From NCBI GenBank assembly GCA_001724265.1, contig MEDY01000252.1, positions 1-64,000 of the forward strand: a stretch of 64,000 nucleotides of DNA, read 5' to 3'. A program made the translations under genes and the position numbers. The notes under the pieces were generated by a model. It had not been told where the DNA came from, made no database searches, and was given only the letters and a program-made list of their open reading frames with translations. The stretch comes from Rhizaria sp. SCN 62-66. Taxonomy: Eukaryota. Below are positions 1 to 64,000 of the stretch, piece after piece; within the stretch, counting starts at the first letter, position 1, and each line of letters starts with the position of its first letter.

Positions 1-1
1 G

Positions 2-136
2 CCCTCCGTCGTCGGCGCCCTCAAGCGTGTCCACAAGCTCGCCAAGCACTGGTCCCGCATGGAGAAGATCATCGCCAAGAAGGCCGCCGACAAGGCCCTT
101 GCCGACAAGAAGGCCGCCAAGAAGGCCGACGAGTAA
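2..136 (+). CDS. 3' end of a strongly codon-biased, Lys/Ala-rich protein, possibly 60S ribosomal protein eL13 (partial)
   Basis: Frame from base 2 reads PSVVGALKRVHKLAKHWSRMEKIIAKKAADKALADKKAAKKADE, then TAA (134-136). Third positions are almost all C/G. The basic tail resembles eL13 C-termini, but the identity is tentative. Confidence 0.6.
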   Translation, partial: PSVVGALKRVHKLAKHWSRMEKIIAKKAADKALADKKAAKKADE

Positions 137-547
137 GTTCGCAGCTCTCATGCTGCTCTCCTCTCATCACCGCCGCCGTCTGTGGTTGTTGGGACTGGAT
201 GGGGCGGGACATCGCAAGCGAGGGATTGCTTAGTGCTTGTGTCGTCCACTTCGGTTCTCTTTTCATTCATAATTTTCTGTTGTACGTTAGTCGCTGCGTT
301 ATGTGGCAATCCGTTCGTGTTGATATGACCATTCTTCACACTATAATAAACAAACCAAACCTTTAAAACCTCATTCACTGCGTTACTCGTTGATGAACTC
401 TCCGTTGCGAGAACTCGTGTTCTCGCATGATGCGGAAACATGACACTATGATCGTCAAATGACATAAAATTGCGACTCTCAGATATAATATGCAAGGGTG
501 TGCTTATTTTATAAGTTATTCGTTCTCAAATTCCTGTCTAGGTGGTA

Positions 548-3500
548 ATGGAGAGTCTGGCGAATCTCCTCAACTACCCTGAGTTGGCCTCATCGCAACT
601 CCTCCTCAGTGGGGCGTCAGACGCTAATGCTGCGACTGTATCGATATCAGACTATCTTGATGAAACACCACTGCTGCTGTTGTACTTCTCAGCAAGCTGG
701 TGTGGTCCTTGCACTCGGTTTACGCCAACATTCGCGTCTCTGTACGGCGAAAGCAACAACCCCGCAGCATCAGAATCATCGTCCTCGTTGCTTTCTGCTC
801 AGCCTCAGCAGGCCCAGTAGCCGTTTCGTGTTCTCTTTGTTTCTGCAGACTCCTCCCGCACTGCGTTCGACGAGTACCGCGCCAAAATGCCCTGGCCCTC
901 GGTGCCGTACAAGTCCCCTCTCGCGCGCGCACTTGCAGCGCGCTTTGCTGTCGCTACCTACCCCACAGTCGTCGCAATCACGCTCAAATCGCAATATGCA
1001 CTCACCGCGAGTCTTACGGGTAACTCCGCGGTGCAGTCTAGTGGGGACTCTGCACAGAACCTCGCTGGTTTAACTGCTGCCGTGACGGCGCGTGCGACTG
1101 CGTTCGTCACGAACCCCAACGCATACGGTGACATCGTCACGCACGGAGCTGCTGGCTACCCGTGGCACTGCCCGGAAACAGTGGCGGCAGCGTCGCAGTC
1201 TAGTTTACATGGGCAGTCACGCAGCGCTGCTGCAGCGGGAGCATCCGACTTCACTGGCGGCTTCAAGGCTCTATCGGGGCCGCCGCTCCCGCCCACCAAG
1301 CTCCCGCTGCCGCTCACGGTTACCGACAGCTCCACAGCGGGCGTGGCAGCGGCCGTGAAGGCAAGGCTGAAGCGGAAGATTGCGCTGTCGGACGCTGTGG
1401 AGTGGTGCGACGCGGCTATGGGCGCTGAACAGATAGTCGCTATCCATGGGTACGTTGAATCATGATACAAAATGTGCATGATGCATTTTGCTGTGACATC
1501 GTATCTAGCATCCTTAATCACTAATCGATTAAATTGTTTGTCACTCTTTTATTTCCATATTTGTTGTTTCTTAGAACGATGCTTGGCAATCATCCCTTGC
1601 TTTTACTACTGTCAACAATGACAAACACGGAGCCAGGAGGTGAGAGTTCTGCAAAGACACGCGTACTGATATTACGTGCATGGGTTCGAGTACCTGCAGC
1701 GCTTAGCTCAAGCGTTACTACGAATATGACTTTAGCAGATAATGGAGGTGACTTGGTGTCGCTAAAGCTCTCATGCGCACAGTCCTTGCCCAAAAACGGT
1801 GCACAATCGCCGATATCCGCCACTCTTGGCAACAATGCGCTGTGTTTAGGCGTTGTTCCTGCTGATGTGCCGTTATCTGCATTAAAGCATCTCTTCGCCA
1901 TTGTTGCTGCCACACCGAACACTTCTAATCCGGACTCAAACACGAGCACAAACGCGGGTGATGCGAGTGGATGTGGCGTTGTTGTGTTCACGCTCCCGCC
2001 GTGCAAGCTCGCACGTGACGCAAGTGTCGTTGCGGGAGATGCCGGCGGCAAACGCGTGCATGTGTGGGCGCTTAGCCCCATGTATCACAATAGTTCCCCT
2101 GGTAGCGCTATGGGTTGCTCTCCGTTGCATTTGGCACCTGTTAGCGCTACTCTGTCGCTGTGCGCACTGGTGAACACCCGCAACGCGCCGCGCGCTATCG
2201 CCGCGCTCCCGCCTGCGCTGCACACGCACTACGCTAACAGCTGTTAGCGCAACGAAGCAGGCGCAAACACGGCGACGGCCATGGGTGGCACTGTCATGTC
2301 CAAGACAATGATGACTGCATTAGCCGTGGCCTAGGCCGATGGGACAGCCCGTGTGTACCCGCTTACACTTGCGGTATCTAAGCGCTGCTTAGATGGGCCT
2401 GTGCAGTGTTGTACACCGACTGCAATCGCGAACACGCCCATTCCCCAACCGTCCGCTGCTACGGCGTCTGCGCCCTCATGCAAGGCGCGTGAGCAAGACT
2501 GTGATCAGCAGCAGGGGACCGTGTTTCACATTGCTGCTCTCGGCGCACTGCCAGCAGCAGCAGCAGCAGCAGCATCAACCGCGATGTCGAGCGATGATAT
2601 TGCTGGTGCTGCTGAGATTGGTGTCTGGGAGTGTGTCACCACGACAAACAGGGCTAAGAAGCACCCACATAAGCAGACGACAGCAACAGTAAAATCTGAC
2701 TGTATCTGTTGCGCATTGAGTGATTCTGGTGCAGCCCCCCAGGAGCGTACTAGGTTGATGAACAATGCGCCTATGGTTGGTGTACGTGAGGCGACTGTGA
2801 ACACGCGTCCGTGGGAGCTGCTGACTCAGCAAGCGACAACACACGTCGCGAGCGCCAATGGCCGAGTTATGACCACTGTCGCGAACACGACTCCTGTGCT
2901 GGAACAAGATCTCATTAAGAGCGTTGATAGTCTCGATGAGTCTGGTGAGCCACAATTCGACGTCGCCTGTGACGGCGACGTCTGTTACCGTGTGCCGAAG
3001 ACCCCTCTGAAGGCCGCGCATGGCGTGGCAACCGACACGGCGCAGACTGGTCAGGTTGTGGGCGTAAACACCTCACATCCGGACGCAGTGTCCGTTGGCG
3101 CTCTGATTGCCGCCGTCATTGCGACCGACAACGGCTCCTCTGCGTGCGTGTTTTATTCGGAGCTCGTGTACTCATGCGACGTGAACATGAACAGTTCGAA
3201 CGCAAACGTTGTCCTAGCCGAGAGCAACAGCAACGCATCGTCAACAGCGCTCACGGCGACTGCAGACACGGCGTCGCCTGTGTGGCGAGTGGCCGCGTCA
3301 GACTCGAGTTTTGTCGCGCAAACGCCTTCTATCTCACAGGGCCGCGTTATCACTGCCGCTGCGCACCCCTTTGGCTTCGCGTTCATGGACAGTGTAACGA
3401 CGCAGAACAACACGAGTAGTGCCGTCGCGCAGCAAAGTCTCGCCACCTTCATCATGACGCCGATGCTGCGGCCGGTTGCGCATCTTCCGCTCCCGTCCCC

Positions 3501-3978
3501 CGCACTGTCTGCAACCCCCGCGTCCCTACTTTGGGCCGGAGATGCAGCGCTCGTGACCGCAGTGGGGACTGCTGCGTCAGTGTTTGTGACTGTGAGTCCT
3601 GCGACGGTGGCGCCCTGCTGCGCCCACTGCAACAGTCCGCTCACTTCATATCCAACTGGTAACAGCCTAAGCACCAGCGCTGCGAATGCAGCTGTGGACA
3701 GGCTGAGCTCCGAGGCAGTGGCTGTGGTGGCGCACCCACGCACGGTCACCGCGCTCGCCACGCTCTCCGCTGCCGCTGACGACCCGTGTCACAGCCCGTG
3801 CAGCGGCGGCGGCAGCGCGGAGACGGACGTGGTGACCGTGAGCAGCGACGGCTTGCTACGCGTGCTGACACGCGTGCCGCAGCGCGGGCTCTCGGCCAAG
3901 GGGGCCGCGGCGGTGGCTAAATACGGTGAGATGCGCGCCAGGGCGGTGCAGCGCAGTGTAGCGCAAAACGATGCGTGA
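548..3978 (+). CDS. Nucleoredoxin/tryparedoxin-like thioredoxin domain fused to a long C-terminal region with WD40-like motifs (~1100 aa, 3 in-frame TAG)
   Basis: Exons 548-1449 and 1575-3978 (intron GTACGT...TTAG). LLYFSASWCGPCTRFTP is followed, through TAG 818-820, by FRVLFVSADSSRTAFDEYRAKMPWPSVPY, the second half of the nucleoredoxin-type fold. More in-frame TAG at 2245-2247 and 2332-2334. WD-like ADGTARVY and SSDGLLRV. Ends TGA. Confidence 0.75.
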
Positions 3979-4087
3979 AAGCGTCAAAATGAGATAATGC
4001 GATGTATTAATCACAGATACATTGAAAGAAAAAATATTTACCTCTAGATATAATATTTATCTTAAAATACACTGCTACTTTAAAATT

Positions 4088-7000
4088 TCAAACTGCAGAT
4101 TTAGACCGGCCCGCAATAATGTTTCCATGCGGTGCCGCAAAGCCATGGAAGTCAATGCTCAAGTTTTTACAGCCGAGTGAATTTATATGTTGTTGCAACC
4201 GTGACATCATCACGCTGACATCAGCCGCATTCGGCCGAATCTTGCGCGGCAGACCATTACGCAAAGCCTTAGTCTGCCCAACTGCGGTGACGACACCCAC
4301 AGGCACCGCCGTTGGAAGAAGCGAGTGAGGGATACGATCAGTGCTGATGAAGTAGGCGAGCGGGGCCTCAGCGCAGGGCACGGGAGTGGTGGGAAACAGA
4401 AAGACTGTGCCAACAGGATAAAATTTACCTTCATCGCAACCCTTATCATACTCGTCCTTGTCCTCATCAGGCGGCGTGGTGCACTCCGAGAAGAGTGTGT
4501 CAGAAATTGTGGTCAGGAGACAATTACTGAGCGAAAAGCCGCCGCCATACGTGGTCAGCGCCGAAGTGGGCGAGCTCAGACGCTTCGTCTCAACACACGC
4601 GGCACTGGCCGAGATAGCCACAATGCATGACGTAAACGAGTGGTCGTACTCAACATGATTCCTACGCGTGTGAAAGCTCCAGCGACCTTTAACAGACATG
4701 GAAGTCGTAACGCACGTATGAGCTACTTGTGCTAAGAATCCCCGCTTCGCTGCAACACGGAAGTAGGCGGCGTTCATTGGGAAATTATCGTCATCTAACA
4801 CCACTGTAAGGTAAAAGTCCGTATCTGTCCGACTGACGGAAGGTAACGCGCAGTGTAAAATAATGTCAGCAGTGACCTCATGATCAGAAAGCACACTTTG
4901 CGCAGCCTTGCGCATGTAGCTGCGCGCAGTGGATTGCATGTCGCGCAACGCTCCGGCATCTTCATAAGGTGGAGTGGCAAATGCATGTAAAAAGAGGTGG
5001 TCAGTCGAGTTTTTGAGACGTTGCGTCCATTCAAACATACTCGATAAATGTTTGCGATTCGCCTCAACCAGAGCAGCCTTTGCTGCAGAAAGCGCAGCCG
5101 CTGCAGCAGCACTATGGGCCTGGCACGCGCGCGCCTGTTCGAAGAAGTCCGGGAACGCGACGACGCAACGCACGCGCACGAACGGCGGGACAGGACTCAA
5201 CGTGTCTTCGGCGTCGCAATCACTCGCGATTGTGCTATCTTCGTCGTCTCCTTCACAGTCGCCTGCATTGCCACTCAAGGCGTCGCCCACAACCGCGCAC
5301 ACGTCAACACCGCCATCATCTTCGCTGGCTAGTTCGAACAAGTCAATCTCAGGCTCCTCGCCGCCCCGCTCGTCCACGCACCGCGTTGAAATAGAAGCAG
5401 TGGAGGCAGGAGACTCGCCAGCGATAGGTGTATCAACTGCCGCAGTCGAGGAGGATGAAGCGGCAAGGATCAAAACATCCTCGTCGTCGACATCGGCAGC
5501 ACCCACAGCAGCCCCAGCAGCAGGAATAACTCTTGCAGCTTCGCAGCGAGCGGCATAGTGCTTGCGACTTGCGTCAGCTATCACTGTGAGCGGCGTCAGT
5601 GCAAAGACATGCGCAAGTCCATCGAAGATTAGCACCTGTGCGGTTGAGGACTCGGCGAAGACAGATTTCCGCATGAACTCAGTCACCTCGCTTGGCGCCT
5701 CGGTTACAGGGACTGGCGCTGGGGTGTCCTTGGCTTGACTCTTGGTCTTCGCTTTGGTAATCTCCGGAGCCACAGAGGTAGATGTAGCAGTCAAGGCGGG
5801 CGGGTCGGCGCCGTTACTGCCGCTTCCATGGGTCTTGCCTTTCATGCTGAGTGAGTTTACAAGCTCGGAAAACGAAGGAACCGTAGGCGCATCAGTATCG
5901 CCGTCTTGACACTGAGCCGCAACTGCGCCCTCGTCGCCGCAGCTAACATCGACAGCAACAGACAGTGTGCCAACGCCTGTATTTGCGACCAGCGCAGCCA
6001 CTTCGTTCACAGTCTTGCCAGCAAGCCACTCAGTGTCGATGCCGGCGTCGCCGCCGTCGCCCGCCGCGGCGAGTGTGGGCATCAGCGTGCACGCAGAGGT
6101 CGTCGTGAGCGAGTCCGCAGAGTCGGCAGAGACAGGGCATTTCGTGCCCTCAACAGCGCCTGCGGCAGAAGCAACGCGACAGCAGTTACCAGTTTGACTC
6201 TTGCTGTTGCTGATGAGTTTCTGACGGCCACCAAGGCGGCTACTGGAAGAAGAAGCTGATTCCGCTGGCTCGCCGTGGCCCGCGCTGCTGGTCTTGCTGT
6301 TGTTACTGGGCAGGGCCGGCTTGCCCTCCGTGTGATGCATCGCACTTGCCATCACGAGCGCACGCGCAATGTTGTCGGCATAGTACTTGTTAAGCGCAGG
6401 AGGGCTCATACTGACTTTGGCGACGATTGTCACGATACATGAGCACGCATTCGCGCCCGCCGCCGTACCGTGAGCACCGCAGTCGGCGCCGGCAGCGGCA
6501 GAGACCACAGCCTCTGCTGCCGGGGTAAGCGTTGCGCCCCTCACGCGGCTTTCACTGATGCTCGAATAGCTTCCCTCGTTCTTGGTCGTGCCACAGACGC
6601 ACACGCACTGGACCACAAAGCTCACGGTCACCCCGCTCACAGTCACTTTCCCGACCGGAATCCCCCTCTGCCGCGCGCCCGACTCCCGGGCAGCGGCGAC
6701 TGCGCTCTCGAGCGCGGCCAGTGGGATGTCGGCCGAGCAGCACGCCTCGCGCACCGTCGCCCCGGCCGCGGCGTGAGCGAGCGCGCCCTCAAACGCGGTC
6801 TGCGCGGTCCGCCAGCGCGCGCTCCCAACCGCGAGCGGGGGATCCGCGCGCTGCGGCCACTGGGGGCTCGCGCGCAGCAGCGCCGGGAGCGCGGCAATCG
6901 GCGGCGTAACGACGGCGAGCCCGGTGGCGCGGAGGAAGTCGCGTGCGCCCGCGTGCGTCTCCTGCTCGCGCGCGCGCGCGTCGGCTGTGTATGAACGCAG

Positions 7001-8139
7001 GCTGGCGACAAGGGTCGCCAGCGGTGCGGCGGCAAGAGATGGATACAACGCGGTGCGTGTTGAGAGAGACGAATACAGTGCGCTGGCCTGTTCGACGGAG
7101 TTGGCCATCGAGTCGTGTTGCTGCTGTGGATTAAAAGACATGCAGAGAAAGAAGAGAAAAGATATGCCGAGTGAATGAGATATTAAGCTTACGAATAATT
7201 TGTCACTCACAATTTATGAGCAAGGCACGTTAATAGCGCGTGTGAACTGTACCTGGCGCTTTTGTGCGAACGAATCGTTGGTCATCCGTCCCAACGCGGC
7301 GGCCTTCTCGGTGAGCTCCCTGCGCACGTCAGCGACGCGGCGAATCGTGTGACCTTTGTGCTCGCGGCCTACCAGAACGCATTCGTGGCATGCTGGTGTC
7401 ACACAGTTGTCGCACCAGTAGATGTACACGATTTTCTCGTCGTGCATGAAGCAGTGCTACAATTAGGAGGAAGACGATAGAAAAGTGAAGCATGTTGGCA
7501 TGAGTAAGGGTCTAAGGTCAAGTAAAGCAAATGAAACGTGATCACCGGTGAAGTATAATTATCTTCGGCATGCTCTTAGAGAGATATCTTGCCTCGCCCA
7601 ACGACGTCGTCACCAAAAGGTCCTTGTTTTTAAGCACGTACATTATCGTCACGTTGCGAAGCGCTGTCTCCACAAACTGACTGTGGGTTTGCCTTCATGG
7701 ACACCGTAGTGACACTAACAGCAAGCCCAGAGGATACTGCATCTGCAGCGATTTCGTGACTACCATTGCCACGCTTTTGAGCGACGTGCGCATTGCTAGG
7801 GTCAGACGCCGTGGGTGCGTCAGTTTCACCATCAGAACCCAACGAGTCAACTTCAGCCTGAACACAGCGTTAACAACGAAATCACGGTAAAACGAATGTA
7901 TATGTAGGTTAGAGTGTGACATGTGAAAGTGGAATATGTGTTCGCTCTATGATGTGCTGATAACAACTGTCTATCAAGACAGAAAGAGGACGGACCATGA
8001 TGCAGGGCTTGCAGATGTTTGCAGCCCAAGTTGCACGGCTGCGTGGAAATTTGCGGATCAGAGAACTACAAATAACGCAGTGTGTGGTCTTGCCATCCTC
8101 TACTGCTGCTAAGCTTGGCTTGCTATGCTGTGACGACAT
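4088..8139 (-). CDS. B-box zinc-finger protein with N-terminal CxxC...CxxC motif and long uncharacterised C-terminus
   Basis: Exons 8139-7996, 7857-7642, 7456-7253 and ~7123-4088, all with phase-compatible GT-AG junctions. B-box type 2 pattern CFMHDEKIVYIYWCDNCVTPACHECVLVGREHKGH. Ends TGA. Confidence 0.7.
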
Positions 8140-8629
8140 TGGCGGCGGCTGCAAAATGGTCAAATCTGATACTGTACTAGTACTGTACAGTACTGTACGC
8201 ACTAGCATAAGAGGAAAAGAACGACAATTCAGCGCAAACAAAACTGAAAGATTAAGAATTAAGAACACACGAGTAACTCCGTTGTACGCAATATTTCATG
8301 TTTATCCTGAATGACGATGAATCTACAAAGATATACAAGCTCAACTAAACGGCACAAATGATTGATGCATTTCGACGCTGCTGGTGCATTTTGTGTTTTT
8401 GAGTGCAACATCTCCAAATTGCAAGGCTTTACGATGTGATAAACCCTAGTGCAAAATATCACACTAAAACACTATGTGAATAAGGTAAAAATGCTTCTGC
8501 AATTCATAACTCAGAGATATAGTAACTTACAACAATATCGATACTAAGTATAATTACACTAAATTTTTATTTTTTGGACACAAATTCATCAATTTGTCAA
8601 GCATTAATGGGCTTAGGTGAAAAAAAATA

Positions 8630-8701
8630 AGACTTGTGGTGTATCGGTTGCATAGTTCGTTAACACCGAATTGGTAGTGGGTTCGACTCCCATCAGGTCT
8701 A
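8630..8701 (+). tRNA. tRNA-Val(AAC)
   Basis: Cloverleaf: acceptor AGACTTG/CAGGTCT with A73; D-arm GTGT-ATCGGTT-GCAT; anticodon arm GTTCG-TTAACAC-CGAAT (AAC at 8662-8664); T-arm GTGGG-TTCGACT-CCCAT. A T-run (Pol III terminator) follows. Confidence 0.85.
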
Positions 8702-8819
8702 TTAACTTTTTGTTTTGGCACTCGCGCATGCCGCGCTTCCTTCCTTGTTGTTTTGCATCTCAGTCGCTTCAAATATTAAGTTTGAGGGCTAGATTTCGCG
8801 AATTAGAGCAATGAATGAA

Positions 8820-8917
8820 TGACCTGTAGTGTACCGGTAGCACGGTTCGTTATCCAAAGCTTGTCTTTGAACTATGTGACGCCGAACTAGCAGTGGGTTC
8901 GACTCCCACCAGGTCTA
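8820..8917 (+). tRNA. Paralogous tRNA (probably Val) with a 26-nt insertion/intron in the anticodon loop
   Basis: Same body as the upstream tRNA (GACCTG/CAGGTC, GTGT-ACCGGTA-GCAC, GTTCG...CGAAC, GTGGG-TTCGACT-CCCAC) with stem-preserving changes. 33 nt lie between the anticodon stem halves instead of 7. Downstream TTTTT terminator. Confidence 0.7.
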
Positions 8918-9457
8918 TATCATTTTTGGCTTTCGCGTTCCTGCCCACTCGGATGCTTTTTTTTTGCTCGCCGCAGCACAGCTTCGCGTACGCGCTCACA
9001 AGCCCGAACAGCATATCGACTGAAATCCTGACCGAAAGCTGGACGTGCGTTGCAAAGAAGCGACGAGTAACATTGTAAGCCTACTAGCTGGTAGTGTATT
9101 GAAATGCATTTCGGTCAACTTTTTGACCAAAAGCACAGGGGTAAGACAAAGACGGAGGAAAAACAAACAAACTTGATTGCATAACTTGGGAAATAAAGAG
9201 GAGATAGCAGTAAATAGGAAACATGATGAGAGTACTACGTAACAGAGGCAGCTCGAAAAACAAAAGGCGCAAATGTGATCAACAACTGTTGTCATGTAAG
9301 AAAACGAGTTTGACTATCTAAACATCATTAAACGACAACACGAACGTCTCTAGCAAAACCAGTCACAAACACCAGATTCTGCGAAGCGGTTCGTATTCCT
9401 TCTTCGGCTCGCTGTGTGCGGCGTGCGCGTACGGCAGAGCGCGGCCGCTGGAGCTTC

Positions 9458-11888
9458 TTACGGCAGAGCGCTGCCGCTGGAGCTGACCGCCACGTCCTCG
9501 GCCTCGTCGCCGAACTGCGCGTACTGGCCGTTGCCGCCCGCCGCAACAGCGCCGCCGTGACCGGGGCCGTGACGAGCGCGGACGGCGCTGCTGGTCATCT
9601 CGATGGTGTACGTGCCGGAGCTGCTGACGTTGCCCCCCGCAGCTTCACTATGGATCGCGGCGACGTGCACGGTGCCGTGGGTGATGACACCGCGGGTGAA
9701 GTTGCGCGCGACGTAGACGCGGAAGAAGAAGAGCATGCCTCCGCAGGCGCACAGCAGCCCAGTGATGAGGTACATCATACTGACCGGGCCGGCAGGGAGG
9801 TCGAACGAGGCGCCGACGATCATAGGCACCAGCGCCTCGGCAAGGCTGACGGCGACGACGATGACCGAGAGCACGGTGCCCGAGAGCTTGATGTAGCGCT
9901 CGAGCCACATGACGCAGGCGGCGTAGAGCGAAGCCATGCAGAAGCCGAGCAGCGCGACGCAGACCCAGAGCAGTGGGACCGAGTCCGAGAAGATGGACAT
10001 GACGACCATGACGGCGGCGGCCGCGGCGACGTTAATGGTCACGAGCGTCTCGGGCACGATATACACCGACAAGGGGATACCCGAGATACGACCGATGGCG
10101 AAGAGGCCCCAGAACACGGACGAGAGCAGAGACGCTTCGTGGTCGTCCATGAAGCCGCGCTTGTTGGCGTAGGGTGCGATGAAGTGGCCGAAGCCGGTCT
10201 CGCTGCCGACGTAAAAGAAGAGCAGCGTGGCCATCAGACACAACACCAGGAACGGGTTGCCGGAGAAGCCGGCGTGCGGCACGACCCACGAGACGTTAAG
10301 TCGCGCACAGAAGTTAAGCCGCCGGCAGCAGTTGGGGTCGCCGCCAACCTGGGTGGGGAGCTCACTGTCACTGACGATGACGGCCTCGCCGTTGTTGGCG
10401 CTGACGACAGCGGTGCTCGGAGCAGCGCTGAGCCTCTGCGTCGTGTCAGCGTCGGTGGCGACAAGGGGAGGCAAGGTGACGCTGCTGTCGCCGCTGGATG
10501 CAGCCCCACTGCCGCCCCCACCCGCAGCGGCGGCGTCGGCGGCGGCGTACTCGGCGGCGTCCGACTTGGCGTCGTCCTCGGGCGGCGTGATGCTGGTGCA
10601 GTCGGCCACGGTCGGGTCGTACACAGGTACGATGTGTTCCGGGATACCGATGAGGGCGGCGGCGACCGCGCGCTCCGAGGTCTGGATGCAGTACCGGTGC
10701 GGGCCGAAGGGGCCGCGGCCGCGAATGGTGAGGTAGATGGTGATGAAGGAGATGGCGATCATGGTAATGGTCATGCTGTAGAAGCCCCAACGGTACAGCG
10801 TCGACACTAGGGGCTCGCCGTCTGGCTCAACCTCGGTCAGGAAGAACGAGATTACGATGGGCGCAAAGAAAGAGCCGACTGCAAAGCCGGCGTGCAGGGC
10901 CTGCATCATAGGCTCACCGTAGCGGCCGCAGACGCGCATCAGCAGAACCTGAATGCAATTAGGAAAAAGGAACGCATGAAAAAAATTTGAGAGATTTCAC
11001 TACAAGACACGGGGAGCTATCTCGCGTTAGGTTGTTTGTAAAGCGTACCTGGGCGAGGTTGTCCAAACAGCCCATCCAGAAGGAGCAGAGTCCGGCGACG
11101 AGCACGAGCGCAAACAGACTGCCTGCGGCGGGGTACAGTAGCGTGGTGAGCGCGCTGATGATGACGGTGGCGCTCAACGCGATCTGCGCGCGGCGCGGGC
11201 CCAACCGGTCGACGAGCTGACCGCCGGCGAGCGAACCCAAGAAGAAGCCGATCGCGCGGCCCAGGTAGGTCAGCGAGAGCGACGACGTCGAAGTGGTGCC
11301 GACCTGGCGGCCCAGGACCAGCATCGTGGGGCCGACCATTGAGAGCGACATGCCCATGGTCGCGTAAGCGAGCGCGTAGCCGCCCAGTGCGTCCCAGTAG
11401 CGGAAGAAGATGTGCTTGGTGACGTTGTGCGAGTATATGCGGTCGTTCGAGGGGTCGATCGTGGACAGCACGCCCGCCAGCGCGGCATTAATGTCGCTCG
11501 CGGACAGAAGCGCGGCTTCGTCGGCTGTGAAGCGCATCGTGGCCAGCGCGGATGACGAAGTCGCCACGTGGTCGGTGGTGTTACCGTTGCTGCCATCAAA
11601 GTTGTAGTGGGCGTCCAGAGCGCTGCCGTCGGGCTTGGGGGCGGCATCGTGCGCGGCAATGTTTTGCGCCAGGTAGTTGCTGATGTGGCTCGTGTAGCGC
11701 TGGATGGGCGGGGCCGCTGATGCAGCGCGCCGCGTGTCGCTGCTAGATGAGTCGAGGTCGACGTCGCTCAGGGACGGAGCGTGGTGCTGCCGGTTCGCGA
11801 ACGGGGAGTCGTTGTACGTATTGCCGCCACCGTTGTCATATGTTGCGGTAGATGGGTGGCCCTGCGCGGCGTAGGGGTCGCGGGACAT
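9458..11888 (-). CDS. Major facilitator superfamily transporter (MFSD4/FucP-like)
   Basis: Exons 11888-11049 and 10948-9458. Many hydrophobic helices; MFS motif-A-like GQLVDRLGPR; MQALHAGFAVGSFFAP; FFYVGSETGFG; FWGLFAIGRISG. Ends TAA. Confidence 0.85.
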
Positions 11889-12638
11889 TTTGGGCTCACA
11901 AATAGAGCTATGAATTGGCCAGTGCGTGTGGTGCGGGTCCAGGGATGGGCTGCAAAGGAGCGCAGGACTACCAAGGCGAAATACACATGCGAAATTAATA
12001 TTTAAGAAATGTAAAAATGCCGGTTTAAAGTGATATGTCATCTTAATTATAAATATGTAATCAACATGCACTTTGACGATCCTGATCTTACGGAATGCAT
12101 ACACTTCAGTAGCTCCAAGGTTGCTTGTCAGCGAGCCGGACAGGGCACGTCGCTCGACCAGATTTTGGCGTGATCAGAAGACCTCGACCATAAAGTACGG
12201 TACACACGAATACTGCAAAAGCATACTCAACAAGCGACATGAACAAAGTATATTAACAATAACATGGGTATCTATTATTAGCAACTGATGTCACGCTTAA
12301 GACAGCAATTGTATCAACTATGCCCGCTTTAAAGGAACATCGCATGTAGCGACATGCAAGCCTGGTATTAATGCGATGTATTACATTGTACATGTACATG
12401 GAACAATAAGTTAATTCACGAATATAAACGTTGATCACATACTAAAAAAACAACGTTGAAACGATCAGCATTGGGCTGAGACAAGTAGAGAAGTGTCGCG
12501 CAGAGATCATTATCTGCGGAAATATGATTAAAGAAAACAATTCCATCCATGTGAAAACACTACAAAATGTGTTCCGTCCCTTATTAAACGCGACGCGGGC
12601 TACTGTCACCACCTCCGCGAGCAAACAAGTTCGGTCAA

Positions 12639-15600
12639 TTAGTTGAAATGCTTGGCATTGTTAGTAGGTGCAATCCTACAGGTATTCGCAAACTCGACCG
12701 AGTCGAGGTACTGCGTCAGCGCGCTGGGGTTCTTCACTGCATTCTCGTGTACGAACTCCCACACTTGGGTCATGGCGCCGGCTCCGTAGCGTGCCACAAC
12801 CGCGGCCACGCGCGCGGCGCGCCGCTGGCGCTGCAGCGCCTCGAGTTCGCGGTCCGACACGAAGGCGCGGCGGAGCGCGTTGTTGCCCACGCGCGCGGGG
12901 TTATGGGTGCAGCTGACGACGTGCGCGCGGATGCACGCGTCAGCGGGGGCGCTGTAGCCAAAACAGCAGGCGCACATTACGTGCTTGCACGCCGTGCAGT
13001 CCACCTCGGCACGCGCCACGAGCGTCGACACAGCGGCGCGGCAGTGCGGGCAGCGGTCTGGAAGGGCTTCGCGCAGTGCCGTGAAGACCTCTAGATTGTC
13101 CTTTACCACTGCTGAGACGTTGGCGCGATCCGCTTGGTCTGGCAGTTGGTGCACGCCGAGACACGTTGTGCACGAAAACTCAACACCAGACACTTCTGTG
13201 AACATATTAACACAAGATAACAAAGCATCACGAAATAACGAAGGAGCATGAATGAGCATGGGTGACTAAAAATACATGTACGTGTACACAAAAAGCAGCT
13301 TGATAAACAATGGATCGATAATTGGGCATCATAATGTTGGTTGGCAACGTACCGTCAACGCGGAGCATGTGCGGACGCTGAATCTCCATGCAGTAGCGCG
13401 TCGGGCAACGGTAAAGAGTTCCCTTTTTCTGTTTGTCAAAAAAATCCCAGACATATTCCAGGTAAAGTGTGCGCAGAACATCCGGCATGATGCCCTCAAT
13501 TGGGATGTCACATAGAGACATATCTGATGTCACGTCCTCGTCTGCACAAGCAGGGCAGCGAAAGCCTGTAACACGGCACCGCTCCAGCAGGACTGATAGA
13601 CAGTCGGTGCACGTCATGTGGCAGCACTTGATCATGACGATTCCAGCGTCAGCACGGGTGAGCGCGCGGTGGCAATGCCAGCAAGCTGGGCCGGCGTTGC
13701 GCGCCACTCCAAGCTCCTCCTTGGTGCGCAGCAGATGCGGGCGGCGCAGCGTCGTTTGGAACCGGGCGACTGCTTCTGCAGAGCCTGCAACAGTCGCGAT
13801 GAGCTGTGCGGGTGTGAAATGCAATGCGCCAACAGTAACACCAAGATCCCGCGCAAGGCGAAGAACATCCGCTGGAGGCGCGTGGGGTTGAAGGTACATC
13901 ACGGTGTCAATTTCCGTCCATGCGCCTAGCTCGGCCTCAAGCTCGTTAAGGGCCGCCAAAACCTCAGAAAGCCTATCAGGTGCGCAAAACACGTCAACGG
14001 CGCGCTCTTCCTCGCGCAGGCCAAGCCACGTGGGCACACCTTGAGGTGCTTTCATCTTGTTGCTGATGGGAGTAGATTTGCCGTAAAACGAGTTTATGAC
14101 AGCTTGCAACTTACGGAGACCACCTGCGGTTCGGACGCACTTGAACGAGTGCTCCGAGAGCTGGAACCGATGCACAACGAGAAGTTCGTCAACCAACGCG
14201 CGTGCGCGGCGAATTTCGTCTTCGCTTGGAGAGGACATTGCGAGCTCATAGCGACCGCCGTAGGGTTGGCCGTTGACATCCTCGCGTGTGATGGCAATGT
14301 GGTTGCTCTCGCAAAGGCTGACTAACGCAGAGATAAGGTTGGAAGCGATTGCATTGCCAATGTCGGAAGGAAAGTAGAAGCGAACCGAGTGCATAGTCTT
14401 GATCTCAAACTCTTGGGCGCTATGCTCGGGCTGAGGCATCACATTGAAGTCTGCGTAGACTTTGATTTCATTTGGCTTGCGGCGGGGAGACAGAACCATT
14501 CCTGGCTTGTATAAGTTGCTTTCAAATTTTTTAAGCGCAGGATGAAGAGACCTTGAGTCCTTATATGCACAGCGGTACTAAACGCGGAAGAAAGAGAGTT
14601 GCCGAGTCCAAACACCTTGCACGTATCGCTTGTCGTTGGAAAAATCAAGCAGTTGCTTGCTGTGGCTCTGCATCTTATACTTAGCATCAGCAATGTTTGT
14701 CTGAAGTTTTACGCGGATTTGTTCATCACTTGTAACGCGATAGTAGTCCCTGAGCATGTCGAATGCATTTTGCGCACTCTCAACAGACTTGAACATAACA
14801 GTTACGTCGTACCGCTTCTCTGGCTCACTGTTTTGCTTTGCCTCCTCCAAGCTCAGAGCAATAGCCCGTGCTAAGTCATCATCAATGTCCCCACCGGCCA
14901 TTGGAGGTCCCGCTTTAGCGGCATTAACGACCGGTGCATTGATCTGCTGCTCGGGATGAACATCTGCGATTGCATCATCTTCGTCATCATCACTGTCATC
15001 ATCAGCGTCATCTTCGCTCTCAGAAGTACTGCTATTGTCCACGCCCTCAGGGGTGTGCTGTTTAGCTTTCCGCCTGCGCAGCTGGCATGCTTTAACGCGC
15101 GCGCAAGGGGCCGCGGGTGTTACTTCCTTAATGGTAATGTGTGCTACAGCAGACTCCAGGCCAAGTTCAGAGATGAACAGCTTGATAAACAAGTCCTCAG
15201 AGCGAGCGAACCGCTCAGGCACATTACTCAGTACCACTGTCGTTTTTTCTCCCGCACATGCCACATCGTTAACTGCCATGCCTTCGCCGCAAAGTGCAAC
15301 GCTGTTGACAGTCATGCCAAACTGTAAAACGTCCGTGAGGCACACCAAGGCAGCATGTTCGGCAAATTTCAGTAAGGTGTTAAGTGCACGACTACGGACC
15401 TTTGTGTCGGTGTGAAGAACGCAAACTCCTTCTGCGTCAAGCTTAAGCGTACAGCCAACCTCCGTGCTTAACTTTGTCACTGATTCCTCATCAGGAAATA
15501 GATGCGCTAAGATACCAGGCTGCATTGGTGCAAATGCTGCTTCGCCACGCGACCGCTTGCTCTGCACATTGTTGACCATGGGCAGCGACAGCGCGGGCGG

Positions 15601-18463
15601 CGACAGCAGCCACTGACCGCCCACGCCCACGGCTCCCATGTTGTACACAGCGGTGGCCTTTGCGGCGAGAGGGGCACCGACAAGGCCGGGCACGTGTGGG
15701 CGCGCGTCGAGGAACATCGCGTGAGTTGTGGGGTCAACAAACGACGCGTGAGTGGCGGTAGGGGCATCTGGGCCGGTGAACACAGTCTCGAACCGATGGA
15801 TCAGGCGCGGGCGGAAGACCTCGAGCACGCTGTGGTGCATCAGCTCGCCCATGGTCGTCTCGCACGCAATCGAGTTCATTGCAATTGGGCGCTTTAGCGC
15901 CTTAACAACGCTGAGAACCCGCTCGTTGGTGTTACCGTTTGCCGCAAAGTTTGACGCAAAAAAGCCATTCATAGCGTTTAGCAACGATGTAAGCCAAGCA
16001 TCGGCAGCGAGCATATAGGCCTGCGAAAGCCCAGTGTCGTCGCACACATACTGCCGCGCCTGCGGGCTGCGGTCACTCTGCCAGGCCGCAATGGCGCGCA
16101 CGCACGCGTCGAGAGGGACACACGCGGCGCGGTTGTTGGCAGTTATCTTGGTTTTGGCACCGTCCTTGTCACCAACTGTCGACACGCTAGGCATTGGTCG
16201 CGACGGCATTACAGCTGATTCCTTGTCGACATCGTTGTTATCAGCTACAAGCTGCGATGAGAGCTTTGTGCCGCTGGAAAACGGCGCTGAAAGCGGGCTG
16301 GATAGTGCGGCAAACTGCATCGCAACTGCCACATACAGCCCGACAGGCGTGCGCGTTGCGAGCGCGCCATTGACTATGAGTGCAGCGTGTTCCGGTGCAA
16401 GACCAAGAGCTAGGCTTAGCTTCGCTGTTAGTGCATGTGATGCGCTACTGCGCACGCGCTGTGCGTCGGTTGACACCAGCCTGTTCAGCTCCGTGCGCGC
16501 AGCAGCAATGTCAGCATCGGTGGGCTGATGCAGCCAGTTATAAGTCTCGGCATTAATGCCGACAGACTCTAATGCAAGCAGTGCAAGTTGCAGCGCAGCA
16601 CCCTGCGGCGGAAGGCGCACGTGCTCACCATTTGCCTTCAACATCCTAAGATTATTATCACTAGTATGAATAATCGTGTTCACGCGCTTCGTGTGGTCCC
16701 TTATGCTGCTAATGAGCAGGTGTTCTTGGTGGCTATATATCGCGAGCGTTGGCGCGCCCGCTGACTGGAGCTGAACGCCGTTGGCAACATCCAGACGGCG
16801 ATGCACCTCGAGAAACGGATTGATTGTGCTGGCAACGTTGTGAAAGCGCAGCAGCGACGCAGCGAGTGGTGAAGCCAGGAACACGATGTGGTGGTTTCGA
16901 GACGAGCGGCACGTGACAACATGTGTCTTGTGGTTGCCATAAACCTCCCGCTAAGCAGCAACATCTGCGTCCTCGTTGTTTGCGGGAGCGTCATCAGCAG
17001 AGATGCCCGCCACTGAGCTGATCCCAACAACAGTGCGCAGCACCGCGTCCTCGTCGGTGAGTGCGACGACCTCAAACGTATCACCCTTGGGCATGGCTTG
17101 CTTGATTGACGGCCGCGCTAGCGCGCGCTGGGTGGACTAGACGGCCTCGCTGGAGGGTAAAAACACGAGCAGGTTGTGGGTAGGGGGCGGCACTCCGGCC
17201 GCGCGTAGCCACGCGTTGACCGCGTTCGCGGTCGACATTGACACGGTGCGTTGCGACGTGGGCTGGGTCATCACGCCGCGCCGAACAGGCATGTGATACA
17301 AGTTAAACTTGTGCGTTGGTGTTTGGAACACCACTTTTGCTGGCTTACCGATCTCAGGAGTGGTCGAGCACCTCACAACCACTGCGTCTGCGTCCGATGA
17401 ATGTGCGATTATGACGACCTTGATGCCCGCCGCGGCCGCAGTCCGCGCAACGTAGAGCATGACATCAAGTCCCAACTCACCTTGTTGATAGCGCTCTGCG
17501 TCCGCCGCCGTGGCTCCCATGAAGTGCGACGAGTCAAGCACGAAGCAGCCCACTGTGCCGTGCGGCGCCCATTCGCCCACTTGGCCGAGGCGCGACGCGC
17601 GGCCGCGCTCGACGGACTGCCGCACAGCGGCAAAGATGTCCGCCTCGGCCGCAAACGCAATGCGCGTGTGCGGGGTTACCTCGCCCAGCCCGTGGCCCGC
17701 GGCCACGACGGTGGACTCGGCGGTAGGGTCCTGCCTGAAGCGCTGCTGTGCCACGTCGTGCAGTCCATCGAAGTCCCTGCGCAGGATGTCATAACGCTCC
17801 CCCTGCCCGAGTTTTGCAATGTAGTGCGAAGGCAAGAGGTTGCCTTTTTCAATGGCGTTGTAGAGCTGTCCGACAGTGACTGCGACGTGGTGCGCGGTGA
17901 GACGGGAGGTTTGCGAGCACAGTACTGTCTTGCCTTGGAACAATGGCAGATCCGCCAGGTACTGTGGGATCTGCGTTGTCTTACCCTGGCCTAGTCCGCC
18001 AGTAGCCTTGTCGCCTGAAACAACGACGATGTTGTTCGATTTGACGGCGGATGCAAGTTGCTCGCGCATCAGGCGCACGGCAAAAGGAGCCTTGAAAAGG
18101 AGCAGCTCGCGGCGGAACTTCACGAGCCTCTCGACCTTCTCTGCCTCATGCAGATTGGGCTTATTAGCGGCGTCAACAAAGCACAAAAAGAATTGTTGGT
18201 AGTAATTCTGAATATCAGATCGAGCATCGCCCTTGTTGTCCCTGAAAATAGGAAGGAATACGAACAAAGTGGTAATGAGTCATCGATGGGGTTGTTTGGA
18301 TTCTCAAAATTCAGGTATAATAGACGCATATCTAGACATACTTTGACAAATTAAAGTTACTAATGCCAACAGCAACATTAATTTCGTACCTATTTACCTC
18401 GCTATTGTTCGCGATGAACATAATTAGCTCCGGCACCCTCGCGAGAAGTTTCTCGGGGTTCAT
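12639..18463 (-). CDS. DEAH-box helicase-like / RRM / RBR (RING-IBR-RING) multidomain protein, architecture like plant DEAH11/12 (~1840 aa, 3 in-frame TAG)
   Basis: Exons 18463-18390, 18241-13353 and 13195-12639. Motifs GQGKTTQIPQYL, CSQTSR, VLDSSH, LLVFLP; RRM-like VVLSNVP...VMFKSVESAQNAF; RING CWHC...CCHMTCTDC...CPAC; IBR CPTRYC...CTTC; RING2 CPHC...CKHVMCACC. In-frame TAG at 17137-17139, 16951-16953 and 14578-14580. Ends TAA. Confidence 0.75.
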
Positions 18464-18967
18464 GGCAAACGTGGACTCGCCAAGTTAAGGCTCTATACAA
18501 CAAGTAAGACGAGTAGATATGAATGTAACACATGAATCGCATGTAAGAATGGCTTATTCCCGCTGATTCACAATGAATTTGGAAAGGTTTGATGTGCTAC
18601 CGCATCATGTATACTTTTCTTGTTCGCTGGGCGAACCGCCCACAAGCAGCGGCGGTCCACCAAATTGCCTGTGGTGACTGTGCTCGCTTGTCGAGTCAAA
18701 ACCTGTTTGTGGTGAGTGTGGAAAACACATTTCATATCAGTCACAAAGTATTGCTTGATCAACTCAGCAAAGATTATACTGTCTCTGGCTTTGAAAGAGA
18801 TTGTGGCGGTGAAAAGAGCGTCTTTCCTGCCGACATTCAAAGTAAAAACTTTGTATTCAAGTGAGTTGTAAGTAACGCAAGAGCAGTCGCGAAAGGGACA
18901 TGTGTCAGAACTGTCCCTTAAGCGAAGTATTTGGAGTTAATCAATAGTCAATAATAGAAAAGGCATG

Positions 18968-21789
18968 TTAACGTGTTTGTTTTGTTGCTTCAACGTCGCT
19001 GCGAACAGTAGCGCTCGACGCAGGGGTACGGAACCACCCAGTGAGCGCAAAACGGTCACTCCATGTCGGCAGCACCTCGTGTCGCGCGTACTGCGCAGGA
19101 AACAACACGAGGCGGTCGGCAAATGGAGCGACATCAACGTACTTGCCACCCCCGAGATGAACGCGTAAGTGACCGCCCTACACGACAAATATCAATCAAG
19201 TCAAACAAACAAGGTGTAAGAGGGAACAAAGTCGAGTAAAAAGGATCGAAAGTGAAACAGTTTAACCAAGAGCTAACGTCTCTCATGTCGGCGTTGTTAC
19301 CTGCGTACCTAAGGAGTGTTGAGATACCACACGAACGTGCCGACGCGCGGCCACTGCGGCGCCGTAAGCGGTGACTCGTCGATGTGAGTGATATACCGGG
19401 CGCCAGAGCCCGGGTACTTGGTCAGGATGAACTGCGTCGCTAAGGGCTACGGAGGAGCATGAACGCGGGGTCCGAGTGACAAGCGTGAAAAGTCGTCATC
19501 GGAGTCTTCGCTGCCGTCATCGGTGTCTGGGCCAAACGGAAGGCCGTGCAAGTAGGACGGAAGCTGGCCGAGACGGTAGTTGCCGTCGGCATCAAGCATG
19601 TCATCGTGCTTGGCATCCTTCGTCTATGCCCCTTTCGCTTCGGAGTCCAGCTTGGTTTTCGTTGTCGCCTTGGCGTTTGCGTTCATGCCTGCGCCAAAAG
19701 GTGGCCTTGCGTGGAAGAGGGCGATTGAACTGCGCAGCGCAACACAGACAGCATTTTCCTCATCCTCATCCCCACTCTGCGCGTCGCGTTTGCTGCGACC
19801 ACGAGCGTGCTCAAGTGTGTTTTTGTGGAGAGCGTTGGATAAAGAAGGGTGACATTGAGGCAAACATGAAAGCAAGCATGTCGTATCAATTAAAGGTTCA
19901 TGCCCGCTGATGTCATTATCATCATATGTGTTTGATTTGTGAAGATCGACTGGCATCAGCAATGATGCTAAATCGCGAGTTAGAAGCGCAGTGATCCTGT
20001 GTAACGCACCCCTTAGAGCCGGGTACGAGTAAGGCACGTAGCCCTGAGGCTCTGGCAGCGGGGGCCTCGCGCTCGCCCCACCGTCGACAGTGCCGTCGCT
20101 CTGGTAAGTGTACGTCGGAGGGCGCTTAAGAAGGCCTTTGGTCACGGGTGCAAAGTGTAGGTGTAAAGCGTCGTAGAGTGACAAGCACTCAGTTACCGTC
20201 TCTGATACCCACATATTTTCATCAAAGCTCGAACCTTCGTCAGCGTTACTCTTGGGTCGATTCTGTGTCTCACCCGTCGGGTAGAACAGCGGAGGCACAG
20301 CGCAAATGCGCGTGAATGCGAGTGCACAGAGCAGAGGGCCGCTGCCGGAAAGGAGACATGACGACAACGGAGGCGACTGTGACAATGATTGAGTGCGCTG
20401 TGACGGTGTTGAAGATGTCGCGCCAGCTGTCATCGTGGCCACAGACCAGTGAAAGCCAAATTCGCGGTCATTACTGCCACCACCAGTCGCAGAATTTGTT
20501 GAATGACTCTTATTATCGGAGTTAAAGACTGCTAAAGGTGGCAAATCAACCTCGGGATATAAGTCAGCTTTGTAATGCTTCCCAGTGCTTGTTTTCTCAG
20601 TCGCGTGCCTGCTGCGCTTTGCGCCAGCGGCGCGCGCAGTCCCACTGTGGTCCCAGTCTACGCCCGCGCACAGCGACGACAAGCGTGTCAGCGACCAGAG
20701 CAAGAAGGCCTGCCTGGGTACGACGGCCACGACTGCGTTACTCTTCGCGAGACCCTGTGCAGTCGCTGACTCTGTCTGAGTCTACGCTGAGTGCGGTTTT
20801 AGTGATAACGGCGGTAGAATGGGCAGCAGAGCCGAGAACAACGCCACAGCGCGCGCGTACGTGCCCGTCGCGCTCCACATCGCGTTGCGCTGCGCGGTCA
20901 CCCTGTTCACGGTCGCTTTATCGGTCTTCACAGCCGCGTTGTTCTTTGGCCTGTCACTGCGGGGCGCACTGCTGCTGCTGCTGCTGCTGCTGGTGGTGGT
21001 GGTGGTGGTGGTGCTGCTGCTGCTGCTGCGGCAAAACGCCCCGTTAGGCGGCGGCAGTAACACCTCCGCAGCGAGCTTGCTCTCGGCCGCGATCGTCTCG
21101 ATCTCGTTTTGAGTGAGACTCAACGTCAGCGCTCGGTCCCCCCGCACCGCCGCCACGGCGCCCAGCGCGGTGACCGTAGGCGCGAGCAGGAAGTTAAGCC
21201 GCGCGTCGATGTGGCGCGCCTCGAGCCGCAGCAGCGCGGAGTAGTGCGGCGTCGTAAACGGGGACTGGACGAAGAGACCGCGGGAGAGGAACGTGCCCGC
21301 CTTGCGCTGCGTGTGCGGGTGCGTGTGTGAGTCAGAAGCACGGTCGTGGGCACTGCTGTCCTCGGAGTCATCATGATTATCGCTTGCGCCGGCAGAAGCG
21401 ACGCCGACGCTCTCGTGCGCGCGTTTTGGCGCTGTTGCGTAGACATCGAGCGGGGTTTGTGGCGCCGCGAGCGGCAACGCCGGGAGGTACAGCGAGTTCA
21501 GCGCGAGCGTCTCCTCCACCGGCGTCGGCAGCGAGGCCTTCGAGATGATGTCGGTCGCGAACGCGGCGGCCGAGGCGTAGTCGACCATCAGGGTCGCTGC
21601 AGCGCGACGGGTCTGGCAGACTGCGCCGCACGTATCGTGGTTGTCAGCGGCTGTGGCGGGCGCGGGGTCAGCTGCACCGCTTTGGGGAGTGACTGTGGGC
21701 ACGTGACTTGATGCTGCTGATGCGAGGCACATAGCAATGAGAAGCAACAAAGCCACGTAGATAGAGCATTGATGCATAGGTCCGCTCAT
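18968..21789 (-). CDS. Signal-peptide-bearing protein with a C-terminal EGLN/PHD-like 2OG-Fe(II) prolyl-hydroxylase domain (~900 aa, 4 in-frame TAG)
   Basis: Exons 21789-19309 and 19177-18968. C-terminus reads TKYPGSGARYITHIDE...VWYLNTP*GGHLRVH...DVAPFADRLVLF...HEVLPTWSDRFALTGWF, with the HxD...H triad and the 2OG-binding Arg as in EGLN1. TAG at 20782-20784, 19624-19626, 19447-19449 and 19309-19311. Hydrophobic N-terminus IYVALLLLIAMCLASA. Ends TAA. Confidence 0.8.
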
Positions 21790-22042
21790 GGGACAGCCCA
21801 AAGCCGTCGTGATTAAATCCTGATAGCGCCTCTATCAAGTGGTAACCAAGCTTAAAGACAAGTCTGTGGATTAGGGTTCCGAAAGCAGAGTGACGAGAGC
21901 TGAAGAGTGTAAGATTATTGAATCTGTACGTTACAGTGACCGTTATTTCTTTTATAAAAAGGACGTAATAATAACTCGAGTACTGTTATTATTTCTACAT
22001 AATAATACTACTGGTTAAGCTCGTTAACCCCACAAACTCACC

Positions 22043-25000
22043 ATGGATACTATCAAGGTTCGTTCACTCGCGCGCAGCGCCTGACCCACAGTCCCCACAT
22101 CATATTATAGCTTCATATATTGACTGTTTATCAATATCATATCAATGCTCACACGGATCTCACATTGCTGTACTCCTTACTTGCACGGATTTTGTAGCGC
22201 GCGGTGGACTTGATCCTCGCTGTCGACCCGGATGCAACCCCGTACAAGTCGAAGTACGCCGCTCGCGAGATCCTCGTACGTCTCAGTCGCTACACGAGCT
22301 CAAAATCTATCCAAAACAAGATATCACGAACTCTATATGTGTCTTTTGATTTACTATAACGATATGCTTGACTCAACATTCTTCGACCTCGATATTTTGC
22401 GCTCTACTCTTTCCCGTCAGCTCACGGCGACGGCTGCGCTCGCGAAGCTTCCAGCCCCGGCCACGCCCGCGCTACGCACCGAGCTCTCGCTCTACCGCGG
22501 CTGCCTGCTGCGCCTGCTTGCGCAGACGTACTTGGACACCGAGGAGCTCTCCGCGGGCGACACGCACGCCCGCCGCGCGTTGCCGCACCTCGCCGCGGCC
22601 CCGCTCTCGGCCGCGGTCCAACTCTGCGACCTGTGGAACCAGCTTGCGGCGTTGTCGGCGCGGCACGGCGCCAGCGGGATGCGCCGCGCGCGGGCCGTGC
22701 TGCAGCGCGCGTTGGTGCTGGGCGCCGCGCTGGGCGTCGAGCGCGCGCCCCGCCAGGCCGCCGCCGAGAGGCGCGGCGCCGCCGTCGCCGCGGCGCGTAA
22801 CAAGCGCAAACAAACACCGATGCAGCAGAGCAACAATGGCAAGACTGGTGATATCGCTGCTGCTGGTGACAGTGAGAGCACGCCTGAGACGGCGACCGTG
22901 CAGGCTGACGCTGGTGCTGAAGCCGAGGTCAAGCCTGAGCCGGAGGTTAGCGCTGACAGCAAGGCCGAGGCCAAGACGGTGTCTGAGCCCCAGGACAGCG
23001 CCGCCGAAGTTAAGCCGCCGACGCTGTCCCGTCGCCTCGCGCTGGCCCTAGCGCGCGCGTTGCCGCTGTTTACGCTGACCCCGGTCTCGTACCCGCTATC
23101 ACTGGCGGCCGACAGCAAGACGAACAGCAAGGCTGAGACCGTGAACACCAGCTCCTCATCTTCCGAGACGACTGAGACTGCGGCTGAGAACGAGAGCGAG
23201 GATACCGAGTGCAAGTGGGAGAAGCAGGGCCGCGCGATGGCGATCTCGCAAGACCTCACCAACTTTCTCTTCGCCCACGCGCCCTCGCTCTTCTCTGCCA
23301 CAAGTTCTGACTCGGACGCTACCAAAGCTCCTACTGATGGTGCGAGCGCTGCGAGTGCACCCGTGGCGTTCGCGTGGTCGCCGATGGACGCGGTGCTGCT
23401 GGGCTGCGCGCGCGCCGACGCCCAGGCCGACACGCACGCCATCACACTCTTCTCGCTCGCGCAGGTCTACACGCTGTGGGGCGCTCCCGCACGCGGCGCG
23501 AGCTACTGTCGCCAGACGCTTGCGCTGCAGCTCACGCTCGGCACGCTCACCGCGGAGCTCGAGTCCCAGTCCTCGTCCTCCAGTGCAAGCAACGGCAAGT
23601 GCGCCAGCGAGACCGCGCTCGTGGGCGACATCGACACGAGCGGGATGAGCGAGGAGGAGGCCGAGGCGATGCGGCTGCGCGTGATTGCTGCGCGCGAACA
23701 GGGCGCCCCTCAGTGGGCCGCCGAGGCCGCCGCCGCGAGCGGGGCCACCGCGGGCATCGCAGTCACTTTGAACAGCAGCGATCCTGGCGGCATCAACGCT
23801 GACGCGACGAGCAATGCCGAGAGCAAGTCTACCTCCGATGCGGCCGTAGTGCTGTCGCCGACGTTCGACGCGTTTGAGTGGGCGCGCAACGCGATGCGGT
23901 TGTCGTCTTTCTTCACCGCGCGCGACCTCTTCGCCAACGCCGACGAGTGCCTGCGCGGCGCAAAGACCGTGGCAACTGCCGCCGTGGCCGCCGCGCGCGC
24001 CGCCGCCCGCGCCCGCGGCGGGGATGCCGCCGCTGCGGCGGTGGAGCTGAGCGACGGCGAGCTGCAGACGCTGGCCGACATCGACCGCGCGCGCGCTGTG
24101 CTGATGTTGGCGTACATGCGCTCCTCGGCCGAGCGCGCCGCCGCCGCAGTGGCTGCGTTCGCACCGCACTCGAGCGACGGCGGCGACGACGACGATGAGG
24201 ACGACGAGGAGGAGCGTGAGCGCGCCAAGGCCATTTGCGACCGCGACCCGTACGCTGAGTCGATGCTGGAGCTGCTGTCGGAGCTGCCGCCGCTGCCGCT
24301 CGAGGCCGGCGAGATCGCCGAGGAGGATGTCATCCCTCTCGACGACGAGTGGCTCGCTTCCTCAACCGTCACCACCGCTTCGACTGCAGGGACTGGCGCA
24401 GCGGCTGATGCCGGTTCTAGCGCCTCTGCCTCCGTCCCCGACCCGTTCGAAGCGATCTGGCGCAGCGCGTCGGCGCTGGACCGCTTCGAGTCTGCTCGGC
24501 TGGCGCTTGCAGCACAGGGCGAGGCCGTCAACAGTGCCGACGAGGCCGGCGGCTGGTTCCCCGAGCTGCAGCCCTCGATCGGGCGCGCGCGCGTTTTCGC
24601 GCCTCTGGCTACCGTGGGCGCGGCACGCGCGGCGTTCCGCGAAGGTCTGGCGGCGGCGGAGAGCGCGGCCAAGTACTACGTGCTGGACGGGTTCGTGACG
24701 GACCACATCGAGATCACGCAGGAGACGTCAGCGCTGTGGAAGGCGCTGGCGCGGTGGGAGGACGACGACGCGGCGACGCTCGCCAAGATCGCTAAGCGGC
24801 GCATCGAGCTGCTGGAGCCCATCGTTAAGGTGCTGAACAGCAAGGCGTACCGCAACCAGTACCTGGACCTCACCATGGAGCTGGGGCTCACCCACCTGAC
24901 GATGGCAGACGCCAAGGCGACGCAGCTCGCGGTCGTGGCCAAGGAACTGGAGCTGCCGCCGAAGAACAACCCCGACGGCTCTGCGGGGCGGCACGACGCG

Positions 25001-25477
25001 GCCAAGGTGTCCGCGCACGTACAGGCCACGGTCAAGATGAACGCGCTGCTGCTCAAGTCGGCGCAGTGGTTCGGCGTGTGGTTCAACACCGTCGCGTCGG
25101 GGCTGCCGCACTTCGACCCCCGGCTGTTCCCCAGCAACAACTGCGTGCCGGCGCTGGCCGTGCGCGCGAGTTGGCCCGTGCCCGTGCTTAAGGGCGACGA
25201 TAACGCGCCATACCGCGTCGCGTACATCACCAACGCGCTGCACGGCGCGCGCGCCTTCTCGCGCATCGTGGCGCACGACGCCGAGACGCAGCTCAAGGCA
25301 CTCACGCAGTCGGCGTCCTTCTACGCGCTCGTGGGGGACTTCGCGGCCGCGAACAAGGGCGAGATCGAGAGCGAGTGTCCGCGCGAGATTGAGGTGGCGC
25401 GCGAGATGCTGTCGCTCATGCAGCGGCGGATCGCGATGGTGCGCGCAAAGGGCATGGACGCGGTGAAGCGCAAGTGA
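22043..25477 (+). CDS. KIFBP: KIF-binding protein (KBP/KIAA1279 family)
   Basis: Exons 22043-22057, 22198-22275 and 22421-25477. DPDATPYKSKYAAREIL and YVLDGFVTDHIEITQETSALWKAL...KRRIELLEP match conserved KBP N- and C-terminal blocks. Ends TGA. Confidence 0.85.
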
Positions 25478-26838
25478 TGTCTGTAGTTGCAGTTTTGGTC
25501 TTGAAATGTGCAGCGAACTTGAAGCCTATTGTCGTGTTGATGGGTGTGGTTTGAATCAATACATGTGGTACGTAGAACTCTCTCTATTCGAATCAACGCT
25601 GAATGTCACCCGCGCAAGCAAAACGAGAATAGAGCAGTGCGTGCACAATCGCACTTTCTTTGAAAGGTCCACGAAATAAAATTGGATATCATATGCATAT
25701 GACGAAAAACGAGGGGTGTATTGTGGAAGAACAAATGTTGAAACCGCAGTCGCACGTTGCAAAGACGAGGGAGAAGAAAAACACTGGCAGATAATGAACG
25801 GCAATTTGAAGGGTGTACAACGAGAAAGTCCTCACAAGTGGTGAGAGACAAACTCAGTCCCTGCTCAAAAAGGCTCACTTCAGCATAGTGACCGTACTTG
25901 GATGTGATATAAGCACAATTGCTGGGTCAGAGATAGAAGTACAGCATTCAAGACTCTAAAATTGAAAAGCCGTAGAATGCAGCATCAACCGTCACATAAC
26001 CAGAAAGTATCATCGACAACAAGCATCAACAACTTGGAGGAGCTTAAATTAGAAGTACGAACAGCGCAAACAAAGCAGACACATAAACACAAATACACGT
26101 TGTTGTGGTGTGCAATGTATCATCGCAGACAAGGAGACAAAGCAGCGAAATGACAAACATGGAGTCGCTTGCTAAGTTAAAACATGACAATACATGATTA
26201 CGAAATGAACAACACAGAAAATACACTGGACTAAAAAGAGTGACAAGTGAACATGAGCACTAAGGAACGGGGGACGACGGTGTGTTACAAAATGGTGATA
26301 TAAGGGGAAAGAAAACACAATAATAGAAAACAAAGCGTTGAATGATAAGGTTTGTTCCGCTCTAAAATAGAGTGGGAAATAGATCATAACAATGGGCAAC
26401 ATAGAGTACAAGTGCATAAAACCGCGCAAAGAACGATTAACATGCACGTTGCATTAGAGAACCTTGACTAAGTAAGGAAAACAGTTATCACAGTCAAACT
26501 ACAACCAATAAACCAGTGAATAAGAATGTGAAAAACAAGTACTAGGGGATTAACAGAAAAGAAAGGAGAAACAACACGTGTGACATGAAGTTAAAAAAGT
26601 TAAATAAGTTCAGAAACAGACCCCCCCACAAAAGGAGTCTGAGCGATTGTGGCAGTTACGTCATGCCACACGCCAAAGACCCGACACGACGCATTTATAT
26701 TGGCGTTCAAGCCTACTCACTGCAAGAGGCATCAACACGCCTTGAGCACACTACACTCGCCCCAGACGTACGCCTCACGCGTTCTTGCTCTCAAGTAGTG
26801 ACCAAGCGTGTTGTTCTTAGTAACTGGGTGACTGTGTG

Positions 26839-28700
26839 TTACGCGTTTTTGTTCTCAGCGCTGGCGAGCCCGTTCATGGCGCGGTAGATCTGCCGGTATG
26901 AGCAGTGGCGCACCTCCTGCGCGGCGGCCGTCATCATCCCACCGATGCCGGGCGGAACCGTTAGCGCGAAGATGCACTGCGTGGGCGCGGCGCGGAGGTC
27001 CTCGGTGAAGAAAGGGTGCGATAGTGCGGCGTGCAGCGTCATGCGCCGCGCAGGGTTGTAGCACAGCAGGCGGAGCACCAGGTCGTACGCGTGCGCAGTC
27101 GGCCACGCCGCGGTGGGGTACGCGCAGCTGTTCGCGGGGTTCGCCTGCTGCTGCTGCTGTTGTTGCTGCTGTTGGGGAGGTTGCTGCTCACCGTTAGCGC
27201 TGTTGTTGTGGAGGTTGCTCGCGGGCGTGAAGAGGGCCTTGAGGCGCTGCTTCAGCTCCTCCGCGTCCCTGACAGGCGGTGGCAGCGTTCCTTTCGTGCG
27301 CTTGATGAAGTCTGCGTAGAAGGGCAGCTGCAGCACCTCTGGCCACAGGTCCTCGCGCGGCGGACCCAGGAGCCGCGCGACGCGCGCCATCTGGTCGAGC
27401 TGGAAGCCGCCGCCGGGGACCTCGACGCCCGGGAAGACCGGCGCCGCCGCCAGCAGCTCCACCAGGAGGCAGCCCAGCGACCAGGCGTCGACGGCCGGCG
27501 AGTGGTGCGGCGCGCCCAGCAGCAGCTCCGGCGCGCGGTACCTGGAGCGAGCGATAATCAAGAGCAATTAGGAAGATACACTGTGAGAAAGAGAGAAATA
27601 GATGATAAAAATTACAAATAGTTGCGTTTTGCACATAAATACATTCGAAATGTCAAACATTAGAAACAATATTCATTCACTTAGTGTCGCATGTGCAATC
27701 CGTGCACAGTGTTCACGCGACGTACCAGATGGTGACCACCTCGCGGCTCATGGCCAGATGTCGCATGGGCGTCGTGAATGGTCGCGCGAGCCCGAAGTCG
27801 CTGATGCTGATGCGGCCGTGCACGCGCCCGTAGAGCGCAGTGAGCTCCAGCGCCGAGATGCCGCGCGTCGGCGGCGGCGGCGGCGGCCGGCGCAGCGCGC
27901 GCATGAACCCCGTGGCCTCTGCGGCGGACGCGGCGGCCGCGGCTGACGCGGCGCCCGCGCTCTCGGCGGCGCCGTGCGCGGCCGCGGCCGCCGCGGTGAC
28001 GGCCGCGCGCGCCGTCGCGACCGCAGTGGCGGCCGTCTCGCTGCAAGCCGCCGCGTCGCCCGCGACGGCGGCCGTGGCCGTGGCGGCGGCGGCCGCAGCG
28101 TCCCCGGCGCCGCGCCAGGCCGATGCGGCTGCAGCACCGCCCCGCGTAAGGTCGGGGAAAGGCAGAGCGGCAAGGTCGACCAGCGAGGCCAGCCCGGAGT
28201 GGTAACGCGAGGCGTTGACATGCACACGCGTGAGTTCAGCCAGCTGCTGCGCGCCGTGCGCCGACAGCAGCGCCATCGAGCCCAGAGCGGACGCGCCGAA
28301 GCCGCCAGCGCCGGCGTCGTTCTTGCCAGCGCTACCGCCGCCGCCGCTGCTGCTGCTGCTGCCGCTGCTGCTGTTCGCGTTGCTGCTGCCCTTGCCTAGA
28401 ACGCTAGCGTCAGCCTTGTTGTTGCTCTTGCTGTTGGGGTCCGGCAGGGCCCAGACGACGCCGCCGTTGCTGCGCACCAGCCTCTCCTCGGCCTCGGTGA
28501 CCGCGGCCACGGCGGCGTCGGCCTCGGCGGCGGCAGCGGCGGCGCCGCGCGCGCTCATAGCCGCCGTGGTCGCCGCCACGTGCAGCTTGGCCTCGGCGCG
28601 CGCGGCCATCGCCGACAGGTACTGCTGGTACGACGCGCGCGCAATGGGGGCGCGGTCATTGCTGACAACACCATTCCCGCTGCACGCGCTGTTACTGCTA

Positions 28701-28732
<32 letters not shown>

Positions 28733-28857
28733 ACTGTTGTGGCCGTCGGGAGCCGCGCTAGCTAACTGCGAGTGACCGGCGACGTCAGACCCCGCTTTGC
28801 CGCCGCCGCCGCCACCGCTGCTGCTGCCGCTGTTGATAAAAGTACTATTGTTGTTGC

Positions 28858-28946
<89 letters not shown>

Positions 28947-31900
28947 GCGGCGACGGCGGCGGCGGTGCCCGCGAGCGGCGTGGCGGGCAGCGGGCCCAGC
29001 GGCAGCGGCGGCGGGGGCGCGCTGGCGCCGTGTACCGGGCACCGCGGGTCGCCGCACGCGTCGCTACCCGCCCACAGCGAGCCCACCGTGTGCGCGCTGC
29101 GGTTGTACACGTCGCCCGCTGCGCCGCCGTCGCCGCCTTCGGCCTCAGCATCGCTGCTCCCGGCGGCGGCTGCGGCGGCAGCGGCGGGGGCGGCGGGGGT
29201 GACGGGGGGCATGGGGCCGCCCACGGTCAGGCCGGCGCTGGGGGCGCCGCTCGAAGCGGAGGAGCTCGAGTCGGGGGCGTTGCGCTTGCGGCTGTAGCTA
29301 TTGCTGTTGCTGCTACCGCCGCCGCTGCTGCTGCTGTTGTTGTTGTTGTAGTTGATGATGTTGTTAATGTTGCTGCTGCTGCGGTGCCGCTCGGCCAGCT
29401 GCTTGGCCTCGTAGGCGAGGCGGCGGTGGTTGAGCGTCTGAATGAACGACTGGAAGCGCGTCCGGTCGATGCTCGCGGTCGAGCCGAAGCCGCAGCCGCC
29501 CGCCACCTCGTTGCCGCCGGCGTGCGTGCCCACGGCAAAGAGGGCGCCGTGTTTAGCGCTGCTGTGGGACGCCGCCGTCGCGGCGCTCGCGCTCGACGCA
29601 TTCGCCGCGCTGCCGTCTCCATCCGTCCCCGCACTTGCACCGGCGCCGGCACTGGCGCTGGCGCTAGAGTCCGCCGAGGAGCCGAGCTTGCCCGCGCCGG
29701 TAGCGTGTTTGTGCTGCTTAAGGGGCGAGAGCTGGAACGCGCGGCGCACGAGCGACGACGAGGACAGGTCCGCCTCGGCCTCGGCGGCGGCGGCAGCGGC
29801 GTCGGCCTCGGCGGCGGCGTGTGGCAACCGCGCCTCGGCGGCGGGCGGAATCAGCGGCGGCGACATGAGCGCGGCGAGCGTGGCCGCGATCATGACCGAA
29901 AACTCGTTCTTGCGCTTGGGGACGACGGCGCCGCTGGGCACGCTGTCGCTCAGAGAAACGTCGGCGTTGTCCTTAGAGCTGGTGCTGGTATTGTGGTCGT
30001 CAGCACCGTCGCCGTCGCTGTCGCCCGTCGCCAGCCGCGCGCGCGCCATGAACCGCCCATACGGGTCGCCGCCCCCACCGTACGTGCCGGCGACAGTCTC
30101 GATCAGACTGGCGTCCGAGGCCGCGGCCGCCGCGAGCGCCGCGGCCGCCGTGGCCGCGGGCAGCCCGTCGGCGGTGGCCTCGGCGACATGCCAGCCGGCC
30201 TGGACCAGCGGCAGGATGGGCTTGTCCATGGTAACGAGCGGCATAAAGTCACCGTAGTCGCCGCCGTTCTCCTCGAAGTTGTCCAGGAACGCGTGCAGCC
30301 AGTCGGACTGCAGCATCGACAGCAGACTCGAGCACACGCGCGCGGCTGGCAGCGGCTCCGCGTGGCGCAGCGAGCGCGGGTCGCGGCAGGACGACAGCGA
30401 GACGCTCGTCGGCGACAGCGGGCAGGGTGGCGCGCCGGACGGCAGTGACAAGGCGGAGGCCGCCGCCGCCGCCCCGGGGCTGGGGCTCGGCTGGCTCTGC
30501 GTCGCGCCGCTGTTGCCGCTGCCGCTCCCGCTCGGGTTGCCGCTGTTATGGACATTGCTGGTGTTGTTGGATGGATCGTTATTGTTGACCACATCGGCGC
30601 CGCCGCTGCCGGCGCCACTGGTGTCGCTCACGTGCCCATTGCTACTGTTGTTGGCGTTGTTGTTATTGCTGTTGTTGCCGCTGAGTAGGTCGGCGGTGGT
30701 GCGGTGCCGCAAGCCGCTGATGAGCTCCGGCAGCAGCGAAATGGCGTAAAACCCACTGTCGCCGGCGGCCGCACTGTTAGTCCCGCTGCCGACGCCGCCG
30801 TTGCTGTTGGCAACGGCAACGACGATGGCTCTGCTGCTCCTGGCCGCGCCCGCGCCGCCGGAGCCGGCCCGCGAGTCGGCGCCAGAGTCTGGCCGGGAGT
30901 CGGAGCGGGAGCTTGCGGCAGAGCTAGAGTCCGTGTCAGTCATCGACGCGTTACTGCCATTGCTGCTGCTGTTGTTGCTGCTGTTGCTGCTCGTGAGCAC
31001 AGCGCACTTGTCCGCGCCGTCCGCGTGCCGCATGGCGATGGCCTGAGCGACGGCGGACGTGGTCGTGGCCACCACACCCAGCGCGTGGGCCGAGTAGCCT
31101 TGGAGCACCGTGACGCCCGTCAAGGCCTCTGTAAACCCGTCGCCGTCATGGGGTCGCTCACGGTCACTAGGGCGAGGCCCGCGGCCACTCTTCGCGGGCG
31201 TGGCGACGGCAGCTGATGGGTCGCTGTCGCCGTCAATCTCAATGCCGCTCGCGGTGTCGAGGACGAGGACGATATGCCCACTGTCCGGCACTGCGACCGA
31301 CTTGCTGGCTCTGCCCCCGACACGCACTATGTCGCCGGTGGAATCAGGCGCGGGCGCGGGCGCGGGCGCAGTGTGGAGCTTGTTGAACGAGTCTGAGCAG
31401 AGCGGCTCCAGCGAATCGTACCACAGTAGCTGCCGCTCGTCTTTGATCGCAACGCGCCGCTTGCGGGTCGCGGGGGGGCCGCCCGCGCCGGTCGAAGCGC
31501 CCTGCTGCTGTTGTTGCTGTGTGTCAAGTTCATAGCCGTCGTCGTCGTTGTCATCGTTGGCGTCATAATCGGCGTCGTTAATGTCCTGAACGGCACTCGC
31601 GCTCGCGCTCGCAGGAGCCTTAGTCCTAGCACTCGAGCTCGAGCTCGAGCTAGAAGTAGAGCAAGAGCTCGAACAGTTATTAGCGGGCTTATACGTGATG
31701 TTGTGTGCGCGCGCAAACTGCTCCTCCAAGAGCGAGACGTCGTGCATCAGCACCGCAGCGACCTCTGCCTCGGCCGCGATCATGCCCTCCGTCTTGCCCA
31801 TGCGCAGCACCTGCTCCTCCTCCTCGGCGCCCAGCTCGGCCGTCGCCGCCGCGGCCGCCGCGAGCGGGCCGTGCGCGACCATCATGCGCAGCACGCGCGA

Positions 31901-33316
31901 GCGCTTCGCGCGCGGAATCGCGAAAGCGAGCGGCAGCGGCCCGCGCACGGGGGGCGGCTTCCGCGCGACCGTGGGCGCCGAAGCGGGCGGGGGCGGGTAC
32001 GAGACCTGGATGGCGTCGGGCGGCGGCGGGAAGAGCGCGCCGAGCGTCGAAGTCGGCAGGCGCGGCGGCGGCGGCGGCGGCGGCCAGCGCGGAGGCTGTG
32101 AGTTATGCAGAAGCTCGCGGTGCAGTAGGTCGTGGATGAGGATGTTGGCGGGCTTGAGGTCGCGGTGCATAAACCCGCACGCGTGCACGTGGCCCAGCGC
32201 AAGCAGCGACTGGAAGAGCACGGAGCGGACCATGCGCGGGTCGAGCGGGAGCCGGTGCGCACGGTGTAAGCGCAGCACGTGCGAGAGCTCGTAGTCGGCC
32301 AGGGGGAAGACGAGGTAGATCTGCGAGGACGAGGCGTGGATTAGCAACGAAAGCAGCGGCATAATCGACGGGTGGCTGATCATGCGCAGCGTCTGCAGAC
32401 AGGGCGGGGCGGGGCGGGACGGGTGATGCACAGAGCGGGGAGTGGGGAGCGATGCGAGGTGCGTGTGGGTTTGAGTATGTGAGTGAATTGAGATAAAAAC
32501 AAGTTGAAACGGTGTACCTTACCATTGAATTAAATGGAATAGATAATAAAAATGATACTTGATCACGTTTTCACTTCACATTTTCATAGTGAGCAAGGTC
32601 CTAACTGTTATAGACGGCACATGTAATGTGTGTAACTCGGCGGCATTGATGAACATATCTCTGCGGGGGCGCGGTACTTACCTGAATCTCGCGGTAAATG
32701 TCGAGAGGAATGCCGACTGCAAGCGGGGAGCCACGGTGCTTCATCTGCTTGATGGCCACAAAACGACCTGCGAGTGGGAACGGAAACGGCGCAAGTACAG
32801 TGTTGAAGTGGTGTTACAAAACAGGTTTGTGGTGGGTTGGGACAAAAGACAGAAAAGGGGAAAATTTAAGTTTTTGAAGTTGTGGTTCAAGTCAAGTAGT
32901 GTAGAAATCAAATAAAGCATCGCGCATACTAAATTTTAAATGACTACAGAGTCAGTCGAAAGATAAAACAGTGATAATGCAAGGGCAAACAAATAATTTT
33001 GTGACGTTGGGAAGTTCGCGAACCAACCGCCTGTTGCCAACATAAAAGCAAGGGGTAGAGTCTTACAATCAACAGAGACAACACGAAGACGTCCATAAAC
33101 AGGAAGATGGCGAGCAAATTGAGGACATTCAAATGGTAATATCTCGTTTTGAAACGAACCTGAGCGGAGGCAGCGCGCCCTGTAGACGATGCCGAACGAG
33201 CCCTCGCCGATGACATCGAGGAGTTCGTAGTAGAGCTCGAGCGGCCGCTCGTCAGTCAACACGCCCGGCACAATCGTCGTGCCGCCGAAGGACCGTTCCA
33301 GGCCCGCGAGGGACAT
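26839..33316 (-). CDS. CDK8: CDK8/CDKE-like cyclin-dependent kinase with a very large internal insertion (~1870 aa)
   Basis: Exons 33316-33160, 32767-32682, 32392-27726 and 27541-26839. Motifs [81 protein letters not shown]. Ends TAA. Confidence 0.8.
28848..28944. repeat. (AAC/GTT)n microsatellite encoding poly-Asn inside the CDK8 insertion
   Basis: About 30 near-perfect TTG units on the + strand, read as NNNN... in the kinase frame. Confidence 0.95.
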
Positions 33317-33766
33317 GTGCGGCGGGTGAGCTGGGTGAGGTGCAACGCCGAGATTGGTGGGGAACTGTAGCGGGGATTGTGGTCCTGGTTCGAAGCTGAG
33401 GGGGGCAGGTAGAAAAGTGTCGATATGGCGGAATGTAAGGAAGCCAGAGCGCACTTGGTATTATATAAACAGCATTTCAGTCGTGTTCTCGTAGGAAATC
33501 GCACATTCTAACAAGACACCCTCCACGTTAGTATGACAAATCAAACAAATGCGATGCACTATTCTGGAGGTCGGAGGCTCTCGCGCTTTGAGCTCCTTCT
33601 TTCCCAAGCTAAATTGATACACATAATCTGTCAATAGCTCCCACAATCCATAGGCGATTTTATTGTAGTATTAATTGCTTATACTTTTAATAATATTCTT
33701 CTGATCTTCGCTTTCGTTCCACAGCACTCGAATCTTGCTCCCACACCACAAACGCGTTGTTTGCCC

Positions 33767-36700
33767 ATGAGTCTCGCCCCGCCCCCGGCCCATCCGGGGC
33801 CCACGGTCGCTCCCTCTCCTTCCTGGGACTCTGCCGCGACTATCCCGAGCCTGTTTTCCGCCGCAGCGTCGCGCAGCCACCGCGCGCTGGCCCCCAGCGA
33901 GAGCGGCGTGCACCTGGGCGCCGACGCCGCGGCGACCGTGGGCAACGTGTACTACGCACTCTACGACTTCTGCAACAGGGACCCCGAGTTCGCGTTCGTC
34001 GTCGCGCCGCTTGCGCCGCCGCAGCTTATGCAGCGCGCGGCGGCCGCGGCGGCCGCTGCAGTGATGGCCCCGGCGCCCGCTGTGGCCGCCGCGATAGCCA
34101 AAGCGAGGGCGCGCGCATGCGACAGTAGTGCGAGTGCGGGTGCGGGTGAGAGTGCGGGTGACAGTGACATTGCGCCTGCTGTGCGCCGCCCTTGCCTGGC
34201 GTCTGCGTACGGCCCGTCACTGCCGAGCGACGCCTCTGAATCAATTGCTGGAACCTTAACCACGCCCTCAGTGGCGGTCGCGGCCTCTGTTATCGTCGAT
34301 CACGCTATTCTACCGACATCAACAACAACAACTACTCCAACAGCAAGCGCAGCACCAAGCGCAGCGGCACCGGGAGCGACGGCGCTTAGCGCGGCGCGGC
34401 GCGAGCCTCTGACGTCTATCGCGCAGCTGTCATTTCCTCTCGCGTCTCTGTTCCTGCCCGGCGGGGCGGGGACCTGGACCTCGCGCGTCGTCGGCGCCGT
34501 GTCCGAGGCGCTAGTCAAGCCGCTGTGCACACAAATTAAACTGTGCGTGCGCAGTGGGCGCGCCAATGCAACGCGCGCAAGTCATGGTGACATCAGTGAC
34601 TCCACAGGTGACTGCGACAACGACTGTGAAAGTGAAAGTGACTCTGAGACGGCAGCGGCGGCGGCGGCGCTGGCGGCGGATGTGGTCGCAACGATCGCGG
34701 CTGACTCGGCCACCGAGACTCAGCGGCTCTGTGGCGACAGCAGCGTTGACGGCGACGACGGCGAGCCGCGCGATCAACAGCTGGGGCAAGAGCATTACGC
34801 CCGTGAGAGCCTTGTCAGCGACAGCTTGTTAGAGCAGATCGGCTTTGCGAGTCACCTGGGCCTCGCTGCAGTGCTGATCCCGTCCCCTTACGCGCACACG
34901 CATACACACACAGGCACTCGCACTCGCGCACAGCAGAGCGCAGATGCTGACGGCAAGGCGACTGCAACTGCACCTGCGCCTGCGTCGGTGAATGTGAGCG
35001 CTGAGTGCAACCTGGCCCCTCTGGCGCGCACGCTCGCAGCCGCGCTCGCCACTGCCAAAACCACGTCGATACTCGTCGAAATGCCGTTCGCACCACCGCC
35101 AGCTCCACGGTCGACCACAGAGTCGGGCGCTCCTGGTCTAAGTACCCCCTTAGACCCGTGGCGCGTGTGGGCGACGCTGGCGACGGCGTGTCAGGACGAC
35201 CCGCGGCTCTGCGTCGCGCTGACCCTTGGTAGGCACGACGTTTGCCACTGCGCCGGTGATGACGCCAGCAACAGCGACAGCGGCAGTGGCAGGGCGAAGG
35301 CGAAGGAGGCCAGTCAGAACGGGGAGTGTGCGTGTGGCGGCCTGACTTTGAGGCAGTGGCGCGATGTTGTGCGCCCCAGGTTCACCCTCTCGGGGGCCGC
35401 TGTGAGCGGCCCTCATGAGCACAGCGACCGTGGGCAGAGTGACCGTGCGCAGAGTGGCCGTGAGCAACTCAGTCCGCACGCGCCCGCGCACTATCACTCT
35501 AGCGACGACACCGGTGTTAGCAAAGCGAGTCGATTTGACGTGTTGCCGATTGACAAGCGCTGTCCGCAGCCGCAACCTCCTCTGTTCATTCCCCCCACGC
35601 TGGCGAGCTCGACAACAAACAAGAGCTCGACGCATAGTCATGTGCGCGTCCAGTGTGCCGCAGGGGTTGATTGTGACGGCGTTGGTTGTGGCAACTTTGC
35701 TCACGGTCACCCGTACGCACTGCGGCCTAACTTCCGTCTGGCGCGCTGGCGGGGATCGCCGGTGCGCGCCGTCATCGTCCCGCTCTCTCTCTTTGTTCCA
35801 ACCCCAGTCGCTGCCTTTGGGAATGCGGACAGCGGCAGCGGCAGTAGCAGTGGCAGCGGCAGTGGTGGCGGTGGGGGCGGTAGTAGAGTCGGTGTTGCGG
35901 TGAGCGGCAGGAACCCGAGGAGCAGTGCGTACGACTACTATAGCGACGACAACACCGCTGATGGCGGCGAGTCTAAGGGGGTACTTACACTGTGCTTATC
36001 GCGCGAACACGAGGCCGTGCTGCACACGCTGTGGGAAATGGGCATTATGACCATCATTCGCGACGATCTCTCCCAGCCCAAGAACAAAAGCAGCAGCAGC
36101 AAGAGTGAAAGTATGTCGTGGCGTGGTGTAAGGGCCTTGATGGATGCAGCGCACACTTACATTGCAACACTCTTCGCCAACAGGTACGGGAAACCAAACT
36201 AAATGCATCCCAGCACCGGCTATAATAGGTGTATTTTCTACCCCACTCTTATCCCACTCACAACGTCCGTCTTTTTTGCTTTTCACTCTCTGTGCTCGCC
36301 GCTCAGGCCCGATCTGACCCCCCAGGCCGCGTTTGAGGCGCCCTATCGCGACTGCCTCCAGGCCCCCTTACAGCCGCTGGCGGACCACTTGGACGCGCAG
36401 ACCTACGAGATCTTCGAGAAGGACCCCGTCAAGTACCGCAACTACCGCCTCGCCATCGAAGCGGCGCTGCGCGAGCGGTTTCATGCACCCGCGTGTCCCT
36501 ACCGCACGGGCGCTGAGGCCAACACGGACGATGCCATGAATAGCACGAACACTGACGACCGTGCGCACGATGCGAGTGACTGTGAGCACCGCAGTGCCCA
36601 TGAGCAGGCGGCCCGGCACTACGCGCGCCACGATGACCGCTCCGGTGCCGGCACCAGCGCCAATCCCACAGCAACACGTTCACAGTCGCGTTCGCAGTCG

Positions 36701-37858
36701 GAATTTCGAGGTCACACTGAGTCAGAATACGACGACGACGGCTTCCTGCCCCCTCTGTCGCCCTCGTCACCAACTGCGACGGTCAGTCCGCTCTGCCATC
36801 ACCACGGCTGCCCCTGCGCGGCCGCGCCCGCGTCCGTCTTTGTCCTGGGCGCCGGCCGCGGCCCGCTCGTTACCTGCGCGCTCGCTGCCGCCCGCGCCAC
36901 GCGTGTGCCCGTGTCCGTCACGGCGCTGGATAAGAATCCCTATGCGGTGGCAACTCTGCGCGCGCGCGCGCGGGACCAGTGGCGGCCGCTGTGGGGCGTC
37001 GCCGTGCGTGTCGTTGCCGGCGACATGCGGCGCCACGTGCCCGCCGCGCGGGCCGACATCCTGGTGAGCGAGCTGTTGGGCTCGTTCGGGGACAACGAGC
37101 TCTCGCCGGAGTGCCTTGAAGGCGCGCGCCGGTTACTAAAGCCGGGGACCGGGGTTTCGATCCCACAGTCGTCGACCTCGGCGCTCGCGCCCGTCTACGC
37201 ACCCGCGCTTTGGGCCAGCATCAAGGCCGTCGGCGCGCATGGTAGGGAGACGGGGGCGCAGTCTGGGTCCGGGCTTGAGACGCCGTTTCTCGTACGGCTA
37301 CACCGTGCCTGGGCGTTCGCCAAGACCAAGACGTGCTTCCACTTCTCGCACCCGCCGCCCCCGCCGCTGCCGCCGGCAGAGTCCGAGTCAGGTCTAAGTG
37401 GACACTTAGATGCCCACTTAGACGCTGAACCTGTGGAGCGCGACCTCCGTCGGCACGCGTCGCTGGACTTCACCGCCGTGGCCGACGCCGTCATGCACGG
37501 CTTCGCGGGGTACTTCAGCGCGGATCTCTACGGCGGCATCCGCATCAGCATCGACCCGCGCGCGTTTTCGCACGGCATGTACTCCTGGTTTCCCGTCTTC
37601 TTCCCGCTCGCGGCGCCGCTGACCGTGGGCAGGGGGCAGAGGGTGACCGTGAACATGTGGCGCCGCGCGGACGCGACGCGCGTGTGGTACGAGTGGGCGG
37701 TGACTGTGAGCAGCAAGGTGACTGTGAGCAGCAAGGTGACTGTGGGCAGCGAGGTGACTGTGGGCAGTAACGACAGTAACGCCGGCATGTTTGTCGAGGT
37801 GCAAAAGACGCATATCCATAACTTAAACGGTCGGTACTCGCATATCGGCAAGTTCTAA
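33767..37858 (+). CDS. PRMT5: Protein arginine N-methyltransferase 5 (~1320 aa, expanded)
   Basis: Exons 33767-36183 and 36307-37858. LQAPLQPLADHLDAQTYEIFEKDPVKY, VLGAGRGPLV, ADILVSELLGSFGDNELSPECL, HGFAGYF, GMYSWFPVFFPL, IHNLNGRYSHIG. TAA falls at the homologous C-terminus. Confidence 0.95.
37700..37771 (+). repeat. 18-bp tandem repeat x4 in PRMT5 (VTVSSK/VTVGSE)
   Basis: GTGACTGTGAGCAGCAAG twice, then GTGACTGTGGGCAGCGAG and GTGACTGTGGGCAGTAAC. Confidence 0.9.
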
Positions 37859-38253
37859 TCGAGTTCAGACATGCAATCTTACAAATTATGAAGCTTTGTT
37901 TGAACGATATTATTTATTCCTGGTATATATAGGCATACATATGTTTAGCATTTTTATAACTAATACACGATCATATATTCTCATTCACAACATCCCACAC
38001 ACGTAACAAACTATGACCCACCGGACAGATTGCTTCCTTGAGAAAGGATTAAAAGAAAAAAGACTTAAACAAACTAGAAAGAACAAAACAAAGAACTACA
38101 TACGAAAAAAATAGCAACAATGTGTGCAAGTACCTTACGGTACACTTACACCAACTACACAGTATTGCTGCCCTAACACAAACGAACAAACAGGACAAAG
38201 TAAGCACGACCTTTGTTTTTTTCATAAAACGTGTTTTGCGGCGGCGAACGTAC

Positions 38254-40686
38254 TTACATCATGTCGTTGACGAAAGAGAAGGAGTCGGGTCCGGCCTTCT
38301 TGCCCGCGGCGGCCGAGTTGGCGGCCGCGGTGGCCGCGCCCAGTCTGGCGTCGCTGCCGCCGCCGCTGTGGGCAGTGAGCCCTGCGAAGGGGTCGCTGCT
38401 GTTGCTGCTGCTGTTGTTGTGGGCGCTGGACGACATCATCATCATCGCCAGCGCGTCGCCGTTGCCCGAGGACATGCCGCCCATCACGCCGAACTGCTGG
38501 CCGTGGCCGTGGCCGTGGGCGGCACTGGCGCCCGCGGAGCCGTTGAGCATCGCGTCCAGCGCTGAGCCGCCGGTGTGGCCGGCGTGGCCGCTGTAGCCGC
38601 CGGCGCGGGTGGCGGTGCTGCCAATGCTGGTGGCGCCCAGCAGGTCGGCCAGTGGGTCGCCGCTGCCGCCGCTGTTGGCCGCGTCGCTGCCGCTGAGGCC
38701 CAGGGACGCGAACGGGTCCTCGTACGCGGCCGCAGTCGCAGCATGGGCGGCGGCGGGGGGGCGGGCGGCGACCTTCATGTTGCTGAACAGACTCGCGCCG
38801 GCCCCGGCCGCGGCGGGCGCGGGGCGCGCCGCAGCGGGAGCGGGCTTGTTGGCGCCGCTGTTGAGGTCTCCCTCGTCGCCGTTGGAGATGAAGTCGAACG
38901 CGGACGCGGGCTCCTCGTCGGCCACCGTCGCGGCAGCCGCGCCGCCGAACGCCGCGAGGGGGTCGGCGTCGAAGCCGGGCAGAATCGACGCGGTGGCGGC
39001 AGCGGTGGTGCTGCTGCTCTCAGCGCTCGCGCCCATCAGACCGAAGAGATCAACCTCTCCGCTGCCGTTGCTGGCGCTGGCGCCGGCGCCGGCGCTGGCG
39101 CTGTTGCTGCGGCTGTGGCCGCCGTTGATGACGGGCGGCGCGGTCCGGGGCAGCGAGGGGGGCACCGTAGCCAGCGGGACGGCGGCGACGGCCAGACCCA
39201 CGGCCGCGGCGGCGGCGCCCGCGGCGGCGGCCAGCGCGGCGAACTCGGCCTCCGTGCGGAGCCCGGCGTGCGCGAGGCAGCGCGAAGCGAGAACCTGCAG
39301 CGGCCGGTGCTCCGTCTGCTGCTCCGCCGCGAACAGCGGCTGCGGCAGGTCGTTGACGGCGTCGTCGGCGTCGTCGCTGCCCTGAGCCCGCAGCAGCGCC
39401 TCGAGCACGTAGAGCGCACGCGTCGCCACAGCCGGCGCGGCGGGCGCGGGCGCCGACTGGCAGCGCAGCAGCAGTCCGCGCGCGACGGCGTACTTGTCAA
39501 GCGCGCGACACTGGTCCAGGAAGCGCGCCAGGTCCGCCGGCAGCGGCAGCGGGCGGACACCGCTTGGCGTTGTGATGTCGTCGATAAGCCGCATCTCGTA
39601 GACGTCGGGCTCGCGGGGGCCGCGGATCGCCTGCGTCTGAGACGCCGCCGCCGCCGCGGCGGGAGCGGCGCCAGCGTTACCAGCGGCCGCGTTCGCGCCC
39701 GCATGACTATGGGCGGGGGCGGGGGCGGAGTCTGCCCAGCCGCCGCCGGCGGTGCCGCGGTTCCACTGCGCGTTGGCCGCCGCCGCGCTGGCCGCCGCGT
39801 TGGCCGCGGCGTGGTACGAGTCCGCGGCCGCGCCGGGCTGCTGCGGCGCGGGACCGCGGAAGTCGCGGTAGCCGTGGCCGGCGGCCACGCGCTGTGTCGC
39901 GGCCGCCGCGGCGCGGATGCTAGAGTTGCTGGGCTTGTAGTTTGCGCTGCTGCCGTAGCCGCCGTAGCGCTCCGAGTCGCCGCCCGCGCGCGCAGAGGTC
40001 GAGTACACGCCCGGCGAGTAGCCGTGCCCGCCCGCGGCGGCCGCGGCGGCGGCCACGCCAGTCTGGCCGCCCATCTGCTGCTGCTGCTGGAGCTGCTGCT
40101 GCCTCTGCTGGTGCGCGATGGCCGCGGCCTGCATGGCGCCGCTGCGGGGCGTCTTGTCGTCCGTCATGACGTTAATGGCGTGCACGACGGCCGCGCGCGC
40201 CTTGCCGATGATGCGCTCGGCGCCAGACGCGGCGGCGGCGCCGCTGCCGGGGGGCGGCGCGCCGCCACCGAAGCCGGTGATGCGGTCCGCGTCGGCCGCC
40301 ACCGCCGCGGACGCCGCGGGCGCAGACGAGTCGAAGACGGCCGTGAGGGCCTCGCTGGCGGCCTCGCGCACGTGCTGCGCTGGCGCATCGCCGCGGAGCG
40401 GGTCGGGCATGCAGCGGAAAGTGGTGAGTTCCTTGATGGCGGCGTTGTCGCGCTGGAAGCCGATGCGGAACTCGGCGCGCCCGTGCTGCGAGATGTACTT
40501 GATCGCGCGCAAGGCCTTAACCTTAACGTCGGGAGACTTTTTGTTAAGCCGCGCGGCGAGGAGCGAGCGGATGGTGTCGCATTCCTTGACGGACGTGAGG
40601 GTGAGCTGAGCCAGCTCCTTGGCGGCGAAGGCGTTGAAGACCGTGCTGTCGTCGCTCGTGACCTTAGAAACGAGGCTGGAGGACAT
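38254..40686 (-). CDS. TEPSIN: Tepsin (AP-4 accessory ENTH/VHS-domain protein)
   Basis: Single coding exon. Tepsin-type ENTH (VKVKALRAIKYI...PDPLRGDAPAQHVREAA), second VHS-like domain (EMRLIDDITTPSGVRP), and AP-4-binding-like motifs SLFSNMKV and C-terminal DSFSFVNDMM. Ends TAA. Confidence 0.9.
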   Translation of the reverse strand: MSSSLVSKVTSDDSTVFNAFAAKELAQLTLTSVKECDTIRSLLAARLNKKSPDVKVKALRAIKYISQHGRAEFRIGFQRDNAAIKELTTFRCMPDPLRGDAPAQHVREAASEALTAVFDSSAPAASAAVAADADRITGFGGGAPPPGSGAAAASGAERIIGKARAAVVHAINVMTDDKTPRSGAMQAAAIAHQQRQQQLQQQQQMGGQTGVAAAAAAAGGHGYSPGVYSTSARAGGDSERYGGYGSSANYKPSNSSIRAAAAATQRVAAGHGYRDFRGPAPQQPGAAADSYHAAANAAASAAAANAQWNRGTAGGGWADSAPAPAHSHAGANAAAGNAGAAPAAAAAASQTQAIRGPREPDVYEMRLIDDITTPSGVRPLPLPADLARFLDQCRALDKYAVARGLLLRCQSAPAPAAPAVATRALYVLEALLRAQGSDDADDAVNDLPQPLFAAEQQTEHRPLQVLASRCLAHAGLRTEAEFAALAAAAGAAAAAVGLAVAAVPLATVPPSLPRTAPPVINGGHSRSNSASAGAGASASNGSGEVDLFGLMGASAESSSTTAAATASILPGFDADPLAAFGGAAAATVADEEPASAFDFISNGDEGDLNSGANKPAPAAARPAPAAAGAGASLFSNMKVAARPPAAAHAATAAAYEDPFASLGLSGSDAANSGGSGDPLADLLGATSIGSTATRAGGYSGHAGHTGGSALDAMLNGSAGASAAHGHGHGQQFGVMGGMSSGNGDALAMMMMSSSAHNNSSSNSSDPFAGLTAHSGGGSDARLGAATAAANSAAAGKKAGPDSFSFVNDMM

Positions 40687-42551
40687 GCTGCGCAGGGCCG
40701 GCGGGTCGCGGGGGAAGGGCGGCTAGCGGGGGAGGGGTGAGGGACCTGGCGGGGGCGGGCGCGGGGGGGCGCGGGGCGGGGGGAGGCCGAGTGTCGGGGA
40801 GGAGGGGGGGCGGGGGGGAAAAGGTCTGGGGAGGATTTCGAAGAAAAAACGAGGGATTTTCGGAAATAATGCGGTGAGTACGAACGGTGACAAGTCGTTT
40901 CTGTAAGAAAATACAAGGCATTTATCAACAGCTCATTGATGAAGAGGAGTACACCGAAGCGAAGTGCAAGGACGGTCAAGGGTTTAGGATCGCAATCGGC
41001 CATTTGCAAAAAGTGGCGTCAAAGACGGTATTCGCGAGGAAGCAGAGATCTAGCGCTATTCATTTAGAAAACAAGACCACCGCGTCTTCTCGTAAACCGT
41101 TATTATGGGCCAAAAACACATAGGTGCCGCGCCACACAGAGGCGCGAAGTCGCTCTGCAGCTCGTTGTGGTCATTGCCCTCGTAACCACAGCCGATAGCA
41201 AGCTCGCTTGGCAGCTGGCTCGGGACTGTGGGCCAGTGGCCGTGACACATTGACTTGGAAGGCATGTTAGCATACGAAAAGAGGTCATAACTTCTTCTAT
41301 TCGCAAAGCTTTTTAGCTATCACTTTTAAATATTGGCAATGGCTTGGCCATTGAAAATTTCACAGTGATGCGTTGTATGCGTGTTGTGCGCTTGAAGTAT
41401 GCCCTTTAAAATCGAAAGACTTATTTTCAGACTCCTATGTGGGAGTAACCCTTAAGGATACATGATGCAATAGAGTGCTTAGCGACAACGGCACGTATAT
41501 ATAATATTGAAATATAGATATTAAAATTGTTTGATTCGCATTTTGCATGCGACAAAGACAAAAGACTTAAAACTACCTCTGAACGTGGAGTTATAACATG
41601 CTCATTTGCCGGTCGCTGCACTTAAAGATAAGATTTTCTAATACTGATGTATTATATAACGAGACTGACAACATACGTAAACACAAGCCAATTCAACGTT
41701 TCAAGATGCGCAACATTCACAATGCAGCAGCAAAACCTGTGCGCTGGCAAAAAGGCGACCGCACCAACTTCTGCAACGCAAACTAATTTCAGCTCATTCT
41801 GCGCTCAGCACCGTCGAGTACCCAGGGAGTAGTGTATACACCGGCTACGTTTGCCATAAAAAGCAGCAGGGATGTGGTGAGCTGCGTGGTGAAAATTGTA
41901 CATCTGTCACACAACAGTGAAATGAAAATAAGCCGCATGGCTTTTGTGCGAGTATCACACGCGCAACCGCCGAGCCGCCGCTGCCGCTGACAAATCAAGC
42001 AGCGGCAACAGCAACCACGTAAGTTGAGACAACTGTTGCGATTACTAAAGCGGCAACGTCTATTGACAATCCAACCGTCCCTATAAATCCGAATGATAAT
42101 ATGACTGTACGTGTTAGTCGCGTCGACAGCGACGCGGCATTCTCTATGCGAGTACAACAATGGATGTGTTGTACGTGTGCGCGTCCCAGTCAACAACTGT
42201 GCGATCAGCAAGTTGCTGTGGAAGCTTTGATGATATGACAAAGAACTTTATGACAACTGTGTTGGTGTATTATCACATGTGTGAGGGTCAAGAACAGTGG
42301 TGCAATTGTGAAATAATAATAAAAATGCGCTTAAAAAATAATGTTCGCTAACAACGATGCTTTTAGACCATTAGGATATAGGTGTCACATGCTACCTAGA
42401 GGGAAAAGGAGTGATATAAGAATTAAAACATGTTATGTCCGTATTCATGCTTCAGTGGACGAATAATCATGATTTGCGACACTAAACCTAAATCTCTTCA
42501 AAATGACTCAAATTTGAAACGGTAAGCTGAACGGTCTTTTTAAGAACATGT

Positions 42552-45500
42552 TTACCACTTGGTCCGCCCCGCCACTCCCGCCGCCGCCGCAATCATCTCC
42601 AGCGCCCGTGCCATGACCACATCCCGCCTCTCCTTCACGGCCAGCTCCTCCGTCTTTGGCATGACTGTGGAGGCCCAGAGCCAGTGCGCCGCGGACGCCT
42701 CTCCCAGCGGCAGGCGCAGGCACGGCGGCGCGGCAGTAAGCGCCAGCGTCGCAAGATCGCTCTCGGCCAGGCTCGCGGTGTCGAGCCCGAACAGGTATCC
42801 GAGGCCCGTGTCAGGTACTGACTGCAGCGCGCTGAGGTGACGCAGCTGCGCAAACATCTCGTCGTCCTCGCCGTGGCCGCCAACTTGCGCCCCCACGGCG
42901 GCCCCTATCCCGAGGATATGCTTCCCGAGGGGATGTGTCTGCATGGCATGTGCGCCGACGCTCTTCTCCACCAAATTAAATGCATGTTTCATCTCCTTGA
43001 GGTGCGCTGATGGGGTGAAGCGAGGACCAAAGCTGTTTGCTTCTGTGTCGCAAGCGCGTGAAACTGTGAGCATACGCAGCGCAGTGGCGTGGCAAAGCAG
43101 ACGCTCAGCTCCGACATAAACCTTGCTGGTATCAATCCTGTTGTCACCGCTACTATCGCTTCTGGTGCTGCTTAAAGGAGAACCGGAGTTGCGCAAGCAC
43201 CGCTGCTGTGCGCGCTTAGCCAGCGCCGTAATGGCGTTTGCACGCTCTTGAGTTGCAGTAATCTTCTCGGTCAAAAAGACATAGTCCCCATTGCGCTCAC
43301 CAGACTCGCGCGGAAGTACGTGCGAGAGCTGCGGCAGCGGCTCCGTCACCAGCACCACTTTATCAGGCACCGTGACAGCGGGCGCACTTGGAGCGTCGAT
43401 AGGTGTTGTCTCGACATCCGAACGATGGGCAATCGTGAGCTCGCCAGTTTCGCAATCGCGAATTTCTTCAGTGATCGCCGTGACGATAATATTCATCGAC
43501 TCGTTTTCGATTACCGTCTTGCCAGTCTGCTTGATCGACTTGACAACATCGCGCGTGGTCGCGGCCAACGCGGCGTCGCCCAGGGCGCCCACGGTCGCGA
43601 GCTGCGCCGTCGAAAGCGGGGCCAAGGAGCGCGTGACAGAGACGCTCGCGTACGACACGCAGGCACCGTAACCGCGGCCGCCAATGTGCAGCTGCAGTTC
43701 CAGCCAACAGCCTGAAAAATACATGTACAACAAAAGCAATTGAACAACGGAAGCATGCAAAAAATTAGCGCATGTGATTATCATTAGTTCTAAAAAAGAA
43801 TCAAGACGTGTTAAGTTGAGAAAAAACTGTTGATAATTGGTGTAATAATGTTATTGTACGTATATGTAATGATAAAGGAAACCCTATGCTACTATAAAGA
43901 TCTCCGTTGTTCACGTAAGACTTACCTGTGTAGTCAACATCCTTGCCAAAAAGATCGTCTACATCAAACGTCGGCGACGTCTTCTGCAACATATTGCGGT
44001 TATTGTGCCTCAGCACGTTGACCCTCTTGTCCCCCGTTTCGGGGTCCGGCGAGCGCAGCACAAGAATAAGCGCCAACTTGTGGGAGCCCCAGCCTCGGTC
44101 GTTCCAGTGCGCGCTCACAGTCACTTCCAGCGGGCGCTCGCCGCGCAGGAACGGGTCCGTGACCGCGAGCAGACGGCGGCTGGTGGCTTGGTTGTGATAT
44201 CTGTTGCCGCTGGCATAGCCAGTTAGAGTCACGGTTTCCGTAACTGGAATATAAGCTGCAATCTGCAACATTGCAGCAGCGGGGACGACGACAAAGCTAC
44301 GCTGCTGACTGTGATCGCGGTCACTCACCGCCGCAGCTGCACACGTACGGTCGTTGACGGTGGCACTCTTGCGCGCACGGCCCGCCTCGACAAGCAGGCG
44401 GTACAGCGGCAAGCGCGCGACGTGCGCGTGCTCGCTCATCACGTACGGCTTCTCGGCCATCACCGCGCCCGCGCTCGCCAGCGCAGCCGCCGTCACGCCC
44501 GCAGCCGCTGCCTTGCGCTGCAAGGTCGCGGACTGAGAGTTAACTGCTCCATCCCCAGGCTGCAGACTCTTGTGCTGCTCCATCGCACGCTGATTCAACC
44601 TCTCAGACAGCTGGAACATCGCGCGGCACGCATCCGTGTCAGCAGCCTCCGCAGTGACAGCGAGCTGGCTGAACGCGCCCGCGCGAAACGGTGGTGTCGC
44701 TGCTGCAACGCGGAGCGCGCGCAAAAGCGCATGATGCTGCCTAATTTGCGCGAACTGCAGCAGCAGCGACGGCTTGGATGCATGCATGGCCTCGCTGTCA
44801 TGCTCACGCGGCTGGGACTGCTGTCCCGGATTGTTGACGCGCGTCTGCGCAAGGAAGCGAAGCGCGTTAACCGCGTCAAACTCGAGCGCGCGCTGCGAGT
44901 GCGGATACACCAGCCGCTTGTGCGCGCAGCCGTTGAGCACGGGCCACCGCAGCAGCGGCAGCGGGGCGCGGGGCGCGCTGATGGGCACCGCGATGCACGG
45001 GAAGTAAGTCAAGCCGCTGATATTGCCATTAGTGCTACCGCGACCATGACATTCACGTTGTTCTTTTGCGGCTGCATAAAAGTGCGCGTTATTCTTAGTG
45101 CCGTAACAGATGTCGCCGGAGCAACTGTCTCGGTCCTTGCTAATCGCCAATGCGGCGCGACGAGCAGTGGTGTCTTCCCACTTTTCGATAATATATCCAG
45201 CGCTGCCTCCGGTGCTTGCGGACTCGTTGCGTCCCACTTGCGTGCTGTCAGAGCTAACACTGGTGTTGGTGCTCTCGTTGGCGCTGCGTAGATGCGCGCG
45301 CGAGTGCGCCAACGGCGGACAGTTGCGGCGCTTCTCGTGGTCGAAGTGCTCCGAGAGTGCGCTTGCACACATCTCCACAGTGCAGTCGCAGTGGTCCAGC
45401 CTGTAGTACGAGGGCGTCAATTCCCTTGACCTGCCCAGTACCAGATCCTCATCGTAAAAGGGGTTGTCTACGCGGTCGATAGCCGCGCCGTACGTCCCCA

Positions 45501-46965
45501 CCTCACATGAAGCGGTCTGCGAGATCGGAACCGATGCAAGTGGAAGCCTCGCACAAGTAAGAAGAGCACCGCACTGCGGGTCGCCGCAAAGGCTATTGCA
45601 GCACACGTCGTACTCGTAGTGGTGCGCAAACACGCTGGTCATCGCGAGCGCAAGCCGGCTGGCCCTGTAGACGCTCGCGCCGTCAGTGACGCCAGGAACG
45701 CTTGCGTCCACAGCAGGGCCGCCTGCGCTGCCCCGCAGCGGGAGCGGGGCGCTGGCGACGAGCCACGTGAGCGAGTCGTTGGGACACGTTGACGGCGCTG
45801 CCACTAGAGCAGCACGAGCGCGCGCGCGGTCATCGCCGCGCTGATTAAGCTTGCAATTGTCGCTGCTTTCTGCGACAGCTGGACAGCTGCTGTCAGTGGC
45901 AGTTGCAGCGATCGCCGCCTCCACAACAGTGTTGACATAGGCGTCCGCGGTGCTGACACAAGCAGTCGTCGCATTCGTCACCGCATTGGTGTCATCGATA
46001 CTCGCGACCGTCCCAACGCTATCAGTCCCAGCGTTCGTGCTGTGGGCGTTGTGGGCGTTGCGGAGCACTGTGAGATCGTCCTGAGTCGGCGCCGCAAACC
46101 CTCGGGTGAGCGTAACGACCACATCGCAGACGTCAACCGCGTCAGCGTTTGCACCCGCACTCGCACTCACAGGGACGCTTGCGCGGAGAGTTGCCGTCGA
46201 GTTCGATTCCTCGCTCGCGTTGTTCGCATCCGTGCTCAAGTGTAGGTAGCCGCCGTCGCTGTGACGGTACCAAAGCTCCCACCAGCAGCCCGCCAAGCTA
46301 ACTTGATTGTTCATATTAACGTTTGTGGTGCTGGGATACGTTGCGGAACTTAGCCACTGCGCAAGCTTGTCGTAGCTCACGGCCGCCTCGTACTTGTAGC
46401 CACCGCCTGTTGCCGCTGCCGCGGCGGCGACGGGCCCAAGGTCAAGCGGGAGCGCGCGCGTCTGCGTCCGCGCGGGCGACACAAGCGCGAGAAATAGCTT
46501 CGCGTCGCTGCGGGGCGCGTGCGTGGCCGCGAGCGAAAGCGACAGCAGCCGCTCGCTCGGCAGCAGCGGGTCCGTGAGCGGCAGGAAGCGCTGGAACGGG
46601 GCGCCATCGCCGCGGAACGCCTCCAGAGAGGTCAAATCAGTCTGCTCTATCCGCTTACTCTTGGCAGCTACGCACTGTACGGAGTCACTGTTGCTAGCGG
46701 CAAGCTGTGGTGGCAGAGAGTGGAAGTAGTGGGAGAGTCGAGTCACGGAGCGCGAAGGAAGGTACTCTGCGATGCACATCTTGGCCTCAAATGGAAGATC
46801 CTCCGGGATTGCTGATAACAAACATTCGTAGAGCGGAAGTCGGGCAAGGTGGCCGCGCTAACTAGGCATTGATGGTGCGCTGTTATCGACTGTCGCTGCT
46901 GAGATAGCGCCAAGATGCTTGCTCCAGCTCGAGCTGCTTGGAGCCGTCGCAGCGACCGAGGTCAT
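42552..46965 (-). CDS. Hypothetical protein (~1400 aa, 1 in-frame TAG) with a duplicated F-box-like motif
   Basis: Exons 46965-43926 and 43711-42552, phase-compatible. The N-terminal ATG is joined through TAG 46858-46860. No family recognised. Ends TAA. Confidence 0.65.
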
Positions 46966-48869
46966 TGTAGCAAAGATAAGAACCTTTAAAGAAAATATAC
47001 AAGGATTCCGAATGGATATGACTTAAGGTGGTGAGTTCATTCGCTTAAAAGTTCACACTGACGAAATATGTGACTCTAAATGGCAACGAAGTCTGATACA
47101 AGATCCGATTGCGAGAGCGACGTCGCTCAAATAGAGTCATTGATCGGGTTTTTCGTAATTCAAAGAAATATCACTAAACTATACAGATTTTTAATCGCTA
47201 ACAGTTAATAATATCTCCAACAGCAAAGAGTGGCGTGCATAATATTAAGTTGTAGTTCAGCACAAATCTTTCGCGTATTTTGGTATCCTCCACCACAAAC
47301 CATTTTTGAGCTGTCAAACCGTTTAAAAACGTTGCTACATAACACATTGGCAAGCCAATTAGCAAAACCCGCACGATGAATGTGAAGCTATACTTAACTT
47401 TTATGCGATGTATACTTAAAGAAGCTATCAGGGATTGATAATATAACATAGTCGTGTGTATATCTCGTGTTACGTGATGGCAAAGGGTGCCGTGAACGCC
47501 CGCGATCACTCGCCGAACGAATGAATAACTTGCTTCAGTCATAACATGTGCTGCACTTCGCAGCAGCGCATGGCGGTACTGCGCTTTGTCACGCGTCAGC
47601 CAGTTTATGCCCCCCCACTTCGTGTCTTCGCTACAGCGTGTCCGGTGAGCCTGCTGCGCGCGCGATGGACCGCAAAGTGGCAGACTCGTATCAGTGGCAC
47701 GCAATTGGAGGAACCATTGACGACTTAGTGTTGACTTCTTTGGGTTGTGCTGTCAAGCCAAGAGTTACAAGAGTAGTATAGGGTAGAAGCGGATTATTAC
47801 TCACTTGGGTAAAATCTCGCTATATACTACTCAAGACTCGCGTTGGCATCGCGAAAGTGTTGTACAAGTGTACATCTCATGCGGTAGCTTTGCACACTCG
47901 ACCGCCTTGCCGGACACGGCAACAAAGAGATGGAGGTGAGCCAAGCGTGTCTGCATAACAGCAAGGTTCCCGTTTCCTTGTGTCAAACTGAGTCAGATGC
48001 AGAGGCGCCAGACCAGCCGGGCAAGATCTCATGATATGAGAGGAGATTCTACAGAGCACACGCAAGGTCCTCAAGTCAGCAATGGATGAGCTGCGCGCAG
48101 GCGGCGCTCGACACCCGCATGGGTGCCGAGAAGACTACCGAAATCATTGTGCAAGAAGCAAGCGCACCACCAAAATGCAGGTCCGGCATATTCAATAGGA
48201 AGCACAATATTAGCGCATTGAGGAAACGCTGCGACTCAACACACACTACTAAGTGATTCATGATGATCAGTACATATACAGACAGTTGCCGAGAAGCCTG
48301 TACATTCATTGCTGCATAAGGTGCGCAATAAATCTCTTCTGCACAGTACAGATTAGAAGTAAGGTTTATATCTCTGGCACCCAAAATGCACGTTGTTTGA
48401 GCCTGCAACCAACGTTGTCTCGCTTGGACACGTCCTGGATCATTTAACCTCGCTCACAGTGCGTGTGCCTGGGACTGTCAAGCAACAGTTAAAGTATAGG
48501 AATAGCATCCCAAGATAATATATCCGAGTGCGCCATCTATCTCTCTCAGCTGTATGTCGGGGTACTGTTTGGAGTCTATACATGTGTCCAATGTGCGATG
48601 CTCCGGCGCAACTCTGGAATGTCTGACTAAACTTATATTTATCTCGGTCAACTGATCGTCAGCATGGCTTTATTCTGCATACTTACTTGGAAAATGCGTG
48701 TTTTTATATTTGACTAATATTATTCTTTGACGCGACTCTTTTCTCGATGTGATCGAACGACTAACTTCGCTCTCCTTTGCTCCCGTCTTACCTCGTAGTT
48801 GCACATTCACGCTTTTCCATCCACTTCTTACCTACATAGCATATTCACTACTGTCAGAGCACCCCCATT

Positions 48870-50942
48870 ATGTCCTGCTCCGCGCACATCTCTGTGGCTG
48901 CCTCACAAGGTGATCCCCCTTTGTCTGTGGCGACATCGCCCTCCCCCGCCCATGCCCACCCAAGCCCCGTCCCAATCTCAAGCGCTTGTTATAACAGCGT
49001 CCCCGCCCCCGGAGCTCGTGCCCGCGCCGAGCCTCACGCCCCCGCTCTTACAGCGCTGTCTCCGCTCGTTTCCGCCGCGCTGTCCAACCCCATGGCGGCG
49101 CTCTCGGCCCCCGTGTGCTCGGACGCGCGCCTGCCACCGGAGCCGAACCTGGCGCTGCTGCGGAGCGCGCTGACCAAGTACCGCATCCGGCTCTTCCGCG
49201 ACTGCGAGCAGGAGAAAGCGACGGTGCGGGCCATCTTCGAGGACGGCATGGGCAGCTACGCGACCAACCGCCGCGGCGTGCAGTGGATGCAGCAGCGCCG
49301 GCGCCGCAGGGACCCGCACCACAATAATGACAGCAGTAACAACAATACGAATGTGAGTGCCACGGGTACTCAGTGCTCTGCAGAGGGCGATTCTTCTCAC
49401 ACTCACCCTCCGTCTGAGGGTGGCGCGGTGCCGTACACCCCCTTAGACCCCACCGAGGTGCTCTTGTTCCCGCCCGAGACCGCGGAGCAGGCGCAGGCGC
49501 GGCGGCAGTTCTTCGACACGGCGATGGCTTCCTTTGCGGGCTACACGGCGTGGTCGCTGTCGGACGCCGCGCTGACCGACATCAAGAACTACTGGCAGCC
49601 CGAGGTGGACCGTTCGGTGTTCCTGGTGTGCGAGGACCGCGTCTCGGGCGAGGTTGTGGGCACTATTGCGCTGCAGCCCGTGTCCAGGTACGGCCACTGA
49701 TTGTTCGCATATGAGAACAAAATGTTATTTAACACTGTGACTAAACTACGATGCATGATTTTGTGCTAGAATTAACTTGATTTGTCTCTTGGCTGCTTTG
49801 GCGTTGCTCGCTTTCTTTCACTCTGACACGTTCTCTTTTGTTTGGGATCAACACATTCTCTATGCAGGGCTGGTGGCTTCTACGGCAAGGCGTTGGAGGA
49901 CCAGCAGGCGTACTTCGAGAAGATTGCCGCGTACATCAACGACGCCGAGCAAGAGCTCAGCTCCGACGCCAGTCTCGGTGACGCGAGCGCACTGCGTGCG
50001 GCCGTGGACGCCAAAGTCAAGCCGCTGTGCCGCCCGGCGGTGCCCGGCATGGCGGGGGACGCGTGGGACGACGTCACGTGTGCCCGCGTGTACACTGCAC
50101 TCAAGGGCAACAGCGACGCCATTGAGCGCACGAAGGCCGCCGGTGGCAGTGCAAGTGCCGGCGGCGCCGCAGTGTGTCAGAGCAGTGTGCTCGCTGACTG
50201 TGCGCGCGTGTATCGTGCGTCGTCCGAAGACGATAACACTACCGTTGCTTGCGATACTGTCTCCTGTGCTGCCAGCAGCACGAGTAGCGAGCATGAGTTT
50301 GACGCTATCCGCACTCGCTACTTGCCTTTGCACCCTGATCTGTGGGAATACCACCCCTGTGCACACCTCGTCAACAAGAACAGCACCGGCGACTGCGCCA
50401 GCGCTGCGGCGAATGACAGCGACTACTAGTCCGAGGTCGCGGCCACCACAGCGTTCTTGTCGTCGCTGCCGCCCGCGCAGGTCTTCTCGCCATACAACGA
50501 GGCCGAGATGCGCCGCGTGTCTGTCGCGCGCGCGCACCGCAGGCACGGTGTCGCGCAGCTCCTCGTCTACACGGCGCTGGAGCTCGCGCAGCACGTCTTC
50601 GGCTACCACGCGGTGCACCTGTCGACGGCTGAGTCGATGGCCAGCGCCGTCCGGTTCTACCTGCGCACGGGCTTCGCGGTGGCCTACTCGCGCATCGGGT
50701 GCGGCGACACATCGCAGTGGCCGTGTGTGCACTTCCGCTGGCCGCTGGGCGCGGTCGGCCGGCAGCTGGGCCCGCTGCGGGACATCAGGGCTACAACGTT
50801 CTACGAGCTCGACTACGAGGAGTTCTACGGAGCCGACAGCGAATATGCTAGCAGCAGCAGCAGATACGGTGACAGTAACAGCCAGGAGAAGAGCGCTGCC
50901 GCTGGTGCTGTTGATACTAAAGAGAGCCTGAGTGCTGAGTGA
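48870..50942 (+). CDS. GNAT-family N-acetyltransferase (NAT8-like), split by insertions (~630 aa, 1 in-frame TAG)
   Basis: Exons 48870-49687 and 49868-50942. YRIRLF...VRAIFEDGM; LTDIKNYW...FLVCED...VVGTIAL; then, through TAG 50427-50429, EAEMRRVSVARAHRRHGVAQLL (acetyl-CoA motif) and AVRFYLRTGF. Ends TGA. Confidence 0.8.
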
Positions 50943-51637
50943 GAGTGCTGTTGCTGATGTTGCCTCTGTTACTTGAGTGTGCAGATGTCTATGCATTTCT
51001 TAACCGGGTTCTTGTCATGGTTTTTCACTATTATCACGATCATTATTATTATTTAGAGCTGGACAAGTAAGCCGGGACTCAGACAAGTGTTTATTGAAGT
51101 TGTCTTTGCTTAGTGTCACGCGCCGCGCAGTAAAACACTGCGTAACGAATGATGAAATACAATTCGCTTATTTTCCAGAATTGAACGTAGATAAGTTGTT
51201 AAAAAACTTCAGCTACACATGTTTCTTGTTTTTCCTGACACTATTCCTCAATTTGCTCTGTGAGTTTACAATAGACGGTGTGAGAGTGCTCCAGTAACTC
51301 GATCTTGACTGAGATGCGAAAAAATTCGAACACTCGACGTTCAAATGCACATTTCAATTGACACAAATACAAAAACATAACGCAAATAATATGTTGCTTT
51401 CTGATATCAACGACCTTAACTGCCAACATGGTTTACTCTCATCCTCGGCGACCGATGCAAAGCGCTGTTGGGAATCAAATTGAAAGAATGTATTGCGAAT
51501 ACACCGACATTTAAGAAAAATTCAGATAATTCAACGTTAACCTACATGAAACAATACTAAATATACATATCTTAAGATAAACAAAACGCGTGACCACTCA
51601 TAGCACATCAAAGCAGCCATCCAAGTACTCCTAGCAC

Positions 51638-52865
51638 TTAGTTTGCGCCCTGCGCGAACTGCTGCGCCATGGTGGGCGCGGTCTCGACGCCGCTGACGCC
51701 GCCGGGCCCCGTGGAGAGCAAGTATGCGACGACGACGATCACTGAGCGCGGCATCGACACGCAGAAGGGACGGTCCGTGTTGGTGCAGTGTGTCAGCGCC
51801 GGAGCCAACACCTCGGCCAGGCTCTGGATGCGGCCCTGGTACGTCATGCCGGAGCCGGAGCCGCCCGCGACGCTGTTGCGCGACACCGACACCGACGCGC
51901 TGCCGCCGCGCCCGCCCCCGGCCGTGGAGTCGCTGCCGGTCATGTACGAGTCCGGAGAGGGCGTGCCGGGCCGCTTGCAGTCCGCAAGCCCGCGCACGAG
52001 CGTGATGACGTACGTCAGAGCAGCGTACTTGCGCTCGTGCAGCTCGTTGAGCACCTTTCTGGCCCAGCCCAGTGGCTCGGCGAAGGCGACGCGCCAGCCG
52101 GGCGCCGCCAGCAGCGGCTCGGGCAGCGACGAGGCCCAGTCGAGCAGGCACAAGCCCAGCGCGGGCAACGGGATAACCGCCGCGCCCGCCAGGCCGCCCA
52201 CCGTCACCGCGCCGCTGCCGGAGCCGGAGCCGGAGTGGTGGCTCGCGTTGCTGTTGTTCTCGGTGTTCGCGGTCGCGGCCGAGGGGTGGCGCTGTGCGAT
52301 AAGCGCGCGGAGCAAGTGCGGCGCCGAGTCCAGCACGGCGTGCACGGCAGCCGTAGCGTGGAGGTACTGCGCGCGCGCGTTGAGCGAGGCCAGCTGGTGC
52401 TGGTGATGCTGGTGATGCGCCAGCAGCGCCGTCGCCGACGACGTCGCAAGCGTCGCCGACGTCACGGTGTAGGTCGTGTTGGAGGGAAACAGCGAAACGG
52501 GCGGCACCAGCGCGACGCCGCTGCCGCTGCCGCCGCCGCCGCTGCCGCTGTTATTGTTGTTGCTGGTGGCGGCTGCGCTCACCGACGCGTGCGGGCCCCC
52601 CGCCGCGGCGCAGTGATTCGCACTGTTGTGGATTGCGAGGAGCGCGGCGAGCGAGCGGGGCCGGCCGTCGCTCTCGAGCGCCGCGGTGGTCACCACAGTG
52701 CGGCACACCGCCGCGGGGGGAAACAACGCCAGCGCGGCGGCTGGGGACGACAGCGGCGACCCGTCGGGGTGGTTCGCGATCGCGTCCAGCAGGTAAAACA
52801 GCTCTTTCGGCACACCCGTCACGCCAAGCGCGGGGCTGCCGCCATTCTCGCTTTCGCCTGCGCAG

Positions 52866-52905
<40 letters not shown>

Positions 52906-53114
52906 TGTTGCTGCTGTGGAGAGCCGTGGTGGCGGCGGTGTTGGCGGGCAGCGCGGCGCCGAGCCACGAGGGCCGGAGCGCGGCCGTGAAGCGCACCACG
53001 TGCTCCACGGGCTGCGCCTGCGCCGCCCAGAAGCGAGGGGCCGAAAAATGCGCGGCCGCAGCCGCGGCGCGCGAGGCGGGGTTGCCGGCCATGCGCACCG
53101 AGCCGCTTGCGCCC

Positions 53115-53152
<38 letters not shown>

Positions 53153-56100
53153 GCCGTGGTTGAAGCTGCTGCTGACGCCCACCGAGCCCCCGCCGCCGCC
53201 GTTGCTGCCGGCGTCGAAGGGGGAGTTGGCGAACGAGCCGCTGTTGTTGCCGTAGTCGCCGTAGCCGTCGTTGTCATGGCCGTGGCCGCCGTAAGGGTCA
53301 TCGAACACCGCGCCGCCGCGCCCGCTGCCGGAAACGCCGCCGCCGCCGCCGTGGCCGTGGCCGTGGCCGCTCATCGACGCGCCGCCGCCGCCGTTGTTGC
53401 CCGATTTGAAGAAGTTCTTGATCTTGCGTAGCGTGCCCGTCGCGGCGCCGCCGTCGAGCGCAGCGATGCTCGCCGTCGCCGCCGCACGCTCACGCTCGCG
53501 CTCGCGCTCGCGCTCGCCGCTGGAGAGGGAGCCGCCGGCGCCGACGCTGGGATAGTGCCCGCTGCCGCCGCCCGCCGCCCCCACGGCCCCGCCAGCGCCG
53601 GCGGTGTTGCTGCTGCCGCCGCCGCCAGAGGAGCCCTCGTCGCCGCTGCCGTCTGAGTCGTCGTCGGCGTCCTCGGCCGTGGCGGCCTGTTGCAGCAGCC
53701 ACGCAGACACGCCCGTCTGCCGGTCCGCAGGCACGTCGTGCGAGCCTGGCTCCTCGGCGTACTCGCGGATCGTCGCGTCCTGCGCAGGGTTGGTTCGCGA
53801 AAATAAAGAGGGAGGTGTTTGTGTGAGTGCAGTGTTTGGGATTATATGACATGACTTAAATATGAAAACAAACTAGGGGACACAGAGCGTTTCATCACAA
53901 TGTTGATAGCTGTAAACGCGATACATTAAACTATAAGTGAGGGATATACGCACCTGAACGCGAATTACCACAGCGGCCGCCAGCAGCGCGCACGCCGGTC
54001 CGCCCATGGCACCGCTGTCAGTGCCGCTTTCGCCACTACTTCCAGCGGCGGCGGCGGCGGCGGCGGCGGAGCGCGCGCGCGTGCGTAGCGTGTCCGCAAG
54101 CCCCAGCGCGGCCTCGATGCGCTTGGCGGCGAAGGGGCCCGCGGCGTGGCAAGTGACCGTGAGCGCGACGTCCTCGCCCGGGCAGATGAGTCCCGAGGCG
54201 TGGGAGACGGTGAGCCAGAAGGCCGAGTGGTCCGCGCAGGGCAGCGTGCGCGAGCCCAGCGGCAGCGACAACGGCTGCGTCGGGCCCGGCAGCGACGACA
54301 CCAGCGCAGGCACAGCGCTAGAGCCAGAACCGGGGGCTGAGGGGGTACTTAGATTCCCGTCTTGTTGTTGTGGCTGTTGTTCGACGGCCCACTTTGCGCT
54401 GAGCACCACGGCCTCTGGGCGGAGCGGGTCCACGGGCTGCAGGTGGCCCAGGCTGTGGCCCATCGCCACCGCGGCCGCCAGCGATGTGGGCAGCACGGTG
54501 AAGCGGACCACGCTGTTGCCTGTGTTGCGGAGCAGGATGGGGAAGTCGAGACGCGCACCGAGCCGCATGTCGCGCCAGTGTACGGCGGCGTGCGAGATCG
54601 AGACCCTCGGCGCGACGGAGGGCGCCGAGAGCTGCGACAGGTGCGCCTCGAGCGAGCGCCGCGTGCTGGCCGACTGGCTGTGCGCGCGGAACGCCGCTGT
54701 CAGCGCCACAGGCTTGTGATCCGACAGTAGCAGCTCCGCGCGGCGGTAGTCGCCGGGCGCGAAGTCGTTGCGGTTCAGCGAGCGCCACTGGATGCGGTCG
54801 CACCACGACGGCACGCGCACCTTCTTGTTCGCGCGGCGCTCGTAGTCGTGCGTACCCGGGGTGTATTTGTACGTCGGCGGGAAGGCGATGGGCAGCTCCT
54901 GGAACGCGGCGAAGGCGCGCCCGCCGGCCTTCTCGATGAGGAGCTGGTCGCGGCGCAGGAGCGCGTCCAGGTCGTTGTTGGCGATGAGCTTGTGCACCTC
55001 GCTCACCGAGGGGTGCGCGACGCGATAGTTGAGGTCGCCCATCCAAATTACATGGCTAGAAAGAGAACAAATATGACAAAGTGAGGAAAAGTTAGAAAAT
55101 AAATTAAACGCATGATATTTTTGAGATGAGTAACAAACAAACAGAAACATTAAATCTTTAGAATCTGATCTTAGATAAAAGCGATATAACTGCGTACCTG
55201 TGATCGGTGACGTGGAGAGGCACGTTCTGGCCCCCGTATCCGCCGCTGCCGCTGCCGCCGCTGCCGCCGCCGCTGCCGCCGCCGCCGCCGCTGCCCTGCT
55301 GGTACAGCGCCGTCAGTGGCGCGGAGCAGGCCGAGTAAAACCCCCCCGCGCCGCCGCCGCCGCCGCTGGCGTAGTTGTAGCCGTCGTCGTCGTCATCGAG
55401 CCCCGATCGGCGGCCCGCCTGCGAGGGCAACGCCTGAGCCTGCGACTGTAGCACGCGCGGGCTGACGCCGGTGGTCGAGTCGAACCGCAGGCGCCGCATG
55501 ATGGCGCTATAATGGGCGTTGCGCGCCTGGACCTTCTCCTGGTGGGCGGCGATGTGCGCGTTGAGAAAGCACACGCTCGTGTCGTTAACCGTGAAGGACA
55601 CGCCGATAGCACCCTTGTTGCCGCCGACGCCCATAAGCCCGATGCCGACCTTGCCGGTCCGCACGGCGCGCACCTTGTGCAGCAGCGACGTCCGCACCCA
55701 CACGCACAGGGCTAGTCCGACCAAGTGAGTCGACGCGATCATGACGTAACCGTCGGCGCCGGGGCGCGGCCGGCCCACGCGCGCCTCTTGGCTCGCGAAG
55801 CGGCCCAGCGCGCGGCGCAGCGAGTCCTCCGTGAGCGCCTCCCAGCGGCCGGTGGCGTGCGGGTCCACGAGCAGGTTCTTGGCCGAGAGGTCGACGACCT
55901 CCTGGAAACCCATCGCCACAATATCGGCCGGCCGCGCAATGCTGCTGGAGCTAGTGCTGGAGCTAGAGGAGCTGTTGGCGCTGGGGCTAGGGCTGGAAGG
56001 GTCGCCGCCGCTGGAGTACGGGGAGAGAGTGAAGTTTGCACCGCTGCTCGCACTATTGGGACTCGAACTCGTGGTGTTCGCGGTGTTGCTGTTGTTGTTG

Positions 56101-57509
56101 TTGACGATGGGGGGGCACAGCCAGTCGTCGAGCTGCTCCGTCGTGGCAGGCCGCTTGCCGTTGACGTTCCAGCTGCCCGCCCACACGGTCACTGGCACCG
56201 TCGCCATGGCCGTCTAGTGGGCGCGGATCGCAAGCTGGTGGCCCACCCAAGCGGGCGGAACCGGTCCCGCGTACGGCGCCGGCGGCGGCAGCGACGCCGA
56301 GGCGGCGATCGCGGCGGCGGCCGCCGACGGCAGCGCCGGCTGCTGCAGCGACTGCAGTTGAGACTGCAACATGAGTGGCTGTGGGGATTGTGAGTTGTTG
56401 TGGGGAACGGGGCTGGGGATGGTGTCGGCGGCCGAGGTGGGACACATCATGCGTAAGTAGCTCGGCAAGGCGCTTACACCGCCACTTACATTGCCAGACG
56501 ACGATGACGACGACGATGACGCTGCGGCGGCGGCGGCGGCGGTGGACATGGTGGGGCGTGCGGGCGGCGCCGGCCGGCTCGCATTAGGGTGCATGTTGGC
56601 CATGTTCGCACTAGAGCTAGAGCCAACACTCAGCGTGTTGGAGTTGGTATTGTGGCCAGAGCCCGCGCTAGCGTTGACTGCAGGAGAGAAAAGTCCGTTG
56701 CTGATGCGCGAGCCCGCAAACGCAGGCCCTTCACTGGTACCGGTACTCGCACTGCCGGAAGCACTGCTGGAACTACTGTTGGAACTGCTGGAACTCGTGG
56801 TGGCACTCGCAGGGTTACTCGTAACCGTGTTGGAAGCGACCGGGGCAGCGAGCGCGAGCTTGAAGCCCCCCGCAGGCGCCGCGACAGCGCCAGCCCCGGA
56901 ATGAGCTCCGCTATTCGCGCTGGCGTTATAACTCGGCGTACCCGCACCCATGACACTCACGCTGCCCACGTTGTTGCTGCTACTGTTGCCGCTGCCGCCG
57001 GGGATGTGCAGGGTCATGCCCGAGGTCGCCGCCGCGGCCGCCGCCGCCGCGGGCGCGCGGTTACGGCTGACGCTGAGGTGCGCGTTGAGCTGCCCCGGCG
57101 CGGCCTGTGTGAACGGCAGCGCGGCCGTCGCGGGGGACACCGCCGCGCCGCGCGCAAAGGGCAGCGTGCCGCGGGACGCCGACGGGTGCGCGCGCGCGAC
57201 CTGCTCCATCGCCGTCGTGGTCGCAGTGAAGAACTGCGCGAAGGTCTCGTCGTCCAGCACGTCCACGGCGGGAGTGCTGTGGTCCGCAGCGCTCGCGTTG
57301 CCGCCGCTGCTGCTGCTGACGGCGCTGTTGGGGCTGGCGAGGAGATCAAGAGGCGAGACGACGCCGTGAGCAGTTGAATTTGCACTATTAGCGTGGGCCT
57401 TGCTGTTGTTTGCAGAGCTGGTTTGGCTGGCAAAGATAGCGAAAGGGTCGTCGCTGCCGCCTGGGCTGGCGCCGGCGCCGGCGCTGGTGCTGTGGCTAGG
57501 GAACGACAT
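51638..57509 (-). CDS. OCRL/INPP5B-like inositol polyphosphate 5-phosphatase (5-phosphatase + ASH + RhoGAP-like; ~1850 aa, 1 in-frame TAG)
   Basis: Exons 57509-55198, 55055-53954 and 53779-51638. GSWNVNG, GFQEVV, GNKGAIG, IWMGDLNYR, FPPTYKY, PSWCDRI; ASH-like ILLRNTG; RhoGAP-like GVPKELFYLLD. TAG 56214-56216 lies just before the catalytic domain. Ends TAA. Confidence 0.9.
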
Positions 57510-58553
57510 CGGGCTTCAGCGTTGTCGAGCCACGGCAATCACAGAGTTCCAGGCGCAGAGCAGTCGCAGTGCGGTCGCAACAGAGTCAGACTGGTGGATC
57601 GATCGAACTGTCAGTGAATCGCGCTGTTCTGGCACCAGATCGGTCCGCAAGCGGGGCTGGAGAGCCGTAGACTCCAACTTGAGCAGACACGGGAGCGCGG
57701 AAAATAACGGACAAGTGATTACAAGGCTTAGCCGATGCTGTGGGAGCGCGCAGAGAGGGGCGGAGGAAGAGAAGACAAGAGCAAAATGAGTGGACGCGAG
57801 TGCAAATCGGTGCAGTAGATACCGGGGCGAGACAAACAGCTGTAGAAATGCAAAAACAGATTTGCAGCAATCTCAACTTATTCCCGTCCTGCTATCCTTG
57901 CTAGATATTCAAATGACGATGGATATACCCGCGAAACGTGTCATTCAGCTAACCCCCCAAATCTGTCTTTTGTGCTTGCGCCCACTCGGTCGGTCGGTCA
58001 GTAGAGTTTTTACGAACCTTCTGTCTCGACCCGGAGCTACGCGGCATCTCTCGAGAAGGGCCTCACAAAGGCTGAATTCTTTGAAGTCGCCTATATCAGC
58101 TATTCCGGCCGTGCGGGTGATGTGGTATTGTGCGTTTCGTGTTATATTCCTGCTTTGGCGTCGATGTGCATTTGTGTAATAACTCGAGCACGTTGATACA
58201 ATGGTGTATTTGTCGTTTCCGCGAAACCTCGCTTGCGGCGCTTCTCCTTCTCCGACCACTTCGCGTCCGGAGCACTTCCGTGCGCTTTTTTGTCCTTTAA
58301 AACTTGCATATCGGATCCAAACTTGTTTCCAAGATGGCAAACCCAATGTTCTATTGTCCATACTGTTTAGCTTGCGTGATCTTTTCAGTAACATGTATAA
58401 CCCTGCCTTTCCTGTGACGAAATGCCTTTTCCTTCATCACCTCCGCTTCCCATCTCATCCCACTTTTCTCTTCTTCACCCCTCAAAACTTTACTTCTGCA
58501 ACTTCCTTGGCCCTGTGCGTGCTGCTATATTTTCATCCAGCTCTTTCGCCCGC

Positions 58554-59075
58554 ATGTCCGAGTCGAACGTTCTCGCGCAGCCCAAGATCTGCGACACGAT
58601 CCTGGACCACATCGGCCACACTCCCCTGGTCCGCATCAACAACATCACCAAGGACGAGGGTATCGAGTGCGAGGTCCTCGCCAAGTGCGAGTTCTTCAAC
58701 GCCGGTGGCTCCATCAAGGACCGCATCGGTAAGCGCATGGTGCTCGACGCCCAGGCCTCTGGTCGCATCAAGAAGGGCGACATCCTCATCGAGCCCACCT
58801 CCGGCAACACCGGTACGTCAACTCTAACATTGACTTAATATTTCGTTTTATAGTGCAATCATTTGCTTATATCCATATACCTTATGTTTTCTTGTATCAT
58901 ATACTTTGTTTTTATCCCGAAATATACTCACATGCCTTCTCTATTCAACTTGTCCGCACTTATCCTCTCGTGCCCGCTTCAGGCATCGGCATGGCCCTGA
59001 CCGCCGCCGTCGAGGGCTACAAGATGATCATCACCCTTCCCGAGAAGATGAGCAAGGAGAAGGTCGACGTGCTCA

Positions 59076-59109
<34 letters not shown>

Positions 59110-60397
59110 CGAGGCGGCCTGGGACGCCCCCGAGTCGCACATCGGCGTCGCCAAGACGCTCAACGCCTCGCTGCCCAACTCGCACATCCTCGACCAGTAC
59201 GCCAACCAGTCCAACCCGCTGGCGCACTACGACGGCACGGCCGAGGAGCTGCTCGCGCAGTGCGACGGCAAGATCGACTACCTGATCGCCACGGCCGGCA
59301 CTGGCGGCACCATCTCGGGCATTGCCAAGAAGCTCAAGGAGAAGATCCCCTCCATCCAGGTACGTCTAAGTCGACATGTCTCACGCATATAGCTTGCTAA
59401 TGGAATTATACGTATATACTAAGGTGTACCGCTTTATCTTATAACTTTCTTTTTCCGTTCTATTGCTATTTACGTTTATATCATCTCACAACATATCGTT
59501 TTCTATCGCTTTGTATCTTATTTTCTCGCCTGTAACTCTGCGATTGTACGCGACTGTATTGTGCCCCTCCTCCAGATCATCGGCGTCGACCCCGTGGGCT
59601 CGATCCTGGCGCTGCCCGAGTCGCTTAACGTGTCTGACATCTCGACGTACCACGTCGAGGGCATCGGCTATGACTTCATCCCCGACGTGCTCAAGCGTGA
59701 GTACATCGACAAGTGGGTCAAGACCCGTGACGCCGAGTCCTTCACCATGGCCCGCCGCCTCATCCGCCAGGAGGGCCTCCTCTGCGGCGGCTCCTCCGGC
59801 GCCTGCATGGCGGCCGCTGTGCGCGCCATCAAGGACCTCAAGATCGGCAAGGACAAGCGCGTCGTCGTCATCTTCGCCGACTCTGTCCGCAACTACATGG
59901 GCAAGTTCCTCTCTGACGAGTGGATGGTCGAGAACGGCTTCATGGCGCCCCCCAAGCTCAACGCACCCTGGGCTGACCGCACCGTGGGCTCGCTGGCTCT
60001 TCACGCGCCTCTCACTGTTGCGCCCACCATCTCGGCCGCGGCCTGCATCGAGATCATGAAGAAGAACGGCTTCGACCAGATGCCCGTCGTCTCGGCCGAG
60101 GGCACGCTCCTGGGCGTGGTGACCATCGGCAACCTCGCCTCCCGCCTCGCCAATGCGCGCATCACGCCCGACTCGCCGATCGAGGCCGCGATGTTCAAGC
60201 AGTTCAAGCGCGTGACCGCGGCCACGACTCTCGGCGAGCTGTCGGTTATCTTCGACCGCGACCACTACGCCATCGCCACCGTCAAGTCATCGCACGTCAA
60301 CGCCGAGGGCGTGACGGAGGAGAAGGAGATGTGCTCCGGCGTCGTCACCCGCATCGACCTCGTCAACTTCATCACCGAGTTCAACAAGACCGCGTAA
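58554..60397 (+). CDS. CBS: Cystathionine beta-synthase (no N-terminal heme domain; C-terminal CBS-domain pair)
   Basis: Exons 58554-58812, 58983-59359 and 59576-60397. [17 protein letters not shown] (PLP lysine), [35 protein letters not shown]. Ends TAA. Confidence 0.95.
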
Positions 60398-61887
60398 GCA
60401 CGCGTACCCAACCATGCGTACCTTGAGTGAGAGAGAAAGGGTAGTTCTGCCTGACTTCTCTTCTCGCCTGCTAACGTCTTGCTGTAGCTTTTCTTCGTAG
60501 TCCTACCAGTGATGATATTTGTTTGATCGATTCCTTTCTTTTTCTGTTTTTATTTTTTTGTCTCCCACTGCAAACGCTAAACAAGACACACTTGGCACTA
60601 ACACGTGTAAGTTTGTTGTTGCTTTTCAGCGTCTGTGGTGGCCGGCAACGGGCGACTGTGACATGTTCAGTTCAGCGCCGTGACTGGTCTCACTGCTACC
60701 TATCAATACCGCGAAGCGGCAAAACCAAACACCCCCCAACAACGTACGGCGACAACAAAGCTACCACCAGACAAGCCACAGCAGCAGCAGCAGCGCGAAT
60801 TCATGTGTTGCTATGCTAGTGCTGTCGCTTTTTTAAATGTTGTTGCCTGTATTTTTTATCTAGGGTTTTGCTGCTTTGCGTGATATTTCTGACGCATACT
60901 CGAGGCGACCGTGTTCAAAGTGACGCGTAACGAAACAACGACTTCAATCTCTTTTGTTGTTGTTGATCTATTTGTTGCGCGTTGCTTGGCTTGTTTGTAA
61001 AGGTGGTTTCACCGGAGCGGATATTTTAACAAAACACGCGTACTTTATAACACTATAAAAGTGTACATCAGTACAAGCAGGAGTGAATTTTACGAAATTC
61101 CCACACTGTGTGTTTTTATTGGCGTTCCAAGTCATATTGGAGCGCTAACTCTTCTTTCGTGGCCGCGGCTTGCACAGGCGCACTGTCGTAAGCTACTAAA
61201 CATGTCAGCGCGACTGTGATTACTCTCCAGTGTTGTTCTACACTGTAAGGCCTTTATCAGTTGTGTTGATGTAGTAGGACTTACACACATACGCAGAACG
61301 AACAAACGAAATGGCAGCCAACAGGAATCTGTATCTGTTGCTCAGGTTGACGTTTGTTTCACTAGGCGTGTGTGTGTCTTTGGGTAGGGGCGCGACGTAT
61401 GTGAGATCTCACGCGTGCTCGCAGTTATAAAAGGACCCGTGACCGACTCGTTTGTTTTTGTTTTTCCGAGTTCTAAGGTGTCATGTGTTTTTTGTGCAGC
61501 TTTTATAACGCAATTTCAATCAGTGATGAAAGTATCTGTTGTTGTTCCAATCAGCAGCAGAGAACAATGAGTGTATGTATTAATGTCACGACTGCTCGTT
61601 AATAGTATTCCGTATTCCGTACACACACAATATGCTACATATCTTTTCTCTTCTATAAGTATGTTTATATCTCTCAAGAATACACTCCATCACGCTTCAT
61701 CAAGTCTACTAATCACACAGCAACAACTGACGGCGGCATCCCTTGAGCTTATGCTTGACAGAAGAAAATTGACACTTGAGTTATCACTAAATATCATTGT
61801 TTGTATTCACTTTCAACAGAAAGACACAAAACAAACTCACAACTAACATATTACTCGCAGTCTAACTGCGTGTCGCTTGCTTAAGCT

Positions 61888-62337
61888 TTACTGAGGGAAG
61901 GAGAAGGACTCCGGGAGGCCGAGGAAGGCCTTGACCTTGCCGTGGTCCTCGTATGTCTCCCCCTCGACCAGGCGCTCCTCGCTGACCTGGCTCTGGGCGA
62001 CGTCCCACTTGTAGAGCGTAGGCACGGCCGTGAGCTTGATCAGCGGGTCCCGCTTGAACGGGTGGCCGCCGGGCTGGCGGTAAGTCGCGCGCGCGAGCGG
62101 GCACAGCACCATCGTGTCGCCCTCGAGCGCGCCTGACGGCTGAAACAGCGCCGAGAGCATGTTCTCGGCCGCCACGCAGTCGCCGCACCAGGGCTTGCCG
62201 GCCTCATGAGCGGTCGTGATCATCAGGTACACCTTGGCCTTGTCGTTGCTCTTGGCGGCGGTGGCGACGGCGGAGACCATCTTGGCCTGGAAGTCGGAGG
62301 CGTCGGCGGCGACGTCGACGAGGGTAACGATGGGCAT
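61888..62337 (-). CDS. TXNDC17: Thioredoxin domain-containing protein 17 (TRP14 family)
   Basis: GKPWCGDCVAAE...HPFKRDPLIKLTAVPTLYKW...ERLVE, the TRP14 pattern (canonical WCPDC). Ends TAA. Confidence 0.8.
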   Translation of the reverse strand: MPIVTLVDVAADASDFQAKMVSAVATAAKSNDKAKVYLMITTAHEAGKPWCGDCVAAENMLSALFQPSGALEGDTMVLCPLARATYRQPGGHPFKRDPLIKLTAVPTLYKWDVAQSQVSEERLVEGETYEDHGKVKAFLGLPESFSFPQ

Positions 62338-63160
62338 GCTGGGAGTGGCGGCGAAGAGCAGAGAGCGCGACAGGGGGGCACAGCGAGACGACGGCAAGCG
62401 GGAGGAACAGGAGATTCGGGACAAAGAACGAAACATCGGGAGACTAAAGGGGATGAGATATGCCTGACGTGTGAGTACTTCCAGAAGATATCGTAAATTT
62501 TTTAAAGAGAAAACTGCATGAAAGTCTTGCATAACGCACAATTGTCGCCATTATCGGAGAGCAAATTAAGATATGGCGTGTTTTGATATCTTGATTGACG
62601 GTCGCCTGGTGCTGTCTTTTTTGCGAACCTGTCGTTTGACCACAAAAAAAGACGAGAACAACGTCTCGCTGGTCTTGGTCTTTGGAGTGTCCATTGTACG
62701 ACATACATCCACAAATAACGCTTGCAGTGGTAGTATCACTCTATTCTTAGATGGATCTTTAAATGATTGTTATTGCTGCGCTTGCTGGCTCAGGCATTGG
62801 GCTGGGGCATCTCCTGCAGATCTGGGTCACAACAACAACGCTCGTCCTCCCAATGCCCACACTACTTCCCCTCTACAAACCTCAGCCTCGCTGCTGTGTT
62901 TAACATTTGGTCTTTAGCCTTTCGTGTTGGCGCAGTTTATCTTTTTAGTGGTGCTGCTTTTTGCCATGCTAGGCTCAGCCATGGCTCCCTAGAAGGCTTG
63001 GCAGTGATATCATCAACACATCTCACCTCAAATCAAACCAGTCCTCACTCCATCGCCTCTCTTGTCCTTATTTCCTTGCGCTTTCCTCTGTTTTTGTTTG
63101 ACTCTCTCTGCCCACCGCTATCTGCGCCTTGCTCTTGCTACATCAGGAGACATCGTCGCA

Positions 63161-64000
63161 ATGTCGGCCCCGAACAAGGACGACAAGGCGATCCCGATCC
63201 CGATTCCTCGCGACGACGCGACTGAGAAGAAGGACGACACCACGCCCTCCTCCGTCACGGACCCCAAGCGGCCCGGCGACGACCTCGCTTCGGCGTCGAC
63301 GCGCCCGCTGGATGAGGACGACATCGCCGTGCTCAAGACCTACGCCGCGGGGCCCTACACCAACTCGATCAAGAAGCTCGAGGACGAGGTCAAGTCCCTC
63401 GTCGGCAAGGTCAACACGCTCAAGGGCGTCAAGGAGAGCGACACGGGTCTCTCCCCGCCCTCGCAGTGGGACCTGGTCGCGGACAAGCAGATGATGATGA
63501 TGGAGCAGACGCTCCAGGTCGCCCGCTGCACCAAAATCATCGCCCCTAACACCCCCCAGGTACGTCTCCGGCCTCGCCAACATAACCGTGCTAGTTTTAC
63601 CATACCCTACATTTGAAGCCAAAGATCGCCTCGCGTGGGATTGATTTTGTGCCATGATGTTAATTGTTGCTGTATTTACCTGTTCTTCTTATTATATCTC
63701 TCTGTAATAATATCCTCCTCACACACATAACACTATCGCCTCCGTATTTGTGTTCCCTGCAGGCCAAGTACATGGTCAACGTGAAGCAGATCGCCAAGTA
63801 CGTCGTCGGCCTCGCCGAGCGCGTGTCCCCGACCGACATCGAGGAGGGCATGCGCGTCGGCGTCGAGCGCCAGAACAAGCTCTCGATCCATCTCCCGCTC
63901 CCGCCCAAGATCGACCCCTCGGTCACCATGATGACCGTCGAGGAGAAGCCCGACGTGACGTACAACGACGTCGGCGGCTGCAAGGAGCAGATCCAGAAGA
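63161..64000 (+). CDS. PSMC2: 26S proteasome regulatory ATPase Rpt1 (subunit 7), 5' part
   Basis: Exons 63161-63559 and 63763->64000. [84 protein letters not shown]. Confidence 0.95.

Follow-up and report, generated by a model that had tools for sequence, protein, structure and literature searches.

In-frame TAG codons in six genes of an uncultured wastewater eukaryote, very probably read as an amino acid alongside UAA and UGA stops

Is UAG read as an amino acid in a nuclear genome in which UAA and UGA still end translation? The question is raised by 64,000 nucleotides of contig MEDY01000252.1 (the window, meaning the whole stretch of DNA that was analysed), nuclear DNA from wastewater and bioreactor metagenomes whose source is an uncultured eukaryote with few introns and GC-rich DNA (GC content 53-70%). 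As far as the cited sources describe it, UAA and UAG are almost always reassigned jointly, and few nuclear lineages split them (PMC5304391; PMC11687900; PMC10553269). An earlier note on this DNA had proposed that in-frame TAGs are translated while UAA and UGA terminate, and the analysis bears this out through ungapped alignments to relatives at five TAGs, two protein folds that run across TAGs, and a set of 15 modelled gene ends without a single TAG. We conclude that this organism very probably translates UAG as a sense codon, separately from UAA, with UAA and UGA still terminating.

TAG triplets in DNA and RNA assemblies

The 13 TAG triplets previously reported are all present in the letters of the window at the right positions and strands (13/13), and each lies in frame within a long open reading frame free of TAA and TGA. 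Contigs from two other studies (DNA assemblies X3 and X4) were compared over the stretch 800-20799, which holds 10 of the 13 sites. Among the matches listed, X4 contigs span nine of these ten sites and X3 contigs seven, and six letters differ across the 20 kb, none of them at a TAG. Assemblies of several studies, with dates from 2015 to 2025, have the same letters. Assembly error is a poor explanation of the TAGs, since independent DNA assemblies are identical at the bridged sites. The site at 818 lies outside the listed contig pieces, yet depth is present in its bin.

In contigs from a polyA library, which may contain DNA, TAG is unchanged at two of the ten sites compared, namely 2245 (X8 record 26, 2042-2330, where it is also unspliced) and 14578 (X8 record 30, 14485-14684). 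One X8 contig enters the intron of an MFS gene by 14 nt and is thus unspliced or DNA. The evidence at 2332, 19624, 20782, 50427 and 56214 consists of reading-frame continuity, and at 2245 of the same continuity plus one RNA contig.

Junctions in one frame between two runs of 200 or more open codons number five at TAG, one at TAA and one at TGA, while TAG makes up 827 of the 3,656 stop triplets in the window. One of the five TAG junctions is intronic and another antisense.

Genes that carry in-frame TAGs

The large helicase-like gene (12639..18279, minus strand) encodes a degenerate DEAH-like helicase with a UIM and a RING/IBR-like C-terminus, and its stop codon, in the last exon, is TAA at 12639; the motif I region matches DHX16/DHX8 (E 5e-5), and its relatives are P0001, P0008 and P0009. 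It carries three TAGs. P0001 aligns with 58% identity over 1,103 columns and without gaps at two of them, placing E opposite TAG 17137..17139 in a strongly conserved stretch and M opposite TAG 16951..16953 in a variable one. The third, 14578..14580, stands opposite T of P0009 (56% identity, E 6e-92), again ungapped and in a strongly conserved stretch. In the relatives this orthologue is cut into at least three called proteins, with breaks where the gene of the window is continuous, which hints that the whole clade may share the reassignment.

Four TAGs fall in the neighbouring gene (18968..21780, minus strand, ending in TAA at 18968), whose C-terminal 2OG-Fe(II) oxygenase domain extends over two exons separated by an intron at 19308..19178. 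The 2OG-FeII_Oxy_3 profile is split by TAG 19309 plus this intron. Exon 2 holds profile positions 45-98 (E 1.1e-7), and the tail of exon 1 holds positions 3-38, where the match (E 0.0054) does not reach Pfam's cutoff. TAG 19309..19311 closes exon 1 in phase 0, with the donor AG/GTACGC directly after it; the HxD motif of the domain precedes this TAG and the distal His follows it. The TAG stands opposite D91 of P0006, and around it, with exon 2 joined, three window residues face three P0006 residues. TAG 19447..19449 stands opposite D45 of P0006 in an ungapped alignment (E 2e-23). At the remaining two, 19624..19626 upstream of the oxygenase domain and 20782..20784 between open stretches of 349 and 385 codons, the frame continues and the DNA contigs are identical.

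On the plus strand, a tryparedoxin/nucleoredoxin-like gene (548..1465, ending in TGA) matches Pfam Thioredoxin_8 over aa 53-155 (E 1.2e-15), and tryparedoxins of the PDB align to it as one domain over query aa 43-148, across TAG 818..820. Within the fold, this TAG comes after the WCGPC active site and before the next conserved strand, opposite K or A of the PDB proteins, at a place without an in-frame intron candidate. The site is located in a Gln-rich run. The next gene (1618..3978, plus strand, ending in TGA) has two TAGs and matched no family, its protein search returning only the window's own fragment. These TAGs are 2245..2247, the first of the sites seen in polyA-library contigs, and 2332..2334, which is identical in X3 record 1 and X4 record 9.

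An internal-repeat gene (42552..46965, minus strand, probably with two exons, 43801..47022 and 42552..43850, and ending in TAA at 42552) matched no family in the domain search. Its TAG, 46858..46860, lies 35 codons past the likely start and faces E in the C-terminal copy of the repeat; the repeat alignment crosses the TAG (E 2e-6) and extends 14 residues upstream of it. In the GNAT acetyltransferase gene (48840..50942, plus strand, ending in TGA; Acetyltransf_1, E 1.6e-10, aa 215-283 of frame 49827-50939), TAG 50427..50429 precedes the detected GNAT part by 12 codons and is flanked by 200 and 170 open codons. The inositol polyphosphate 5-phosphatase gene (51638..57515, minus strand, ending in TAA at 51638) has introns at 55197..55056 and 53953..53780, and its Exo_endo_phos2 domain is split over two frames. 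TAG 56214..56216, 14 codons before the phosphatase domain, is a weak site because translation could in fact begin at an ATG three codons downstream; it stands opposite E of S. pombe synaptojanin in a weak stretch (4.3 bits), and GC3 upstream of it is 0.88. A further in-frame TAG of this gene, 53873..53875 (minus strand), falls inside the 174-nt intron by chance and is not a sense codon, so the earlier count was correct in leaving it out.

Gene ends, introns and competing explanations

Modelled gene ends (n=15) comprise ten TAA, five TGA and no TAG. The previous statement that no gene ends in TAG thus stands; its split of 11 TAA and four TGA differs slightly from ours. Homology places just two of these 15 ends, that of PRMT5 and, more loosely, that of the oxygenase gene. 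There is no in-frame TAA or TGA outside introns in the window's gene models and no frameshift in the TAG-bearing genes, in agreement with what had been claimed, and the limits of the frames elsewhere are TAA or TGA. One in-frame TAA, at 36200, was seen in the gene models, and it is intronic, lying within a GT-AG intron of PRMT5 (36184..36306, plus strand) that has PRMT5 domains on both sides; a model of the two halves as separate genes was not adopted. The missing TAG ends and the absence of in-frame TAA and TGA argue that UAG is sense and that UAA and UGA are stops.

Two further observations argue for UAG as a sense codon: the five TAGs at 17137, 16951, 14578, 19447 and 19309 align ungapped to uninterrupted proteins of relatives that are 51-60% identical (opposite E, M, T, D and D, respectively), and the tryparedoxin fold and the 2OG-Fe(II) oxygenase domain are complete only with read-through. 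Micro-introns, random nonsense mutations and assembly error, moreover, all fit the data poorly. The ungapped alignments speak against a removal or alteration of the TAGs before translation, whether through introns of minimal length or unusual type or through RNA editing (such as U-to-C, which would give CAG), since exactly one residue of a relative stands opposite each of the five TAGs. Real introns of the window are about 100-174 nt long and AT-rich, with donors AG/GTACGC, GTACGG or GTGCGT, and a check for micro-introns found no in-frame candidate of this observed type at 12 of the 13 sites, while those at 14578 were rejected because their removal would delete sequence collinear with P0009. 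TAG 19309 adjoins a real splice donor and the TAG at 818 can resemble a 3' splice site, but the donor at 19309 comes after the TAG and leaves the codon in the exon; RNA coverage is thin, but the polyA-library contigs that exist for 2245 and 14578 keep the TAG. We regard removal or editing as very improbable, and the same holds for the view that the TAGs are true stops in pseudogenes or split genes whose continuity is due to chance in GC-rich DNA. Such DNA does yield long frames on the non-coding strand, as with 38566-40740 antisense to tepsin, the downstream ATG can account for 56214, and codon-usage tests of the flanks, which have little power here, did not separate TAG from TAA or TGA. Chance continuity nevertheless has to contend with the five ungapped TAGs, with two TAGs inside single domains, with frames that lack TAA, TGA and frameshifts, and with letters that recur in assemblies of several studies over a decade; under random nonsense mutation, with an expected TAG share of 0.59-0.62, 13 TAGs out of 13 would arise with P 1-2e-3.

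A less remote alternative, although still an unlikely one, is that UAG has a dual role, being sense within genes and a context-dependent stop elsewhere, or that it is read by inefficient natural suppression, so that reassignment is not complete. Dual meanings occur in Condylostoma, in karyorelict ciliates and, for UAA, in Blastocrithidia. With only 15 ends modelled, as many as about 20% of termini could be TAG and still give the observed zero, and in-frame TAG is rare (an estimated 13 per ~15,000 modelled codons), as expected early in reassignment. None of the 15 ends is TAG, however, and by eye no common downstream context such as CAR-YYA was seen after the 13 TAGs, the following base being C at five sites, T at three, A at three and G at two. 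Inefficient suppression would also be very costly, as six of ~18 genes need read-through, with up to four sites in one gene.

Complete reassignment of UAG would involve a dedicated tRNA with anticodon CUA that reads UAG and not UAA, together with an eRF1 in which UAG recognition is lost or weakened, as we infer from the known codes of this kind to the extent that the cited sources describe them (PMC5304391, PMC11687900). The sole tRNA gene of the window, tRNA-Val(AAC) at 8630..8701 (plus strand), is not a suppressor, no eRF1 gene lies within the window, and the sole match in a metagenome scan was a 3.3-kb contig of identical sequence. Taken as a whole, the explanation of a nuclear code in which UAG is sense while UAA and UGA terminate, with an inferred CUA tRNA and eRF1 change and with Glu as the best guess for the residue, appears to us highly likely.

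The amino acid and the known codes

Residues opposite TAG are available at eight sites and read E, M, T, D, D, E, E and K/A. E is found opposite 17137 (in an orthologue), 46858 (in the paralogous repeat) and 56214 (in the weak distant alignment), and D opposite 19447 and 19309, with T, M and K/A opposite the other three. BLOSUM62 sums over the eight aligned residues rank E (17) and D (13) ahead of Q (6) and K (4), with L at -18, Y at -17 and W at -23. The aligned residues thus suggest an acidic amino acid and favour Glu over the Gln and Leu of the codes cited in the earlier note, which had itself assigned no residue; Glu is only a best guess because the aligned residues are few and mixed and because 818 lies in a Gln-rich run. 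Gln, the main alternative, is itself opposite none of the eight TAGs and has the third-highest sum. Leu is also opposite none of the eight, with one M, which differs from what UAG = Leu would predict; Leu, Trp and Tyr are, on these alignments, unlikely. A copy of tRNA-Glu(CUC) with one base changed to give a CUA anticodon would read UAG as Glu.

Several codes offer comparison, as far as the cited sources describe them. The UAG-only examples named earlier needed correction in their placement, Iotanema spirale being a fornicate and the rhizarian with Leu an insect-dwelling sainouroid (PMC5304391). Iotanema spirale reads UAG as Gln, keeps UAA and UGA as stops and has a change in the eRF1 GTS motif (PMC5304391); the window organism resembles it in that UAG alone is sense, at low frequency, with UAA the main terminator, and differs from it in residues that favour an acidic amino acid (E 17 versus Q 6), in being GC-rich and in coming from wastewater. 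The rhizarian exLh (Sainouroidea, from the bug Lygus hesperus) reads UAG as Leu (PMC5304391) and likewise shows a UAG-only reassignment outside ciliates with UAA and UGA as stops, whereas here Leu is absent from the aligned residues, its sum is negative and the habitat is different. Among phyllopharyngean ciliates, UAG became Leu once and Gln twice, with UAA as the preferred stop (PMC11687900); these ciliates and the window organism share the split between UAG and UAA and a preference for ending genes with UAA (10 of 15 ends here). The window has no signs of a ciliate, however, and its amino acid probably differs. In ciliates the macronuclear genome is usually rich in AT and its introns are tiny, in contrast to the GC content and intron lengths given above. 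Oligohymenophorea sp. PL0344 reportedly uses UAG for Glu and UAA for Lys. In peritrich ciliates and Blastocrithidia, UAR is Glu according to the cited sources (PMC11687900; PMC12153298). Should the residue be Glu, the window organism would read UAG as PL0344, peritrichs and Blastocrithidia do; in those organisms UAA is also reassigned or dual, as far as they are described, whereas in the window UAA ends ten of the 15 genes and is never in frame outside an intron.

To our knowledge, UAG = Glu with UAA and UGA both stops is absent from NCBI's code list, and confirmation of Glu together with these two stops would call for a new code table. We tentatively raise the possibility that the organism belongs to an undescribed, non-ciliate lineage of wastewater bioreactors, comprising at least two species (the window organism and its 51-60% identical relatives), with UAG as Glu and UAA and UGA as stops. 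The window's genes appear in a public protein collection as fragments (P0002-P0005, P0007 and P0010), and wastewater eukaryotic bins would be mis-annotated because gene calling with the standard code fragments genes. Each split of UAA from UAG tests whether their coupling reflects mechanistic constraint or history, and the co-adaptation of eRF1 and tRNA(CUA) would gain a natural example in an organism that is GC-rich, does not look like a ciliate and uses UAG as sense.

In-frame TAG codons and comparative evidence for read-through

All 13 TAG codons that the earlier note had placed within genes were found (+ strand 818, 2245, 2332 and 50427; - strand 14578, 16951, 17137, 19309, 19447, 19624, 20782, 46858 and 56214), each in a frame open for TAA and TGA. 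Ten of them lie in the 20 kb (800-20799) that we compared with material from other studies, where DNA contigs span 9/10 sites in sequencing run X4 and 7/10 in run X3, the two runs coming from two other studies. Among the contigs listed, six mismatched letters fall within the 20 kb and none at a TAG; site 818 is absent from the listed DNA pieces. Since DNA contigs of other studies agree at the TAGs, neither assembly error nor a strain-private mutation explains them.

We regard comparative alignments as the decisive evidence that TAG is read through. The large helicase/RING gene aligns with P0001, a relative's protein of 1,106 aa from the public collection, with 58% identity across 1,103 columns, placing TAG 17137 opposite E, ungapped in a block conserved on both flanks, and TAG 16951 opposite M, likewise ungapped, in a variable stretch. 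TAG 14578, preceded by 24 identical residues, faces T of P0009, a second such protein (223 aa, 56% identity, E 6e-92). Pfam and PDB were rejected as evidence of continuity over 17137 and 16951, the helicase being unrecognised beyond motif I, and P0001 supplied it. The helicase-like protein (13231-18279, -) keeps motif I (GKT), matches no Pfam helicase model and resembles PDB DEAH helicases over only ~70-150 residues; its make-up suggests a degenerate DEAH helicase to which a UIM and cysteine clusters resembling RING/IBR have been fused.

In the neighbouring gene, the 151-aa P0006 spans the 2OG-Fe(II) oxygenase domain, and its end lies no more than about a dozen residues from the window protein's C-terminus. 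TAG 19447 faces D45 in an alignment that is ungapped over the tail of exon 1. The exon 1 part of the alignment stops at N88 and the exon 2 part starts at G92, so that the window codons T, P and TAG exactly fill D89-A90-D91; TAG 19309, opposite D, is therefore the final codon of exon 1, immediately followed by the donor AG|GTACGC. The HxD motif, in exon 1, precedes this codon and the distal His, in exon 2, follows it, and an active oxygenase would need TAG 19309 to be translated. The Pfam oxygenase profile matches in exon 2 (profile 45-98, E 1.1e-7) and, below the cutoff, in the exon 1 tail (3-38, E 0.0054). Because P0006 is continuous across the 131-nt intron of the window gene (19308..19178), it seems that intron presence differs between the two organisms, or that the relative's gene call read through an intron.

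Site 818 falls inside a single tryparedoxin fold: Thioredoxin_8 (Pfam) covers aa 53-155, and PDB tryparedoxins align as one domain across 818, from before the WCGPC site to past the MPW motif. TAG 46858 lies opposite E in the C-terminal repeat of its own gene, in an alignment that continues past the TAG on its upstream side (E 2e-6). Within this gene (42552-46965, -), an N-terminal part (46033-46965) and a C-terminal part (43843-44475) form a diverged internal repeat, 27% identical over 150 residues (E 2e-6). For 2245, 2332, 19624, 20782, 50427 and 56214, support comes from an uninterrupted frame and from GC that looks coding on either side, with a polyA-library contig in addition at 2245; at 56214, an ATG three codons downstream could instead be the start. 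A protein search for relatives of gene 1618-3975 matched only the window's own fragment.

Gene ends, introns and alternative explanations

The earlier note had held that genes end in TAA or TGA and never in TAG. This stands for the absence of TAG (0/15), while the 11/4 split it gave has to be amended, as our models end in ten TAA codons (9458, 12639, 18968, 26839, 37856, 38254, 42552, 51638, 60395 and 61888) and five TGA codons (1463, 3976, 4088, 25475 and 50940). Its TAA at the homologous C-terminus of PRMT5 was borne out as far as the alignment envelope extends; in tepsin, a C-terminal motif presumably lies at the gene's end. As also claimed, the gene models show neither in-frame TAA or TGA nor frameshifts: the sole TAA in frame between homologous halves (36200, PRMT5) lies within a 123-nt intron (36184..36306, +).

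A model-free count of same-frame junctions with at least 200 open codons on each side gave five for TAG, one for TAA and one for TGA (from 827, 1,033 and 1,796 triplets, respectively), one of the five TAG junctions being intronic and one antisense; as a TAG-specific signal, this count is modest. Tests of 40-codon flanks by codon-usage log-odds and best of six frames failed to set TAG apart from TAA and TGA (both flanks passing at margin 0: 25, 17 and 21, respectively), and were dropped because they were underpowered.

The window's introns are of spliceosomal type and sparse, at about one per gene. The five that we read (11048..10949, 55197..55056, 19308..19178 and 53953..53780 on the - strand, and that of PRMT5) measure ~100-174 nt and have a far higher AT content than exons, with donors AG|GTACGC, AG|GTACGG or AG|GTGCGT and acceptors ending in AG. 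The donor AG|GTACGC, with its variants GTACGG and GTGCGT, is unusual and might help to place the lineage.

Had random nonsense mutations produced the TAGs, TAG would be expected to make up 0.59-0.62 of single-base nonsense changes, given the window's codon usage, and 13/13 would arise with P of 1-2e-3, even before the lack of frameshifts and the sequence conserved in relatives are taken into account. Removal by micro-introns is countered by 12 of the 13 TAGs, which have no enclosing in-frame GT..AG span of the observed donor type with GC <0.5, by the spans at 14578, which would cut out sequence collinear with P0009, and by five TAGs that each face one residue in relatives, with no gap. Judged by eye, a candidate intron from GTACGG at ~741 to the AG of TAG 818 (80 nt) was rejected because it breaks the frame, and that place holds no in-frame candidate.

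Against RNA editing, contigs of the polyA-library run X8 retain TAG at 2245 and 14578; this evidence is thin, coming from 2/10 sites and from contigs, not reads. As one X8 contig extends into an intron, the material may be DNA or pre-mRNA, and stretches without X8 coverage are uninformative. Although labelled RNA, runs X6 and X7 probably consist of DNA, and X6 covers none of the TAG sites. UAG may also have dual use as sense codon and stop, the sample of gene ends being 15.

Source and character of the window

The window is nuclear DNA of an uncultured eukaryote, as judged from its eukaryotic genes, its spliceosomal-type introns and its occurrence in runs from bioreactors, wastewater and sludge that belong to several studies, with dates from 2015 to 2025. 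Genes are tightly packed on both strands of the 64 kb, at 53-70% GC in 4-kb bins, and include those for a tryparedoxin-like protein, an inositol 5-phosphatase, PRMT5, a GNAT acetyltransferase, a cystathionine beta-synthase-like PALP+CBS protein, a protein kinase, a KIF1-binding protein, the 2OG-Fe(II) oxygenase, a TXD17-like thioredoxin and the start of proteasome subunit Rpt1. Atlas look-alikes of PRMT5 are labelled 'Eukaryota' only, with mixed phyla, and an Rfam scan of the window found nothing beyond one tRNA.

Long low-complexity tracts rich in Ala, Ser, Gly or Asn occur in nearly every protein of the window (for example 51638-57515, -; 38254-40722, -; and 33512-36202, +), and GC-richness gives rise to long spurious antisense frames such as 38566-40740 (+), opposite tepsin. 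The kinase domain (27713-32518 and 26839-27567, -) is interrupted by a huge insert that stays in frame, is GC-rich and of low complexity, and contains an Asn run of ~35 residues: Pkinase profile 50-132 matches at aa 42-129 in an open frame of 1,601 codons, no DFG-like motif is seen before about aa 1570, and the next exon carries profile 161-263. In DNA contigs of other runs, GC-rich places far apart in the window are linked by short-sided joints (3820/10522 and 6885/17598), most likely owing to low-complexity repeats or to other organisms rather than to rearrangements.

Assigned amino acid and relation to known codes

Orthologues place E opposite TAG 17137, M opposite 16951, T opposite 14578 and D opposite both 19447 and 19309; the internal repeat gives E at 46858, S. 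pombe synaptojanin E at 56214 in a weak 4.3-bit stretch, and distant tryparedoxins K or A at 818, which sits within a Gln-rich run. BLOSUM62 sums over these eight sites are E 17, D 13, Q 6, K 4, L -18, Y -17 and W -23, and over orthologues only D 10 and E 6. From these sums, and because the anticodon CUA can be reached by one change from Glu-CUC or Gln-CUG but takes two from Asp-GUC, we favour Glu, giving it, on eight sites only, about an even chance of being the residue inserted. Gln ranks next, and Leu, Trp or Tyr would be unlikely. The same anticodon-distance logic appears in section 9 of PMC5304391.

In the protein collection, the relatives' helicase orthologue is divided among at least three separately called proteins: P0001 ends at about window residue 1161, P0009 covers ~1180-1400 and P0008 begins at ~1424. 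P0009 has a different longest contig listed from that of P0001 and P0008, so the three may not all derive from one assembly. Since the window gene is unbroken where these proteins break, in-frame stops in the relatives' own genes, and hence a code common to them and the window organism, would fit the pattern. When relatives' DNA was sought, the metagenome collection yielded only L001, a 3.3-kb sequence 100% identical to the window, and the genome-contig and viral-contig collections gave no matches.

A tRNA with a CUA anticodon, together with an altered eRF1, would provide the mechanism for UAG as sense. To our knowledge, UAG=Glu occurs only alongside a changed UAA; in PL0344, UAG reportedly encodes Glu and UAA is changed too. 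UAG=Glu accompanied by changed UAA is described in peritrichs and Blastocrithidia (PMC11687900; PMC12153298), and UAG-only reassignment, with UAA still a stop, to Gln in Iotanema and to Leu in the sainouroid rhizarian exLh (PMC5304391), and in three events among phyllopharyngean ciliates (PMC11687900). A literature search, supplements aside, found no paper describing this organism, nor any describing a non-ciliate code with UAG=Glu only. UAG-only reassignment is already known as a kind, to which the window organism would add a variant.
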